Shown: piece after piece, positions 1 to 57,257 of the stretch
Numbering within the stretch: the first letter of the stretch is position 1
Layout: each line of letters starts with the position of its first letter
Origin: a virus
Taxonomy: Duplodnaviria > Caudoviricetes
DNA length: 57,257 nt
Direction: 5' to 3' (one strand)
Virus record (IMG/VR): IMGVR_UViG_3300038393_002601
Coordinates: 1-57,257 of that record
Translations under genes and position numbers: made by a program
Notes under the pieces: generated by a model
What the model was told of the DNA's origin: nothing
The model's database searches: none
The model's input: the letters and a program-made list of their open reading frames with translations, nothing else

Positions 1-140
1 TGCGTTAAATTTCCTTGCGAGTCGAAATCGACCATTAATACACGATGACCCTGCTCTGCGAGTATGTATCCGGTTAGTGCGGTGGTTGATGTTTTCCCAA
101 CTCCACCCTTCTGTAATCCAAAACTAATGGTAATCCCCAC
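1..140 (-). CDS. parA: ParA/Soj partition ATPase, N-terminal part (continues at 57257)
   Basis: Manual translation from GTG at 140 (RBS GAGGTGG): MGITISFGLQKGGVGKTSTTALTGYILAEQGHRVLMVDFDSQGNLT; deviant Walker A KGGVGKT and DxDxQGN. Confidence 0.93.
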   Translation of the reverse strand, partial: MGITISFGLQKGGVGKTSTTALTGYILAEQGHRVLMVDFDSQGNLT

Positions 141-226
141 GAATCCACCTCATTTCATTATTATTTCCGTTTCCTAATCATATCATACATTCTTTATTTT
201 GTATGTTGTTTTCTGTTGTCGAAAGA

Positions 227-261
227 TGAACACTGAAAAGTAATATTTTTAGTGTTCAGTA
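227..261. promoter_or_regulatory. Inverted repeat upstream of parA, candidate parS/autoregulatory site
   Basis: TGAACACTGAAAA...TTTTTAGTGTTCAGTA, built from the genome-wide ACTGAAYA motif; lies in the parA promoter region as expected for type Ib centromeres. Confidence 0.5.
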
Positions 262-287
262 TAAATGAATCAAGGTTTGCATATACT
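259..287 (+). promoter_or_regulatory. Candidate sporulation-sigma (sigE/sigG-like) promoter
   Basis: GTATAAA-N14-CATATACT; same architecture recurs at 22694-22722 on the - strand. Confidence 0.35.
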
Positions 288-438
288 AAGTTATGTATGC
301 TCATAGTGTTCCATCACAAGGATTCTAGCTCACTCTTTCACACTCTCTTACCTTGCAGAATCTTTGGCGAAAGCTTTACGGCTTTCGTTACATATATGGT
401 AATATGAATACAAAATAATAGATCCTTGGTGATAGAAT

Positions 439-1413
439 ATGAATCAAAAACCTATAAAGATAAATCATCATTATGTCCCAGCATCCCATCTTGCTAATTT
501 CACAAAAAAAGGTGTTGTTGATAGCAGACTTTGGGTTTTTGACACTGAAACGGGTAAACAGTGGGAAGATAAGCCGAAAAATGTTGCATTCAAAAAGCGG
601 TTATATAACGTGGATGTCCCTGACCAGCGACCTGATGTATTGGAAGATGTGTTTGCAGACATTGAGAATAAAGCAGCTCCCATTATTCGTGAAATCTGTG
701 AGTCTCTTATCATGCCAACAGGTGACGATTACAATTGGTTAATGAATTACATAGCCTTACTTGCTGAAAGAACGCCCGCTCGTAGGGAAGTCCACGAAAA
801 ACCGATGCATGATATATCGAAAATCATGTTACAAATGATGTTGTCCACGCCAGAAAGGTATGAGGCGGTCCGTCGGAGTATGGCCCAAAGCGGTGAACCT
901 GTTGAGGATAACGTTTCGTACGAACAACTTCGTCGCTTTGCGTATGAAGAAAAATACACCTTATCGTTCGATAATAATACCCACATTAAAAATCTGATGG
1001 CGGCCGTGGATGCGATTTTGCAACCGTTAGCTAGTCGACATTGGAGTGTGGTACTTAGTCCCTCGCCGCTTGGCGATTTTATCTGTTCGGACAACCCCGT
1101 TAGTCTACACTGGGCGACGTTAAAAGATAGAGGGTTTTGGTCATCACCGGGCCATGGTCTGCTTGACACGGAAGTCAGTGTACCATTAAGCAGTAGAGTA
1201 GCGTTGCTTGGAAGATTTGAAAAGGTGCATCCTCCTTCGGCGATTTTGGCTTCAAGGAAAACATTAGCATCCATCAACAGCAATACGGGAAGACATTCGC
1301 AGAGATTCATTTTTTCCAGGAAGAATGATTTTTTTTGGTACACCAAAGATAACCGAATCGGGAATGTGGATGAGTATAAAAGATTTATCCAAATGGAGAA
1401 TCAAAAAGCCTGA
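439..1413 (+). CDS. DUF4238-family protein, putative defence-associated
   Basis: N-terminal HHYVP, E-x-x-F-x-x-IE and FICSDNPV motifs typical of DUF4238. Confidence 0.8.
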   Translation: MNQKPIKINHHYVPASHLANFTKKGVVDSRLWVFDTETGKQWEDKPKNVAFKKRLYNVDVPDQRPDVLEDVFADIENKAAPIIREICESLIMPTGDDYNWLMNYIALLAERTPARREVHEKPMHDISKIMLQMMLSTPERYEAVRRSMAQSGEPVEDNVSYEQLRRFAYEEKYTLSFDNNTHIKNLMAAVDAILQPLASRHWSVVLSPSPLGDFICSDNPVSLHWATLKDRGFWSSPGHGLLDTEVSVPLSSRVALLGRFEKVHPPSAILASRKTLASINSNTGRHSQRFIFSRKNDFFWYTKDNRIGNVDEYKRFIQMENQKA

Positions 1414-1439
1414 GTTCTGTAAAACGAGCTCAGGTTTTT
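1403..1439. terminator. Intrinsic terminator, possibly bidirectional
   Basis: CCTGAGTTC/GAGCTCAGG stem flanked by A and T tracts. Confidence 0.65.
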
Positions 1440-1565
1440 CATGCAATGCAAATAATCCATAAAATTTTTATATATTCACTCTGTTTTTATAAATCCATAT
1501 AATGGGAACAAATGTTGTGATAAAATAGGTGTAAATACCTAAATATACCGAAGTTGGTGTTTACT

Positions 1566-4295
1566 ATGTCGATCAGTTGGAATGAGATAAGAGCGAGAGC
1601 CATTGCTTTTTCAAAGGAATGGGAAAATGAAACTAGTGAAGATGCAGAAGCGAAGTCATTCTGGGATGGTTTTTTTCATATATTTGGGGTGCCGCGTCGT
1701 CGGGTCGCCTCATTTGAGAGTAGAGTAAGACATAATGGGAAAACAGGATACATCGATCTATTATGGAAAGGCGTTATTCTGATTGAACATAAATCGAAAG
1801 GCCGAGATTTGGACAAAGCCTTTCAACAAGCCATTGAGTATTTTCCAGGATTACGTGATGATGAACTCCCGCAATATATTCTAGTATCTGATTTTTCACG
1901 TTTTAGGCTGTATGACCTGGAAGAGAATATACAACATGAGTTTCACTTAAAAGATTTGGTCGATTGTGTTCATTTATTTGGCTTTATCGCTGGTTATCAA
2001 AAACACACCTACTACAAAGAGCAAGACCCCGTCAATATTCGAGCAGCGGAATGGATGGGGAAACTGCATGATCAATTAAAAGAAGTCAATTACACCGGAC
2101 ATGCTTTGGAATTGTACCTGGTTCGCCTTCTTTTTTGCTTATTTGCTGACAACACTAGTATCTTTGATAAAAATTCATTCCAAGATTATATCAGAACGAA
2201 GACCAAGGAAGATGGAAGTGATTTGGCCTTTCACCTTTCTGCGATATTCGAGATTTGCGATACGCGACCTGATAGACGTTTGAAAAATATTGATGAAAGT
2301 CTTGCCAACTTTCCGTATATCAACGGAAAGTTATTTGAAGAACGATTGCCAAACGCCGCTTTTGACAGTGGGATGCGGCAATTGCTTTTGGATTGTTGCG
2401 GACTTAACTGGGGACGCGTTTCTCCCGCGATCTTTGGTTCTTTGTTTCAAAGCGTCATGAACCCCGTGGAGCGAAGAAACCTGGGGGCTCATTATACGAC
2501 GGAAGAAAATATCCTGAAGCTCATTAAGAGTTTGTTTTTGGACGAACTGTGGGCGGAGTTTGAAGGGTTAAAAGGGAGTAATATCCGTGAGCGTCAATTT
2601 GTAGGGAATACGACAAGGTTGACGAGGTTCCACCAAAAAATCGCCTCGCTTCGCTTTCTCGATCCCGCATGTGGATGCGGAAATTTTTTAGTTATCGCGT
2701 ACAGGGAGCTGCGTTTATTGGAAATTGCGGTTATACGTGAGCTCATCGGGCGACAAATGGTTATGAACATCAGCGACCTTGTGATGGTGGATGTCGATCA
2801 ATTCTATGGATTTGAAGTGGAGGAATTCCCGGCTCAAATCGCCCAAGTTGCTCTGTGGCTGATGGATCATCAGATGAACATGATTCTAAGCCAGGAGTTT
2901 GGAGAATACTATGTTCGTTTGCCATTGCGTAAAAGTGCAAATATTATTCATGGAAATGCCCTCCAGATGGATTGGAGGGAGGTTGTCGACCCGAATCTGA
3001 TTACGTACATTCTTGGAAATCCTCCGTTTGTTGGAAAGCAATATCAGGATGATCGCCAAAAAGAAGAACTCGAAGCTGTATTTGCAGGTGTACGTGGTGC
3101 TGGGGTGTTGGATTACGTATCCGCTTGGTTTTTGAAAGCGGCTCAATACATCCAAGACACGAATATCAGCGTGGGTTTAGTTTCGACGAACTCGATTACG
3201 CAAGGGGAACAAGTCAGTGTGTTGTGGAAGCAGTTGTTTGATACGTACCATATTCACATTAATTTCGCCCATCGAACGTTTCAATGGACTAGTGAGGCCA
3301 GAGGAAGAGCAGCAGTTCATTGTGTGATTATTGGTTTTTCTTTAAAGGATGAAGATCCGAAAACCATTTTTGATTATGAGACCCCAACATCGGAACCGCT
3401 GTCTGTGAGGGTCAAGAACATCAACGCCTACCTGGTGCCAGGAGATAATATTTGGTTAAATAAACGAAGAACGCCCATTTCTGATTCTGCTCCTCCGATG
3501 GCGTTTGGAAGTATGCCGAATGATGGTGGGTTCTTGCTCCTGACGACTGAACAAAAGGAGCAGCTGTTAGCAAGAGATCCAAAGGCGGAGAAGTTTGTGT
3601 TGCCGCTGCTGGGGAGTGAAGAGCTGATTAATGGCATGGAGCGGTGGTGCATTTGGCTGCACAACGTTCCTCCAGAAGACTATCGAAACTTGCATGGTGT
3701 GATGGAGCGAATTAAGCAGGTAAGAGATAAACGACTAAAGAGCAGACGTGGACAAACCAATAATCTTGCAAAAGTACCGCAATTATTTGGTGAGATTCGG
3801 CAACCAAGTGGTCCTTACCTTGCCTTTCCTGAAGTCTCGTCGGAAACAAGATACTATATTCCTTTAACGTTCTTACCGCCTGAAGTGATTGCGACGAATA
3901 AGTTGTATACCATCCAAGGAGCAACCTTATATCATTTTGGGGTGTTAAGTTCTGCGATGCATATGTCTTGGACAAGAACCGTTTGTGGAAGACTAAAAAG
4001 TGATTATCAATATTCAACAGGGATTGTCTATAATAACTTTCCGTGGCCGAGCCCTGATGATAAGCTAATTGCGAGAATCGAACGTGCAGCTCAAGTGGTG
4101 TTAGAAGCACGATCTAAATTCCCAAGTTCGACGCTTGCTGATTTGTATCATCCGCTTACTATGCCCCCTGAGCTGGTTAGGGCACATGAACGCCTTGACC
4201 ATGTGGTGGATATTGCGTACGGTGGGAAACGATTTAAAACGGACGGAGAACGACTTGCACATCTTTTCGGAAGGTATTTGGAATTAACCAAGTAA
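1566..4295 (+). CDS. MmeI-like type IIL restriction-modification enzyme (fused REase-MTase-TRD)
   Basis: IDLLWKGVILIEHKS (PD-ExK), GAHYT, FLDPACGCGNF (motif I), GNPPF (motif IV), C-terminal VYNNFPWP / TLADLY / H-x-x-LD-x-x-V-D-x-AY; ~910 aa. Confidence 0.92.
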   Translation: MSISWNEIRARAIAFSKEWENETSEDAEAKSFWDGFFHIFGVPRRRVASFESRVRHNGKTGYIDLLWKGVILIEHKSKGRDLDKAFQQAIEYFPGLRDDELPQYILVSDFSRFRLYDLEENIQHEFHLKDLVDCVHLFGFIAGYQKHTYYKEQDPVNIRAAEWMGKLHDQLKEVNYTGHALELYLVRLLFCLFADNTSIFDKNSFQDYIRTKTKEDGSDLAFHLSAIFEICDTRPDRRLKNIDESLANFPYINGKLFEERLPNAAFDSGMRQLLLDCCGLNWGRVSPAIFGSLFQSVMNPVERRNLGAHYTTEENILKLIKSLFLDELWAEFEGLKGSNIRERQFVGNTTRLTRFHQKIASLRFLDPACGCGNFLVIAYRELRLLEIAVIRELIGRQMVMNISDLVMVDVDQFYGFEVEEFPAQIAQVALWLMDHQMNMILSQEFGEYYVRLPLRKSANIIHGNALQMDWREVVDPNLITYILGNPPFVGKQYQDDRQKEELEAVFAGVRGAGVLDYVSAWFLKAAQYIQDTNISVGLVSTNSITQGEQVSVLWKQLFDTYHIHINFAHRTFQWTSEARGRAAVHCVIIGFSLKDEDPKTIFDYETPTSEPLSVRVKNINAYLVPGDNIWLNKRRTPISDSAPPMAFGSMPNDGGFLLLTTEQKEQLLARDPKAEKFVLPLLGSEELINGMERWCIWLHNVPPEDYRNLHGVMERIKQVRDKRLKSRRGQTNNLAKVPQLFGEIRQPSGPYLAFPEVSSETRYYIPLTFLPPEVIATNKLYTIQGATLYHFGVLSSAMHMSWTRTVCGRLKSDYQYSTGIVYNNFPWPSPDDKLIARIERAAQVVLEARSKFPSSTLADLYHPLTMPPELVRAHERLDHVVDIAYGGKRFKTDGERLAHLFGRYLELTK

Positions 4296-4302
4296 AAACA
4301 AC

Positions 4303-4335
4303 GAACTGTCTACGGTTAGTGGCCGTAGACAGTTC
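4303..4335. terminator. Hairpin between convergent defence genes
   Basis: GAACTGTCTACGG/CCGTAGACAGTTC 13-bp stem. Confidence 0.65.
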
Positions 4336-4393
4336 TCACCAGGAAGCTAACGTGGTAGTAGCTCCAGTAATTATATTTTCCAGTTTTTCTCAT

Positions 4394-5893
4394 TTATAAT
4401 TTCCATTCATCCTCAATGGGCGGTAAATCGATCGATACGGTTAATCGATCTCCGTTTTCCTTGTTCTTTTTTTCTTCTTCAATATGCACAGCAATGACTA
4501 CATACAGAAGCAGAGATCGGATTGTCTTCATTAAATCAAATGTATAATCCTGCAACTCATCGTCGGTGATGTAAAAAGCCAGCTGATCCCCTCGCATTCC
4601 CCGATCATCTCCCACCATAGGAAACATGGTTGTTTTAGAGTATTTGTGCTCAATCTGATCTCGAAGATCTTTGAGTATCCTACTTTTGGGTTTGATGACC
4701 CGGTTGTTGACTTCATAGAAATCTTTAGATATCCAATACATTCCACCTAAAGCTAAATTTTCACTGGTTTTAGATAGGATGGGGTTTTCGTATCTGTAAC
4801 CATTCCTCCCGCTTTTTTCTTCAAGCCATATACTTCTGAAGCTCACATCTTTTTCCTCAATGCCAATCTGGAAATATTGGTTCATAAAAAATGCGATTTT
4901 ATCTAGTAGTGAATACAGGGCTCTGTAGGCCATTTTCATTTTGAAATCACTCAAGGAGTGAATGGCGTAATCCAGTGTATTAAGGATCTTTACTTGTCGG
5001 TCGGAGAAATGCTCTTGTGTTTTGGGCTGTATGGCTTCATAAAATAAATACCTAGATGATACGTATTCTTGCTTGATTAGATTGTAGAATCCGTGTAGCC
5101 TGGAATCGTACTCGATGGGTCTGACGATGGATGGCAAATGAATGGGATCATGGGCCGTAGCACTGATTTTTAGCACGTCGTTTACTGGGTTTAAAAATAA
5201 GGTGTTTTCAAGACACCACAGTCGGTATGCTTCCTCTTCTGGTTCACCCAAATCATAGTCGTCGAATTGCAAAGGAGTATCGAGCCAGCTCTTGTCAAAG
5301 TGCGATTCTAAGAATAATTTGTCTTGATCATATAACTCATACGCTTGGGGATGAGGATAATGCAGCTGATTTTTAAGGGCCTGTGAAAACTGGTTGTAAG
5401 CGGAATGGTAGTATATCTGTTGGTATCCGGGATCCCATACTATATTTCCTAAGATGTGATAGGCTCGGCCCCGATTCCCTATGGCTATGGGATGTTTTGA
5501 GAATATTTCTAGAGCGTTATTATATAAGGCAATGGCTTCGAATATTTTTCCCACGGTTAGATAAGTGTTGCCTAAGTTCGTGTATAACTGCGGAATTTGG
5601 ATGATATCTACATCCTTTTGATGCTCATCGTATATATCGATCGCTTTTCTAAAATAAAAAATTTGTTGTTCCAATAGATATTCATTTTCTACACCTATAT
5701 CTGCCCCTAAGTGTAAGAAGTCTCCATGAACGGTTCCTAATGAATAATAAAGCTGCAACTCTTCTGCTGGTGAAAAGGATTCAATTTCTAATAGGAGCAA
5801 TGAATATTCAATCGTAGCCAGTATGGATTCTACATCCTTCTGGATGTAAAACTCATCAAAATATTTACTAATGACGGCTGCTTTGTTTGGCAT
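4394..5893 (-). CDS. TPR + LA2681-family HEPN domain protein, predicted defence RNase
   Basis: TPR-like YTNLGNTY; LFLNPVND, NLIKQEYVSSRY, YSLLDKIAFF and HEPN R-x4-H (RDQIEH) motifs. Confidence 0.85.
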   Translation of the reverse strand: MPNKAAVISKYFDEFYIQKDVESILATIEYSLLLLEIESFSPAEELQLYYSLGTVHGDFLHLGADIGVENEYLLEQQIFYFRKAIDIYDEHQKDVDIIQIPQLYTNLGNTYLTVGKIFEAIALYNNALEIFSKHPIAIGNRGRAYHILGNIVWDPGYQQIYYHSAYNQFSQALKNQLHYPHPQAYELYDQDKLFLESHFDKSWLDTPLQFDDYDLGEPEEEAYRLWCLENTLFLNPVNDVLKISATAHDPIHLPSIVRPIEYDSRLHGFYNLIKQEYVSSRYLFYEAIQPKTQEHFSDRQVKILNTLDYAIHSLSDFKMKMAYRALYSLLDKIAFFMNQYFQIGIEEKDVSFRSIWLEEKSGRNGYRYENPILSKTSENLALGGMYWISKDFYEVNNRVIKPKSRILKDLRDQIEHKYSKTTMFPMVGDDRGMRGDQLAFYITDDELQDYTFDLMKTIRSLLLYVVIAVHIEEEKKNKENGDRLTVSIDLPPIEDEWKL

Positions 5894-6168
5894 AACTTAA
5901 TACCTTTCCATTTTTAGTTATCTTCATTTTACCATGCTTCTTTTATTCTTTCCCTCGGGCTACATTTATATTTCACAATTAGTATTCAGTATTTAGGTTC
6001 ATGTATAATATTACGTAATATTGAACATAATAATATATGTGTGCACCACTTTTCTCTTTCCAATGGATCATTTCCATCTCACCTTTGGCGGAAGCGTATG
6101 TCTTTCGCCATTTTTTTGCAACAAAAAAGACGGCTCCATATTGGTAGTCGTCTGGTTGCCTAGTTTTC

Positions 6169-6462
6169 TTAGAGACTGGCTAACCATGTTTTGAACGGTT
6201 CGAACGTCATCAGCGTTTGAGTTACGTCTTGCATGGTGCTTTTATTTTTCTGGCAGAGCATAGAATCATCATTCCAATGCGATTTTTTGCATGTTGGACA
6301 GTCGAATTTGCGTTCTTCATCCTTGTATTGATACGCAACGGGTGTCCAGGTGTCTTTCATACGTTCAATCGTTAGGATGGTTCCTAGGTCGTGAAGATGA
6401 ACTTCTACGAGCTGATTTGTCAATGGTGTGGCTTCGATTGGGCCGAGTGTTACAGTTGGCAT
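6169..6462 (-). CDS. Small hypothetical protein with CxxC; possible divergent member of the RL-tail family
   Basis: 97 aa, RBS AAGGGGA, CPTC...C, amphipathic C-terminal helix. Confidence 0.7.
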   Translation of the reverse strand: MPTVTLGPIEATPLTNQLVEVHLHDLGTILTIERMKDTWTPVAYQYKDEERKFDCPTCKKSHWNDDSMLCQKNKSTMQDVTQTLMTFEPFKTWLASL

Positions 6463-6489
6463 GTCAACTATCCCCTTATTAGCTGTTTT

Positions 6490-6780
6490 TTAGCGTGCTT
6501 GTTTTGCGATTTGGTCAAGATACACTAGCTTGTCTTGGCTAAGCTGCGGACGTTTGAAAACATGCGGACCAGGTGCGGCCAGCTCGCTATATTCGCGAGT
6601 GTAGCTTTCATCGTCATATAACGGTTCGATAACATCAAGACGTGTTTGAATCGCATGAGATGGCGTTTCTAATGTTTGGAATACGGCATCGTACTCGATA
6701 TCCTGGTATGTCTTCGCCATTTCAACTGTGCTTTCAATACGGTTGATTTTTAGAACTTTCTTTTCCTGTTGTGTGTTCAT
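6490..6780 (-). CDS. Hypothetical protein
   Basis: 96 aa, RBS GGGAGG, upstream TTGCAC-N17-TATTAT promoter. Confidence 0.7.
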   Translation of the reverse strand: MNTQQEKKVLKINRIESTVEMAKTYQDIEYDAVFQTLETPSHAIQTRLDVIEPLYDDESYTREYSELAAPGPHVFKRPQLSQDKLVYLDQIAKQAR

Positions 6781-6856
6781 TTATGAACCCTCCCATTGGT
6801 TTGTTTGTCTTAGCTTTCAAACATAATACCGGAGAATTTTAAATGTGCAACAAAAT

Positions 6857-7189
6857 TTACAGAATATTTTCAGTTTGGATGTAGCAGTAGAGATATTCCC
6901 AGATGGATTCGAGAGTTGGGAAGACAAAATACTCGGATCGCTTGGGATATGTGATTTGGATGTCGAGTTCTATATGTTCACGGAAGAATCGATGCAGATC
7001 AAACAACACCTGGCCAAGTCGATTTCGACTTTCTGGATGTGATTTTGGAAACAAGTCTACGGTTCGCATATCAGGTTCCAGCTGACGAAAATATGTGATT
7101 CCTAACTTGTCCTGTACGTCCCGGTGCATGTGTGTAATGACGGAGTGTTGTACCATCTCCCAAATCATTGTATCAAAATTAATTAACAA
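6857..7189 (-). CDS. Hypothetical protein
   Basis: 110 aa, TTG start after AAGGGAG. Confidence 0.65.
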   Translation of the reverse strand: MLINFDTMIWEMVQHSVITHMHRDVQDKLGITYFRQLEPDMRTVDLFPKSHPESRNRLGQVLFDLHRFFREHIELDIQITYPKRSEYFVFPTLESIWEYLYCYIQTENIL

Positions 7190-7277
7190 GATATTATCAG
7201 CTCCCTTAATGTATTTTATGGTAAATTAATGTTATTTTTTACGCTTATGAGTGCAATTTTTTGCGGTTATTTGCAAT

Positions 7278-7355
7278 AAAAAAACACTCCCTGGTAGAAG
7301 AACTTGTGCGGAGTCCTTGAGAGTGTTTTTACCCAACATGTAGCCGCACCTAACA
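7278..7355 (-). ncRNA. Candidate small RNA or attenuator leader
   Basis: -10 TATACT at 7361-7366; ~80-nt transcript ending in AACACTC/GAGTGTT stem + U tract; alternative GTGCGG/CCGCAC pairing. Confidence 0.35.
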
Positions 7356-7846
7356 TTACCAGTATACAAAATTTGTTTTTTGTTTCGCTAGGGGTTTTAC
7401 ACTTCAACAATAAAATTATTTAAAACTATTCATGTTGCATAGTGGTTAATCATTGTAAGTAACAATATTAATGATACATACAACTGAACACTTATAATGT
7501 TTAGTATTACATAATATTGGTTAAAATATACCTAAAGTCCTTTTTGAATTACAAAAGAACGGTGATGCTTGAAATTGCATCTATTTGCAAGTCTTCTGAC
7601 ATTATATTGAAATTCCTGAAAAGCCCGTCATTATTGGGTTTTACCCTATTTAGCTTCACTTTTGATACTCTTTCAGGTGAAAATATATCGGTTGTAGTTG
7701 ATTATTTGAATTTATAGCAGGTTATTTTCGAATATTTATTCACGCCTAACATTTTTTGTATCTGTCTGATTATATCCAGAGAGGCTTCTCTCCGTTCCGT
7801 CGAAAAACCTCTCTGGTGATTTATGAATCCGGATTTAAAAAACCGT

Positions 7847-8344
7847 CTAGTTAGACGGTTTTTCATCCACGTTTGCTGAGGTTTCCTTTTTGGGACGTCC
7901 GCGTTTTGGGCGTACTGCTTTGAGAAGTTCTGCTTCTACCAATTCTTGTACTTTATTTTTGTCTCGCTTGTATTGTTTATCAGGTGTTTGTTTTGTTCCC
8001 GTAGCTTCCATCGCTGCCAGTATGAAGAATCTACTGAGGGTATACAGTGGATCATCTTCAACCGTTGACAAGATATTTAACAGGCGACAACTCTCTTCGA
8101 TTTCTGGGTACAATCCTACGGGGACACGCACCATAATTTTTACGGTTTCCTGTTTGCGATAATCAAGCGTTTTGTTAGCTTCTCGGATTCTTTCTAGCAT
8201 ATCATTGGTTTGCTTTACTTCTTTATTTTCGGTGCTTGTTGACTTGGTTTTGTCTCTTTCTTTTGCTTTATTGCTTTTTTCACTGGGATTGTTACTTTTT
8301 TCTTCTTGGCGATCATTTTCCACTAAAGTGTTACTTGTTTCCAT
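7847..8344 (-). CDS. Putative DNA-binding regulator (RHH-like core, C-terminal AT-hook-like KRGRPKK), candidate repressor
   Basis: Divergent from the early operon, strong RBS GGGAGGTG; TVKIMVRVP strand followed by two helices. Confidence 0.55.
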   Translation of the reverse strand: METSNTLVENDRQEEKSNNPSEKSNKAKERDKTKSTSTENKEVKQTNDMLERIREANKTLDYRKQETVKIMVRVPVGLYPEIEESCRLLNILSTVEDDPLYTLSRFFILAAMEATGTKQTPDKQYKRDKNKVQELVEAELLKAVRPKRGRPKKETSANVDEKPSN

Positions 8345-8452
8345 AACTTAACACACCTCCCTTAAATCTCAATCATTATACGTAAAAATTCCAAAATATG
8401 TAAAAAATCTACAAAAAATAATTTTGCTAACATAAACACCTAAAACAATTTC

Positions 8453-8516
8453 AAAAATTTTCCACAAACCTCGAAAATATCCGGTAGTATGATCAAAAGC
8501 TAAGTGGAAAATTTTT
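8453..8516. promoter_or_regulatory. 13-bp inverted repeat in divergent switch region, candidate operators
   Basis: AAAAATTTTCCAC (8453-8465) and GTGGAAAATTTTT (8504-8516). Confidence 0.45.
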
Positions 8517-8586
8517 ATAAATCAAAGTCCATTGACTTTGTAATCTGCAAAATACGATACTAGTTAAAATTTTTGTTTTACCAAAA

Positions 8587-8611
8587 AGGGCATTTCAAAA
8601 ATTGTAGCAAT
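8587..8611 (+). promoter_or_regulatory. SigH-like promoter candidate
   Basis: AGGG-N17-CAAT; shares AAGGRCATTTCAAA with 12122. Confidence 0.45.
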
Positions 8612-8642
8612 TAACATTTTAGATTTTAAGGGGGAATCCGAC

Positions 8643-9410
8643 ATGGAATTATCACTACACGACTTTATTCAGCTTCAAAAAGAAATCGGTCCCGACGGCT
8701 GGCAACTGTATTCCATCTTACGATTGGTTTCCAATGGGGATACGGTCTTCTTTAAGCAGGATGAGCTCGCAGATCTTCTTGGTGTATCCAGCACTCGAAC
8801 CGTGTATAAACGCCTCAAGGAGTTGCAAAACGTACAAATCAATACCAAACCGCTGTTGAAACAAATCGAGAAACGGCCTGATGGGAATGTCTATCGCTTG
8901 CTTCCGCTAGAGGTCAGCAAAATCGTTCAGGTCCGTAATTCTGATCTGACCGTATATTCTTTAAGTGATAGCTTAGACATGAACAAAAAGGATACAGAAG
9001 TAACGGATGTGCCGACTACTGCTGAAATTACGACAGAGACGCCTGCACAGACCGCAAAACCGACACCTCAGCAGTTAATCGGCTACTGGTCGGATCGGTA
9101 CGAAGAAACGTACGATACGAAATATGTTGTCTCGTGGAAGAAGGATGCACCGCTGATGAAACGACTGCTCATTAATTACGGCGATGAAATGTTACGGGCG
9201 ATCATTGACGTGGTTATGCGAATGTACGATAAGAAATGGAAATCGGCGGCATATACTCGGCCGACAATCGGCCAACTGTCGAGTTGGATTGCCCAGCAGG
9301 CGGAACCATTTGCCAAAGCTAATTTACAAGCGACACAACCGATGCAAGTGGCGACGGAACAATCAAGCGAAGATTTGTTGCAAGCTCTCGAAGAAAAAGG
9401 GTGGTTCTGA
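8643..9410 (+). CDS. Phage replication initiator / replisome organiser (N-terminal wHTH)
   Basis: HTH QDELADLLGVSSTRTVYKRLKEL; C-terminal helical domain (YTRPTIGQL); upstream of DnaC/DnaB. Confidence 0.75.
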   Translation: MELSLHDFIQLQKEIGPDGWQLYSILRLVSNGDTVFFKQDELADLLGVSSTRTVYKRLKELQNVQINTKPLLKQIEKRPDGNVYRLLPLEVSKIVQVRNSDLTVYSLSDSLDMNKKDTEVTDVPTTAEITTETPAQTAKPTPQQLIGYWSDRYEETYDTKYVVSWKKDAPLMKRLLINYGDEMLRAIIDVVMRMYDKKWKSAAYTRPTIGQLSSWIAQQAEPFAKANLQATQPMQVATEQSSEDLLQALEEKGWF

Positions 9411-9676
9411 TGATCGTGTCGTATGAGGAAATCCTTCGGCAAACGTATAATCGGCCTGCTAAGGAAATTGAGATAGTAGATTACAGGTTCACCATTTCAG
9501 CAGCTGGAAATCCTCTCGCCATCATTTACGTGAAGTTGGTTACTGGAGATGTTGATTGTATTCGGATGACCAAGAAAAACGGTGAGTGGCACATGGTTGA
9601 TTATGCGTATGATGCTTTGATTGATGAGAAGATGTTGAATCATCCTAGTTTACGGTTATTATTTCTTGTTCATTAA
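9410..9676 (+). CDS. Small RL-tail family protein
   Basis: Ends MLNHPSLRLLFLVH; ATG overlaps the initiator stop. Confidence 0.75.
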   Translation: MIVSYEEILRQTYNRPAKEIEIVDYRFTISAAGNPLAIIYVKLVTGDVDCIRMTKKNGEWHMVDYAYDALIDEKMLNHPSLRLLFLVH

Positions 9677-9719
9677 CACTGAATACTAATACTAAATCTG
9701 AAACAAGGTGGGGAATTAA

Positions 9720-10064
9720 GTGAACGAATCTCGAATGGATTTAGAAGCTCGAATTAGTTTTGAGTTCGAGATTGAAGCGGCTAGAAGGAAAGATGACAAC
9801 TATTTGATTTATCTTAAGCGTACAAACGATTTTGGTTTTAATGCAGGATTATTGTCTGTTCTTACAAATGATGATCTGGAAATCATCCAAGGGCCTAGAT
9901 TAGTTGTTCCGATTCATGAAATAGAGTTGTTCCAGATGCAAAAACTGATTCGAAATGAACGTCTTTTGATTATCACGGGATGCTATCCCGAAGGATATCC
10001 GGGAGAAATCATCACTAAAGATGGGTACGTTCAAATTTACGATGAGAATAAAGGATGGATTTAG
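9720..10064 (+). CDS. Small RL-tail family protein (subfamily B)
   Basis: LIRNERLLIITGCYP, similar to 14427-14666. Confidence 0.7.
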   Translation: MNESRMDLEARISFEFEIEAARRKDDNYLIYLKRTNDFGFNAGLLSVLTNDDLEIIQGPRLVVPIHEIELFQMQKLIRNERLLIITGCYPEGYPGEIITKDGYVQIYDENKGWI

Positions 10065-10075
10065 GAGGCAAGGCA

Positions 10076-10399
10076 ATGGGATTTCATTCATACGAAGAAG
10101 TTAAGGATCAACTTGTTTTCTATCTAAATATCTGGCCGCACAGCAGAATACCACAATATTTAATGAACGAATTCTTCCAAGGGAATTTTGACGTCGTTGA
10201 TTACCAGGTTGTTCAAGCAACTAAGAGTCTTAAAGGGATAGCTGTACTGCTTAATATCTTAGGAAAACCTGCTGAAATTGATTTTGTTAAATCAGATAAT
10301 GCATGGAAAATTGCTGGAGATCATAGTCAACAATTATGTTTAAAAGAAAAAGAACTGCTTGAACATCCTAAGTTGCGGTTGTTATTTCTTACGCATTAA
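10076..10399 (+). CDS. Small RL-tail family protein
   Basis: RBS AGGAGG; ends LLEHPKLRLLFLTH. Confidence 0.75.
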   Translation: MGFHSYEEVKDQLVFYLNIWPHSRIPQYLMNEFFQGNFDVVDYQVVQATKSLKGIAVLLNILGKPAEIDFVKSDNAWKIAGDHSQQLCLKEKELLEHPKLRLLFLTH

Positions 10400-10449
10400 C
10401 ACTGAATATATTCAATGAATATAAATACTAAATATTGGAGGGTAACTTT

Positions 10450-11154
10450 ATGTTATTACTAGACCAAGAAATCGCGACCACGTGTGCTGCACGTAATCAT
10501 TGTAAATCTCACAATCAACGTTGCTGCGTTACATGTCCTTTGCACATTGATTTAAAACTGCAATTTGAGATGTCGGGGATTCCTAAACGCCACATGAAAT
10601 GGGACGCGGATACGCTGCCAGACGACACCTATCACTTACCAGTTCTCAAGCGTTGGTCCTCGAAAGATATCGAACTTGTGGAATCAGGCAAGGGACTTTA
10701 TTTGCACGGATCCGTTGGAACAGGAAAAACTACTGCGTTATCGGCTTTAGCCATTTCCTACATTGTACATAAATCTATCGCGGATATTCGTACCGGAGAA
10801 CACACGGAGCAATTAGTCCAGTTCATCAATGTTCCAGATCTGCTCGATTTAATTAAGCGTGGATTCGATAACCCAACGATTTCCGATGAAGCGAACGCAT
10901 TGCTTGAGCGACTGAAGCACGTTCCGCTTGTGATATTTGACGATATTGGGGCAGAACGACCATCTGAGTGGTCAAGAGAGCGATTATTGACGCTGATCAA
11001 CTACCGCTATGATAACGAAATGTGCACCTTTTTTAGTTCGAATTTGACGATTCCAGAGCTTGTGGAACAGCTCGGACCACGACTTCAAAGCCGTATTAAC
11101 GGTTCCTGTGCACCGCTTGCCTTTAACGGGCCAGACCGAAGAAAACTGTTTTAA
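10450..11154 (+). CDS. DnaC/IstB-like AAA+ helicase loader
   Basis: N-terminal Cys cluster; GSVGTGKT Walker A; IFDDIGAE; FSSNL; RLQSRI; DRR. Confidence 0.9.
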   Translation: MLLLDQEIATTCAARNHCKSHNQRCCVTCPLHIDLKLQFEMSGIPKRHMKWDADTLPDDTYHLPVLKRWSSKDIELVESGKGLYLHGSVGTGKTTALSALAISYIVHKSIADIRTGEHTEQLVQFINVPDLLDLIKRGFDNPTISDEANALLERLKHVPLVIFDDIGAERPSEWSRERLLTLINYRYDNEMCTFFSSNLTIPELVEQLGPRLQSRINGSCAPLAFNGPDRRKLF

Positions 11155-11177
11155 AAACTAAATTTAGGAGTGAGAGA

Positions 11178-12101
11178 ATGATAGTAAACAAAAGAAATGG
11201 CGTGAACTGGTCTACGTCAGGCAATGAGCGGTGGACGGTTTATAACAGTCGCAAAAACAATGATTCTAAAAAGGGAATTCCTGCAATGTTCGAGGAAATT
11301 GACGAAGTTGTGGGAGGTTATGAATTTGGTTCGGTGATTACGTTGATGGCCGCCACAGGACGCGGAAAATCATGGCTTGGTATTTTATCGGCATTGGTTG
11401 CAAACAATCATGGGTTTTCTTGCTTAATTGAATCAGGGGAAATGTCTGCTACTGAAGTTGAGTTTCGATTGGATACATTAAATGCTGGTTTTTCCAATCG
11501 AGGCTTGTTAAAGGGCTCACTTGAATTTCAAGATGAATTCGAGTATCTCAACTACACTTCAAGTTTTACGGAAGAACACTCCAAACGCCCGCCACTGATT
11601 ATTAAAACACCTGAAGATTGGCCGTATGGTTTGACGCTTCAACAACTGGAAAAAGACATAGACGAAACAGAAGCTCAATTTGTGGTCATTGATCAGTTTA
11701 ACTTGTTTCGATTTAAAAAAGCTACCCATGAAGAAAAGGCAGCACTAAGCAGACAACTCAAACAACTTGCAGCTCGAAAAGGGATTGTTATTTTCCTGCT
11801 CTGTCAAACATCTGGCGAATTCGTTAAGAATGAAAAGAAAGATGCCAAAGGAATCCAGGAGCTGCGGGCACCAGATTTATCTGCGTATGCTGAGACAATC
11901 GCTCTGCAGCAAGACTCCAATCTCTATTATTCGTTTCAATCCGTTGGGTACTATGATAAAAAAGATAACCGCTATCGGGGGAAAGCGGTCTTGAAAATCC
12001 TAAAAGCCAGGGCAGGCATTGAAGGAAACGATGAATTCATCCTGAACTGGTGTCCCAATGATGGGGTTATTAACGTTCGTAAACCTACAGATCTATATTA
12101 A
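11178..12101 (+). CDS. DnaB-like helicase, C-terminal ATPase domain only
   Basis: AATGRGKS Walker A, SGEM, VVIDQ, QD, KAR motifs; 307 aa with no N-terminal domain. Confidence 0.8.
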   Translation: MIVNKRNGVNWSTSGNERWTVYNSRKNNDSKKGIPAMFEEIDEVVGGYEFGSVITLMAATGRGKSWLGILSALVANNHGFSCLIESGEMSATEVEFRLDTLNAGFSNRGLLKGSLEFQDEFEYLNYTSSFTEEHSKRPPLIIKTPEDWPYGLTLQQLEKDIDETEAQFVVIDQFNLFRFKKATHEEKAALSRQLKQLAARKGIVIFLLCQTSGEFVKNEKKDAKGIQELRAPDLSAYAETIALQQDSNLYYSFQSVGYYDKKDNRYRGKAVLKILKARAGIEGNDEFILNWCPNDGVINVRKPTDLY

Positions 12102-12122
12102 AATAATTTTTTTATGTAAACA

Positions 12123-12147
12123 AGGACATTTCAAATATCCTAAAAAT
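12123..12147 (+). promoter_or_regulatory. SigH-like promoter candidate
   Basis: AGGA-N17-AAAT followed by AGATATCA, as at 19423. Confidence 0.45.
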
Positions 12148-12200
12148 AAATAGATATCACAAGTTTCGTACATAAAAAATACCAAAAATGGGGGATTCTC

Positions 12201-12857
12201 ATGTCTTTGAAAGATTTGATCATTGGCTCGGGTGAAACCGCCCGTAAAGCTGTTGACAGTCAACCGAAAAAGAAAACGAATTACATCCGCCTTAAGGATG
12301 GCCAAAGCGTTCGTGGTTTTCTGCTAACGACTGAAATCATTGCGTTTTTCCAACACGGGGATTTCGCGAATAAGATTCACTCGCACGTATGCACGAATCC
12401 ACGTCACGAATCGGGAAAGCAATGTTTAAGCTGCGAATACAACGTACCACGGTCGAAGGTTTGGCTTGTTCCCTTCTATGATATTGACGCTGGCGAAATT
12501 CGGGTTTTCGAGGCGAAGAAGAAGTATATGAACGGTATCTACAGTTTTATTGACCAGTACGAAGAAGAATCGACCACCACGCCTGTTGTTCTAACTCGGT
12601 CTGGATCAGACGCTCAAAGCACCACCTATACGCTTATGCCACTGCGTGTAAAACCAGCGGAAAAAGACTTGTTCGCGGTGCCAAATGTTACGATTGATGA
12701 TTCATTCTACGGTGATGTTCTGCAACCGCTTAGTGAAGAATATCATAAGCAGTTACTCCGAATAACTTCCAGTCAGGAAGAAGAATTCGAAGAGGAAACT
12801 GAAGTCGATCTACTTGACTCCCTTCAGAGCGATCTGTTTAAGAAAAACATGTTTTAG
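12201..12857 (+). CDS. Phage single-stranded DNA-binding protein (gp32-like)
   Basis: RLKDGQSVR, H-x-C..C-x-x-C, R-x-G..TTY-x-L-x-P, acidic C-terminal tail. Confidence 0.7.
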   Translation: MSLKDLIIGSGETARKAVDSQPKKKTNYIRLKDGQSVRGFLLTTEIIAFFQHGDFANKIHSHVCTNPRHESGKQCLSCEYNVPRSKVWLVPFYDIDAGEIRVFEAKKKYMNGIYSFIDQYEEESTTTPVVLTRSGSDAQSTTYTLMPLRVKPAEKDLFAVPNVTIDDSFYGDVLQPLSEEYHKQLLRITSSQEEEFEEETEVDLLDSLQSDLFKKNMF

Positions 12858-12871
12858 TATTACATAACCCC

Positions 12872-13050
12872 GTTAGTGTTCACTTTTACATATAGATTTT
12901 CTTCTTTAGTAAATTTATTATTTATTAACGATTAGTATTAATGATTATTATGTATTAACTATATTACTTACTACTTATAATAAAAACAATTACTATTACT
13001 AATTATTATTGTATATTCATTTTTACTATTACAATTCAGTGAACACTAAC
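12872..13050. other. Very AT-rich segment bounded by a perfect 13-bp inverted repeat, candidate lytic origin
   Basis: GTTAGTGTTCACT (12872-12884) and AGTGAACACTAAC (13038-13050) flank 153 bp of nearly pure A/T directly after the replication genes. Confidence 0.5.
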
Positions 13051-13086
13051 ATTGTTATATAAATATGTAGATACGAGGAATTTGTA

Positions 13087-13380
13087 ATGGCAAGGAATCC
13101 AAAAATGGTAACTATAGAAGGCGTCACCAAACCTCTTCGTGATTGGGCGGAGGAGTTTGGGCTCCGCCCCGTCACGCTTTATAATCGAATTTTTCGCGGG
13201 TATAGCGGTTCTTCTCTTTTGGAACCCACTAGAGAGAGGATGCCGAATATCAGCATCACGATTGATGGTGTTACTCGTACGTTGAATGAATGGTCTGAAA
13301 TCACCGGGGTTTATCGTCAGACGTTGTATTGGCGATATAAGCACGGCATGCGAGGCAAGATGCTGCTAAAAACTGAATAA
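13087..13380 (+). CDS. Tandem HTH DNA-binding protein resembling the C-terminal repeats of HNH homing endonucleases
   Basis: Two repeats TI(E/D)GVT..L.(D/E)W.E..G....TLY.R...G. Confidence 0.7.
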   Translation: MARNPKMVTIEGVTKPLRDWAEEFGLRPVTLYNRIFRGYSGSSLLEPTRERMPNISITIDGVTRTLNEWSEITGVYRQTLYWRYKHGMRGKMLLKTE

Positions 13381-13426
13381 ATCGGTAGAGAGCTAGTTTG
13401 CTAACTACCATTCAAGGGGAAGTCAG

Positions 13427-13852
13427 ATGAAATATATCCTAGAATGCTTCCTCTCTATCCTATCAACTCCAATCGCTTGGATTGCGATTATTTTTGGCTA
13501 TGGTGGTGTGATGCATCTGATTGAAGTTTATCAAAAACACCATCCCAGGAAAGTAACCGTCCAAGATGCCTGGGTGATACGGGATACCGAGGAAAAACAT
13601 TATCTTCTTTTTAACGATTTTAAGGGCAAAGATGATCTGTTGATCGGCACTTTCACGACTTTGGCTTTTACGATCGATAACGATAAAGGAAGATGCGGGC
13701 ATACCCACTATGTGACACTTAAGTTTGAAGTTGGTGAATGGGTTTTCTATTCGTTTGATTGCCCATTTACACATTACTGGGACAAACAGCATTTGGTAGA
13801 ACAGCTTCTTAACCATCCAAAAACACGGCTGCCGCTGCTGCTTGTTTCTTAG
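13427..13852 (+). CDS. RL-tail family protein with N-terminal hydrophobic segment
   Basis: TM-like N-terminus; ends LLNHPKTRLPLLLVS. Confidence 0.75.
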   Translation: MKYILECFLSILSTPIAWIAIIFGYGGVMHLIEVYQKHHPRKVTVQDAWVIRDTEEKHYLLFNDFKGKDDLLIGTFTTLAFTIDNDKGRCGHTHYVTLKFEVGEWVFYSFDCPFTHYWDKQHLVEQLLNHPKTRLPLLLVS

Positions 13853-13861
13853 GGGGAACCT

Positions 13862-14209
13862 ATGAAATTTGATTCTGGAATGGAAATGACCATGGCTTTA
13901 CGTTATGAACCGCATCGACTTAATCTTAATGATGGTTACGATATATTACGGTTAAAAAAAGAGAAGGTCATAAAACAATTATTTAATGGAGAGTTTGAAA
14001 TTGTTGGTTACGACCTAACTAATGTTGAACTCGATGATATAGATAAATGGCTGAAGGTAGGCATCAGGGTTGGTACTGAGGTGGTGGGTCTTTTTTATTG
14101 TAAAGGTCCTGCTGGTTGGTATCCAGATACTTATATTGAAGATGTACGATTGTTTCAATATGAGTTGATGAATCATCCTAAATTGCGTTTATTGTTTGTG
14201 GTGGAGTGA
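13862..14209 (+). CDS. RL-tail family protein
   Basis: Ends LMNHPKLRLLFVVE; LFNGEFEIVGY resembles FFQGNFDVVDY of 10076. Confidence 0.75.
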   Translation: MKFDSGMEMTMALRYEPHRLNLNDGYDILRLKKEKVIKQLFNGEFEIVGYDLTNVELDDIDKWLKVGIRVGTEVVGLFYCKGPAGWYPDTYIEDVRLFQYELMNHPKLRLLFVVE

Positions 14210-14213
14210 TGGA

Positions 14214-14426
14214 ATGAAAAAGAGATTGAAAAAGAAAATGAAGAAGAAAGCAATTAGCTCGCTTGATAGGGCATTGCTAGATATGCAGGCAATGCGTAAT
14301 GGGGAGAAAGAAAAAAGGGCATGGAAAAAAACAAAGGGTTCTTTGACTGGTCTTGTTCTGTATGGTGAAGATGGAGAAACGCTAAGTGAGTACATTTCTA
14401 GAAAGAGATATGAGGAAATGGAATGA
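14214..14426 (+). CDS. Small basic hypothetical protein
   Basis: MKKRLKKK start typical of phage ORFs; RBS GGAG. Confidence 0.65.
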   Translation: MKKRLKKKMKKKAISSLDRALLDMQAMRNGEKEKRAWKKTKGSLTGLVLYGEDGETLSEYISRKRYEEME

Positions 14427-14666
14427 ATGAGTAAATATGAAGTGGTATCTGCAGAAAAAGTAGAAGACGGATATGTTCTTGCACTGGATGTGCTACGTAA
14501 AAATAAAAGATATTATTTCGGAACTTTGCGTACAGATGAGGATTTTAATGTGATAAGCAAGTTTGATAACGAGTTTAAGAGTATCATTCAACCTTTTATT
14601 AATACGGAACGGACGGCCATTCTAGTAGGTGCTTACCCAGATTTAAAAACATATGGAATCATATAG
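14427..14666 (+). CDS. RL-tail family protein (subfamily B)
   Basis: FINTERTAILVGAYP. Confidence 0.7.
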   Translation: MSKYEVVSAEKVEDGYVLALDVLRKNKRYYFGTLRTDEDFNVISKFDNEFKSIIQPFINTERTAILVGAYPDLKTYGII

Positions 14667-14690
14667 ATTTTACTAGGGGGATTTAACAAA

Positions 14691-14861
14691 ATGCAGCAAG
14701 TAATCGAGCGGAAAAATACAAAAAAACATCAGTCTTCCAGGTTTGGAGAGTGGTCGGGTTATTTGTTCGAACAATATAAACAACAGGGGCTTACTGATCG
14801 GGATGCTTTTTTACAAGTGATTGCGAAAACCAATCCCAATAAAAACCATAAATATAAATAA
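14691..14861 (+). CDS. 56-aa hypothetical protein (not in ORF track)
   Basis: RBS AGGGGG, MQQVIERKN...NHKYK, followed by a terminator. Confidence 0.6.
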   Translation: MQQVIERKNTKKHQSSRFGEWSGYLFEQYKQQGLTDRDAFLQVIAKTNPNKNHKYK

Positions 14862-14863
14862 AG

Positions 14864-14893
14864 GAGCGAGGCTACGAACGCCTCGTTTTTTTA
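14864..14893 (+). terminator. Intrinsic terminator
   Basis: GCGAGGC/GCCTCGT stem + T tract. Confidence 0.7.
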
Positions 14894-14912
14894 TTGCTCA
14901 ATTTGAACGGAG

Positions 14913-15116
14913 GTGGCTGTTACGAGCGATTTGTATTATCTCGATATTTCCGTTGATGACGGCAAGTACACCATTACAAACGTCCCACACGTCAAGCGTA
15001 AGAATGGTGATTGGATCCGCAGTGTGTTTACGGAAGTTTGTTTATCGTCGCTGTACGTTTATATGAAACAAAACGATATTACAGAAATTGAATTTCCAGG
15101 AGAGTACAGAGAGTAG
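14913..15116 (+). CDS. Hypothetical protein
   Basis: 67 aa in operon; ITNVP motif; start uncertain. Confidence 0.5.
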   Translation: MAVTSDLYYLDISVDDGKYTITNVPHVKRKNGDWIRSVFTEVCLSSLYVYMKQNDITEIEFPGEYRE

Positions 15117-15127
15117 GGGGAAACAAA

Positions 15128-15343
15128 ATGACTAAAAAAGAGAAGTTCGATAAAGAGTTTTTAAAAAGTTCTCCAGTATCTAAGATGGTAATCGCTGTGA
15201 AGTTACCAAGCGGAGCCACGGAGCTGATTATTAATACAGAAAACATAATTGATAAATTCCTTTACTACAAGAATTCATATAACGATGATTTGAGTCTGAT
15301 TAATAATCCTGAAGTGAAAATCATCAATTATATGTTCGTTTAG
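15128..15343 (+). CDS. Conserved small phage protein
   Basis: ELIIN...K..YY..Y.DDL.L..N..(V/I).I pattern common in Bacillota phages; RBS AGGGGG. Confidence 0.7.
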   Translation: MTKKEKFDKEFLKSSPVSKMVIAVKLPSGATELIINTENIIDKFLYYKNSYNDDLSLINNPEVKIINYMFV

Positions 15344-15353
15344 GGGTGATTGA

Positions 15354-15620
15354 ATGAATTTCGGCCAAGCGTTAGAAACATTAAAAGAAGGTAAGAAGAT
15401 TAAACGTTCACATTGGAGCGGTTATATAAAATTTGGCACGTTGGAACTGAAGCAAACTCACAGTAGTATTCACGGAAATACCTTTCAATTAGAAATGAAA
15501 ATCAATTTATATGATTCTCGTTATGTAAATATCGACCACGATGAAGTAAAACCAGTAGCAAACACTTTTAACTTAGTTCTTGATGATTTGATAGCAGAAG
15601 ATTGGATGGTGGTTAAATGA
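15354..15620 (+). CDS. DUF2829 / Tad2-like anti-defence sponge protein
   Basis: MNFGQAL..LK.GKKI.R..W.G and D..AEDW.V signatures. Confidence 0.8.
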   Translation: MNFGQALETLKEGKKIKRSHWSGYIKFGTLELKQTHSSIHGNTFQLEMKINLYDSRYVNIDHDEVKPVANTFNLVLDDLIAEDWMVVK

Positions 15621-15922
15621 TTACTATGCAAAAATCAATTCCATCTTTTAACATTTCAAATGTGGAGATGACTCCTTTATTCAAATTACATTCCAGTGAT
15701 TATAAAACACTCATATGTTTTATAACTATTTATTTCGTTATAAAAGAAGAGCCTGATATTCGAAACTTTAGAACATTTTATTTCAAAAATGGTAAGTGGA
15801 ATATGTGTAGAAATGATTTTTATGATAAAGATTTAGAAATTCTTTTGTTTCATCCTAGTGTTCGATTAGATGTTCTGTTTCTTCCAGCGGAAGAACCAAA
15901 GAAGGTGGTGTTCAATGATTGA
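15617..15922 (+). CDS. RL-tail family protein
   Basis: KNGKW like KNGEW of 9410; LLFHPSVRLDVLFL. Confidence 0.7.
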   Translation: MITMQKSIPSFNISNVEMTPLFKLHSSDYKTLICFITIYFVIKEEPDIRNFRTFYFKNGKWNMCRNDFYDKDLEILLFHPSVRLDVLFLPAEEPKKVVFND

Positions 15923-16322
15923 TATCCGACATTTCATCGTTCCTGGGAGACCTTGCCCAAAAGAGCGTCCACGTTTCTTTCGCGGCAAAGCAATAACCCC
16001 GATGAAAACACAACATTATGAAGCAATAATTCGTAATGAATATCAAAACGCCCATGGAGATAAAACACCGTATGAGTGTGATCTCGAAGTGGGCGTTTTT
16101 GTTTTTTTAAATGATAGACGTCATGGGGACTGCGATAATTACGCCAAAGTCGCCCAGGATGCGTTAAATAAAATCGCTTGGAAAGACGACAAACTGATTA
16201 AACAACTCACCGTATACCTCGTGATAGATAAGAAAGAATCCACACGCCTCGAAATGGTCATTCAGCCACTCAATGATTCCTTCCGCGAAACCATCCAAAA
16301 CCAATTAGAATCCCATAATTAA
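15915..16322 (+). CDS. rusA: RusA-like Holliday junction resolvase
   Basis: G.P.PK.RPR, D.DN..K...DALN...W.DD..I motifs. Confidence 0.9.
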   Translation: MIDIRHFIVPGRPCPKERPRFFRGKAITPMKTQHYEAIIRNEYQNAHGDKTPYECDLEVGVFVFLNDRRHGDCDNYAKVAQDALNKIAWKDDKLIKQLTVYLVIDKKESTRLEMVIQPLNDSFRETIQNQLESHN

Positions 16323-16429
16323 GGTTCATTGTTCAGTAATACTTTTCAAGAAAAAAGTTTATAAACCAAAGAAGGACTTTAACGAAAAACTTTGCAACGA
16401 ATAATACCAACTTGCAAAGGAGAATTTCA

Positions 16430-16708
16430 ATGAAGTTTGATCTTGAATTTATCGATACATTTTTTCAACGCAATCACTATATGGTTTACCTTGCTGTCAA
16501 TCAAAACAAGGATAATCTTAACTTTTTTGTACAAGTAGATCCTGAAAGTTTTAAAGTCGTAGATATTTCTTGGTTTATGAGATTGATGGAGTTTTTGAAC
16601 ATGCCTAGAACGGATTGGTACATGTTTAAAGATGCCGTTGATCAATTCATTCATAAAAATCGTTTGGCCATTCTACTTACATCCCAGGAAGAGAAGTCAC
16701 ATGTATAA
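16430..16708 (+). CDS. RL-tail family protein (subfamily B)
   Basis: RBS AAAGGAG; FIHKNRLAILL. Confidence 0.7.
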   Translation: MKFDLEFIDTFFQRNHYMVYLAVNQNKDNLNFFVQVDPESFKVVDISWFMRLMEFLNMPRTDWYMFKDAVDQFIHKNRLAILLTSQEEKSHV

Positions 16709-17378
16709 GATAAACGATGAACAATTAAAAGAATGGATTAAACAAGCGAAAGACGGTGACCGCGAAGCAGCTGCAAGGATCGTGGAAACATGCAAACCTT
16801 TAATTCTCAAGCTGGTTTATAAAATGCCACTCCTTGTTGCTGGCTATAGTGCGGAAGATTTATTTCAAGAAGGGATGCTTCACCTTTACAATTCCATCTT
16901 TACTTTTGATCCAACAAAAGACGTACAGCCGACTGCTTTCTTTTATCACTGTGCAAGAAGAAAGCTGTATACGTTAATTCTAAAGTCGAGAAACCATAAA
17001 AATTCGGTTTTAAATACTAGTTTTTCGTTAGATCAAACGTTGAATGAAGCTGAAGAAACCACATATTACACTGTTATTTCTGCAAATGAAGCGTATGGTA
17101 CGCAAAGTCTATGCTACCATGACCCTGCTAAGTGTACGGATGTTAAAGAATCCTTACACCTGGCCAACGATTTTTTACATAACCAATGCTCGAAATTGGA
17201 ACGAAAGGTATATGAGCTTTATCTTGAAGGATATTCTTACGAGAAGATTGTAGAGACACTGCAACTTAAGAATATAAAAATGGTGGACAATACCATTCAA
17301 CGCGTCCGAAAAAAGTTAGGTACCTTTGATTTATATAATTATTCTCCAACTCCTTCACGGAAGAAGAGAATTCTATGA
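16701..17378 (+). CDS. SigH-like RNA polymerase sigma factor
   Basis: EDLFQEG, LN.S.SLD, S.LE..V..LYL.G.SY..I, DN.IQRVRKKL match SigH/Spo0H regions 2-4. Confidence 0.88.
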   Translation: MYKINDEQLKEWIKQAKDGDREAAARIVETCKPLILKLVYKMPLLVAGYSAEDLFQEGMLHLYNSIFTFDPTKDVQPTAFFYHCARRKLYTLILKSRNHKNSVLNTSFSLDQTLNEAEETTYYTVISANEAYGTQSLCYHDPAKCTDVKESLHLANDFLHNQCSKLERKVYELYLEGYSYEKIVETLQLKNIKMVDNTIQRVRKKLGTFDLYNYSPTPSRKKRIL

Positions 17379-19363
17379 AAAAGATAGATGATGATTTATT
17401 AATACAATTAATTCAACAAGCGAAAGATGGCGATCGGGAAGCAATAGCACGTTTCTTGGAAGAATGTAAGTCTATTGTTCGAAAGGCGATCAATAAGACA
17501 CGAATTTATGTCACCGGGTTTTCTTCTGATGATTTATTCCAAGAAGGCATGCTAACGATTTATGAAGACATGTTTGATTTTGATCCAACAAAAGGGATAC
17601 CAAGTTTATTCTTTTACATGTGTGTAAAGAAAAGACTACTTGCTTTAATTACTAAGTCTGCAAACCATAAGAATTCGGTTTTAAATAGCAGTTGCTCATT
17701 GGACAGCCCCATGAAAGAGGATGGAGATACGTTTTACGCTATGACCTCCGCAGATGATGCGTATGGCACGCAAAGTTTAATCTATCAAGATCCTGCGAAG
17801 TGCTTGGACGTAAAGGAATCGTTACACCTTGCTAGAGATTTTTTTCAGAACAAATGCACGGATAAGGAGCGGAAAATCTATGAGCTTTCTGTGGAGGGTT
17901 TTTCATATCAGCAGATTGCCGAAAAGCTCCAGCTTCGCAATAAGAAAACCGTAGATAACACGATTCAACGGGTACGTAAGAAACTTGGCAACTGCGATTT
18001 TGAAAATTATCAACCTGAATCGATTGAAAATCCTGTTAAGGAGAAAAAGAAATCCATGAAAAAGTTTGATAATGATCTGTTATCCGAATGGATTCCAAAA
18101 GCTAAAAATCGCGACCGTTTTGCCATGAAAGCTATTTTAGATATGGCTACTCCTTTTGTAGAAGGTTTCATACGAAAGAAAGGATATTATGCCAAAGGTT
18201 CTGAGTTTGAAGATTTGGTTCAAGAAGGTTTAATTGCAGTAACAAAAGCAGTCGAACAATATGATTCAGATAAAGGAGTCGTACCTTCTTCTTTTATGGC
18301 CATGGTGATCGAACGGGCTTTGGCTTCTGCCTTAATAGCGGCAAACCGTAAAAAACACCAAGTTCTTAGTGATTCTGCCTCGCTTGATAAACCAGCAGCC
18401 GAAGATTCGAATTACAATCACTCATTAGTAGATACAATCACATATGAAATTGAAACCTATGATCCGTATTCCTTAATGTATGATGATCCAGCAAGCAGCC
18501 TTGAAATGCAAGAGATCCTGGAGCAGGCTCAAGACTATTTGAACTATCATTGTTCAAAAACCGAAAAACAAATCTTTGATCTTCATCTTCATGCATGTAG
18601 TTACACTGAAATTGGAGAACAACTGAATGTAACGAATAAAGCAATTGATAACGCGATTCAGCGAGTAAAAAGGAAATTAAGGGATTTTAAACCTTATGAT
18701 GTACCTGATACACCGCCTACAAAGATTCAAAAATCGGAGGAGAAATCGATGCGACTAATGAAAGAAGATACATTTCGTTTAATGGAACTGCTTCTGCTGC
18801 CTAAAGAGCAAAGGTCACAAAGGTTGGATGACCTGCGAGAACAATTTGGTGCAGATCTGCTGAAACGAAATCGCTCAAATTTAAAAACACTGGGTTATGT
18901 TGAAGGTTCTGGCGATTATTGCGAATGTGACTTAACCGATAAAGGTCGAGAACGTTATGAAGCAAATAAACATCGATTCTCTTCGATCCTATCGTCCGTT
19001 AGCAGTAATACGATTGAAGAATCATTTGAAAATGTTAAGCACGCTTTAAACAAAACTGGCGAAAAGTTAGGAGAAGTGGCTACGGAAATCAGTGGAAAGA
19101 TGTCTCAAGCCGTATCTCAAATCGCGGATTATGTATCTACGCCTTCTCAAGTAGAAAAAGTAGAAATCGTTGAAAAAACCGAACCCGATAAAGTAGTTGA
19201 AATCCCAATGAATAACTCAACGGACCAGCTCATGCTGTTGCTAAGACAAAATTTCGAGGAAAAAGATCGTGAAATTGCAGCTTTGAAAGAACAAGTTGAA
19301 TCGTTGCAATCTACATTACGTGAAGTAAAAAGTGTATTTGAAAAAATAAATATAGCGATTTAA
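17375..19363 (+). CDS. Fusion of two SigH-like sigma domains plus C-terminal wHTH/coiled-coil domain
   Basis: Two complete SigH-like units (residues ~1-215 and ~228-440), then LK.LGYV....LTDKGR wing motif and coiled coil; internal RBS+ATG at 18056 and 18749. Confidence 0.85.
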   Translation: MKKIDDDLLIQLIQQAKDGDREAIARFLEECKSIVRKAINKTRIYVTGFSSDDLFQEGMLTIYEDMFDFDPTKGIPSLFFYMCVKKRLLALITKSANHKNSVLNSSCSLDSPMKEDGDTFYAMTSADDAYGTQSLIYQDPAKCLDVKESLHLARDFFQNKCTDKERKIYELSVEGFSYQQIAEKLQLRNKKTVDNTIQRVRKKLGNCDFENYQPESIENPVKEKKKSMKKFDNDLLSEWIPKAKNRDRFAMKAILDMATPFVEGFIRKKGYYAKGSEFEDLVQEGLIAVTKAVEQYDSDKGVVPSSFMAMVIERALASALIAANRKKHQVLSDSASLDKPAAEDSNYNHSLVDTITYEIETYDPYSLMYDDPASSLEMQEILEQAQDYLNYHCSKTEKQIFDLHLHACSYTEIGEQLNVTNKAIDNAIQRVKRKLRDFKPYDVPDTPPTKIQKSEEKSMRLMKEDTFRLMELLLLPKEQRSQRLDDLREQFGADLLKRNRSNLKTLGYVEGSGDYCECDLTDKGRERYEANKHRFSSILSSVSSNTIEESFENVKHALNKTGEKLGEVATEISGKMSQAVSQIADYVSTPSQVEKVEIVEKTEPDKVVEIPMNNSTDQLMLLLRQNFEEKDREIAALKEQVESLQSTLREVKSVFEKINIAI

Positions 19364-19376
19364 ATAGAAGCTCAAG

Positions 19377-19414
19377 CCACGCTGAAATCGGTCATTTAGC
19401 GTGGATATTTTTTT
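19377..19414 (+). terminator. Intrinsic terminator
   Basis: CCACGCTGAA/TTTAGCGTGG stem + T tract. Confidence 0.7.
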
Positions 19415-19422
19415 ATTAAAAA

Positions 19423-19447
19423 AGGATTCTTTAAATCTCTTGACAAT
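19423..19447 (+). promoter_or_regulatory. SigH-like promoter candidate
   Basis: AGGA-N17-CAAT immediately after the terminator. Confidence 0.5.
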
Positions 19448-19475
19448 ACAAAGATATCAAGTTCCTAGGGGTACC

Positions 19476-19790
19476 ATGAAAATTATTGAAATGGAAACAC
19501 ATAGTGTTCGAATGGTTGATCATCGGAGAGATATTGTCTATGACTTTCCTATGTTATCGCTAACCATTGAATTCATGGAAGATCATCATGAATTTGAAAT
19601 CGTTAGAGAAGAAAATATCCCTGAGTTAGATAGAAAATATTACTTTTACTATGAAGGCTACGCCATAAGGCATCGTAAAAGTTATGACTTAAATGGAATT
19701 TACAAGTCTATCAACTTCGACTTTACGCCACTTATTCCTAAAGTGGTGAATGAAGTACCAGAAACAAGACTTCAGCTTTTATTTTTGTAA
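19476..19790 (+). CDS. RL-tail family protein (PETRL subfamily)
   Basis: Ends NEVPETRLQLLFL; paralog of 20083. Confidence 0.75.
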   Translation: MKIIEMETHSVRMVDHRRDIVYDFPMLSLTIEFMEDHHEFEIVREENIPELDRKYYFYYEGYAIRHRKSYDLNGIYKSINFDFTPLIPKVVNEVPETRLQLLFL

Positions 19791-19813
19791 CTAACTTTAA
19801 GGAGTGATTAGCC

Positions 19814-20086
19814 TTGTTGTATTGGAAAGATGGTAGGGATTTATTCGAATGGGAAGCGTCACGCGAATTCGAAGAAGTGGCAACAACACTGATTGATCAT
19901 GGTTACAAAGATGCTGCGAAAGAAGTGCTAAATCTAAAATACACGATCGAACAAGCCATTGTGCGTGCAGATGTGTTGTTTGAGCGTTTGAAAGGTGTTA
20001 TTCAAGCTGCTGAAAAAGTAGAGGATGGGAATTGGAATAAAGATGCTCTTGTTAAAGCTGTAAATGAATATAGGGGCGAGAAATGA
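19814..20086 (+). CDS. Hypothetical phage protein
   Basis: RBS AAGGAG, helical 90 aa. Confidence 0.7.
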   Translation: MLYWKDGRDLFEWEASREFEEVATTLIDHGYKDAAKEVLNLKYTIEQAIVRADVLFERLKGVIQAAEKVEDGNWNKDALVKAVNEYRGEK

Positions 20087-20406
20087 TATTAAAAATCATA
20101 TCAGTTGTTAAAGGAACGGCAAGGATAGATTCCTTCAACATAAACACCAATAGTTATGATCACTTTGAATATCCTTATTTACATCTTAAATTCGAATTAA
20201 ATGGAGAAGAACATGAACTAAGGATTTCAAGGAAAGAAGTTATTCCCAATTTCGATAAAAATGAGCATTTATTCTTCGAAAAGTTTGCATTTTCATTTCC
20301 AGCGAGTATGAATAAAGATCCTCAAGAATTGTATTTTTATATTCCATGGTTGGATCAAATCATTAATGAATTTCCAGAAACGAGACTGGCACTATTATTC
20401 TTATAA
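20083..20406 (+). CDS. RL-tail family protein (PETRL subfamily)
   Basis: Ends NEFPETRLALLFL. Confidence 0.75.
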   Translation: MILKIISVVKGTARIDSFNINTNSYDHFEYPYLHLKFELNGEEHELRISRKEVIPNFDKNEHLFFEKFAFSFPASMNKDPQELYFYIPWLDQIINEFPETRLALLFL

Positions 20407-20464
20407 CATGTTGTTATTCAGTAACACTGAACAGTAATAATTAACATATTAGGAGGTTTATATT

Positions 20465-20692
20465 ATGTTAGAAAAAAATCAGGAACAACCCTCGCATTAT
20501 ACTGTTATGTTGCACGTTGATTCCCTGATAGAACCGATTGTATTACCTGAGTTTGACGAGGCCGGTGCACAAATGATTTTGTCTTGGTTTCGTCGGAATA
20601 CGAATCAAGTGCTTGAGATTAATCGCGGAGATGCGTTGTTGTTGATTGACCGCGAGAAGACGTCTAGCGTTACCATTACACGTTCCAACTAG
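20465..20692 (+). CDS. Hypothetical protein
   Basis: RBS AGGAGG, 75 aa. Confidence 0.7.
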   Translation: MLEKNQEQPSHYTVMLHVDSLIEPIVLPEFDEAGAQMILSWFRRNTNQVLEINRGDALLLIDREKTSSVTITRSN

Positions 20693-20704
20693 GGGGATTC
20701 ACCA

Positions 20705-21193
20705 ATGAAAGTCTTCCTGGTTGTCTGCGAAACAAGCGATCAAGTCAAACTCGCTTATAAAAGGTTTAAAGATACCGCTACTGAAGGGTACTGCTTTGTA
20801 AATAAGTATCAACTATTTTGTGGTCTACGTGTTAATTGCTACCGACCAAGCGAAATTATTGATTTAACCAATGGAATTCAAAATGAGAGAGATGCCGATT
20901 GGTGGATGACTGTCATACTCGGGAGTTTAGAACCAGAAGCATATGAAAGATATCGAGGAGAGATGAATATGCAGGGGAAAAAATTCAATCACGCAATATT
21001 GACGAAATCGAAGCGAGAAAACGGTTGGCACTTATCAGTGATGAGCCAGGCTTTGAACCATACATCGTATTACACGGTAGACGTAGATGATGATTTCGTG
21101 ATTCAAGAATTCTCACCAGAACGCCTTGAAATGGAACGGGATTTACAAATAGCCTTGAAGCCTTATCGGTTAAAGCAACTGTTAGGAGGGTAG
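20705..21193 (+). CDS. Apparent two-gene fusion; C-terminal half is an RL-tail subfamily B protein
   Basis: Internal GAGGAG at 20955-20960 and in-frame ATG at 20969; ends ALKPYRLKQLLGG. Confidence 0.7.
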   Translation: MKVFLVVCETSDQVKLAYKRFKDTATEGYCFVNKYQLFCGLRVNCYRPSEIIDLTNGIQNERDADWWMTVILGSLEPEAYERYRGEMNMQGKKFNHAILTKSKRENGWHLSVMSQALNHTSYYTVDVDDDFVIQEFSPERLEMERDLQIALKPYRLKQLLGG

Positions 21194-21195
21194 TT

Positions 21196-21585
21196 ATGAA
21201 AAATTTTAGTCAAGAATGGCTTCGTCAAATGAGGATTACCAATCGAGCATTAGAAGTGTTCATGGATCTTAAGAAAAATGGTTCCATTGAGGAAAAACTC
21301 AATTATTTATTCCGGTTACTTCCCATCAAGTGCGAACAGGACTTGCTTCATGCATATTGGATTCAATTTGATGATGTGAAAAATTTAAATGATTTAAAAC
21401 ATGCAACTCCTGCTTCGGAGATTTTACGAGTGGCTTATCATGATTTAGAAATCGATTATCATTTTTTACCCGCAAACGTTGAAAAATCCGAGAGCGATAT
21501 TGATTTCCGTTTTACCTCCGAGGATGTTGAGAAGTGGGTCGATGATGAATTTGATGATTTCGAGGACGGTGAAATCGATGAATAA
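21196..21585 (+). CDS. Hypothetical protein with acidic tail
   Basis: RBS AGGAGG, 129 aa. Confidence 0.7.
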   Translation: MKNFSQEWLRQMRITNRALEVFMDLKKNGSIEEKLNYLFRLLPIKCEQDLLHAYWIQFDDVKNLNDLKHATPASEILRVAYHDLEIDYHFLPANVEKSESDIDFRFTSEDVEKWVDDEFDDFEDGEIDE

Positions 21586-21841
21586 AGTGGACTGGTTACT
21601 GACTGAACAAGGGGAAACCGACGTCTTTATGCTTGGGTATGACGAGAAGAATCGCAAATGGTGTTATCTTTCCTATCCAAAAGACGAAGACCCTAACCCA
21701 ACGGAACTATATAAATCCATGTTGGTTCTGGATAAAAAGGCCATGTACACCCATTTAAAACGGTTTTATTTATTCAGTGAAGATGAATTACAGGTGGAAT
21801 TTGCGGAGCAAGCGATGAACCTTCTAGAAGAAAAGCCATGA
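21578..21841 (+). CDS. Hypothetical protein
   Basis: ATG overlapping upstream stop; 87 aa. Confidence 0.65.
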   Translation: MNKVDWLLTEQGETDVFMLGYDEKNRKWCYLSYPKDEDPNPTELYKSMLVLDKKAMYTHLKRFYLFSEDELQVEFAEQAMNLLEEKP

Positions 21842-21879
21842 TACATCTAAAGAAATTGAACAGCAAGGAGGGGTTATAA

Positions 21880-22230
21880 ATGGCTAGGGTGAAAGTGGAC
21901 ATTCATAAACTAGCAAGACGCTTGGAAGAGCGGTATGATTACACCGTTGATGGTGTTAAAAACTTTTTAAAAGATTTGGGTAAACTACAAACCCAACGTA
22001 TCACAAACATTGAAATTACTTTGTTATGCATTGATTTTGAACAGGCAGTAGAAATGGCTGAATTGTCTGATCGTGAACGAGAAACGTTGTATCAGCGATA
22101 TATTCTCAGATACACGCAAAAACATGTTGCGAAATCTCTAGGGATCACTCGCCGATCGGTACAAATCTATGAAAAACGAGGGATTCAAAAATTAGTAGAT
22201 GCCCTGACGGGGAGTGATGCTAATGTTTAG
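21880..22230 (+). CDS. Sigma70 region-4 HTH protein, probable late-gene activator
   Basis: LSDRERETL...YTQKHVAKSLGITRRSV; near the end of the early operon. Confidence 0.75.
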   Translation: MARVKVDIHKLARRLEERYDYTVDGVKNFLKDLGKLQTQRITNIEITLLCIDFEQAVEMAELSDRERETLYQRYILRYTQKHVAKSLGITRRSVQIYEKRGIQKLVDALTGSDANV

Positions 22231-22531
22231 TAACGATCCCGCTGTTGCAAGAATTGAACTGTTAACTATCATTCAAGCGTTACATAAAGAAGAAGAAAAG
22301 CCAGAATTAGAATTACGAAAAAAACAAGTCGAATCGATCCTCGAACATTACTGGAACGCCACTGGCGAAAATCCAATCCCCTACGCACGCCACCGACTTG
22401 CAGATTATCTTCTCATTGATCATCTAACCGATACCAACAAACGACACCGCAAAAACTACTTTCAATCGAAGAAACAAGAAAAAAAGAAACAGCTCAAAGA
22501 GCTGCCGTCTGAACGTAATTTAGATATATAA
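22223..22531 (+). CDS. Conserved phage hypothetical protein
   Basis: RLADYLL.D.LTD motif, coupled to the region-4 protein. Confidence 0.65.
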   Translation: MFSNDPAVARIELLTIIQALHKEEEKPELELRKKQVESILEHYWNATGENPIPYARHRLADYLLIDHLTDTNKRHRKNYFQSKKQEKKKQLKELPSERNLDI

Positions 22532-22539
22532 AGTATCGA

Positions 22540-22665
22540 TTATAACAAAACCTTTTTATCAACGAGAAGACCATCCTCGTTCATATAATAAATTCTTATG
22601 GCGTTTTCGTACAGTTGCTTTAATTCCCATTGTTCTTGGTTTAGACGTTTCCTGTGTGTTGGCAT
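22540..22665 (-). CDS. 41-aa protein (not in ORF track)
   Basis: Strong RBS AAAGGAGG; MPTHRKRLNQEQWELKQLYENAIRIYYMNEDGLLVDKKVLL. Confidence 0.6.
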   Translation of the reverse strand: MPTHRKRLNQEQWELKQLYENAIRIYYMNEDGLLVDKKVLL

Positions 22666-22693
22666 GTGGTGGTTTCCTCCTTTGCACTCCATT

Positions 22694-22722
22694 AGTATAT
22701 GCATAAATCACCATAAATATAC
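22694..22722 (-). promoter_or_regulatory. Candidate sporulation-sigma (sigE/sigG-like) promoter
   Basis: GTATATT-N14-CATATACT just upstream of the 41-aa gene. Confidence 0.4.
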
Positions 22723-22773
22723 ATATCAGTACATATGAACACTGAATATGTTCATATAAAAGGTTCATAAAAT

Positions 22774-22818
22774 AAAAAAAGCCCCGTTGGACATTCTATC
22801 CAACGGGGTAACTTTTTT
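22774..22818. terminator. Terminator, probably ending the late transcript
   Basis: CCCCGTTGGA/TCCAACGGGG stem with A7 and T tracts. Confidence 0.75.
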
Positions 22819-22840
22819 ATTTAAAAATACAAAAAAATGA

Positions 22841-22868
22841 TTGCATTTTTTAAAAATGCAACTATAAC
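22841..22868 (+). promoter_or_regulatory. SigA-type promoter overlapped by a palindrome
   Basis: TTGCAT-N16-TATAAC; TTGCATTTTT-T-AAAAATGCAA dyad 22841-22861. Confidence 0.5.
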
Positions 22869-22896
22869 GAGGGTACATTGAAAAGGAGAGGATACG

Positions 22897-23088
22897 ATGA
22901 AAAAACAATATAAATATCAAATTATTGGTCTGCTTACTTCGCTCATATTATTTGCTGTGCTTGTTTCACTATTTCCAAAAGAAACCTTACAAAAAAGTCA
23001 TGCAACTATCGCTATAAGCTCTAGCATACCATTTCTTATTTTTATGATCATAGGAGATGAGGTAGACGATGCTCAAAGAAAAGATTAA
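22897..23088 (+). CDS. Small two-TM membrane protein (moron)
   Basis: RBS AAAGGAGAGG; two hydrophobic segments. Confidence 0.7.
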   Translation: MKKQYKYQIIGLLTSLILFAVLVSLFPKETLQKSHATIAISSSIPFLIFMIIGDEVDDAQRKD

Positions 23089-23206
23089 TCAACTGAATGA
23101 AATGGCCGAAAAACTAGATAAGATGACTAAGGTCATGATGGAGGTTTCAGATAGTCTAAAAAGAATTAGAGAATCAGAAAAGGAAAAAGAGAAAGAAAAT
23201 AAGTGA
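23069..23206 (+). CDS. 45-aa coiled-coil protein (not in ORF track)
   Basis: RBS GAGGT; MLKEKINQLNEMAEKLDKM... Confidence 0.5.
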   Translation: MLKEKINQLNEMAEKLDKMTKVMMEVSDSLKRIRESEKEKEKENK

Positions 23207-23208
23207 TC

Positions 23209-23502
23209 CTAATTCTGGTTCAGCTTATTCTTGCACTCGTTATACAACTCTACAAAGATCGCTTCGAATACAGCAGCGGGTACAAACATTTTGATGTGCT
23301 TAGGAAATACATTATAGACCGTTTCCGCAAGGACATGAACTTGAACCTCTGCAGTCGTAAACAAGGTTTGTTCTGCTTTGCTTAAATACGTGAGAGCCAA
23401 AGTTTTTGCTTTGCCTGTCGCGTATTTTTTCACGAAAAAAACACCTGCAACCACGATCACAAGTGCCAGCACGTACCAGTATTCAATTATCAGGTTCATC
23501 AT
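23209..23502 (-). CDS. Holin-like membrane protein
   Basis: N-terminal TM; directly downstream of the endolysin. Confidence 0.6.
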   Translation of the reverse strand: MMNLIIEYWYVLALVIVVAGVFFVKKYATGKAKTLALTYLSKAEQTLFTTAEVQVHVLAETVYNVFPKHIKMFVPAAVFEAIFVELYNECKNKLNQN

Positions 23503-23516
23503 GCGAGATTTTCCTC

Positions 23517-24944
23517 CTATAAGCCTAGTAGTTTTTTAATAAAACTAGAAATCGTTTCATAAAGGCTTTGTTTTTCAGTTTGCGATAGCTGGCTGGTGTC
23601 ATTACCCTGGGTGTCATTTTTTAAAGGCGAATTTGAGGTATTTTCAGTAGGTTTGGTTTCCGAAGTGGAATCGGTTTGTAGTGAATTTTCTTGTGCAGGA
23701 GTTTGAACTGGTTTTTCAGGAGTCGTTTGAGGTGTGGGTACAACTTTCGGTGGATTCAAGTAGGCGTTTAATTTATCCTGGCCGCCCCAATCCTCACTTA
23801 ACCAAACAACAGAAGCATCTTTGATTTGTTTGACATACGAATGGTCGTATTTTTTTGCGTAATCAATTGCTGGATTGATGCCTAAGAAACTTTGTAGCTT
23901 GTTGTTGTTTTGATAGACGTCATAAACAGGTCCTGGGTAGTTGTTCCATACCCATGTCCCATCTGAAATTTGCCGAACACTCGCATGATCCCATTTCTTC
24001 GCTTCATTTTCTGCATCAGTTACGCTAGTGAAATCGCCCAATTTATTCTCATATTGATATACCGTATATTTTGGTTTTAATAATTCACCGAGTTTCGCCC
24101 ATGTTTGAGGTCCGCATACTGAATCAGCGGTTAACCCGTTTGCTTTTTGGAACGCTGCAAGAGCTGAAGCCGTGTTCAAGCCGAATTTTCCATCGGTCCC
24201 CTTCGTGTCAAATCCGAGCTTGGTTAAATCAGTTTGCAGTTCTGTAACAGCCGCACCACTGTCGCCTTGACGTAAGGTGGGATGCGAAACCGTCGCATTT
24301 ATCACGCTTAACGCAGGCTTTGCGAGAATAGCATCCAGCGATACCGCCACGTTTACATCGACATTTCCGCTAATTCCGTCTACTGTGCCTTTATCGGAGT
24401 ATTGCCAAACCGTCCAGCTCGTCCAGCCACCGCAATCGCTTGGGGCAGTGTTACGATAAGCACTCATCCATAATGGCAAGGAACTGAAGGCATTATGGAG
24501 CCCGTTGTATTGATTTACAAACCAACCACCGGTATACATCATCACTTGCTTTCCTGTGAGCTGTTGAACGTGAGTAATGAAATCACTCGCCCATTTGACG
24601 ATTTGGTTTATGTCTCCACTTCCATCTGCGGGCTCCTCGAGATCTAATACAGGAATCAAGTCACCATAATCGCCAGCAACGGACTTAATCGTGTTCACGA
24701 AAAAATCAGCTTGAGCGGTTGCATCTGCATTCGGTCTTGCGAAATGATAGAATCCAATCGGTAGGCCCACGCCTCGAGCACCTGCTACATACGTTTTAAG
24801 CATGGGATCCACGTACCCAGTAGATTCGGTTGCTTTCATATAAACGAATCTTACACCTGCCGCTTTTACCTTCGCCCAATCAATCGTGCCTTGATAATGG
24901 CTAACATCAATTCCAAAAGGATTACTAAATGTTTTATTTTGCAT
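23517..24944 (-). CDS. Endolysin: GH25 muramidase + PG_binding_1 + two repeats + low-complexity tail
   Basis: GIDVSHYQG, KATE, YHF, LDLE, WQY; LRQGDSG...DGKFG..T...FQ...GL. Confidence 0.92.
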   Translation of the reverse strand: MQNKTFSNPFGIDVSHYQGTIDWAKVKAAGVRFVYMKATESTGYVDPMLKTYVAGARGVGLPIGFYHFARPNADATAQADFFVNTIKSVAGDYGDLIPVLDLEEPADGSGDINQIVKWASDFITHVQQLTGKQVMMYTGGWFVNQYNGLHNAFSSLPLWMSAYRNTAPSDCGGWTSWTVWQYSDKGTVDGISGNVDVNVAVSLDAILAKPALSVINATVSHPTLRQGDSGAAVTELQTDLTKLGFDTKGTDGKFGLNTASALAAFQKANGLTADSVCGPQTWAKLGELLKPKYTVYQYENKLGDFTSVTDAENEAKKWDHASVRQISDGTWVWNNYPGPVYDVYQNNNKLQSFLGINPAIDYAKKYDHSYVKQIKDASVVWLSEDWGGQDKLNAYLNPPKVVPTPQTTPEKPVQTPAQENSLQTDSTSETKPTENTSNSPLKNDTQGNDTSQLSQTEKQSLYETISSFIKKLLGL

Positions 24945-25119
24945 TTGAATTCTCTCCCTTCTTATGATGCTTGTGGATTTGCTCTAGTCGGTAAACCGTC
25001 CAAAACCAAGGAACCGCCGAGATAATTTGAATCCAATTGGCCACTTTATCTATGCCAAACCGATAGCATAATCCCCCGAGAATTACTGCACCGATAGAAA
25101 AAACAAGTAGCTTAGTCAT
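24934..25119 (-). CDS. Small two-TM protein, holin-like
   Basis: 61 aa hydrophobic; overlaps the endolysin start. Confidence 0.55.
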   Translation of the reverse strand: MTKLLVFSIGAVILGGLCYRFGIDKVANWIQIISAVPWFWTVYRLEQIHKHHKKGENSNAK

Positions 25120-25609
25120 GGGAATCATCCGCTTTAAGGAGATGTTTTTGTGCATGATGATTGATGTGGTGCTCCTCGTGGCCTTTTTCTAGCATTTGAG
25201 CAACAGCTTTCTCAAACTTTTCGAGAGCTTCTGGTTTTAAATATTTTTGTAGAATCCAAGCTGGGTAGCTGATTTTATGAATTCCAAAGCCTGGGGCTCG
25301 ATGATGCTTTTCACAGAGAACTTGCATTTGGTATTTACAATCGACATCTAAGAAGTCTGGATGATCTGCATGCACCTTTTCCCAATCCACTTCACTTGCT
25401 GCTGAATATTCAACGATGCTGTGATGAACTTCTAAAGTCCCTTGGCAATGCCCGTTATTGATAAAACAAGGCGTATTCGCAGCATGCAATTCTTTTTTCA
25501 CTTTTCGAAACTCCGCCGATTCCGTTCTTGCTTCATGGTCTTCATAGTGAATCACTTCTTTGAGTGTTTCTACTTGATCATGGGCGGGTACAATTTTTTT
25601 CTCGCTCAT
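25112..25609 (-). CDS. His-rich HNH-like protein
   Basis: C....LEVHH....LCEKHHR....GIH pattern. Confidence 0.6.
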   Translation of the reverse strand: MSEKKIVPAHDQVETLKEVIHYEDHEARTESAEFRKVKKELHAANTPCFINNGHCQGTLEVHHSIVEYSAASEVDWEKVHADHPDFLDVDCKYQMQVLCEKHHRAPGFGIHKISYPAWILQKYLKPEALEKFEKAVAQMLEKGHEEHHINHHAQKHLLKADDSHD

Positions 25610-25611
25610 TT

Positions 25612-26088
25612 TTAATACCTCCCCACTTGTATGAGCTGATTGGATTCCAAAATGTCGTCTGGGCTAGGTAAAACGGTATCCGTTAATCGGATCCCAGCAT
25701 GCAAGTACGCATGAGAAACCAATGTCGAGCAAATAAAAACGCCCTCCCGTTCCTCTTGTGGAGGAACATGAAGGACGTATCGTTCAAATTCTTGCAATAT
25801 GGCTAAATAATCGTAGGAATCTCCCATATGGGATTGTAGAAACGAAACAATATCTGCTTGTTGCTTCGAGGTGATGGATGGATGGCGTAGTATTAATGAT
25901 TGATCTCGATACTCGTTTAGTAATTGATATCCTACGGTGCGAAAACCATCTGCTTCGATGAGTTGTTCATTTTTCGGATCTACAACAATTGCAACGTGGC
26001 TGGCGTATGAGTGTGTGATCATTTCAATCCCCAAGCCGATTAAACTTGTTCCATGCACAACGACAATATCGCCGATTTGTAGTTCCAT
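25612..26088 (-). CDS. Permuted papain-like NlpC/P60 (YiiX/YebB-like) amidase
   Basis: GDIV, SHVAI, G.SYD, FICSTLV..AY, P.D. Confidence 0.85.
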   Translation of the reverse strand: MELQIGDIVVVHGTSLIGLGIEMITHSYASHVAIVVDPKNEQLIEADGFRTVGYQLLNEYRDQSLILRHPSITSKQQADIVSFLQSHMGDSYDYLAILQEFERYVLHVPPQEEREGVFICSTLVSHAYLHAGIRLTDTVLPSPDDILESNQLIQVGRY

Positions 26089-26098
26089 ATTGTCCCTC

Positions 26099-26416
26099 CT
26101 AGTGCATCACATGTCCTGCTAGTAGTGCACCCACAAGCGTCACTAGGAAAGAAAGAACTGCTGCTGCCCAAGCGGGAAGTCTGCCTTGTTTTTCATATAA
26201 CACATGCAGTTCCTTTTTGACTTTCTCCAATTCTTCTTCTGCATCGCAAATGCGTTCATGAAGATGTTTGACTGTGCTTTCGACTTCGGTACGGGGAACA
26301 AATTTTTTATCCATGTTGTCATTAAACGCGTCGATTTTCCCCTCAAGTTTACCGAGTAACTTCTCAATCGACTCGATGGATGTTTCAATTTTGGCCAGAC
26401 GTTCTTTATCTTCCAT
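26099..26416 (-). CDS. Coiled-coil + C-terminal TM protein (XhlA/holin-like)
   Basis: ERLAKIET coiled coil, C-terminal TM, first gene of lysis cassette. Confidence 0.6.
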   Translation of the reverse strand: MEDKERLAKIETSIESIEKLLGKLEGKIDAFNDNMDKKFVPRTEVESTVKHLHERICDAEEELEKVKKELHVLYEKQGRLPAWAAAVLSFLVTLVGALLAGHVMH

Positions 26417-26445
26417 AATTGCACCTACTTTTCTTTAAAATTGAA

Positions 26446-26973
26446 TTACCAGGTGATTGCGTCGATTTGATCTTCTGTGGTGGCAGCCAGGACTTGTGCC
26501 TTCAAAGACCAATATTTTTGAATTTGGCTTTGCTTGAAGGCGATGGCGTCTTTGCATAAAGCAATGAATTGATCTCGGCTGTGTTCAAGAACACCTGCGT
26601 CCATGGTTTTCCATTGAAGGGTTGTAATGGTGGGGTCTGCATTGATTAAGGTGAGTTGTCCGTTGAGGTTGAGTTGGTCATCGTAGCTGAATTGATACGT
26701 GTGGCTTGTACCTAAACAAGCAGAAGAAAAGCCCGCTAGGATTGCTCCATTGCAGGCTTGATTTAACTCGTTCATTTTTTCTTGTTGATAAATCGGAATC
26801 CACCAACTTGCTAGATCATTTTGTGTTGGTTGAGGAACGTCTTCTCCACTTTCGACCTGTAAGGACCAATCCATAATTTGAGCACCATTTCCGTCCAGAC
26901 GATCAACGACGAAGAAATCAACGTTAGGTATCGCGTTTGGATATTTCGATAAAATCACTTTTTCAATATTCAT
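26446..26973 (-). CDS. XkdW-like + DUF4376 tail-fibre assembly protein
   Basis: YPNA....DF.V.D..DG.G..I..W......P N-terminus; LK..V.AA....IDAI.W C-terminus. Confidence 0.75.
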   Translation of the reverse strand: MNIEKVILSKYPNAIPNVDFFVVDRLDGNGAQIMDWSLQVESGEDVPQPTQNDLASWWIPIYQQEKMNELNQACNGAILAGFSSACLGTSHTYQFSYDDQLNLNGQLTLINADPTITTLQWKTMDAGVLEHSRDQFIALCKDAIAFKQSQIQKYWSLKAQVLAATTEDQIDAITW

Positions 26974-26986
26974 TTTTTGTTCCTCC

Positions 26987-28171
26987 TTACGTCAATCGAC
27001 CAACTGTGAAGATCGAACCTAGGTTATCCGCTGCAAGCGTAATACTAGCTGAAGTGTAAACATAAATTTCGATGATATCATTTAAAGCTAACTCTAGTTC
27101 ACAATAACCGGATACAGGAAGGTTGTACGTTTGGGTACTCGAACTTACCGTACCTGAAGCACGGCATGCCATAGAACCATTTTTAAATACGCCAATATAA
27201 ATCAATGTATTAACCGCAGGGGTTGTTACAAACAAACTAGAACTAATCGCATACGTACCAGCGTTTTTCGCCTTAAATTGAGAGTAACCAGCGGGGCACT
27301 CTCCAAGTAAGTCCCTATCAATCGTCTGGAATCCAACTTTTACCCAAGTATTTAACGTGCTTATGGTTTGAGCGGTCGATAAATGTTGATACACATACGT
27401 CCTCTTCGTGTAATCATCGTTCCAAACGTTAAATGAGTTTCCTGATTTGAGCGTCCCTTTGACGACCATATTCCCTGAGCCATCATCCAGCGTGGAACCG
27501 CCAAAGGTGGTGGTTGCCCCTGCAGCACTTAATTTGAGTACGTTGTTATTCGCAACTTTTATATTTAACCCAAAGTCCGATGAAGGTGTCGCATTATAGG
27601 ATAATCCTGTGAAGGTACCACGGCCAGCGTCTAATTGTAGCTGTGGAATGTTTTTATTAATCCAAAGATCAGAAGTGAAAAAGGATCCTGTTCCGTTGGT
27701 GGTAGGTGGTGTGGTTGAAGGAAGTGATGCATCAGGGGTGTTGTCAGTGAAGACCTGCGTGGAGTTATCTGCAAACTGTTTGACTAAATAAAAGGTACTT
27801 CCGTTCACTTTGGTACGATATAAATTCCGTGCGATGACGAGCGGGCCACCGACAGGAATCCCAGTGAGGCTAATGGTTCCGTTCCCTGCTGGGGTTGTAA
27901 TGGAAAACGCGGTGCTGGGAAGCGTTTCTCCTGTGATGGACAGCGTCCCATCTGATTTTCTGTATCCCGTGAGGTAGGTGACTACATATTGGTACGCTCC
28001 CGCTCCCAGATTTGTCCCTGCAGATGTGGATCCCGTAATCGTATTAGTTGGTGCAGCCGTGGCCGGTGCGATGGTTATCCCACCGATATCGTGTTTTCCA
28101 CTAAAAAAGTCGGTCACTTGGGCAATATCTGATGCCATAGGTAAATCTCCGACGTTTATTTTATAAAGCAC
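26987..28171 (-). CDS. Tail fibre / receptor-binding protein (C-terminal C1q/TNF-like head)
   Basis: G/T-rich beta repeats; F.A..AGTY.I....LELALND.IEIYV. Confidence 0.75.
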   Translation of the reverse strand: MLYKINVGDLPMASDIAQVTDFFSGKHDIGGITIAPATAAPTNTITGSTSAGTNLGAGAYQYVVTYLTGYRKSDGTLSITGETLPSTAFSITTPAGNGTISLTGIPVGGPLVIARNLYRTKVNGSTFYLVKQFADNSTQVFTDNTPDASLPSTTPPTTNGTGSFFTSDLWINKNIPQLQLDAGRGTFTGLSYNATPSSDFGLNIKVANNNVLKLSAAGATTTFGGSTLDDGSGNMVVKGTLKSGNSFNVWNDDYTKRTYVYQHLSTAQTISTLNTWVKVGFQTIDRDLLGECPAGYSQFKAKNAGTYAISSSLFVTTPAVNTLIYIGVFKNGSMACRASGTVSSSTQTYNLPVSGYCELELALNDIIEIYVYTSASITLAADNLGSIFTVGRLT

Positions 28172-28184
28172 TGAAAATCACCTC

Positions 28185-28688
28185 CTAGTTGCCAAGTTGT
28201 AAAATGTTCCATTGAATGGACAGGGTACTGGTATTGTCATGCGAGACACCTGATAGCTGCACATGGCTCCATAATTGCCCGTATGAGTCCCACAGACCGC
28301 ATTCAGTGATTTGTATGGCTCCATTGGGGTTCGAGCCGGTTATCGTTTCTATGGCCTCTGTTTGCAGATAGGTCACCGAATATTGCGTGTAATATTGTAG
28401 CCAGGTAGTCGCATAATCTATTTTTTTCTTGGATCCTGCGATTTCACTCCACAACCCTGTATCGTCTGGCGTGGGTCCCGTTTGCCCCGATGGTGGTGAT
28501 CCCGTCCCTAGGGAAATTTGATTGGGCGTATAGATGGGAAGACCCGCCCATAATCCAGCAGCTTGACCTCTTGCGTAGTTTGTAATTTGGTTTTTAAATG
28601 TTTCATCAAACAACAATAACCCCGTTTTTTTATCGTGTTTCATCACCCGTACTGTTCCATATGCTAGGCTGGCGTCCATTACGACCAC
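28185..28688 (-). CDS. Tail/baseplate protein
   Basis: N.IT..., GTG.....DT.L..E, ITE.GL motifs. Confidence 0.7.
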   Translation of the reverse strand: MVVMDASLAYGTVRVMKHDKKTGLLLFDETFKNQITNYARGQAAGLWAGLPIYTPNQISLGTGSPPSGQTGPTPDDTGLWSEIAGSKKKIDYATTWLQYYTQYSVTYLQTEAIETITGSNPNGAIQITECGLWDSYGQLWSHVQLSGVSHDNTSTLSIQWNILQLGN

Positions 28689-28948
28689 CTTCCGCCGCTA
28701 CTCCATAACCATCCGCAGCTTGGAGCTTGGTACGCATTTCCGTTTGAATCATAAGCTGTGTACGTCGATCCGTTCCCCCAAACGAATGACGATGGTGCGG
28801 CCGTTCGAAATCGAATGCTTTCGGATGCCGACACTTGATCGTAAGGACTTGCATAGGCTTGCAGGACTACGTTGTTCGGATCGACATCATCCGCAATCGC
28901 GTTTTGCCGTAAATCTTTAATCAGTCTTACAAATGTATCGAGTTTCAC
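28679..28948 (-). CDS. Minor tail protein
   Basis: GTG after GGAGG; position in the tail module. Confidence 0.6.
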   Translation of the reverse strand: MKLDTFVRLIKDLRQNAIADDVDPNNVVLQAYASPYDQVSASESIRFRTAAPSSFVWGNGSTYTAYDSNGNAYQAPSCGWLWSSGGRWS

Positions 28949-28970
28949 TAAAATCCCTCCGTTCGAACGG

Positions 28971-30425
28971 TTAAACGAGATACGGACTGTCTGCAAATTC
29001 AACCGTATACTGCGTAATTAATCCCGTGGTATCGTTTTGTACAATGGTTTTGGTTACTCGCTGGACAAACATCACCTCATTGAGTCCTCCAAATCTTCGA
29101 TTCGTGACCAACATGAAATTTTGACCTGCACGCCATCCCGCTGATGACGTGGAATTAAAGAAAGTGGTAAACGATCCTGTAATTTGTGGGAATTGATATT
29201 TGGTGAGAAGCAGTTCCCCTTTGGCTTTAACGGCCGTCATGGTGGCGTTCGTCAATGATTTATCGTCATCCACGTATTCATAGATGCCATTGGTTCCTTC
29301 AAGAGCTGCGGTTTGTTGTTGTGCAAGTGGGTTTTGAGCGAGGAAAACCGTATCTTTCAAGTAGAAGAATCGAACAGCTACGACATAACCAGATGGAATT
29401 GCTCCGCCGTTATAATTGGAGATTCGCACCAAGTGCTCGCTGTATTGAATGTAGGCGGTGTTTACTGCCCCTTGTTGGTCTGGAGATCCATCGACTACGT
29501 CTCGTTTGATAGTCATCACGGTACCCCCGGTGCAGACACCCCCATTTTGAAACGACAGATCATTTTGATATGCCTGGAGAGATGGATAAACAGCAACGGC
29601 CACATCCCCTTTGGCGGAGCTGATGCGATATCCTGTCGACCATTGTGTGGTTTGATCGTCCCCCGTAAACGTAAGCATCATAAATCGTCCTGAACGAGTT
29701 TTAAACCCCTTGAGAAAGACGCGATTATATTGTTGTTCCGAGTTTTCGACGATCTCTAAATCACCGTAGTTTTGCATGTCGGTATCCACGTTTAATGTGT
29801 TATTGGGTAATGGACTAGGGAAGTTTTCAGCGGGGTAAAAATGCACATCCGCCCATGGATCAATGTACCAACCCCATTCAATTTGGTCGGCGATATTTTT
29901 AATGCAATCGGATACTTTTTGGTAGTCAAAATATTGAGGAATGACAAGCGTTCCAGAGTTCCTTACATTATAGGTGGTAAAGCCTTGGGTGAAGGTGCTC
30001 ACGATTTTTTTGATGATGTTTTCAGGAGCATCTTGGTTATACCAGGCAGTGACGAGCCTTCGGTCTAGAAAATGTTCGAATGATTTAACATGCACATCAT
30101 AGCGGAGTAATCCCTCATCATCATTTTCCTTGACTTCCACAATTACGCCTGCGAATTCTCGATTCGGTTTTCGCGTGCCATCAGGAGCTATCACCATTAC
30201 ATTAGGATTTTGCCAAAGGGCCGTTTGTCCGCATTTGGGTCGCATAGCAGTTACCATCTGTGAGGTAGTCGTATCGAGGACTTTATCGATGCCTGGATTT
30301 ACGTACACGGAAAAATTCATCGTATCGCTCGTTTGAATGATGTTATTATCCACCGTGACCGTATCGTATGGGATAAGCGGCGTATAATCGAGCATACCAA
30401 TTAGAATTTGAACAGTGTTTGCCAC
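28971..30425 (-). CDS. Tail tip / hub protein
   Basis: 484 aa after the tape measure gene; W.WYID...VHF. Confidence 0.7.
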   Translation of the reverse strand: MANTVQILIGMLDYTPLIPYDTVTVDNNIIQTSDTMNFSVYVNPGIDKVLDTTTSQMVTAMRPKCGQTALWQNPNVMVIAPDGTRKPNREFAGVIVEVKENDDEGLLRYDVHVKSFEHFLDRRLVTAWYNQDAPENIIKKIVSTFTQGFTTYNVRNSGTLVIPQYFDYQKVSDCIKNIADQIEWGWYIDPWADVHFYPAENFPSPLPNNTLNVDTDMQNYGDLEIVENSEQQYNRVFLKGFKTRSGRFMMLTFTGDDQTTQWSTGYRISSAKGDVAVAVYPSLQAYQNDLSFQNGGVCTGGTVMTIKRDVVDGSPDQQGAVNTAYIQYSEHLVRISNYNGGAIPSGYVVAVRFFYLKDTVFLAQNPLAQQQTAALEGTNGIYEYVDDDKSLTNATMTAVKAKGELLLTKYQFPQITGSFTTFFNSTSSAGWRAGQNFMLVTNRRFGGLNEVMFVQRVTKTIVQNDTTGLITQYTVEFADSPYLV

Positions 30426-30450
30426 ATTCTCACCTCCTTGCTTTGGGAAT

Positions 30451-30487
30451 AAAAATAACGAGCAGACATGTGTTCTGCTCGTTATTT
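30451..30487 (-). terminator. Internal late-operon terminator
   Basis: AAATAACGAGCAGA/CTGCTCGTTATTT stem + T tract. Confidence 0.65.
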
Positions 30488-33400
30488 GCCACTGACCATC
30501 GACATTTGTGTACGGAACACTTTGCCGATGTTTTCAGCGAGTTCTTTATTGGTTTTTGCGGAATGACCATCCACCTGAATGTTGACGATAACTCCGTTAT
30601 TTCCTTTGGTAGTTGGAGCCACTGGATATTTATGGGAGTTTGTTAATTGAGCTACGTGTTGATGGGTTTGCGTCATCCCGACATTGACGCCCATAGCGAC
30701 TTTCGCTACGGCTTGTTGCAGCTTTGGCGTGTTCTCTTCAATGCCTTTGGTAAACATGTTCATCATGTTCGGCATCCACCTATCAGATTGACCTGGTCCC
30801 GCTGGTCCTTCTTTAGCAGGCGACGAAAACCCTAAAAACGATTTAATTTTACTCGCCACGTTGGATACGGCATCTCCGACGGCTTTAATTCCACTTGTGA
30901 TCCCTTGTACCAACATGTGCATGAGATTTTTACCCGCATTGAGCAAATCGCCTCCGAGATTGCCAAAAAACGAAAGAATGTCGTTCCAGAGATTTACGAA
31001 CATCGATTTGATAGTATCCCACGCCTTGCCCCAATTTCCGGTTAAGATATCGAGGGCGGTACCAATAATCCCAGAAATCACGTCCCAGGCGATTTTCAGT
31101 ACCCCTACAATGGTGTCAAATACCGTTTTCACAACGGATCCGATAACATTCCAGACACTGCTCCAGATTCCCTTAATAAAGCCGAGGGCCCCTGCAATGA
31201 TCGGATAAATGACTGCTAACGCAGCACCAATTACATCCTGAATGACTTTCCACACGAAAACCAGAACTTGCTTAATTTCATCCCAGTGAGCTTTCCAAAA
31301 CTCCGATATTCGATTGACTGCCCCCATAATAAAGGGCTCTACATAGCTCCATGCTGCAGTGACCGCGTTTTTAATGGCGTCGAACACTTCACCAAATATT
31401 TTTCCAAGTTCTTGGATTACTTTGCCGACTGTAGAAGCGAACTGTTTGATGGTATTAGGAAAGTTTTTTCCAAAGTGTTCGGAAACCCACTGCTTAATTT
31501 TGCTCCAGTTTGCGATAATCGCACCAACACCGGCCGCAACGGCAATAATCAAGATTCCCCATGGTCCCGTCATGGCTGTTAGGGCCCCTCTGAGGAAGCC
31601 ACCAAACCCTGTGATTAATCCTTTGGCTGCACCGATAATGTTTGTCCACGAGAACGCTTTGGTGACTGCCGATAGAATTCCTTTGCCCCATGTCACTACA
31701 TTAAAAGATAAAAGAGCACGGAAGAATGATCCAAAGCCTGCTATCGTATTGGTAAGGATATGAGCGACTCCTTCTTTGAAGAAATTCATGGCCGCTCCTG
31801 CTCGGGTGAAATTCAAAACAAAGAAATGAGCAACTCCGGTCGATGCTTCTCCCAGTTTCCCAAATAACCCTGGGATTCCTCTGATGGCTCCTGAGATGCC
31901 TGCGGCCCCACTGAAAATCCCTTTGGCAGCCATGCTTGCACCACCTGCTACCATGGAACCCATTTTCAAGGCTCCTCCTCCAACTCCCATAAACAACTCA
32001 CCGATCGGCAGAAGAATGTTTCCGAGTCCTCCAATTAACCCCGTAACCACCTTCAAAGGACCACCAAACAACATGAATGCACCCGCTAATGCTACGATTT
32101 GCGGATGTGTTGCAGCAAATTGAAGGACTTGTTTTGCTATTGGAGCGATCGCATGTCCAAATGATTCAATCGCAGGCAAAGCTGCCATGAATCCCTTGAA
32201 GATAGCGTCTAAAAACTCTTTAGCATATGGCTTTAATTCCACAAATGCTTTGCGGAAGTTCGCGGCAAATTCGTCCCAGTATGGTTTTACAAAGGTGATG
32301 ACTTCCGAGACGATTTTCTTAACTTCTGCGAATACCGTTGCTGTTTTTTCACGAATGCCATCAAAGTTTGTATCCCATGCTTTTTTAAGTAGCACAACAG
32401 CACCTACTACGGCCCCTGAAATGGCGATGAATCCAAGGAAAGGTGCAAGTAATGGGGTTTCTACTTCTGCAAAGGAGGCAAGACCTGATTTTAAAAAGCC
32501 AAGTGTTGCGATAAAGGCTAAAATTCCGCCACCAACCGCAATTAACACGCCTCCGATCGCTGCAAATCGAATGATGAAATCACGGATACCGGGATTCATT
32601 TTTTCAAACGACACCATCAAGTGTTCCAAAAATGGCAAGACGGACTCGACCAGTGGTCGTAACGCTTCCCCGATGACTTTTTGGAACGTTGCAAATTGAG
32701 CATGTAGCCTTTGCAGTTGCATCCCAAAACCTTCAGATTTCTCCGTCAAGGCATCTGTTACAGCATTTTGGTTCTTCATCGCGTTGGTCATCGCATCAAA
32801 TTCATCTGGAGCGGTGTTAATGAGGGTCATCATTTGCTTGATGGCGTATTGTCCGAAAATGGTCTTAATGGCTTGCTCTTTTTGAGCATCTGTTAAGTCC
32901 TTCATACTGTTTGCAAGGATTTTTTGCACATCAGCAAGTGATTTCATGTGGCCGGATGCATCAAAGAACGCATTTCCTCCATCTTTGGTGACCAAACCGA
33001 GTTTTTCCATAGTTGCAGCTGCTGCATCGGATTGTGGTTGAAGGTTCGTGAGCATTCTTTGAAGTCCATTTCCGGCCATTGTCCCGCGTATCCCATGCTC
33101 GCCGAGAATCGCGATGGCAGCTGATAAATCCGTAATGGATACGCCTGTCGCGGATGCTAACGGACCCACGTATTTCATGGTATTTAGGTAGTCATCCATG
33201 CTCAGTCGTGCTTTATGCAAGGTTTCCGTCATGGCATTACCCACACCTTGCATTTGATCTTGCAAGTTATCTCCGAAATCACGCTTCAGTGATTCGCCCA
33301 TTTCGTGCATGATATCGGTTAGTACATTGGCCGTTGCGTCTAAATCTTCTTGATTCGCGGCAGCTACGTTGTGCGTTTCTTGAATCATTCCGTTCATCAT

Positions 33401-34114
33401 TTGGCTATAGGTGACGCCTTGCTTTGCCAACACGTTCATCGCATCCCCGATTTGGTTGGCGGAGAAGAAACCTGCGTTACTGAGATCAATCGCTTTCTGT
33501 TTCATGGTTTCAATGGCTTGAGTGGAGTTTTGCATGGCTGGATCGAGGTTAATTTTAAATGAGGCTGCTGTGTTAACGATGGATTGGTCAAATTCGGCTG
33601 ATTTAGAAATGGCTTCGCCAAAGAAATCGGTCACTTGCTTCCCCATCTCTTTTATAATCGAACCCGAGATCATCAGTTCCCCGAAATTCAGGCTCTTTTT
33701 AATCTTCTCAGCACCATCTGTGATGGGAGGGACCACTCCATTCATGCTATCACCCATCATTTTTCCGCCCTCTTGAATTTGGAGAAATGCCTCTTGAGCG
33801 GTTTTTGCTAGATCTTTAAAAGCGGACATTTCAGTGCGAATCGATTCATCCATCTTGAGTGTGGATTCACCCATGACATTGGACATGTCTTGCATCGCTT
33901 TGGTCATGGTCTCCGCATTCGTCATAAAACTGTTCACGACGCTTTGGGAGAGTGGATTTTTGAATTTCGGCTGGGCTTCTCCGAGAACGGACATGGCTTC
34001 TTTGATTTTGGAAAAGGATGATTCGATGTTCGCCGCAAAAGCATCAATTACTTTTGTGGCCTGATCTTGAGCTGAAATGACCAAATTTAATTGCGTTTGT
34101 TGATTGGTTGCCAA
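30482..34114 (-). CDS. Tape measure protein (TP901-like core)
   Basis: 1210 aa; GI.G..AG..L..ML; hydrophobic and W-repeat segments; SSPAKEGP. Confidence 0.93.
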   Translation of the reverse strand: MATNQQTQLNLVISAQDQATKVIDAFAANIESSFSKIKEAMSVLGEAQPKFKNPLSQSVVNSFMTNAETMTKAMQDMSNVMGESTLKMDESIRTEMSAFKDLAKTAQEAFLQIQEGGKMMGDSMNGVVPPITDGAEKIKKSLNFGELMISGSIIKEMGKQVTDFFGEAISKSAEFDQSIVNTAASFKINLDPAMQNSTQAIETMKQKAIDLSNAGFFSANQIGDAMNVLAKQGVTYSQMMNGMIQETHNVAAANQEDLDATANVLTDIMHEMGESLKRDFGDNLQDQMQGVGNAMTETLHKARLSMDDYLNTMKYVGPLASATGVSITDLSAAIAILGEHGIRGTMAGNGLQRMLTNLQPQSDAAAATMEKLGLVTKDGGNAFFDASGHMKSLADVQKILANSMKDLTDAQKEQAIKTIFGQYAIKQMMTLINTAPDEFDAMTNAMKNQNAVTDALTEKSEGFGMQLQRLHAQFATFQKVIGEALRPLVESVLPFLEHLMVSFEKMNPGIRDFIIRFAAIGGVLIAVGGGILAFIATLGFLKSGLASFAEVETPLLAPFLGFIAISGAVVGAVVLLKKAWDTNFDGIREKTATVFAEVKKIVSEVITFVKPYWDEFAANFRKAFVELKPYAKEFLDAIFKGFMAALPAIESFGHAIAPIAKQVLQFAATHPQIVALAGAFMLFGGPLKVVTGLIGGLGNILLPIGELFMGVGGGALKMGSMVAGGASMAAKGIFSGAAGISGAIRGIPGLFGKLGEASTGVAHFFVLNFTRAGAAMNFFKEGVAHILTNTIAGFGSFFRALLSFNVVTWGKGILSAVTKAFSWTNIIGAAKGLITGFGGFLRGALTAMTGPWGILIIAVAAGVGAIIANWSKIKQWVSEHFGKNFPNTIKQFASTVGKVIQELGKIFGEVFDAIKNAVTAAWSYVEPFIMGAVNRISEFWKAHWDEIKQVLVFVWKVIQDVIGAALAVIYPIIAGALGFIKGIWSSVWNVIGSVVKTVFDTIVGVLKIAWDVISGIIGTALDILTGNWGKAWDTIKSMFVNLWNDILSFFGNLGGDLLNAGKNLMHMLVQGITSGIKAVGDAVSNVASKIKSFLGFSSPAKEGPAGPGQSDRWMPNMMNMFTKGIEENTPKLQQAVAKVAMGVNVGMTQTHQHVAQLTNSHKYPVAPTTKGNNGVIVNIQVDGHSAKTNKELAENIGKVFRTQMSMVSGK

Positions 34115-34127
34115 TCCATCTCACCTC

Positions 34128-34624
34128 CTAACTTTGCTGAGATTTCTGGTACACACTTTCCCGGTTTAAAAATAAAAAAGCCTGCTCGATTCTCCAAGCA
34201 GGCTGTTCTTCTAGTTCAGTAAATGTCCATCCCATTTCGCGGCAGAGTTGAAACTCCGAGTATTCAGGCGGTGAATCACCGTAATCTCTCAGAGCCTTAT
34301 CCACCGCATCAATTAGTTTTTTTCAGCCACCTTATCGGTGTAGCTGGTTCCGAATGCTTTCACGACTTCTTCTACGACATCTGCTGGAACATCGCCAACG
34401 GTATCTGCCGTCAAAGGAAACGTGATAGGCTTCTTGTCTTCGTCTAACATATATCCGCTTTTGATTAAAACAACCGCAATGTATTCGGATAAATCAAGCT
34501 GAGCGGGGATATCGCCTTCTTTGTATTGCTTGGTGATTTCTTTTTTCTCTTTCCATTTGAGTTTCTTCGGGTCTTTAATTTCAACAAAATACCCTTCGCC
34601 TAACTGTGGAAAATCAATACGCAT
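34128..34624 (-). CDS. Tail assembly chaperone G (34313-34624) and -1 frameshift product G-T
   Basis: Slippery A AAA AAC at 34322-34316 before TAA; -1 frame open for 62 codons incl. CREMGWTFTELEEQP, stop at 34128. Confidence 0.85.
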
Positions 34625-34639
34625 AGTTATATACCTCCA

Positions 34640-35560
34640 TTAGTAACTTGCTATGTTATTTTTAAGGGTAACCGTCATCATTCCAGCATCTGCGACGTTG
34701 TAGAAGGCACGGAATTCAGCATCTACACGTAAGAATTCACCTGAACGGTCGATCGTTGCCTTGCTGAAGTCCGCATTTGAGATATGGAATTCGATGGACG
34801 TGTTATCGTCACGATTAAATGTAAGATCTACAGAAGGACGAGTGTTGTTACGGTACATTAGCCATTCGGATTCGTCTTCGACGTCGAAGGTGAATTTACC
34901 AGTTACTTCAATTCTTCCAGTGGAATATTTGCTAGGATCAGCCGTTCCATTTGCCGCAAAAATCATTTGAGTGGCCCGTTTAATGGAAATTTCTCCACCA
35001 ACCATGTTCAAATTTTGCGTTCCATTGAGGGTTAAAGATGATTGGAACCCAGTAAATGGGTCGGATGTATTGAACGTTGGAGAGGTTTGAGTGGCAACGG
35101 CAGAACCCTTAGAGAGATATTTTGCGGATACGGTAAACAGGTTTTCTGTATCAAACTTAAATCCTACTTCTTCCATAACGGCTCCTGCATATTGACGCTC
35201 GGTGATTGAGTTATAGTCACTGAGTGTCAATGAAGGACTTAATGCATTTAATACCTGGAAGCTATGGGTGTAAGCACCAGCAGAACCCGTTGTTGTGTAA
35301 TTACTGAGGATTGGTTTTAAGAAATATCCGAGTAATTCTGGATAGCAAAAAGTATCAATTTGAACGGATCCTGAGCGAGCCGCATTATACACATTAAAAT
35401 CTTTTGTTAATACCCCGCGACGAGCTTCATCTACGATTTTTTTAACATTATCGTCTACTTTGATCGTGTTGTACGGAATGTACACTACTGGGGCTACTGC
35501 GGTACCAAATGTAGTTTCAAAGGCCATCCCAACGTGGCCAAGAGCGGATAAACGAGCCAT
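34640..35560 (-). CDS. Major tail (tube) protein
   Basis: 306 aa; ETTFGT start, YTHSF, upstream of chaperones; no sheath gene seen. Confidence 0.85.
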   Translation of the reverse strand: MARLSALGHVGMAFETTFGTAVAPVVYIPYNTIKVDDNVKKIVDEARRGVLTKDFNVYNAARSGSVQIDTFCYPELLGYFLKPILSNYTTTGSAGAYTHSFQVLNALSPSLTLSDYNSITERQYAGAVMEEVGFKFDTENLFTVSAKYLSKGSAVATQTSPTFNTSDPFTGFQSSLTLNGTQNLNMVGGEISIKRATQMIFAANGTADPSKYSTGRIEVTGKFTFDVEDESEWLMYRNNTRPSVDLTFNRDDNTSIEFHISNADFSKATIDRSGEFLRVDAEFRAFYNVADAGMMTVTLKNNIASY

Positions 35561-35728
35561 CTATTTTGCCTCCTTGGTAATCTCTTTTTTTGGTTTTTCA
35601 ATAACAACTTCTTCAAATGCTGCATTAACAAAGGAATCTTCCACTTCAATCACGTCTCCTGGTTGAACTACGAGATTCAACTTGGTTAATGTGACGGGAA
35701 TTGTTCCTACATAGCGAACTTTTTTCAT
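35561..35728 (-). CDS. 55-aa structural protein (not in ORF track)
   Basis: RBS AGGAGG; MKKVRYVG...VQPGDVIEV. Confidence 0.65.
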   Translation of the reverse strand: MKKVRYVGTIPVTLTKLNLVVQPGDVIEVEDSFVNAAFEEVVIEKPKKEITKEAK

Positions 35729-35739
35729 ACACTTGCCTC

Positions 35740-36183
35740 CTAGCCAGTTACCTGAACCGTAATATCGAATTGTTTGACAGCCAGTAACGCAACGTTTTGA
35801 CCGTTGACTAGCATCGGCGGGGATACATTCGTTTTGATGAACTCAATGGTAGATGCCAGCACCGTTCCCCCAAGGGTTACGTCACTGCGTAATTGCTGGT
35901 CAACCGCATCCAACAAGTCATCAAATTCAAGCTGACCGCTGCCATCTGTCGACTGGTCAATCGTAAATATTTCGAGTTGGGCCGTGAATTTAAGAAATTT
36001 CTTGCCGAGAGGAGCGGAAGCGGATGCTCTTGTTTCATCCGATTTGGGGAGATAAATGGTAATAATCGGGAAGCGGTTATCCAGTTTGCGGCGATACGTA
36101 TTCACTGCTTTAATTCCAGGGGTATTTTGCAGCAAGGTTTGAAGAGCTTGTTTTATGGTCTGTCTCACGGCATCACCACCCAA
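35740..36183 (-). CDS. Tail terminator / completion protein
   Basis: Position; FP.I.I and LR.D.TLGG motifs. Confidence 0.7.
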   Translation of the reverse strand: MGGDAVRQTIKQALQTLLQNTPGIKAVNTYRRKLDNRFPIITIYLPKSDETRASASAPLGKKFLKFTAQLEIFTIDQSTDGSGQLEFDDLLDAVDQQLRSDVTLGGTVLASTIEFIKTNVSPPMLVNGQNVALLAVKQFDITVQVTG

Positions 36184-36677
36184 TCAAGAAATTCGGTTAG
36201 GTGTTCGGTCATGGATTGAACCGCACCCTCGTTTGCCAGCCATTCCGCCACTTCGTCACTGTAATGCATGGGAACCCCAGGTGTACGTGAGCCCATTGGT
36301 TGTACTGGGTTGGCCCAATACTTCACGCCAGCTACCCCGTAATGCCGTAAATCAATCGGCATAGGTCTCCCGCTTTTGGAGTAAATCGGCCCGTCTCCGT
36401 TCCCTTGATCCAGCCATAGTGCTGCTACATCGGCTTCAAACGTGATTTCAAACCCACTTCCAAATGCGGTTACATGTGTTTGCAACGATTTTTGTGTATC
36501 TCCCGTAGCGGCAGGATCATTTCGCACGCCCAACAGATATGGCTTGATACGTTCTTCAGCAAGTTTGCCAATGTCTTCAGCAAGGCTTAAGCCCATAAAC
36601 ACTTCCCATTGCGTGGATGCATTTAAAAAGCGATTGATTTGCGATGTGGTGCGTTCATCAAATTGCATGGTAATCAT
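36165..36677 (-). CDS. Neck protein (HK97 gp10-like)
   Basis: TG....S motif; position in neck cluster. Confidence 0.6.
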   Translation of the reverse strand: MITMQFDERTTSQINRFLNASTQWEVFMGLSLAEDIGKLAEERIKPYLLGVRNDPAATGDTQKSLQTHVTAFGSGFEITFEADVAALWLDQGNGDGPIYSKSGRPMPIDLRHYGVAGVKYWANPVQPMGSRTPGVPMHYSDEVAEWLANEGAVQSMTEHLTEFLDWVVMP

Positions 36678-37558
36678 CCGGACACCACCGTTCGAACGAA
36701 TGGACGCAACAATTCCTTTGCCGTAGTAACGTCGCTAGGTTTGTTGTAATCCATGCTGGTGCCCGAGACGGCCATACTGTTCATTTGCACCGCAAGGCTT
36801 CCTTTTTCTTTGATTAAGAAATTCGCTAGGAGAATCGTGGCTTGCTTGACGCTTGCGGGTAGGCAGGAGACATTCATTCCAGAGGAGTGTGCAAACAACA
36901 AAGGATTTACGAGCGTAATTCTATTGCCTGAGACACTTGATATCACGCAATATTCTTCATAAGCGGCATCATAAAGCGTAAATTTTAAACCAGGATAAGC
37001 CCCTGTTGCATCTTTGACGATGATGGTGGTATCCCCAGCATTGGCATCTTGAGCAAGCATCGTGTTCATATATCCGTTGATGTACGAATATTTCAAGGTG
37101 ATGCTGAGATCGCTAAGGAGCTGACGCGTAAACGGATTGATATATCCAAGACTTGAAGGTTGAAGAATCAAGTTCGGGCTCAAGGTATTTTGAGAGAATT
37201 GGTAGATGGTAAACCAGTTTTCGTAGGTTTGAATCATATCCAGTGGAATGGTAGAAAAGCCAATCAGCGGGGATAATGAATATTCCACACTTACTAGATT
37301 TAAAATCGGCACATTGTCAGGATGCACGATAATTCGTCCGTCTTTTCCAATGTGGACTTCTTTTGTTTCGGTAGTCACCGTTGCCTCGAGCGTATTCATC
37401 TTGACGATATTATCCACCCATGAGCTTGCTCTACGCAAAATGTTCAAAAGGGCTGCATCTTGTGCATCTGGATTTCCTAGATTGGTCTGGTCTAACTGAT
37501 CTAACTCAATTGCCGTGGGAGCCTGTTTGTATTCCGCTACCGTTACGTATAAACTCAC
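36674..37558 (-). CDS. Head-tail adaptor
   Basis: YVTVAEYK, LRRASSWVD, LP..VKQA, LL.PF. Confidence 0.75.
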   Translation of the reverse strand: MSLYVTVAEYKQAPTAIELDQLDQTNLGNPDAQDAALLNILRRASSWVDNIVKMNTLEATVTTETKEVHIGKDGRIIVHPDNVPILNLVSVEYSLSPLIGFSTIPLDMIQTYENWFTIYQFSQNTLSPNLILQPSSLGYINPFTRQLLSDLSITLKYSYINGYMNTMLAQDANAGDTTIIVKDATGAYPGLKFTLYDAAYEEYCVISSVSGNRITLVNPLLFAHSSGMNVSCLPASVKQATILLANFLIKEKGSLAVQMNSMAVSGTSMDYNKPSDVTTAKELLRPFVRTVVSG

Positions 37559-38064
37559 GCCGATTCCTCCTTTCGGTAAGATTCAATAACATCAAGTACC
37601 TCATCAGGCAAAAAACAATGCCATTCGTCGATTTCCCCATTTACGAGCATCTTTGCAATTTGAACAATTGCATGTTGCACTTGTACCGGTGCTTCTTTAA
37701 GACCTGCTCGGTATATAATTTCTACTTCCTCATAAGGAGTTCCAAATATACTAGGTGGTAGGGTTACTGAAGCGAATTGAGAGGTTTTAAATAGAAGTAC
37801 ATGAGTTGGGTCAATTTCGATCCAATCTGTAGAACCGAAATGTCTTCCATAGTCAAAAAAATAATGTCCTCCGTCGCTTGTGCGTGCCCGTATACGGACC
37901 AGTGAATGGACAGGGACATTTTTAATCGAAACGCCTCCTGGCATATATTTCAGCGTCTCGGTATGTTCTGTTTCTAACAATGGATAGCCGAGCAATCGCT
38001 CAAATATCGCTTCCGCCCGTTCGATCATTTCAGGATCGAACGAAGGATTTTCTAGGTAACGCAT
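37555..38064 (-). CDS. Second head-tail connector-like protein
   Basis: V.I.Y.AG....P..V..A; ..SYR C-terminus. Confidence 0.65.
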   Translation of the reverse strand: MRYLENPSFDPEMIERAEAIFERLLGYPLLETEHTETLKYMPGGVSIKNVPVHSLVRIRARTSDGGHYFFDYGRHFGSTDWIEIDPTHVLLFKTSQFASVTLPPSIFGTPYEEVEIIYRAGLKEAPVQVQHAIVQIAKMLVNGEIDEWHCFLPDEVLDVIESYRKEESA

Positions 38065-38297
38065 TATACAATCCCTAGAAGTTTCAATTCTTCGTGAATT
38101 TCCTTGGAGACGTTTGCTACGCCATCAACAAATAGCACGCTACCTACTTTCGTATAAACGGTATGGGTAGCATTTGGGTTTTCAACCGCTAATTTTACTT
38201 CTAAAATTTCAGGAACTTCTACTTCTTGCACTTCTTTTGTTTCTACAGCTTCTTGTACCACTTCTTTTACTGCTTTTTTTGTATTTTCTTTAGCCAA
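38064..38297 (-). CDS. Small head-associated protein
   Basis: V.F.DGVA.V motif; follows the capsid gene. Confidence 0.6.
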   Translation of the reverse strand: MAKENTKKAVKEVVQEAVETKEVQEVEVPEILEVKLAVENPNATHTVYTKVGSVLFVDGVANVSKEIHEELKLLGIV

Positions 38298-38320
38298 GGG
38301 TAAAACCTCCTAACATAAAT

Positions 38321-38346
38321 AAAAAGGGCGGATATCCCGCCCCTTT
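38321..38346 (-). terminator. Terminator after capsid gene
   Basis: GGGCGG/CCGCCC stem + T tract. Confidence 0.7.
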
Positions 38347-38348
38347 GA

Positions 38349-39353
38349 TTAGCGTTGAACAGCAACGATGGTATGAGCACCTGCTACGTTTTGCTTTACA
38401 ACAGGAGCACCGAACATTACACCAACATAGCTCTCATTTAAATTCGCAGCAGTACCAAGCTGGAACACACGAGGAGCTTTCGAGCCAATGTAGTGATGCT
38501 CTACTTCATTCTCAGAAAGGATAACGGCGAAGTAGTTCGCTTGACCAGCAGGAGCTGCATTTACTCCAGGAACTGTTGCATCCACTGGAATGTAAGCATC
38601 TGGGATCAACGGAAGAACGCCAGCTGCTGTTACAAGACCCGTTACAGAAAGTCCTGCAATACCATCTGTAATATCCGTTTGGATGAAACGAAGAGCAGAT
38701 GCAGAGTTTTTAACCTCAGCTTCCAACAGATCCAAAAGAAGCGGATTGATGTAGATCGCAGTTGGTTTTACTTCATAATTAGGGTTCGCCATCATTTGAG
38801 CCACTTGGCTACGCAATCCATCTACGATAGAAACGCCAGCAGCGATGGTAGCCGTTTTAGAGATCTGATTCAACAGACCTACATATTCAAACGAAGTACC
38901 ACTTCCTACTTGGTTACCAGAAACTGTATCGCTACCTACCCACAATTTTTTCGCATGCAAACGAAGCATACCATTGACCATGTCCGCCATGTCTTTTGCT
39001 TTGAGTTGCGGGAAGATTCCTTGTTGAGCTACCGTTTCAAGATCAAACAGGCTGTAATCGATACGGTTCGTGATGCTTTTGATTAATAGCGAACGCTCGA
39101 TACGAGTCGGTGCGGTAGATGCAGGATTGATTGCACGAGGATCACCGAATGCCCCATCAGCAATTCCAGTTTGCTCGAAGAAACGAGAAATCGAACCTGT
39201 TGCAGGAACATATTGAATACGTTGTGCCAATGCAGAACTTCTACGGACTAAATCCCCGATTTCTTTTTGAAAATCAGGAACCTCAATTGCACCTACTCCC
39301 ATGAAATCAGCAGCTGCGTTAATGTTTGTAAAATTTGCTTGAGAATTAGCCAT
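38349..39353 (-). CDS. Major capsid protein
   Basis: 334 aa after the scaffold; EYVGLLNQI, PTAIYINP, TAAG.LP.IPD. Confidence 0.85.
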   Translation of the reverse strand: MANSQANFTNINAAADFMGVGAIEVPDFQKEIGDLVRRSSALAQRIQYVPATGSISRFFEQTGIADGAFGDPRAINPASTAPTRIERSLLIKSITNRIDYSLFDLETVAQQGIFPQLKAKDMADMVNGMLRLHAKKLWVGSDTVSGNQVGSGTSFEYVGLLNQISKTATIAAGVSIVDGLRSQVAQMMANPNYEVKPTAIYINPLLLDLLEAEVKNSASALRFIQTDITDGIAGLSVTGLVTAAGVLPLIPDAYIPVDATVPGVNAAPAGQANYFAVILSENEVEHHYIGSKAPRVFQLGTAANLNESYVGVMFGAPVVKQNVAGAHTIVAVQR

Positions 39354-39478
39354 GTTTTATAGCCTCCTAATAATGTTTTTTGGAATAAAAAAAAGCCGTC
39401 AATTTGACGACTGAACAAAACTACTATTTATGAACATTGTTACTGAACACTAAAAGTAAAAATTAAAACAGTTACCTG

Positions 39479-40663
39479 TTACTTTTTATTGTTCTTTTGA
39501 CGTGCTTCGAATTTTAACGCCATACGTTGCTCTACACTTAAATCTTCGCGAGCGTCGATAGATGCAAGCAACGATTTGTAATCATCTTGTGGCTGAATAT
39601 CGTATTTCGCCATAAGTGTTACTGGGTACGCAACGGATTTACGTTGATGCTTTTCTTTTTCAACGTTTTCTGCTTTTAAAGAAGCAAGTTCTGCTAATGC
39701 AGCGTCCAACTTCTCTTGTATGCGAGCAGCTAAAATCGATTCGCCAGCGTTTAACTCCGTTGTTTCTTCTTTGGATGCTTTTACTTCGGTGTCTTCCTTA
39801 GATTCTTCTTTAGACTCATCTTCTGCAGACTCGTCTTTGGAATCCTCTTTAGAATCTTCCTCGGCATCCTTTGTTTCCTCTGCTGCGGGTTCTTCCGTCT
39901 TGCCTTCTTCATTTTCAGCAGATACTTCTTCGGTTTGCTCTTCTTTCGCTTCATCCTCATTGGACTGGACGTTTTCGAGCGTTTGGAATTTTGTATCGAC
40001 GTATTCTTGTAAGCCAGAAATGGCTTGTTTTAATTCGTCGAGTAATGCTTTTGTCGCTTCATCCACTTGCTTGACCTCCTCTTTTGCAGCAACTAATTGT
40101 GTTGCTTGATAACTAGCAGCTTGTTTCAATAAAATCGATGCCCCTGTAAAATAGCCAAGGGATTGCACAACAGCAACGGGCTGTCCGTTATATTCGCCTT
40201 CGGACAAAAGAGTCTGAGCGGTTTCATAACTAAATCCAAGGAGAGATTGATGATTAACAATCACTTGCGTTTCTTCTGGAAAATCAAACGCATAAACGTA
40301 ACCTTGGATATAGACTGGAATAGCCCCGTCGTCTTGTGGTTCTCCTGCTTGGGCTTGGGTGATGACACCTATTTTTTCAGTTGGTGCATGTCCATCCATG
40401 GTGTCGATAAAGTTTACGGCCATTCCCTTGAGGGAATCTAATGCCGGGATCCCTACACTCGATGGAATGAGTACACGCAATCCGCCAGCTCCATTTGGAG
40501 CGTAATCGGATGGTACATCAAAAAACGTCAAGATCCCCGCAAATGACTTTTGATTCGGATGCCCCGTTTCACTGATCGTGAAATCTGTGAGCCCATTTTC
40601 TGCGGTAATGGATGCTTGTACACTTTTCTGGTTGATTTCAGTTACCTTCAACGTCTTTATCAC
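39479..40663 (-). CDS. Prohead protease / scaffold
   Basis: H....KIGVI, LGFSYE, FTG..IL; acidic coiled-coil C-terminus. Confidence 0.8.
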   Translation of the reverse strand: MIKTLKVTEINQKSVQASITAENGLTDFTISETGHPNQKSFAGILTFFDVPSDYAPNGAGGLRVLIPSSVGIPALDSLKGMAVNFIDTMDGHAPTEKIGVITQAQAGEPQDDGAIPVYIQGYVYAFDFPEETQVIVNHQSLLGFSYETAQTLLSEGEYNGQPVAVVQSLGYFTGASILLKQAASYQATQLVAAKEEVKQVDEATKALLDELKQAISGLQEYVDTKFQTLENVQSNEDEAKEEQTEEVSAENEEGKTEEPAAEETKDAEEDSKEDSKDESAEDESKEESKEDTEVKASKEETTELNAGESILAARIQEKLDAALAELASLKAENVEKEKHQRKSVAYPVTLMAKYDIQPQDDYKSLLASIDAREDLSVEQRMALKFEARQKNNKK

Positions 40664-40668
40664 CCCCT

Positions 40669-42177
40669 TTACAGGCCGATGTCGGTCCCATGATCGGACC
40701 GTTGATTCATCGCTTTTTCTTTTGGCTGCGGTGCACCATATACACCGTTGTTCCCGTTATTGTTAGGATCATTAGGTTTGGCGTACTTCAGACCGATTTC
40801 TTTCTCTTTCAGTTCGTTGGTTGTTTTGTTACGTTCTTCCTGAAGTTTCTGCATGCCAGATGTGCCCGTATCTTCATCCACGCCAACCGCATCTTGTAGA
40901 GAAACAAAGCCTCCAAAGATAGCACGGTATTCAGATAGTGTGAGTGAGCCTTTGGAAGCACCGATTACGTCGCTGTAAGGTAAATCAGGCAGTCCAACCT
41001 CACGACGCATTTCATTGATCGTAAGAACATCCGCCTGAGCGTAAATTTGATGGATCACCGCAAGGCTTTTCCTATCTTGATAAGAAGTCGTAAAACGGAA
41101 TTTAAACTCGGCAAACTCATCAATCCCAAACAGCGGTAGAATTTGCTGATTAATGTAATGTTCCAAAGTATGACTCATGGGCCTTATTGCCCCTTCATCG
41201 GAGATATCGTCTAGCGTATCCCCTGTACTCCTGTTGACGCCTACATAATCATTGAACTTCATCGAATCGAGGTTAAATGCAGCCGCGATAATTGAAATTA
41301 AGAAACTTTGCCAAGTAAGGAATAATGCTTGGTCACTGGCAAGACCTAGTTCAACAGATTGAATTCCTTCTACTCCTCCGAAAATAGGCATGTGACTTCT
41401 GCCTTCAATCTCATTTTTGAAGTAGGTACGAAACTCCATTAATTGCTGTTGGCTAATGTCTTTACCTAGGTTGAGAAGTTTTTTAGGTGTGGCGTTAGAG
41501 GCTGTGGCTCCAGCGTAGGCTTGAGCGTTTAAAAAGTATTGAATTTGCTGGATACATACTTCTACGGGGCTTAATCCGAAAGGAGTTGATGAGCGTGGAT
41601 TGTGTTTCATCACCAAAAGATCACTATTTTTAAAATCAATGACTTTCCCGTGTAAATCTTCTTGGGCGTATCTTGGTTTTGATGGTGTTCCATCCCAATC
41701 CAAATAGATTTTTATAGAAGCTGAATCCACTGGAAACAACAAATACGGATGGTCTGGTTGGCTGAAAGGCTTTTTCTCACTTGCGGCCATTCCAATGACA
41801 AGCAAATCTTCTACCATTTGTCCAATCCAACTGACCCAGTTATCATCAAAATTTGGATTCCGTAACACATTTTTAGCGAGTTGAACTTTTTTCAGCTGCT
41901 GTTTGGTGAGCTTTTGATTCCCAATCGGGTCGATATCCCATGCTAATCGGCTCACTTGGTTACGGATATAATCCACTGCACGTCGTACAATTGGAGTCTG
42001 AGAAAAGTTCCTTAGTTGTTCGGTGTTGATTCGTGGATCAGAAGCTCCACTGTGTCCGACGGAAAACGTATAAAAGAATGGATTTTGAATCGCCTCAGAT
42101 TGTGGCTGCTTTCCACGGAAGGCGGACAAAGCCGCTTGTATGCGTTCTGAAAACTTCAACCGGTTCCCTCCTTTCAT
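40669..42177 (-). CDS. Portal protein
   Basis: GLSPVE, TINEMR...GLP; start may be TTG at 42159. Confidence 0.9.
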   Translation of the reverse strand: MKGGNRLKFSERIQAALSAFRGKQPQSEAIQNPFFYTFSVGHSGASDPRINTEQLRNFSQTPIVRRAVDYIRNQVSRLAWDIDPIGNQKLTKQQLKKVQLAKNVLRNPNFDDNWVSWIGQMVEDLLVIGMAASEKKPFSQPDHPYLLFPVDSASIKIYLDWDGTPSKPRYAQEDLHGKVIDFKNSDLLVMKHNPRSSTPFGLSPVEVCIQQIQYFLNAQAYAGATASNATPKKLLNLGKDISQQQLMEFRTYFKNEIEGRSHMPIFGGVEGIQSVELGLASDQALFLTWQSFLISIIAAAFNLDSMKFNDYVGVNRSTGDTLDDISDEGAIRPMSHTLEHYINQQILPLFGIDEFAEFKFRFTTSYQDRKSLAVIHQIYAQADVLTINEMRREVGLPDLPYSDVIGASKGSLTLSEYRAIFGGFVSLQDAVGVDEDTGTSGMQKLQEERNKTTNELKEKEIGLKYAKPNDPNNNGNNGVYGAPQPKEKAMNQRSDHGTDIGL

Positions 42178-43838
42178 TAAATTTTGGTGTACACAAAACC
42201 GTTCGATTTCTTCTTTGCAAGTTCCAGCACTTGAGCTGTTACGTCCAATCCGTCATCATGCAGAATCTTAGGCCATCTTTCGAATTGCTCGAGTAGATCG
42301 CGTTGATTCGGTAGGAATCGAATAAGTCCATTGGTGACTAACGGTTCCATAGCGTTTATACGAACTTCTTTTTTTACCGTGGATTTGAACTCCTTAAGCG
42401 GAAGATACAACCCTGCTTGCAAAGAACGTTTCTGCAATTCATCACGTAGGAATTGCTGGAACGCTACGGTTTCACAAGAGATGGCACTGTAGAAGTAATT
42501 TTTCGAGCGGTTGATAACTTCTTGAATGATTTGATCAGGATGGAGTTTTCGAATGAGGATATCAATCACATACACAATTCCTGAGCGGTTATTTCGAGCA
42601 ACCGTGATAATGGCTGTGGGATCTGAACGTTTGGTTTGACCCATGGATGGGTCAATCGCCATGAAATATTCGAGATTATCAGGGTCTAATTCTTCTGGTC
42701 TGTAAAAATGAATCTGATGAAAAATACGATTTCCTTCATCGATTGGGTCGTTTTGAAATTCCGAGTTGAAGGAATTTCGATCTTGGGCCCGTTTTTCCAT
42801 CAAAGCAAGGAGATCCATTCTTTCAGGCCATAATACTTTCGATCCAAGGTGCATCTCTTGTAAATGGTCCGCATAAAAATCCATTGCTTTTTTTCTGGCG
42901 ATACGACTGGATTCTGCTGGATCATTCCCTTCGGAACGGTCGAAATAGATCCTCTCCCACTCTTGCCACAAGTGCATGTTTTGCGGGTATTGTTCAATCG
43001 CCCGATACTTAATGGCTTTCCAGTCCGCAAATTCATTGATAACCTTGGATAACACACAATCATAGTGGAGTAACGTACCGATAAATATCAATTTTTTCTT
43101 CATCGGATCCCCTAGAGGTTCCACTACTTTCATGAAATAATCGAATGTCTTGGCAATTTGACTCGGCGTTGCTACCGTCTCATCGCTCTCGGCGTCATCT
43201 AAAATGACCTGAGGCCGGGCTTGCCCCCAGCGGCTTCCTCGAATTCGGTCGCCTGTACCGTGACTTTCAATACAAACATCATTTGCGGTTACAATGGTTG
43301 TTTGATTCCAAACTTTATCACCCTTGAGTTCACCAAAATCCTCAATGAATTTCGGATTGGATTCGATACATTGCTTAATCGTATCCAATAATCCAGCTGC
43401 ACCACTTTGGGTCGCATTTAGAATCATCCAATAAGGTTGTTTCACATCTTCCTGATAGGCCACCACCCACAATGGAAAGATATTGCTTGCTATCGTTGAT
43501 TTCGCATGTGATCTGGGAGCACAAATCGCTAGTTTTGAAGACGTTTTACATAAAGCTAACTCTCGTAATTCTCGAGCCAATTCATAATGAAACGGCGGGG
43601 AAGGGGTATCAGCATGAAGAAGATTAAAAGGTTCCTCAACATCACGGAAGTAATTCTTCGCAAAGACCATGATGTCTTGAAACCCATCTTCAATCCGTTG
43701 TAATTTATCGATTTCTTTTAAAACCAGGTAGTAGTTTTGTAAATCCTCTGGTTTTTTGGTAGAAGTAGAAATAGTTTTGAGTAATTCGGCCTGTTTTCGA
43801 AGTAAATTGATCCGCTCTGTGCGTTCCGATGATCTCAT
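42177..43838 (-). CDS. terL: Terminase large subunit
   Basis: APRSHAKST, ILDD, IGT, EFQNDP, AIDPS, HDDGLD. Confidence 0.93.
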   Translation of the reverse strand: MRSSERTERINLLRKQAELLKTISTSTKKPEDLQNYYLVLKEIDKLQRIEDGFQDIMVFAKNYFRDVEEPFNLLHADTPSPPFHYELARELRELALCKTSSKLAICAPRSHAKSTIASNIFPLWVVAYQEDVKQPYWMILNATQSGAAGLLDTIKQCIESNPKFIEDFGELKGDKVWNQTTIVTANDVCIESHGTGDRIRGSRWGQARPQVILDDAESDETVATPSQIAKTFDYFMKVVEPLGDPMKKKLIFIGTLLHYDCVLSKVINEFADWKAIKYRAIEQYPQNMHLWQEWERIYFDRSEGNDPAESSRIARKKAMDFYADHLQEMHLGSKVLWPERMDLLALMEKRAQDRNSFNSEFQNDPIDEGNRIFHQIHFYRPEELDPDNLEYFMAIDPSMGQTKRSDPTAIITVARNNRSGIVYVIDILIRKLHPDQIIQEVINRSKNYFYSAISCETVAFQQFLRDELQKRSLQAGLYLPLKEFKSTVKKEVRINAMEPLVTNGLIRFLPNQRDLLEQFERWPKILHDDGLDVTAQVLELAKKKSNGFVYTKI

Positions 43839-44287
43839 TCACTATCCACTTCCGCTGTGATATCAATAATTTTTGCTTCAGCTAAACGACGCTTTTCTAG
43901 TTCTCTTATCTCCGCGAGCAATTGTTCATTGCTCTTGCCCTCGATTGATGTAATTTCCACGTTGATATCATTGACAACTTCCCTGCGTTCGACGAGGTCA
44001 CCGTAATATTTCAAAATCAGTTCAATCGCTCGTATATTCCCGTTTTTCACTGACCTCATGACCTGCTTGTAGGCTTCTGACTTAAAGGAATCCATGTTCT
44101 TTTTCGCTAGATGATTCACTAGCTCGATGAATTCTGGATCGTTTTTCCATCTGTAAAATGTCCGCTCAGAGGTTCCGCAAGCTTTTGCAATTTCTCCATT
44201 AGACAGCTTTTCATCAGGATCAGCCATTAATTTTGCAGCCATCAGTTGTTTATTCGAGAATCTACTGTAATCAAACCCTTTTGCCAT
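43835..44287 (-). CDS. terS: Terminase small subunit (phBC6A51-type HTH)
   Basis: EIAKACGTSERTFYRWK.DP.F; directly upstream of terL. Confidence 0.85.
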   Translation of the reverse strand: MAKGFDYSRFSNKQLMAAKLMADPDEKLSNGEIAKACGTSERTFYRWKNDPEFIELVNHLAKKNMDSFKSEAYKQVMRSVKNGNIRAIELILKYYGDLVERREVVNDINVEITSIEGKSNEQLLAEIRELEKRRLAEAKIIDITAEVDSE

Positions 44288-44319
44288 CTTGGTTCCCTCC
44301 TTTCGAAAAAGTACAAATT

Positions 44320-44347
44320 AAAAACCGTTCGAGGAGTCGAACGGTTC
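44320..44347 (-). terminator. Terminator upstream of terS
   Basis: AACCGTTCGA/TCGAACGGTT stem + T tract. Confidence 0.7.
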
Positions 44348-44380
44348 ATGAATGGTTATACTGAATAGTGTTACTGAATA

Positions 44381-45895
44381 TTAAAGTTGAACCACGCGAA
44401 CAGTAGCCGAAGCCGCTGAGTTATTAATGACGGTTACGTTTGAATCATCATAATTTATCTGGATATTGTCAGTTGACTGAATTATCTTCTTTCCTTCAAT
44501 CCACGTTGCGTCGCGGAACTCGATTGTCTTAATCGAAGGAGCAGTTGCATCAGTCGTAACCGAGCGGATACGCCAGTATCTACGTTTTCCGACATTTGGT
44601 GTGTAGAACGAATAGTCAGTCGTAGAAGCAGTTTTATCGTTGGTTACTGTTTGTACCCATGTTACGTTGTCATCGCTGTACTCAACTGCAAGAGTTGTCG
44701 GTTGAGTAGTTGCTGTTGTATTTGTAAAGAGAACACGCACCATTCCGATTGCTTGCTCATTGCCTGCACCGAAGTCATAGCCGATATACCAGTCACCAGA
44801 ACCAGAACCTCCCGACCAGTATGTTGTGTCATTCAAGTCGAAAGCTTTGCTAGGAGTTAAAGTGGAAGAATATCGAGAAGCAAATGCCTTTGTCGAATCG
44901 ATGGCTTGGTTGGTGTTGACGACAGTTGAATAGCCAGTTACGAGATAAGCTTGTACGACTTTGTCTTTTCCACTTGCGATGTTTGCGAATTGTCCAGCCG
45001 CTACCGTTACGACATTTGACAATCTAGTTGGTCCGCCGATTGGTGCTGATTTGTAATTTAGCACGCCTGCATTATCGCTTAAATTATCGAGGACGGTTTT
45101 ATTTGTGTGCGTGTGGACATTAGAAATATCGATAGAGCTTTCCATTCCGCTTTGGGTTAGTTTTGCAAGAGTAGAAGCATTTGCTAGAGTTGCTTGCTTT
45201 CCATCTAACGCAGTTTGAAGATTTGCAATGTCCGAAATAGCATGCGTGTGTGTGCTGTTTGCTTTTCCAGCCAGTAAGTCGGTAGTGTGTTGACCTGAAA
45301 AAACAGTCGTCGTCGAAGGAGTTGTATCATTGATTGACACACCACCGCTTCCGCCTGTTCCAGCAGGTCCTTGTGGTCCTACATCACCTTTAAGGGCAAT
45401 TATATTCCAGTCGCCTGTTGCAACATCAGGGGCAGTTCCGCCGACAATCCCGTTGTTGACACAAACATAACTGCTTCCGTTGTAGCTAACAGCGTCTAGC
45501 AAGTTATAAGTCGTTCCACTTCCCCAAGCACCACGCCAGTTTAATGATTTTCCGTTCTGACCTGTACTACCCGCTGGCCCAGGACTTCCAGCAACTCCGG
45601 GATCCCCTTTATCGCCTTTTATACCTTGACTTCCAGGTTGACCTGCTCTTGCAAGTACATTCCAATACGTTGCATTCGTTGGTGCGATTCCTGCGGTAGT
45701 TGCCTGAATACAGATGTATGAAGAACCATCCGTAAATTCAACAGCATCATTTATTGCATACGAAACAGTATTGCTAAAATTACCTCGCCAATTAATTGCG
45801 GATCCTGTTCCCGTTCCAGATGATGATGTGGAAGCAGATGTAATGTTTTTGAGTTCCTTTTCAATCAGTGCTTTGATTCCTAGTTGTAATGGCAT
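44381..45895 (-). CDS. Fibre/adhesin: two CBM5/12-like repeats, collagen GXY segments, C-terminal discoidin (F5/8C)-like domain
   Basis: NWRG....Y...DAV...GSSY.C twice; GXY runs; AFD....TYW, YSDD...W, RYWRI. Confidence 0.8.
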   Translation of the reverse strand: MPLQLGIKALIEKELKNITSASTSSSGTGTGSAINWRGNFSNTVSYAINDAVEFTDGSSYICIQATTAGIAPTNATYWNVLARAGQPGSQGIKGDKGDPGVAGSPGPAGSTGQNGKSLNWRGAWGSGTTYNLLDAVSYNGSSYVCVNNGIVGGTAPDVATGDWNIIALKGDVGPQGPAGTGGSGGVSINDTTPSTTTVFSGQHTTDLLAGKANSTHTHAISDIANLQTALDGKQATLANASTLAKLTQSGMESSIDISNVHTHTNKTVLDNLSDNAGVLNYKSAPIGGPTRLSNVVTVAAGQFANIASGKDKVVQAYLVTGYSTVVNTNQAIDSTKAFASRYSSTLTPSKAFDLNDTTYWSGGSGSGDWYIGYDFGAGNEQAIGMVRVLFTNTTATTQPTTLAVEYSDDNVTWVQTVTNDKTASTTDYSFYTPNVGKRRYWRIRSVTTDATAPSIKTIEFRDATWIEGKKIIQSTDNIQINYDDSNVTVINNSAASATVRVVQL

Positions 45896-45909
45896 TATCT
45901 AGTCACCTC

Positions 45910-46305
45910 CTAAGAAACAAAAACAATAACGATTGGATTTGTATTGGTCGTGTTTACCACGATATTCACCGCTGTGAGAGATGAAAATGGCGTATAGGTA
46001 TCAGCTGCATCCAGCGGAATTTGATTTTCTGTATCGTTATTGAAATACACATAGGCATCCGTTACAGGAACGCGTTTGAAATTTGCACAATATGCTCCAG
46101 CTGGAACCGTTACTGTTTTGGTACCCGCTGAAGATATATCTACGTTCACTACCGTGAGCTGATGGATCACTTCGTTTTTTGTGACTAATGTTCCATCATC
46201 CGTTGCATTGGCTGGCAGCCACGTTCCATCTGATAGTTCAACAAACATTCCAGATGGTTCTCCACCACCCGTTATCGGCACTTTTCGTGTCGTCACTAGC
46301 ATCAC
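45910..46305 (-). CDS. Small beta-rich probable virion protein
   Basis: 131 aa, RBS AAAGGGTG, co-transcribed with the fibre gene. Confidence 0.6.
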   Translation of the reverse strand: MMLVTTRKVPITGGGEPSGMFVELSDGTWLPANATDDGTLVTKNEVIHQLTVVNVDISSAGTKTVTVPAGAYCANFKRVPVTDAYVYFNNDTENQIPLDAADTYTPFSSLTAVNIVVNTTNTNPIVIVFVS

Positions 46306-46374
46306 CCTTTACTCATGAATTTTTAAAATTGTATATTCTTGCTGCTCTTCACGAGCAAAGCGTTTATATATGTA

Positions 46375-46419
46375 AAAAATAAAACGACGGCTTGTCCGGG
46401 GGATGGACATAACCGTCGC
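46375..46419 (-). terminator. Terminator downstream of the tRNA-like gene
   Basis: GCGACGGTT.TGTCC/GGACAAGCCGTCGT + T tract. Confidence 0.65.
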
Positions 46420-46497
46420 CAATGGGGGAAACATTTATATGGGGTTATTGCTGCGGATCTATTCATGGCAGCGGTGTAGGTACGTTAAATCATTTTT

Positions 46498-46619
46498 TGG
46501 TGGCAAAGGCAGGATTCGAACCTGCAATTTGTGAGGGTTCGTGAGGATCCCTTGTTACTCACTTCCTCAACCTATGGATCCCCGGTGGATCCACGCGTCT
46601 ACCATTCCGCCACCTTGCC
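46498..46619 (-). ncRNA. tRNA-Leu-like RNA with aberrant anticodon loop and giant variable arm
   Basis: Acceptor GGCAAGG/CTTTGCC-A-CCA; D arm GCG-GAATGGTAGA-CGC; stem TGGAT/ATCCA with 9-nt loop CCACCGGGG; ~49-nt variable region; T arm GCAGG-TTCGAAT-CCTGC. Confidence 0.85.
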
Positions 46620-47191
46620 CTATGATTTCACTCCTGTTACATACACACAACGCTGTAATGAAATTCAATAAATTTTATGAACCTATACCCTGAAAACTAA
46701 TAAGATTGTTTATTGCTTTTCAGTATTCATATTCCCTAGACAAGTTCCTACTTCCTGAATCCTAATACACAAATCAATTAAGGAATTGTAATACATTTCA
46801 ATGAACACCAACACTTAAATGATTAATATTCATTTTTACTGTTCCGTAATAGTGAACATAAAAAGTATTAAGAAAAACAATTCTGTAATACACATATGTA
46901 ATAAAAATTGCTGCACACTTAATATATAAGCGATTTCCACGAAATGACGACAAGAAAAACAAAAAAATTTATATGAATTTAATGTAAATTTACTAGATTT
47001 ACATGTAGAAGATTAAAAGAATCATTATTTATCTATTAATATCATCATATTTTTGATATTTTTTGCTTGTTTTAGTATATAAGTGAAAGTCTGCAGTGAG
47101 AAAACTAACTGGTGAATTATGAATCGGATTCAAACTTATTCGAGGATTAAGAAGGGGGAATTTTTATGAAAATTTTACGTATGAAGCAATT

Positions 47192-47231
47192 ATAAGCGGT
47201 TCATCATGTGGGTTCGGTATGAACCGCTTAT
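47192..47231. other. Perfect 13-bp hairpin
   Basis: ATAAGCGGTTCAT/ATGAACCGCTTAT. Confidence 0.6.
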
Positions 47232-47359
47232 GAATTCCATATTCCTAATAAATGTAACTAGGCAAAAAAATATGTACAAATTGGCTTTATTTTCATGTAC
47301 AATTTAAGTTAAGCAAGAATTCTACAAGCTTAAACAAGCTAAAACAATTCTTGCCAAAC

Positions 47360-47487
47360 GAAAAAGACGCTCTCACCGACCAAAGTTTAAGCGTCTCTTA
47401 CGTTTCCGTTCCTCAGGAGAAATTACTACCCGAGGACTTATTAAGTTAAGAAGCGACGGGCAAAGTCAGCTTCATTTCAAATTGTCT
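47360..47487 (-). ncRNA. Countertranscribed antisense RNA in the rep leader (copy-number control)
   Basis: Promoter TTGCGA(47522-47517)-N17-TACAAT(47499-47494); terminator AGACGCT/AGCGTCT + U tract at 47361-47396; two internal hairpins. Confidence 0.65.
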
Positions 47488-47613
47488 ACTTGTATTGTAC
47501 CTTATTCGAGTATATCTCGCAATATTGTATTTGTGTTTGAATTTGTCATTTTTACAATATTAGTAGACTGCGAATCGAGCTGATCTGTCCTCGCTACCAC
47601 AGGAGGAGAACAA

Positions 47614-48450
47614 GTGATAAAAGCATTAGCCAAAATCTATCAATCGTTCCAAGCGATTGCCGATATGGATCGGTCTGTTCGGCAATTCGTTCAATCTACC
47701 AAACTAGGAAAAACGATACTGGCCGTTCTGCAAGTCCTGGTTCGGCATTCTTGCAAAATAATCGGTGTATCGTGGCTGAAGGCCGAATCGATTGCCACGA
47801 TAATCGAGAAGTCGGATAAAACGGTTCGCCGTTCTTTGAGTAAGCTCGAAGACCTTGGCATCATCAAACGCATTCAAACCATAAAACCATCTGGTGGCCG
47901 TGGCGTCGATCTGTGCGTCATTCAACCGCTAGGAAGTGAAAATGTCCAAGCGTCCACTGAGAATGTCCAGTCGATAATTGAGAAAGTGTCTAGTCGTGTG
48001 GAAGCCGAAAGACCAGCAGTATCAACGGCTAATGATGCGAAAATTGAATCGGAAACTAGTATTTTTAAAGCTAAAAATATTAAAACTAGAAATATAAATA
48101 CATACGTAAGAAAAGACGCAAATTCTGTCCAATCGCTAGATGCTAGTTTTATCCCATCAAACGTACCTAATGAATTTGTGTCAACGGTTAAACCGTTCTA
48201 TCCATTTGCCAACACGATTTACAAACTATGGGGAACTGCACGAGCAGCTGCGTCTAAAATGGGTTTATTGGATGTTCCTCGGGATTTAGCGGTCGATGCG
48301 TTTAAGCAAGCGGTGTTTGCGTTTAAAGCGAAACGAGTGAAAACAAAAGATATCGGTGGCTACTTCTACGGAACCTTGGTCGGCATGATCGGAAATGCGT
48401 CTAAGATGGACAAGCCGTACCCTGAGTTTTACAACTGGTTGGAGGCGTAG
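47614..48450 (+). CDS. Plasmid replication initiator (HTH Rep)
   Basis: GVSWLK..SIA....KS.KTVRR.L..LE.LGII.R wHTH; GYFYG; FYNWLE terminus; RBS AGGAGG. Confidence 0.75.
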   Translation: MIKALAKIYQSFQAIADMDRSVRQFVQSTKLGKTILAVLQVLVRHSCKIIGVSWLKAESIATIIEKSDKTVRRSLSKLEDLGIIKRIQTIKPSGGRGVDLCVIQPLGSENVQASTENVQSIIEKVSSRVEAERPAVSTANDAKIESETSIFKAKNIKTRNINTYVRKDANSVQSLDASFIPSNVPNEFVSTVKPFYPFANTIYKLWGTARAAASKMGLLDVPRDLAVDAFKQAVFAFKAKRVKTKDIGGYFYGTLVGMIGNASKMDKPYPEFYNWLEA

Positions 48451-48689
48451 TGTGCTTTTGTGGCCGTGACCTACGTAGTGTTACGTTTATTGGGATGTGT
48501 CTTTCGTTCTGGGCGTTTTCTACGTGGAGTTACGTGAGGATACGTGATGGAACGATCCTTACGCGGTTTTTGGGTTACGCTTAGTAGCGATTGTACGCTT
48601 TGTACGTTATTGGCGTTTTTAAAATCTATGAAAATGATTGGCTTCTTTCAGTCTGTTCTTACTGACTGCTAAATAAACTTAAAACCCTG

Positions 48690-49125
48690 CCTTTGAATAA
48701 AAGACCCAAAACCTTCTTGTCTTTGTTTTGGTCTTGGAATTCCAAGGAGATCTTTTGTCTTTTGTTTCTGGTAGACTTTAAAACCTAAAAGATTGCTTTG
48801 TAATCAAGAACTAAAACCATAAAAGGTCTTTTGTTTTTGATATTCAAGGGAGATCTTTTGGTCTTTTCAATCTTTTAAACACGCTAGAACGCTTTAGACG
48901 TTAGTAACGTATATCGAAAAATCGTAGCAAAGAAGCATTTCATAACGTTATTTTACGTAGATGAAAAACAGGTCAGCAATTTCGTGCAAACCACTTCAAA
49001 GTCTTGTGCTACAAGGCTTTAAGAGTGGTCAGCAAATTTGTGCATCCTCTATATATATTTATATATATATTTATAAATAATTAATTAATTATTAAATAAC
49101 TGGGGGTGGAACGAAATTGCGTACC
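48690..49125. other. Candidate plasmid origin: iteron-like repeats + AT-rich unwinding element
   Basis: GGAGATCTTTTG(G)TCTTTT x2 plus degenerate copies; GGTCAGCAA.TT.GTGCA x2 (48971, 49027); pure A/T run ~49049-49099. Confidence 0.55.
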
Positions 49126-49493
49126 CCTAGATTTCTTGAAAAAATTTCTGAAATTTTTTTAGCGAATGAAGTACGGATTAAAAGAGACGATGTGCAAAGG
49201 GGGGCGGCCTGGGGTCGACATTGGTGATTTTGGCGTGAATGTGCGTCTGACACTTAGCGTATCAAATTTCAACGGTGGGCCATCTCTTGCGAAGGGGTGG
49301 CTAGGGGTACTCATTATCCAGCCAACATTGCTTTGAATTCCAATCAGATTGTTCCTACGATCACCTGGATATCTAACCCATTGATATCTTGTTGTTTTCT
49401 TTGTTTGTTTTGATTGTTCATTTTTGTTTTCTGTTCTTTGGTAGGCATATCCCCCCCTCTACCCCCTACCCCTCATATGAGCTTAAAGAATGC

Positions 49494-49635
49494 ATGTCCC
49501 AAAAACGAACGTATTCTGTATATCCCGTTTGGAACATAAAAAAGTGCCACCAATCCACATGAAGATTGTCCTAAAAACGTGTCCTAAAAATATTTTGTCC
49601 TTTTTGTTGACTTGAAACGTTTTTGGGATATAGTA
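49494..49635. promoter_or_regulatory. res site of the serine resolvase
   Basis: TGTCCYAAAAA x3 with inverted partners (TTTGGAACA, TTTTGGGATA) overlapping the resolvase promoter region. Confidence 0.65.
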
Positions 49636-49670
49636 AGGATGTACAGGTAATTTTTAGGAGGTGTATAGAT

Positions 49671-50240
49671 ATGTTTTTAGGATATGCAAGGGTTTCAACG
49701 AAAGATCAACACTTGGAAATGCAAATAGACGCACTGGTTAAAGCTGGCGTTGATTCACGAAACATTTTTATGGAGAAGGCATCTGGCAAAAACACCGAAC
49801 GCCCCGAGCTTAAAAAGCTCCTTGACTATGCAAAAGAAGGAGATACTATCGTTGTTTTTAAATTAGATCGTATCTCCCGTTCGGTTAAAGATATGTTGGA
49901 ACTTATGACGGAATTTGAAAAGCGTGGAATTCATTTTATTTCGATTCAAGATAGTATTGATACATCCAACGCCATGGGACGATTCTTCTTTAAAGTTATC
50001 GCCAGTATCGCAGAACTCGAAAGGGAAATCATTGTCGAACGTACCATGTCAGGGTTGGAAGCTGCAAAAGCTCGCGGAAATTTCGGAGGACGTCCAAAAA
50101 CAGACAACACGAAACTTGAAATGGCTTATGAACAATACACAAGTGGTAAATACACCGTCAAGGAGATCTGCAACAGTTTAAACTTAACACGATCGGTTTT
50201 CTACCGCTACGTCGACGAGCGAAAAGCATCCGCCAACTAA
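49671..50240 (+). CDS. Small serine resolvase (multimer resolution)
   Basis: GYARVST..Q, SG....RP.L, GD..VV.KLDR..RS, ERT..GL..A..RG..GGRP, C-terminal HTH. Confidence 0.95.
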   Translation: MFLGYARVSTKDQHLEMQIDALVKAGVDSRNIFMEKASGKNTERPELKKLLDYAKEGDTIVVFKLDRISRSVKDMLELMTEFEKRGIHFISIQDSIDTSNAMGRFFFKVIASIAELEREIIVERTMSGLEAAKARGNFGGRPKTDNTKLEMAYEQYTSGKYTVKEICNSLNLTRSVFYRYVDERKASAN

Positions 50241-50785
50241 GATGGCAGGGTGCTTTTTTATGCGTTTTTCGGGCCGAATTGTCACACGCTTGCATTACCC
50301 CCCCTATATTTGGGCGTTTATTAAACGCGTGCGAGGAACTCATGGCGTTTATCCCGTTTTTGGACGCTGCTGGTCGCCTCGGCCGCCTGCTACGTATCCA
50401 AATGTATATCACGTATCCCCACGTATCTCTCCGCAGAAAAACATTATGTAGCGAATCCTACAACGTACTACCCCCGTATCTTCATTTTTTTACGCCATTT
50501 TCTTACGTTTATCTGTTCGGGAATATAACGAATGGGAAACGGTACAAAAGATGCGTTATTCCTGCGTTTTCGACGTCATTTCACCACGTCAAACACAAGC
50601 CAAATTGGAATCGATCATCTGTGTCAGAATGGACGAAATTTAAACGAGTGTTTAAACGAGAAATGAATCGTCTTCACAAGTGAAACACTGGCGATAAAAA
50701 ATCAAATTCGCTAACATGTTTAAATATTTTTGTTGCAATTTACAAAATATGGATTATTTTGAGAGAGACAAGGAAGGTGATAATT

Positions 50786-51036
50786 ATGTTTGGTAAGAAA
50801 CAAACTGTAGATCCTGTTCCCGTTTATACGGTTCATACTATACCCAGAAAATATCAAATAATTGGTTCTGTGGCTGTAAAATGGGGAGGTTTTAAAGAAT
50901 TAGAGATATCGAGGTTTTCGAAAAATTAGGTTTAAAAGGTGCTGAAATGAGTGCGGATGCAGTTATTGGCCTGTTTGTGGTTGTGACGAATGTATCTACT
51001 ACTGCTTTTGGCACTGCGATAAAGTATGTGGTTTGA
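50786..51036 (+). pseudogene. Frameshifted YbjQ-like protein
   Basis: Frame 1 MFGKK...YQIIG stops at 50927; shifted frame encodes ADAVIG...FGTAIK. Confidence 0.6.
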
Positions 51037-51053
51037 CTAGGATGTGATTTTCA

Positions 51054-51374
51054 ATGATACAAGATATCCAAATTGTTCATGAAGATGAAATGGATTGGAA
51101 AGGTGAGGTGTTCGGTTTTATCATTCAGTACCGGTATCGAGAAAATATGTATGTTTCTTACTACTATCGAGCCACCCATCCGATTGATTTGAAAGCTGCT
51201 GAAAAAGAATGCTACACTGATCGAAGCTTCATCCGATTTACATTCAAAACGTTTGATGGAGGTTATGGAGCTCCATCACGGCTACATAATAAAACAAAAG
51301 AAATGATTCTCAAGGAATTAGATGCATTCGTTGAAAGTCATTCGAAATATCGATTGTTGTTTTTGTTTAATTAG
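51054..51374 (+). CDS. RL-tail family protein (HSKYRL subfamily)
   Basis: Ends FVESHSKYRLLFLFN. Confidence 0.75.
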   Translation: MIQDIQIVHEDEMDWKGEVFGFIIQYRYRENMYVSYYYRATHPIDLKAAEKECYTDRSFIRFTFKTFDGGYGAPSRLHNKTKEMILKELDAFVESHSKYRLLFLFN

Positions 51375-51385
51375 GAGGGATCTTA

Positions 51386-51616
51386 ATGAGTAAAACCTAT
51401 GAACAAATCTTAGGGTTTGATCAATTAACTATAGACCAGCAGGAATTGTTCCAGCGGGTGCATCAAAAGCATCTGCAGGCATTGGGGACCGAGGCAAGAA
51501 AATTTTATACCATTGATCAGATACGTGAAGTGAGATGGGATCATGAAGATGAAACTGTTAATGTTTATTTTGAAGATGATTGGTGGCATTACACAGACGA
51601 TGAAAAATGGTATTAA
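51386..51616 (+). CDS. Hypothetical protein
   Basis: RBS AGGAGG; WWHY..WY C-terminus. Confidence 0.7.
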   Translation: MSKTYEQILGFDQLTIDQQELFQRVHQKHLQALGTEARKFYTIDQIREVRWDHEDETVNVYFEDDWWHYTDDEKWY

Positions 51617-51935
51617 TTTGAGGTAATAAGCCGAATAATTGGTTTCATGTTGGACATACTAAAAAGGCACACAAGAAACCAACCTGTTTGCGGCGATTTC
51701 TTGAGGATTTACGCTAGTTTCACAAGTAGAAAATATTCCGTGTTCATCAACACGGAATATTTTCTTTTTTCACTGGAAATATTACTAATGAGTCGTAGAA
51801 TTTCGCTTAAAGTTGTGAAAAAGATTCCGTATTCAAAAATACGGAATCTTTTTTCACTAATACTGTTCAGTGTTATGTATGATTATTACTGAATATGGAA
51901 ATATTAGTAATGCAGACTTATTTAGGAGGACCTCT

Positions 51936-52217
51936 ATGATCTCAGACATGCAACTTTATTGTGAAGAAGAACTGGACGAGTGTTTTTTCTTTCAAGTCGA
52001 ATTCACCTACTCCAAAAAGCGATACGTGACTCATTTAGTTCATTACTTTAGTAGGTCCCACCGACCAAATGAAACGGCTCTAATGAGTACGTACAACCAC
52101 ATGGGAACTGAAGTGACGTTTCCGATTGAATTGGAAAAACAAATGATTACTGAGCTGATGGAGTATGTTAAGCAACACTCGAAATATCGTTTGTTGTTTT
52201 TAATGGACGTGGTGTAG
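51936..52217 (+). CDS. RL-tail family protein (HSKYRL subfamily)
   Basis: RBS AGGAGG; ends YVKQHSKYRLLFLMDVV. Confidence 0.78.
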   Translation: MISDMQLYCEEELDECFFFQVEFTYSKKRYVTHLVHYFSRSHRPNETALMSTYNHMGTEVTFPIELEKQMITELMEYVKQHSKYRLLFLMDVV

Positions 52218-52219
52218 CC

Positions 52220-52501
52220 ATGATTTCGAACATCAACATCATCAGTCATGAAGAACATGAACCCTGCTTCTTAATCGAGATGGAGTTTAGGTATCGAACG
52301 CGAATGTATACTACGTTTTTGGTGCGTTACTTCAGCTACTCGCACCGACCAGACGAAACGTTCATCACGGGCGTGTTTAACGCTTCTGGCATAGAAGTTC
52401 GATTCTCAGACGCTAACCAGAAACGTATTGCCGATGAGCTGCTGAATTACATCAAGCAACATCCGAATTTTCGTTTGTTGTTTTTATTGGATGCGATCTA
52501 A
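52220..52501 (+). CDS. RL-tail family protein, tandem paralog of 51936
   Basis: YFS.SHRP.ET shared; ends YIKQHPNFRLLFLLDAI. Confidence 0.78.
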   Translation: MISNINIISHEEHEPCFLIEMEFRYRTRMYTTFLVRYFSYSHRPDETFITGVFNASGIEVRFSDANQKRIADELLNYIKQHPNFRLLFLLDAI

Positions 52502-52566
52502 CGAGATTTCCGCTAAAAGTGAAGTCTCGTTTTTGTTTTCTTCTTACGCTACGATGAATTCAGGAG

Positions 52567-52836
52567 TTGATATGCGTGATAGATGCGGAGAAGCATGATT
52601 TTGATCTGGTGAAATGGCACTGGAACGATGGCGGGCGTGAGGCGGTCTTTACGTTAACAGACAAGGTGGGACGTAGGTGCATGTTTACCATGCTGGTAGA
52701 CGAGGAGATTGAGTATGCATCAGGGGTGGAAATTACCGAAGACGGCCGTATTGGTGAGTACGATCAAGCGTTTTTGGATGAGTTGGCGGAGCGGGCATTA
52801 AAGCAGTGGCGTACATATTTACTGATACATAAGTAA
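52567..52836 (+). CDS. Small protein, possible RL-tail family member
   Basis: Ends ALKQWRTYLLIHK; flanked by two related terminators starting AACGAGATTTCCG. Confidence 0.65.
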   Translation: MICVIDAEKHDFDLVKWHWNDGGREAVFTLTDKVGRRCMFTMLVDEEIEYASGVEITEDGRIGEYDQAFLDELAERALKQWRTYLLIHK

Positions 52837-53013
52837 GCAAAATAAACGAGATTTCCGTAAGGGGATCTCGTTGGTGTTATTGCATCTATGTGAAACCCAT
52901 AGCGGGCGATATACTAGTCTATGCAGCTGCAACGTAATTTAGAACCTAGCGAAGCGGAAAAATGCGAGACGCGAGGATCCCTAGTAAAAAGCAAACGATA
53001 TACATCATCATCC

Positions 53014-53223
53014 TTACAGCCCCTTAAAAATATCTGAAAGACGGATTTTTCGGTTTTCTTGGATCGCTTTAAGATTATCCAGGAACTCATGTAGCGTTAG
53101 CTCAATGCAAAATAAAGGACATTGCTCCTGAAGGCAGGTATCCATTTTCGTGTAGAATACACATTGCTCCATGCAAAATTGGTCAATTTCGTGTTGAATC
53201 TGGAGTAACCCCATCGCCTGCAT
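53014..53223 (-). CDS. Small Cys-containing hypothetical protein
   Basis: C...C......C....CPL; RBS GGAGG. Confidence 0.6.
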   Translation of the reverse strand: MQAMGLLQIQHEIDQFCMEQCVFYTKMDTCLQEQCPLFCIELTLHEFLDNLKAIQENRKIRLSDIFKGL

Positions 53224-53494
53224 CCTCCGTCACTAATCTTTGCATCATATAGCTTTTCGCTTCTGAGAAACATGTAAACATTCTCACGCGGCGTCCTGGC
53301 TCGAGGACAAAAAATTCCATGTCGGCCAGATTCAATTTCATTTCCAATTGCCTTGTTGCATTCCAGATCCTGAAATGGAACTTATGAATTTTCTCCAGGT
53401 GGGCCCCTAGTTCATTGCAGCTTTTCTGAAAGAAACCAATCTTGGAGGCATATAAGGTTTGGTTGAATTTGCTGATGTCTTTTAACTTTTTCAT
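53183..53494 (-). CDS. Hypothetical protein
   Basis: 103 aa, overlaps the next gene. Confidence 0.55.
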   Translation of the reverse strand: MKKLKDISKFNQTLYASKIGFFQKSCNELGAHLEKIHKFHFRIWNATRQLEMKLNLADMEFFVLEPGRRVRMFTCFSEAKSYMMQRLVTEDAGDGVTPDSTRN

Positions 53495-53552
53495 AATATT
53501 TTTCCCATTTTTGAATAAATTGTGGTATTATTTTCAAAATTACTGTTCAGTA

Positions 53553-53819
53553 TTAAGGTTCAGTATTGTTTAAGTCTAAATTGGTTATAATGTCTAAACG
53601 ATTCGTGAATATCCACATTTTTAAATCATCAAGAAATATTTTTGTTGCGTCTTCGAATTCGTAGTCAACGTACAACACGTGCGTGCATTCAAAACGTTCA
53701 TTTAGCAGCAATCCCCATTCGAAATCGATACGGAGAAAGCGGTTTACTCCGTAGGAATTGCCGCGAATGAATGTCGTTTGAGGATTTAGTTCTTTAATGT
53801 TTGTGATGATATGATTCAT
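53553..53819 (-). CDS. RL-tail family protein (subfamily B-like)
   Basis: RBS AAAGGGG, ATG 53819; WIFTNRLDIIT. Confidence 0.65.
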   Translation of the reverse strand: MNHIITNIKELNPQTTFIRGNSYGVNRFLRIDFEWGLLLNERFECTHVLYVDYEFEDATKIFLDDLKMWIFTNRLDIITNLDLNNTEP

Positions 53820-53851
53820 TTGATTCCCCTTTCGAATTGGAGGTGATGGGT

Positions 53852-54367
53852 ATGCCATTAGTTGTATTTGAAACACGAGTGACACTGGAATATGATTATG
53901 CTTCCCGTTGGTACGCTGGTTGCGTGGATTCCAACGGTATGATTCGTTTGAAGAAATACGCGAAGAATGGAAAGGAAACGGTGGGCCTGCGAAATACACG
54001 CAAGCAGATGCCAGCCGAAGAATTCTACGAGCTGCTCGAGACGGGTAAATTGCGAATTATCGAATCGCTTCACGAGCCAACGTCCATTCAACGTGCTTTT
54101 GACGATCCGCACATTGAGTATGCGTGGCTGCACGAGTATGGCGACTCTACCAGGGATGCGTTCTATGGGGAATCCCCTTACTATGAGCTGCTCGTTAAAC
54201 TGAAGGATGTGGATCCCGTGTTCAAGGTTGCCATTGTAAATGAAACGATTCTCTATGTGGCTACTGAACGGTTTGAAGTTTGGGACATGACTGATCAGCA
54301 AAAATCGAAATTGTATGATGCGGTTCATACCTACAAACCGTTACAACTAGAACTCTTACTTTATTAA
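53852..54367 (+). CDS. Hypothetical protein with RL-tail-like C-terminus
   Basis: RBS GGAGGTG; ends VHTYKPLQLELLLY. Confidence 0.7.
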   Translation: MPLVVFETRVTLEYDYASRWYAGCVDSNGMIRLKKYAKNGKETVGLRNTRKQMPAEEFYELLETGKLRIIESLHEPTSIQRAFDDPHIEYAWLHEYGDSTRDAFYGESPYYELLVKLKDVDPVFKVAIVNETILYVATERFEVWDMTDQQKSKLYDAVHTYKPLQLELLLY

Positions 54368-54538
54368 ACGTATTTAAGTTCAATAAATATGAACAGTAAC
54401 ATGTAATACTGAACATGATTACTAGTCCGAAACAATATTAGTGTGTCCAGAAACTGAGATATTCATACGGCAGTTGGTTTGAAGTGTTTTGTAGTGTACA
54501 ATAAAAAAAGCATATTGGGCGGTAGCAGGAGGTTTACT

Positions 54539-55306
54539 ATGAAAATCACACATGATGGTGAAAAAATATGGTTCAATTCAGAAAATGATTACAGGTTGGC
54601 TTATACGGATTATGAGGAAAAGCTGTGGGAGAAGATTCAATCGACATCATGGCATGTCAAACGTAATAAAAAGAAGGACGATAAAGAGAAAACCTATATT
54701 AATTCCAGTAAACTAGGGCTTTTACACCGCGTAGTGATGGCTCATTGGTACGGAGAAGAAGAATTAAAGAAAGCCACGGCTATGAAGTACGTTGTGGATC
54801 ACATGGATAATGATGGGTTTAATTGCAGTTTGGAGAATTTATGCTTTATCCCGAAGGATAGAAATACGGCTAAGGGACTTACGTATGATAAAAAACGAGC
54901 AGAGGTGACTGATGTTATCGCCTTAAACATATTCAAAGATTTTAAAACCCAATTATTCCAAATCACCATTGGGTTTAATATACCTACCGCCTATAAAGTG
55001 AATGATCAACTTGTGGTTGTCTCAGATTTGAAATTGCTTTATGAAAATGATTTTGATCGGACATTTTTTGATGCGGAAAGAATCTTACATGATTTCACTA
55101 AATACAACGTTTTTGACACCAATAAACTGAATCATATTAAACTGGAATATACCCCAGCCATACCTGCTTTTGTATCTCCAGAAGAAGCGGATGCTCCTTT
55201 TATCATTAGGGATGGAAAAGTTTTATTAAACTTAGATAGTGAACAGGCTAGGCTGGATAAAGTGGCTCCGAATAAAGAGCTGTATAAAAATAACCACAAG
55301 GAATGA
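54539..55306 (+). CDS. HNH endonuclease-domain protein
   Basis: LHRVVM...VVDHMDNDGFNCSLENL.....N. Confidence 0.8.
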   Translation: MKITHDGEKIWFNSENDYRLAYTDYEEKLWEKIQSTSWHVKRNKKKDDKEKTYINSSKLGLLHRVVMAHWYGEEELKKATAMKYVVDHMDNDGFNCSLENLCFIPKDRNTAKGLTYDKKRAEVTDVIALNIFKDFKTQLFQITIGFNIPTAYKVNDQLVVVSDLKLLYENDFDRTFFDAERILHDFTKYNVFDTNKLNHIKLEYTPAIPAFVSPEEADAPFIIRDGKVLLNLDSEQARLDKVAPNKELYKNNHKE

Positions 55307-55310
55307 AATA

Positions 55311-55331
55311 AAAACCGGGGCCACCGGTTTT
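55311..55331. terminator. Bidirectional terminator
   Basis: AAAACCGG/CCGGTTTT between convergent genes. Confidence 0.65.
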
Positions 55332-56110
55332 TATTTTACAGCTTGTTTAAAGGTTTCCAAAATCACTTGTTTAACGATGATTTCAAATTCTTTAATATGG
55401 GTTTTCATTTGATCTATTACCTGTTCAATGGGTGTTTCGTCGTTTGTATGTCCCACTTCATTACGCAATGTAGTATAGATGGTTCTTTTAACGATTTCAG
55501 CTGTATGATCTCTGTTGATTTGTTTCCTTTCCGCCATCAGGGTCTTTGGTTCCATTTTTAAGATGTAGGTATCGATTTTCTTTTGGTTTCCAATGATGAG
55601 TTCTAGAATGCTGTAAAGGAACATGAAACGGGCAAAGGGTTCTACAACCCCAAGTGCGGCTTTATAAAGCCTGAAATATTCGTTTGTATGTAATTGATCT
55701 ACGAGTGATTTTTGTTTTAATCCCGATTCTATAATCGATTGATAGTCTTGTCCTAAGCTTCCTTTGAGTTGAATATACAGGTCCCTTTGTCCTCTTAGAA
55801 ATACCGTATGGCGTTCTCCGTTGTGAAATTCATGAAAGGTTGGTTCACCATGAACGACCAATAATTCAAAGGTTAACATATTCAATATATCCATCAAAGG
55901 TTGCGATACCATTTTTTTCGCTTCATCTTGTGAGAGTGGATTTCTAAATCGAAAGGCAATTAATAGCCTGGTAAGCTCCTTTTTTTCACCGTGATTCTCA
56001 AACTTTAGATGAATCGAGTCGATACCTTCGTACTCATGGGAAAGAGTAAATTCTTTTGTTTGGTAATTCGTATTTCGTACATCCACTTTATAGCTAATGA
56101 ATGGTTGCAT
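55331..56110 (-). CDS. HEPN-domain protein (MauJ/ApeA-like), predicted defence RNase
   Basis: RFMFLYSILE and R-x4-H (RNEVGH). Confidence 0.7.
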   Translation of the reverse strand: MQPFISYKVDVRNTNYQTKEFTLSHEYEGIDSIHLKFENHGEKKELTRLLIAFRFRNPLSQDEAKKMVSQPLMDILNMLTFELLVVHGEPTFHEFHNGERHTVFLRGQRDLYIQLKGSLGQDYQSIIESGLKQKSLVDQLHTNEYFRLYKAALGVVEPFARFMFLYSILELIIGNQKKIDTYILKMEPKTLMAERKQINRDHTAEIVKRTIYTTLRNEVGHTNDETPIEQVIDQMKTHIKEFEIIVKQVILETFKQAVK

Positions 56111-56185
56111 CCTCTCACCTCCACTAAGAAAATAGTATCAAATGGATAGAAAATAAAAAACCGTCTGTTGGACGGTTTTATCACG

Positions 56186-56653
56186 TTATTTTTTCGCAGT
56201 TTTCGCTTCTTCTTCGTCTAAGTATTTGCGAATGGCTTCGTTTAAAACGAATGTTTTATAGCCGCGATCTTTTGCTTTTCTAGCAAGTTTATCGAGTCTA
56301 GCAAGGAGCTCTTTTTCCATCAAAAAGGTATATCTTTTATGCGTTTCCTCGACGGTTGGACGTCTTCTATTTTTGAATTCATCTATAGAAGTTGTTGTTC
56401 CATGTTCAGGCTGCAAGGTGTCAAGTAACTGTTCAGCTTCTGTATTAAGCTCTTCTGAATCCATTACCTTAGCAGTTTGAGTGTTCATATTCATTGTTCC
56501 TTCTTTCTGTTCCAACGTAGTATTACGATTTAGTATTCCATTTTCTTGTTCATTTACACCCATTAAATTATTTAGGACTGCTTCTTTCTCAGGTGTAATG
56601 GATGTTCTATCTCGTCTGTTATCTAACTGTTTGAACCGATCCGCTTTGGACAC
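56186..56653 (-). CDS. Ribbon-helix-helix partition adaptor (type Ib ParB-like)
   Basis: C-terminal H.RYTFLMEKELLARLD.LA.....KT..LNEAIR.YL; directly downstream of parA. Confidence 0.8.
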   Translation of the reverse strand: MSKADRFKQLDNRRDRTSITPEKEAVLNNLMGVNEQENGILNRNTTLEQKEGTMNMNTQTAKVMDSEELNTEAEQLLDTLQPEHGTTTSIDEFKNRRRPTVEETHKRYTFLMEKELLARLDKLARKAKDRGYKTFVLNEAIRKYLDEEEAKTAKK

Positions 56654-57257
56654 GTTCCTTCAACTCCTTTACAAATTCTCCGAACATGGCCAACGCTTCT
56701 CGATCGGCCTTGGACTTACTTTGAATTCCCTCGAAAGAAAACTCGGTGATTCGAGACTTACGTCGAATGATCGTATTGAACACAAAATGCTCGTAATCTT
56801 CCTTTACTTTTTCCATGATGTAATTTCCGATCGTGGTTCTTGAATCGAGCAGACTTGTTAAAATACCCGCTAAGCGGATGTTTGGATTGATTTTTTCCTG
56901 AGCCGCTTGCAGCACTTCCAGATAACGATCTAACGCATCAAAGGCGAAAGGCTCGGTTTGCATGACCACCACACAGTAATCACTGGCACTGATGCCGTTG
57001 ATTGTCTGACCTCCGAGGTTGGGTGGTAGATCAAGTAGGATATAGTCGTAGTCGTTTTTCACAACTTCTAGTGTGTTTTTCAGGACCGTTGCTTGCTGAT
57101 GAGTTGGCATTGTGGTGTAAAGCCATTTATCGAATCCAGATAAGAAGTCTTCTGCGGGAAGAAGGTGAACCTTATCAGTGATTTCTTGAATATATGGACG
57201 AGGGTCTCCTTCTTTGCACGCTTCTAACGCTGTTTTATGGACAAAATCGTAAGGTGA
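56619..57257 (-). CDS. parA: ParA/Soj ATPase, C-terminal part
   Basis: Open to the window end (SPYDFVHKTALEACKEGDPRPYI...); YDYILLDLPP, GILTS. Confidence 0.93.
   Translation of the reverse strand, partial: SPYDFVHKTALEACKEGDPRPYIQEITDKVHLLPAEDFLSGFDKWLYTTMPTHQQATVLKNTLEVVKNDYDYILLDLPPNLGGQTINGISASDYCVVVMQTEPFAFDALDRYLEVLQAAQEKINPNIRLAGILTSLLDSRTTIGNYIMEKVKEDYEHFVFNTIIRRKSRITEFSFEGIQSKSKADREALAMFGEFVKELKERVQSGSVQTVR

Follow-up and report, generated by a model that had tools for sequence, protein, structure and literature searches.

The window, taken as the whole 57,257-nucleotide stretch that was analysed, belongs to an uncultured soil phage of 57 kb whose sole listed sequencing run is a DNA soil metagenome. 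Ten of its genes encode small proteins that carry one C-terminal motif, phi-phi-[EN]-H-P-K-x-R-L-(x0-2)-L-F-[LVI], which we call the tail; the part of each protein that precedes it is called the head. Together these genes amount to 3165 nt, or 5.5% of the genome. They are dispersed over two regions, in replication and regulation operons and away from the phage head genes, and their positions between replication and sigma genes agree with the first-pass annotation, which had described them as scattered among core genes. The ten genes, grouped by head, are as follows.

9410-9676, + strand: group A, 88 aa; tail NHPSLRLLFLVH, encoded by codons 9638-9673
10076-10399, + strand: group A, 107 aa; tail EHPKLRLLFLTH; AlphaFold2 mean pLDDT 73, predicted tail helix 98-106
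13427-13852, + strand: singleton head with a hydrophobic N-terminus, 141 aa; tail NHPKTRLPLLLVS
13862-14209, + strand: group A, 115 aa; tail NHPKLRLLFVVE
15617-15922, + strand: singleton head, 101 aa; tail FHPSVRLDVLFL, followed by 12 further residues
19476-19790, + strand: group B, 104 aa; tail VPETRLQLLFL at the extreme C-terminus
20083-20406, + strand: group B, 107 aa; tail FPETRLALLFL at the extreme C-terminus
51054-51374, + strand: group C, 106 aa; tail SHSKYRLLFLFN
51936-52217, + strand: group C, 93 aa; tail QHSKYRLLFLMDVV
52220-52501, + strand: group C, 93 aa; tail QHPNFRLLFLLDAI; AlphaFold2 mean pLDDT 88.6, predicted tail helix 82-92

All 15 peptide strings quoted in the first-pass annotation are present in the sequence, all of them on the + strand except FTNRLDII, which lies on the - strand (14 against one); the positions attached to them there are gene starts, the motifs themselves lying at the 3′ ends of the genes. 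The expression RL.{0,2}L[FL][LV], which was composed post hoc with the data already seen, occurs within the last 22 residues of 10 of the 106 candidate proteins, and the claim that it exceeds chance holds (mean 0.041 and maximum 2 in 2000 shuffles). A 25-column tail HMM likewise scores the ten members at 29.0-38.7 bits, with the next best of 1010 six-frame segments at 5.1. When a group was left out of training, the HMM recovered A members at E 6e-4 to 8e-3 and the singletons g13427 and g15617 at E 1.6e-3 and 0.026, respectively; groups B (E 1.7) and C (E 0.78) ranked first among the untrained segments, yet not significantly. Membership is narrower than the "about 15" proposed at first pass, since the strict count is 10 and none of the eight looser candidates (9720, 14427, 16430, 20705, 53553, 52567, 53852, and 6169) scores better than E = 47 with the tail HMM. 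Three of these, 9720, 14427, and 16430, constitute a separate family whose alignment (A8) fails to align with the tail families.

The heads in the window form five or more groups between which no similarity could be detected; the tail alone aligns across groups, much as the initial picture of divergent subfamilies on a conserved tail had it. Head-only Smith-Waterman comparison of 66 cross-group pairs gave group mean z-scores of -0.66 to 1.45 (control mean 0.11, sd 1.08). Comparison between groups with hhalign aligned 10-16 columns, and because all of these are tail columns, a common origin of the heads is without sequence support. The expectation that the family is undescribed is also borne out by database searches: none of the ten core proteins matched Pfam (E ≤ 1 for seven and E ≤ 0.1 for the three C members) or NCBIfam 20, the best PHROGs v4 hit had an E value of 0.056, below a useful level, and PDB profile searches with alignments A6 and A10 returned non-significant best E values of 0.31 and 0.077. 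Judged by sequence, the tail-bearing proteins are an unnamed protein family.

Two further IMG/VR contigs, both fragments (26% and 32% complete), carry four (G001) and five (G002) tail-bearing genes; two of the window head groups have counterparts among them, and one head type is new. The family is thus known so far from three contigs, with 10, 4, and 5 members each, or 19 proteins with at least six head types. The four A-type genes of G001, to which g13862 is the nearest window member, retain [HD]P[KR]xRLLF[VI]VE. In G002, a C-type gene that is 28% identical to g51936 (E 1e-12) retains PKYRLLFL, and the counterpart of g15617 terminates in RLDLLFLP. All 19 tails contain R-L-(x0-2)-L-F-[LVI] with an invariant Arg and first Leu. 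The motif ends 0-12 residues before the C-terminus in all 19 proteins, and this variable length past LFL implies that recognition does not depend on a free C-terminus. What G000 and L001 have in common is limited to the A family, one weak small-terminase match, and a marginal match of o8643_9410+ (E 0.009), and G000 and G002 share a DnaB-like gene, a DnaC-like gene, and two small ORFs. No phage-encoded partner common to all three contigs appeared, two of them being the 26% and 32% complete fragments.

Codon usage within the tail identifies the level at which it is conserved. Arg is encoded by CGG, CGT, CGA, and AGA and Leu by TTA, TTG, CTG, and CTT, and between groups mostly 0-1 of 3-5 degenerate sites that specify the same residue use identical codons. 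Synonymous codons are therefore scrambled, which shows that selection acts at the amino-acid level, and the between-group comparison gives no indication that tail shuffling or gene conversion has occurred recently. A repeat acting as a DNA or RNA signal (a terminator, a recombination joint, or the ribosome-binding site of the next gene) would be compatible with the short DNA identity seen inside groups, as between the group C genes g51936 and g52220, where four of four codons are identical; the differing synonymous sites between groups and the several Arg and Leu codons in use speak against it. For a ribosome-binding site in particular, the spacing between a stop codon and the next start ranges between 2 and about 65 nt, and the tail is encoded by T-rich codons, unlike a Shine-Dalgarno sequence. 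A chance pattern fares no better, with 0.04 occurrences expected by shuffling against the 10 observed. Both explanations are close to refuted.

AlphaFold2 models of g10076 and g52220 cover groups A and C, two of at least six head types, and predict a common plan of a four-strand beta meander, a helix, a His-Pro kink, and a tail helix. The g52220 model (pLDDT 88.6) contains strands at residues 2-13, 16-25, 28-37, and 47-53 and helices at 64-80 and 82-92, with pLDDT dropping over the tail to 75 and then 59. The g10076 model (pLDDT 73) has N-terminal helices, strands at 39-47, 53-61, 64-73, and 76-79, short helices, and a helix at 98-106, its final two 10-residue blocks reaching 84 and 80. The proposal that the tail is a helix is thus upheld by prediction in both models, and beta-rich heads are supported in the same way for groups A and C. 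The sequence of group B suggests more strands. A conserved block of about 20 residues extends without a linker from the helix before the tail across H-P-K-x-R to LLFL. The helical hydrophobic moment of the tail is 0.14-0.33 (not amphipathic), compared with 0.49-0.63 for the preceding helix of B and C; the low value implies that the hydrophobic residues of the tail face all round and need burial. In a search of 48,161 structural chains, the top-50 VIA lists of the A and C models have seven entries in common (2i9z_A, 7jta_B, 3jv1_A, 3k44_A, 7fi4_A, 5g3q_B, and 4n4x_A), every structural match having a Z score of 7.2 or less, which is the search tool's own "common arrangements" range.

The reading we prefer, at a probability of about 0.5, is that the ten genes form a single old multigene family that diverges fast and whose tail is an integral and strongly constrained helix. 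The absence of a linker, the non-amphipathic character of the tail, and the topology shared by the A and C models together mean that an integral helix of one divergent fold accounts for the data no worse than a portable tag would, and the co-occurrence of head and tail in the counterparts from other phages is counted in favor of a single family. Members would be small alpha/beta phage proteins built from an antiparallel beta-sheet head, an amphipathic helix, a His-Pro kink, and a short all-hydrophobic helix (R-L-L-F-L), with the tail forming part of the fold itself rather than a leashed peptide. Its Leu and Phe side chains would need burial, most likely next to the preceding helix and packed on the sheet of the same protein, and may also lie in a self-association interface. 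Purifying selection would have acted far more strongly on the tail than on the heads, leaving the tail alone recognizable; the heads may have drifted, or been driven, beyond the reach of sequence methods. We infer that all groups have one fold, that the tail is buried, that the genes are expressed early, and that the proteins act as binders or inhibitors, the heads presumably serving as the variable target-binding surfaces of small, early-expressed proteins. Counted against this reading are the lack of sequence similarity between heads of different groups, the larger number of strands suggested for group B, the falling tail pLDDT in the C model, and structural matches confined to the common-arrangements range; a purely structural helix, moreover, is not normally so much better conserved than the remaining core.

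A less probable reading, along the lines of the first-pass annotation, takes the tail as an exposed or releasable module that docks many unrelated heads onto one common partner, for which a hub or chaperone of the host, a protease or adaptor, and the capsid interior are candidates and an Hsp70/DnaK-type site a concrete option. With the same fairly low probability, a small soil-phage clade may plug a diversifying repertoire of unrelated small effector heads (4-10 per genome) into one common hub, which could be a host chaperone or protease of DnaK/Clp type or the capsid interior. The analysis gave no support to an export, packaging, or protease role or to a link with anti-defense or sporulation, all of which the first-pass annotation had put forward. 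Such docking would suit a tail that is the only sequence common to at least six head types in 19 proteins from three contigs, keeps its Arg and first Leu in all of them, far exceeds the heads in conservation at the amino-acid level, and recurs in several copies per genome (10, 4, and 5). The resemblance of Arg plus four to five Leu-rich residues to the DnaK ligand NRLLLTG (PMC3709807) and the T4 internal proteins, described in PMC3012670 as diverse defense-countering proteins with one short targeting sequence, offer further support and a precedent. Set against docking are the lack of a flexible linker, the predicted helix in the A and C models being continuous with the fold; the non-amphipathic tail; the 0-12 variable residues after LFL; and three contigs, two of them partial (26% and 32%), that have no evident phage-encoded partner in common. 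DnaK-type motifs, moreover, were reportedly found by Rudiger et al. in 1997 to be very common in proteins, so the likeness to NRLLLTG carries little information.

If, conversely, the tail were merely a buried core helix, the genes would be an ordinary orphan paralog family with no shared partner or system, its most constrained segment being C-terminal by coincidence. The structural points that favor our preferred reading (the A and C models, their shared structural matches, and the hydrophobic moment) apply here as well, and none of the tests run detected a partner. We nevertheless consider this unlikely: H-P-K-x-R-L-L-F-L is near-invariant where the sheet and first helix have lost all similarity, and it is kept even between orthologue-like pairs at 28% identity, which exceeds the usual demands of core packing.

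Roughly a tenth of the genes of this phage thus belong to a nameless family without relatives in curated libraries and with an unusual pattern of conservation, a 12-residue tail being nearly invariant while the remainder of each protein has diverged. If the tail serves as a handle that engages a common partner, it would provide a new example of exchangeable phage effector repertoires and a ready-made tag with which to find such effectors in metagenomes. If it is only a helix in the core of a single fold, the family would still show cleanly how extreme head divergence can become while the scaffold stays fixed, which would be useful for studying the evolution of small phage binder proteins.

Among known structures, SpoVG (2i9z_A) has a similar order of elements, a beta meander followed by a C-terminal helix. 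It aligns with residues 1-86 of the C model (Z 7.2, rmsd 3.6, 76 aligned) and residues 38-107 of the A model (Z 3.8, rmsd 3.7, 64 aligned), both values lying within the tool's background. Other sheet-plus-helix binders of similar arrangement are AcrIF13 (7fi4_A), an anti-Cas9 protein (7jta_B), CdiI (8ssm_D), and an immunity protein (9l5u_D). SpoVG and these binders differ from the window proteins in that sequence identity is only 4-6% and the tail helix falls largely outside the aligned range, and the Pfam SpoVG family (PF04026) matched none of the ten core proteins.

Bacterial C-terminal docking peptides, such as the clamp-binding motif QL[SD]LF / QLxLxL, the ClpX-binding tail of SspB, and the C-terminal tip of SSB, sit on flexible linkers and are bound in extended form. 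They resemble the tail in being short hydrophobic motifs at or near the C-terminus that unrelated proteins could share, whereas the window motif is predicted to be helical and contiguous with the fold. The tails depart from the beta-clamp consensus at its first residue, which is Arg rather than Gln in 19 of 19. The R-L-L-F-L of the tail also recalls the R-L-L-L of NRLLLTG, a heptapeptide that occupies the DnaK substrate cavity (PMC3709807). All 19 tails fit the DnaK-like pattern of a basic residue plus four to five Leu-rich hydrophobics, with the tail predicted as a helix at pLDDT 59-84 in the AlphaFold2 models of A and C.

In phage T4, the targeting tag of the internal proteins is removed by the prohead protease. 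These proteins are small, diverse, and several per genome, with one short capsid targeting sequence in common and variable bodies thought to counter host systems, as set out in PMC3012670. The likeness lies in a single short conserved peptide carried by small phage proteins that are unrelated in other respects; by the same account (PMC3012670), the T4 tag sits at the N-terminus and directs loading into the scaffolding core, whereas the window tail is C-terminal and predicted to be helical. The docking reading would make the tail a C-terminal counterpart of the T4 targeting sequence, acting from early genes.

Ten small proteins of the window end in a strict form of a C-terminal, H-P-K-x-R-L-L-F-L-type motif (here the tail; the remainder of each protein is its head). 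The first-pass annotation had claimed about 15 such proteins, and all 15 strings that it quoted are present, its coordinates being gene starts and the motifs lying at gene ends; with the starts it implied, most of the genes have a plausible ribosome site. A reading of the motif as an antisense ribosome-binding site plus ATG was rejected, since the strings sit on the sense strand, each at the 3′ end of an ORF. BLAST sorts the ten heads into three groups and two singletons (genes named by start coordinate):

Group A: 9410, 10076, 13862
Group B: 19476, 20083
Group C: 51054, 51936, 52220
Singleton heads: 13427, 15617

Of 106 candidate proteins, 10 have the pattern RL.{0,2}L[FL][LV] within their C-terminal 22 residues, compared with a mean of 0.041 and a maximum of 2 in 2000 within-protein shuffles, a very large margin for an expression composed after the data had been seen. 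The tail is thus significant against shuffled sequences, the comparison proposed at first pass. The tail HMM suggested there likewise sets the ten members apart, at 29–39 bits versus at most 5.1 bits for all other of 1010 six-frame segments. None of the eight looser candidates, five of them among the original 15 strings and three listed there as possible, scores with this HMM, so the claim holds for the ten strict members only. When each group was left out of training in turn, group A, g13427, and g15617 were recovered (E 6e-4 to 0.026); groups B and C ranked top among untrained segments, yet not significantly.

The tail is conserved at the protein level, not at the DNA level. Its invariant Arg is encoded by CGG, CGT, CGA, or AGA and its Leu residues by TTA, TTG, CTG, and CTT; degenerate codons for the same residue mostly differ between head groups, and the tail codons do not overlap the ribosome site of the next gene. 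In three tail genes the stop codon is followed immediately by the words CACTGAATA / CACTGAACA, which match a dispersed ACTGAAYA motif (window 9677–9690, 10400–10413, and about 20407–20436).

The heads behave differently from the tail. With the tail removed, 66 cross-group Smith–Waterman comparisons gave z-scores indistinguishable from controls, and the sequences therefore bear out the earlier description of a constant tail on variable heads. In hhalign, groups A and C align through the tail only (13–16 columns, E 2.9e-4 to 5e-5), and A and B show a weak link of 10 columns (E 0.025).

AlphaFold2 models g52220 (pLDDT 88.6) as four consecutive strands, a 17-residue helix, His-Pro, and the tail as a second helix, along which pLDDT drops to 75 and then 59. 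The g10076 model (pLDDT 73) has two additional N-terminal helices followed by elements in the same order; its tail helix (residues 98–106) falls in blocks with pLDDT 84 and 80. The top-50 VIA-align lists of the two models have seven entries in common that align the same parts, which suggests one topology for both predictions. Foldseek searches of PDB and BFVD returned no match at E ≤ 0.001 for either model, and the ESM Atlas gave no match at or above 0.9, its structural neighbors being unnamed viral or Bacillota proteins at TM 0.52–0.66. The top VIA-align match, SpoVG (Z 7.2), lies inside the tool's stated background. A complex prediction of g10076 with g52220, run without controls, did not support an interaction, scoring 0.02 and 0.00 where the mark is 0.32, and it carries no weight either way on binding. 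Because its helical hydrophobic moment is low, the tail, if helical, would have to be buried somewhere; a membrane-targeting helix was rejected on the same ground. The 0–12 variable residues that follow the motif led us to reject a terminal degron recognized through its free C-terminus as well.

The tail family is narrowly distributed. A tblastn search of 50,697 phage records with g10076 and g52220 gave no match at E ≤ 1. Homologue searches returned only g10076 itself for that query, only the window's own proteins for A3 (a group C-type profile), and the window's own proteins plus two JGI candidates, P0009 and P0010, for A6 (group A type). Among 1.84 billion representatives, six proteins matched the group A profile in an exhaustive HMMER search at E ≤ 0.001, and five of these belong to the window. 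The sole foreign match, P0008 (E 3.9e-4, C-terminus HHPKLRLLFIVE), is encoded on G001, an IMG/VR fragment (19,145 bp, 26% complete) in which four tandem genes, all ending [HD]P[KR]xRLLF[VI]VE, lie upstream of small ORFs and terminase genes. A 38.7-kb contig carries P0008 as well. Outside the tail family, similarity between the 13-kb G001 locus and the window is limited to a weak match of the small terminase and a marginal one at E 0.009. Related-locus searches found none in viral contigs for the DnaB-like protein, A2, A3, or A4, none in metagenome contigs for P0008, and nothing in genome contigs for A7 or the large terminase; A7 recovered only the G001 contig again from viral contigs. Candidates were confirmed by head similarity; a single narrow DNA pattern of the tail was the sole route to new head types. 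This pattern hit 11 places in IMG/VR, ten of them short chance ORFs and the other a second fragment, G002 (19,029 bp, 32% complete), with these tail genes:

Two genes with a new type of head and the ending EHP[KH]ARLLFLFI
A C-type gene with 28% identity to g51936
A gene whose end, RLDLLFLP, resembles that of g15617
A gene ending KKTRLLLLFA

Three of the five G002 tails match the window-trained HMM (E 2e-7 to 6e-5); two are recognized by the regular expression only. G002 is distantly related to the early region of the window, with identities of 28% for the DnaB-like protein, 25% for the DnaC-like protein, and 44% for one small ORF. The latter encodes an unnamed 110-aa protein (window 6857–7189, minus strand; G002 locus 13744–14076, minus strand); no other small ORF is as well conserved between the window and G002. 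Near it in both genomes are similarly placed proteins of ~98 aa with a Cys-x2-Cys ... His ... Cys pattern seen by eye (window 6169–6462 and G002 locus 13005–13304, both minus strand), which tblastn did not match at E ≤ 0.01. In total, 19 tail-bearing proteins lie on three contigs, which are not necessarily independent samples; their consensus is phi-phi-[EN]-H-P-K-x-R-L-(x0-2)-L-F-[LVI], then 0–12 residues. Among the papers listed by a literature search, none was relevant, judging by titles and abstracts, to a shared C-terminal motif of paralogous small phage proteins, and no paper paired RLLFL with bacteriophage.

Three looser candidates of the eight belong to a weak family of their own, which has the internal motif phi-x-x-[EN]-R-x-x-I-[IL]-x-G (for example NERLLIITG, TERTAILVG, IERLGIITG) and shows no alignment with the tail families. 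Its HMM, A8, matches two G002 genes (E 8.6e-9 and 6.7e-4), and the two families co-occur in the window and G002. The genes of this second family are:

Window 9720–10064
Window 14427–14666
Window 16430–16708
G002 locus 11250–11528, minus strand
G002 locus 10924–11253, minus strand

The window is a whole virus record on one contig (57,257 bp), and the phage is of the siphovirus type. Its recognizable genes include:

Minus strand: structural and lysis genes (tape measure, large terminase, portal, weak major-head match, GH25 endolysin)
Plus strand: DnaC-like, DnaB-like, SSB, RusA (coordinates below), three sigma-70-family units
439–1413, plus strand: DUF4238
4394–5893, minus strand: TPR plus HEPN_LA2681 protein
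15870–16322, plus strand: RusA-type Holliday-junction resolvase (PF05866, E 3.8e-19)
16632–19363, plus strand: stand-alone sigma-70-family protein, then a 662-aa protein with two further region-2/region-4 sets
49623–50240, plus strand: serine resolvase
56619–57257, minus strand: ParA-type ATPase (AAA_31), truncated by the window end

About 50 nt at the 3′ end of tail gene 15617–15922 are shared with the RusA-type gene, and the sigma-70-family stretch is followed directly by the group B tail genes. The ParA-type ATPase, serine resolvase, DUF4238, and TPR-HEPN genes are plasmid-like maintenance and defence-like genes inside a phage genome. Megablast with two window stretches found no near relative among GenBank phages, and identity of the large terminase to theirs does not exceed 39% (32–33% for Bacillus and Paenibacillus phages). 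These terminase relatives, along with GGAGG-type ribosome sites, point to a probable Bacillota host. The sole sequencing run listed with the phage is a DNA soil metagenome, possibly its source; no RNA run was listed as carrying it. A terminase-seeded search of viral contigs found a relative of the structural module only, a 14,187-base IMG/VR fragment that keeps the window's order from small terminase to tape measure at mostly 46–68% identity (range 28–68%). No tails were found on it, but it does not contain the early region and is therefore uninformative on the tail family.

Taken together, the results describe a tail that is real, old, and under strong selection at the protein level. Its bearers make up a genuine phage protein family, undescribed and narrow in distribution, whose pattern of conservation is unusual. 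The first-pass annotation had interpreted them as a modular docking system, whose suggested use in anti-defence or sporulation manipulation stays speculative. Its constant tail on variable heads stands at the sequence level; its view of the tail as a tag is disfavored by the topology common to the two modeled groups and by the lack of a linker before the tail. We favor instead one divergent family in which the tail would be an integral helix of the fold, a reading also supported by the tail's lack of amphipathicity, by heads and tails staying together in the counterparts from other phages, and by the absence of any trace of tail shuffling. A portable tag keeps real weight, given that head similarity is absent between groups and that the tail is conserved far beyond the usual needs of packing. 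The T4 internal proteins (PMC3012670) may offer a precedent for such a tag, and the tail's resemblance to the DnaK ligand NRLLLTG (PMC3709807) is a further possible lead.

What the first reader, a model, noticed from the sequence alone, without database searches (positions are those of the whole stretch)
16701..19363. Three SigH-like sigma domains, two fused in tandem
Seen: a stand-alone SigH-like gene overlaps (ATGA) a 662-aa ORF holding two further complete SigH-like units plus a wHTH/coiled coil. Units 1 and 2 are close paralogs (NHKNSVLN.S.SLD, AYGTQSL...DPAKC.DVKESLHLA); unit 3 looks closer to canonical SigH (RKKH, SLDKP, KAIDNAIQRVKRKL). Established: SigH drives transition-state and sporulation initiation genes, and phage sigma homologs can alter sporulation. 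Inference: duplication and specificity divergence, with a double-sigma polypeptide that is unusual to my knowledge.
Basis: partly seen in the sequence, partly recalled or inferred. Interest (0 to 1): 0.8.

Follow-up and report, generated by a model that had tools for sequence, protein, structure and literature searches.

The report
Phage three-sigma cassette with fused double sigma
A soil phage carries three related sigma-factor units in a row, two of them joined with a DNA-binding tail into one 662-residue protein; such a natural double sigma is very rare, and a second example sits in a Mesobacillus prophage.

Summary
ORF1 (16701-17378, 225 aa) overlaps by ATGA a 662-aa ORF (17375-19363) made of two further complete sigma units, a winged helix and a coiled coil. 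U1 and U2 are 59% identical; each is about 35% identical to U3.

The window is a whole phage record of 57 kb, 98% complete. A second assembly of the probable source run gives the same sequence at depth 64.5, with no differences.

The units are not true SigH. Each scores far below the SigH cut-offs, and all three fall in a small clade apart from cellular SigH.

U3 plus the tail (435 aa) is that clade's usual form (three relatives of 416-456 aa). U2 became fused to it through a 13-nt length difference in a duplicated ATGA junction. Ribosome-binding sites and ATGs remain at both inner boundaries.

Among 1.84 billion representative proteins I recognised one other double sigma, a 659-aa protein of a Mesobacillus persicus prophage. 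It lies in the same gene order: small ORF, sigma, ATGA, double sigma with winged helix.

Most likely this is a phage cassette that redirects host RNA polymerase to phage genes. A sporulation role is untested. I rate it a new variant of a known kind, interest about 0.6.

The parts
16430..16708 (+). Small conserved ORF (92 aa from ATG 16430) that overlaps the start of sigma unit 1 by 8 nt; function unknown
   Evidence: 30% identical (E 4e-11) to the 93-aa ORF that precedes the sigma pair in L090, with the same 8-nt overlap. No Pfam or PHROG hit. Atlas and PDB searches gave nothing usable.
16701..17378 (+). Sigma unit 1 (U1), stand-alone, 225 aa, SigH-like sigma2 plus sigma4
   Evidence: It keeps 28 of 38 columns conserved in the SigH-like family.
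17375..18055 (+). Sigma unit 2 (U2), residues 1-227 of the 662-aa ORF; close paralogue of U1
   Evidence: 58.8% identical to U1. SigH models 78-102 bits; TIGR02937 54 bits against a 42.9 cut-off. Keeps 25 of 38 conserved columns.
18016..18028 (+). 13-nt extra segment in the U2 tail relative to the U1 tail (placement good to a few nt); it moves the TGA of the ATGA at 18056-18059 out of frame and so fuses U2 to U3
   Evidence: DNA alignment of the two junctions. 32 nt against 45 nt between the shared anchors AATTAT and ATGAAAAAG, my own count on the letters. Without the 13 nt the frame reads ..ILLRRKRNP and stops, against ..SRKKRIL and stop in U1.
18038..18058 (+). Internal AAGGAG (18038-18043), 12-nt spacer, ATG of Met228 (18056-18058): the former start of U3, possibly still used
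   Evidence: Only 14 of 343 internal ATGs in the 68 ORFs of 80 aa or more carry AGGAG or GGAGG upstream.
18056..18748 (+). Sigma unit 3 (U3), residues 228-458
   Evidence: SigH models 95-106 bits; TIGR02937 68.9 bits. Best solved relative 3mzy_A, sigma-H, E 8e-17. AlphaFold2 model with pLDDT mostly 90-98 in both sigma domains.
18736..18751 (+). Internal GGAGGAG (18736-18742), 6-nt spacer, ATG of Met459 (18749-18751) at the start of the tail
18749..19030 (+). Winged-helix domain of the tail (residues 459 to about 552)
   Evidence: pLDDT 81-96 in the U3+tail model. VIA-align Z up to 8.6, and nearly all of the 50 rows are winged-helix DNA binders (F93, MarR, HxlR, PadR). Foldseek found nothing at E <= 0.001, but nearly all weak top rows are of the same fold class. 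The domain is conserved in P0005, P0047 and P0008.
19220..19363 (+). C-terminal long helix, probably a coiled coil (residues about 616-662), and the stop codon
   Evidence: A single helix at residues 389-434 of the U3+tail model, pLDDT about 90. Aligns with the C-terminal helices of P0005, P0047 and P0008.
19377..19404 (+). Terminator-like hairpin with a T run, directly after the cassette
21880..22230 (+). Fourth sigma-related gene: 116 aa with region 4 only; possibly a late activator; its link to the cassette is unknown
   Evidence: Pfam Sigma70_r4 at 38.8 bits. phrog_3512 'sigma factor', E 6e-14.

Best explanation
This is a real phage transcription cassette: a small ORF, sigma U1, and a 662-aa protein made of U2, U3, a winged helix and a coiled coil. 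It sits at the end of the early/replication arm of a new 57-kb phage of Bacillota, probably Bacillaceae. The three units belong to a small clade apart from cellular SigH, whose traceable members lie on phage DNA. Inferred: they bind host RNA polymerase core and send it to the phage's own middle or late promoters. History, read from the sequence: the ancestor had one sigma gene joined by an ATGA overlap to a sigma + winged-helix + coiled-coil gene of about 435 aa, which is the clade's usual form. The upstream gene and its junction were duplicated in tandem, giving U1 and U2. A 13-nt length change in the second junction then put U2 in frame with U3. Inferred: because a Shine-Dalgarno site and an ATG survive at both inner boundaries, the cell probably makes the full fusion and also U3+tail (435 aa), and perhaps the tail alone (204 aa). 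The tail probably adds DNA binding and self-association.
For: Phage context: the record is 98% complete. DnaC-like, DnaB-like, SSB and RusA genes lie upstream on the + strand; large terminase through endolysin lie on the - strand. Intact sigmas: r2 and r4 hits, 25-28 of 38 family-conserved columns kept in each unit, dN/dS about 0.17 between U1 and U2, and a confident sigma2/sigma4 model. Separate clade: nine rows with 96/97 support, apart from cellular SigH, in the careful tree of 40 hand-picked rows and in the quick tree of 80 rows. Standard form: U3+tail aligns end to end with P0005 (456 aa), P0047 (435 aa) and P0008 (416 aa). Fusion by indel. Internal start signals at exactly the two boundaries, against a background of 14 of 343 internal ATGs. 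Second case: a Mesobacillus persicus prophage has the same order, with P0012 (659 aa) carrying r2 twice, r3 and r4 twice; its tail matches my winged-helix profile at E 0.0028. Not an assembly slip: depth 64.5, no differences. A terminator-like hairpin closes the cassette.
Against: There is no expression or protein evidence: no RNA run was listed, and only contigs were laid. No promoters for these sigmas were found; the recalled SigH consensus gave 1 match against 2.45 expected. The host is unknown; the nearest large terminases are only 32-39% identical and come from mixed hosts. The phage also has a region-4-only protein (21880-22230) of a kind named as sigma factors, transcriptional regulators and activators in PHROGs, so the cassette may not be the late switch. 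P0012's second unit is a SigB/F/G-type sigma, not SigH-like, so the two fusions are analogous rather than one inherited state. P0012 has no internal Shine-Dalgarno plus ATG, so internal starts are not a general feature. U2 keeps the fewest conserved columns (25 of 38).
Confidence: 0.6

Rival explanations
1. The fusion works as one chain, a two-headed sigma. Both sigma modules are active in the 662-aa polypeptide. They either load in turn on one polymerase or hold two polymerases, while the winged helix and coiled coil tether or multimerise the complex on phage DNA. This would couple two promoter classes.
For: A second, independently built double sigma with a winged helix, of nearly the same length (659 aa), exists in a cultured isolate's genome and has no internal start signals. 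Both halves look intact. The U2-U3 linker of about 25 residues looks flexible (inference).
Against: Only two cases among the best 150 of 4,226 hits in 1.84 billion representatives. In the window the Shine-Dalgarno sites and ATGs at the boundaries are kept, as expected if separate products still matter. No structural or biochemical evidence exists.
Confidence: 0.2
2. The sigmas act on the host, not the phage. As SigH mimics they switch on or jam the host's transition-state and sporulation-initiation regulon, as reported for other phage sporulation-like sigmas.
For: SigH models are the best matches. The region 4.2 recognition helix is close to the cellular consensus. The sister cassette lives in a Bacillaceae prophage. 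Passages of PMC9429907 report that phage sporulation-like sigmas lower sporulation and mention a tandem sigma pair in phage Bcp1.
Against: All units are far below the SigH equivalog cut-offs and lie outside the cellular SigH clade. In the passages I read, 'sigH' did not occur in that paper (0 occurrences). The cassette sits where phage regulators usually sit, not among cargo genes. The host of the window's phage, and whether it forms spores, are unknown.
Confidence: 0.15
3. The long ORF is an assembly or sequencing artefact. The true genome has a stop at the ATGA of 18056-18059 and three separate sigma genes.
For: The fusion hinges on a length difference that is not a multiple of three, next to an A-rich stretch. 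Only contigs, not raw reads, could be inspected, and the one full-length holder may be the source sample.
Against: A second assembler gives the identical sequence at word depth 64.5 with no gaps. The difference is 13 nt of mixed sequence, not a homopolymer slip. An equivalent fusion is present in an isolate genome.
Confidence: 0.03

Closest known systems
Cellular SigH (Spo0H) of Bacillota
   Same: Two-domain sigma (regions 2 and 4) with no Pfam region 1 or region 3 match. It is the best NCBIfam family and the best solved relative (3mzy_A, E 8e-17). Shared motifs include DL.QEG and K..DN..QR..K.
   Different: Scores are 78-106 bits against cut-offs of 208-414. The units fall in a separate clade, in a phage context, in three copies, two of them fused, with a winged-helix and coiled-coil tail.
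WP_090741421.1 (P0012), 'RNA polymerase sigma-H factor' of a Mesobacillus persicus prophage, with its neighbour WP_090741423.1 (P0004)
   Same: Same gene order: a small ORF with an 8-nt overlap, then a sigma, then an ATGA overlap, then a double sigma of about 660 aa ending in a winged helix. The SigH-like units belong to the same clade.
   Different: Only 29-37% identical. Its second unit is of SigB/F/G type with a region 3. It has no coiled coil and no internal start signals. Its first gene carries an extra region 4. Public records name it simply as a sigma factor.
Sigma + winged-helix + coiled-coil proteins P0005, P0047 and P0008 (metagenomic singletons; JGI names two of them 'sporulation-specific sigma factor')
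   Same: They align end to end with U3+tail at 26-28% identity, with an invariant M-K-E...R at the start of the tail.
   Different: Each has a single sigma unit. Their DNA and gene neighbours could not be fetched.
Multi-sigma phages: SPO1 (gp28, gp33/34) and SP10 with three sigmas, and the tandem sigma pair of phage Bcp1
   Same: Several phage-encoded sigmas in one genome, some adjacent, used for timed phage transcription or for altering sporulation (passages of PMC9429907; further details of SPO1 are recalled).
   Different: Those are separate proteins of other sigma subfamilies. My searches found no covalent sigma-sigma fusion and no winged-helix tail in print.
Sigma factors with regulatory C-terminal extensions (for example ECF41/ECF42; recalled, not tested here)
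   Same: An extra domain is fused after region 4.
   Different: Those extensions are not winged-helix plus coiled-coil, and they belong to cellular ECF sigmas.

Membership tests
Sigma-70 superfamily (TIGR02937; Pfam Sigma70_r2 and r4) | Region 2 and region 4 domains above the curated cut-offs in each unit | tested here: met
   TIGR02937: U1 60.4, U2 54.0, U3 68.9 bits against a cut-off of 42.9. Pfam r2 is above its cut-off. r4_2 is above its cut-off for P0002 (2 stretches) but at 23.5 against 25.7 for U1 alone.
SigH proper (TIGR02859, NF006145, NF006148 equivalogs) | Whole-protein score at or above the equivalog cut-off | tested here: not met
   On these three models U1 scores 79.7-83.4, U2 75.5-78.0 and U3 95.4-100 bits, against cut-offs of 208-294.8.
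SigH proper | Groups with cellular SigH in a tree | tested here: not met
   U1, U2 and U3 lie in a nine-row clade (96/97 support) apart from all cellular SigH rows. The rows were hand-picked and the bootstrap had not fully settled.
SigH proper | Recognises SigH-type promoters (consensus recalled from the literature) | tested here: inconclusive
   The pattern AGGAWWW-N10-13-GAAT gave 1 match in the window against 2.45 expected. This says nothing about the real specificity.
PHROG 351 (phage RNA polymerase sigma factor) | Profile match | tested here: met
   P0002 E 1.6e-36, with residues 270-659 on profile positions 522-916. U1, U2 and U3 alone score E 5e-16 to 2e-19. PHROGs has no curated cut-off.
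Phage sigma + winged-helix + coiled-coil family (defined here) | SigH-like sigma followed by the M-K-E...R winged helix and a C-terminal long helix | tested here: met
   Full-length alignment with P0005, P0047 and P0008. The profile of the tail scores 110-129 bits on its own four training members, which is circular, and reaches P0012's tail at E 0.0028 as the only outside hit.
Winged-helix DNA-binding fold (MarR, F93, PadR-like) | Three helices plus a beta wing that superpose on solved winged helices | tested here: met
   VIA-align Z 8.6-7.1 over model residues 1-90; nearly all of the 50 rows are winged-helix proteins. By the tool's own note Z is only middling, and Foldseek gave no E <= 0.001. 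This supports the fold class only, not a family and not DNA binding.
Functional sigma factor | Binds RNA polymerase core and directs promoter-specific initiation | not testable with these tools
   Only conservation of family residues and purifying selection could be shown.

The most novel reading that the evidence does not exclude
A natural two-headed sigma. The 662-aa protein, like the 659-aa Mesobacillus protein, acts as one chain in which two promoter-specificity modules and a self-associating DNA-binding tail work together. It could bridge two polymerases, or hand one polymerase from one promoter class to the next, giving the phage a timing or coupling device not known for any sigma factor. 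The conserved small ORF upstream would be its partner or inhibitor.
Probability: 0.2. Interest if true: 0.85.

Novelty: new variant of a known kind. Interest (0 to 1): 0.6.

Why it matters
Sigma factors are taken to act as single modules, one per polymerase. A natural polypeptide with two complete sigma modules plus a DNA-binding, self-associating tail, present in two distant phages, raises testable questions. How does the holoenzyme handle a tethered second sigma? Do phages use such fusions to couple promoter classes? The locus also shows plainly how overlapping stop/start junctions (ATGA) leave neighbouring genes one small indel away from fusion. It also defines a rare clade of SigH-like sigmas, traceable so far only to phage DNA, that could supply orthogonal parts for Bacillus engineering. 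The Mesobacillus persicus prophage gives a cultivable system for experiments.

Tried and rejected
Close relatives:
- The word-index protein search returned only the query itself and one 400-aa protein at 26% coverage (2 hits among 7,999 scored).
- The search with U3+tail returned only the query itself.
- The profile search with alignment A1 added only P0008 and weak primary-sigma hits (7 hits).
- No related locus was found for P0002 in viral or genome contigs.
- INPHARED: 10 of 50,697 records matched. None covers 80% of the query, and each match is a single place of roughly 500-560 nt, the size of one unit.

DNA for P0005, P0047 and P0008:
- Not found in viral contigs or in metagenome contigs.
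- So I could not check their gene neighbours or whether they have internal start signals.

Survey of the family of G001:
- In 269 genomes, none of the 150 listed rows other than G001's own reaches the tail positions or has an open frame over 324 aa.
- 1,452 weaker matches were not listed.

Binding of the small ORF to U1:
- The complex-prediction job gave no support (score 0.01 against a mark of 0.32). This is no evidence either way.

Function of the small ORF:
- No Pfam or PHROG hit.
- Atlas rows are all under 0.9.
- The PDB profile search gave only E 0.51.

Tail by sequence:
- No Pfam family above its cut-off.
- BLASTP of the tail against P0012 found nothing (E 0.52). The link rests on the profile hit at E 0.0028.
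- Atlas structure rows have TM 0.30-0.38.

RNA evidence:
- No RNA holder was listed.
- Runs X2 and X3 cover only short pieces, none on a junction.

Promoters:
- The sigma-70-type scan found fewer sites than in shuffles (15 against 26.8).
- The recalled SigH pattern was at chance level.
- The intergenic CTGAAYA motif could not be tied to the cassette. It is not enriched in L090, and its orientation relative to genes is mixed.

Other:
- A -1 slip at G-AAA-AAG before Met228 would give a stand-alone U2. I considered this but have no evidence for it.
- Earlier findings of the scan: nothing relevant.
- Literature: three searches found no paper on a fused double sigma. Supplements were not seen.
Full report
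**What is there**

The window is a complete IMG/VR virus record of 57,257 bp that CheckV rates 98% complete.

- ORF1 runs 16701-17378 (225 aa; U1). ORF2 runs 17375-19363 (662 aa). They share ATGA at 17375-17378.
- Pfam finds one region 2 plus region 4 pair in ORF1 and two pairs in ORF2.
- The best NCBIfam models for every unit are the SigH models. The best solved relative is 3mzy_A, 'RNA polymerase sigma-H factor', at E 8e-17.
- I split ORF2 into U2 (residues 1-227), U3 (228-458) and a tail (459-662).
- U1 and U2 are 58.8% identical. U1-U3 and U2-U3 are 34.5% and 35.5% identical, and all three align end to end.
- Each unit keeps most of the 38 columns that are at least 80% conserved among 44 SigH-like representatives: U1 28, U2 25, U3 28.
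- Between U1 and U2, pN is 0.24 and pS is 0.67. That gives dN/dS of about 0.17, with dS near saturation. Both copies have therefore been under purifying selection.

**Is the long ORF real?**

One public run holds the whole stretch. Its Logan contig (35,455 nt, word depth 64.5) covers 16000-20000 with no differences and no gaps.

That run may be the source sample, and contigs hide rare variants. This is a second assembly, not an independent sample. A second soil run holds three identical 151-nt pieces, but none lies on a junction.

**Setting**

- The + strand from about 8.6 to 22.5 kb carries DnaC-like, DnaB-like, SSB-like and RusA genes, then the cassette, then small ORFs.
- The - strand from 46.3 down to 23.2 kb carries large terminase through endolysin.
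- A terminator-like hairpin follows ORF2 at 19377-19404. A two-way terminator at 22781-22809 separates the two converging arms.
- So the cassette lies at the end of the early arm.
- The host is unknown. The nearest large terminases are 32-39% identical and come from mixed hosts, among them Bacillus and Paenibacillus phages.

**Not SigH proper**

- On the models named SigH (TIGR02859, NF006145, NF006148) the units score 75.5-100 bits against cut-offs of 208-294.8. The best single model, NF006147 (named only 'RNA polymerase factor sigma-70'), gives 92.9-105.8 against 212.
- In a careful IQ-TREE of 40 hand-picked rows, the three units fall in a nine-row clade with 96/97 support, apart from all cellular SigH rows. 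The bootstrap had not fully settled.
- The other six rows are the N-terminal units of P0004, P0012, P0005, P0047 and P0008, plus P0007.
- A quick tree of 80 rows gave the same clade. For that tree I dropped hits longer than 260 aa and took every third cellular locus.
- Within the clade U1+U2 have 100/98 support. U3 joins them, together with P0007, at 92/87.
- P0004's unit and P0012's N-terminal unit, both from one prophage, are sisters at 94/97. Tandem duplication has therefore happened separately in each phage line.
- U3 is somewhat more like cellular SigH than U1 or U2 (median 96.5 bits against 79.7 and 76.8 over 80 cellular ORFs). Those ORFs were chosen with a U3-based query, which biases the comparison.

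**The family and its usual form**

An exhaustive HMMER search of 1.84 billion representatives with ORF2 gave 4,226 hits at E <= 0.001. I inspected the 150 listed.

- P0005 (456 aa), P0047 (435 aa) and P0008 (416 aa) each have one sigma unit followed by the same tail.
- They align end to end with U3+tail (435 aa) at 26-28% identity. An invariant M-K-E...R marks the start of the tail.
- All are singletons in a collection of about 15 billion proteins.

Structure of the tail:

- The AlphaFold2 model of U3+tail (77-row alignment, mean pLDDT 82.6) shows sigma2, sigma4, a three-helix domain with a beta hairpin (residues 235-314, pLDDT 81-96), and a final helix at 389-434.
- The tail modelled alone (pLDDT 67.7) matches winged-helix DNA binders. 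VIA-align gives Z up to 8.6, and nearly all of the 50 rows are of that fold.
- Foldseek gave no E <= 0.001, though nearly all its weak top rows are winged helices too.
- I therefore accept 'winged helix plus probable coiled coil' as a fold class only.

**How the fusion arose**

- The DNA of the U1/U2 junction and of the U2/U3 junction is homologous. Both end in ATGAAAAAG.
- Between the shared anchors AATTAT and ATGAAAAAG I count 32 nt in U1 and 45 nt in U2, on the letters. The extra 13 nt are placed at 18016-18028.
- Because 13 is not a multiple of three, the TGA of the second ATGA (18057-18059) is out of frame and U2 reads on into U3.
- Without the 13 nt, the U2 tail would read ..ILLRRKRNP and stop. 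The U1 tail reads ..SRKKRIL and stop.
- AAGGAG lies 12 nt before Met228, and GGAGGAG lies 6 nt before Met459.
- Across the phage's 68 ORFs of 80 aa or more, only 14 of 343 internal ATGs have AGGAG or GGAGG upstream, and about half of those lie near N-termini. In ORF2 the two that do are exactly the two domain boundaries.
- This fits a fusion of former cistrons, and it leaves room for internal starts that would give U3+tail and the tail alone. That last point is inference.

**A second double sigma in the same gene order**

- Among the 150 listed hits I recognised one other double sigma. I fetched the ten longest or multi-stretch hits and ran Pfam on six of them.
- It is P0012 (659 aa). It has region 2 twice, region 3, and region 4 twice.
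- It lies on IMG/VR contig L090, which is a prophage of Mesobacillus persicus B48. Public records name it a sigma-H or sigma-70 family factor.
- The layout there is: a 93-aa ORF, an 8-nt overlap, P0004 (318 aa; SigH-like with an extra region 4), an ATGA overlap, then P0012.
- The 93-aa ORF is 30% identical (E 4e-11) to window ORF 16430-16708, which overlaps U1 by the same 8 nt.
- Nothing else in the 18.9-kb locus resembles the window at E <= 1e-4, apart from one 19-residue match.
- P0012's second unit is of SigB/F/G type (103 bits on TIGR02980, below its cut-off).
- Its last 70 residues match my winged-helix profile at E 0.0028, the only outside hit in a local set whose size I did not count. 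BLASTP alone does not see this link.
- P0012 has no internal Shine-Dalgarno plus ATG.
- Among 269 genomes of that host's family, no other listed match reaches the tail or has a long open frame.

**What it most likely does**

Shown:
- Three intact-looking sigma modules of a clade apart from cellular SigH.
- A conserved three-gene cassette in two distant phages.
- A position at the end of the early genes.
- A real in-frame fusion.

Inferred:
- The modules bind host core polymerase and drive phage promoters, in the way of the multi-sigma phages SPO1 and SP10 (passages of PMC9429907).
- The tail adds DNA binding and self-association.

Whether the fusion itself matters is open. I give 0.6 to the phage-transcription reading, 0.2 to a truly functional two-headed sigma, 0.15 to a host-directed SigH-mimic role, and 0.03 to an artefact.

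No promoter class could be assigned.

**Novelty**

Phage sigmas, adjacent sigma genes and sigma cascades are known. In three full-text searches I found no report of a covalent sigma-sigma fusion or of this winged-helix tail. Supplements were not available. I rate it a new variant of a known kind.

Noticed in passing
window 21880-22230 (+): A fourth sigma-related gene: 116 aa with region 4 only (Pfam Sigma70_r4 38.8 bits; phrog_3512). By eye, L090 12472-12885 looks like a small protein of the same kind; I did not test that.
   Followed up: partly
window, for example 7484, 9679, 10402, 13373, 16336(-), 20421/20427, 39411, 39443, 44361, 44374, 53550(-), 54409: The motif CTGAAYA (longer form about TAAYACTGAAYA) is the dominant intergenic word. 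18 of its 29 copies lie in the 14% of the genome that is non-coding. Copies often form direct repeats 13 nt apart or palindromic pairs, and lie 33-96 nt upstream of 8 genes. It is not enriched in L090. It may be an operator or a promoter element of an unknown regulator.
   Followed up: partly
window 9401-9676, 10055-10399, 13862-14209, 15617-15922, 19401-19790, 20083-20406, 51054-51374, 51870-52217, 52220-52501: A family of small ORFs shares a C-terminal motif (..HP..RL.LLFL, then the stop). It appears as DNA repeat families D2, D3, D7 and D10. Function unknown.
   Followed up: no
window 439-5893: The left end carries apparent defence cargo: DUF4238 (439-1413), a complete MmeI-type restriction-modification enzyme (1554-4295; five MmeI domains), and a TPR plus LA2681-like HEPN protein on the - strand (4394-5893).
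   Followed up: no
window 22781-22809: A strong two-way terminator hairpin (11-12 pairs, T runs on both strands) lies between the converging early (+) and late (-) arms.
   Followed up: no
L090 8001-8957 and 8954-10933: In the Mesobacillus prophage the first sigma (P0004) carries an extra region 4 at residues 249-296. Pfam reports a second region 3 stretch in P0012; by eye it lies in the 125-residue linker at about residues 250-300. This suggests repeated domain shuffling in this family.
   Followed up: partly
G001:C15:29640-30221 and G001:C34:45851-46399: The Mesobacillus persicus genome has two further SigH-like ORFs of 235 and 237 aa besides the prophage pair. One is presumably the host sigH; the other is unexplained.
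   Followed up: no
window 17506-17656 (run X3): A rhizosphere run holds a 151-nt contig with 8 differences inside U2, so a related phage exists in another sample.
   Followed up: no
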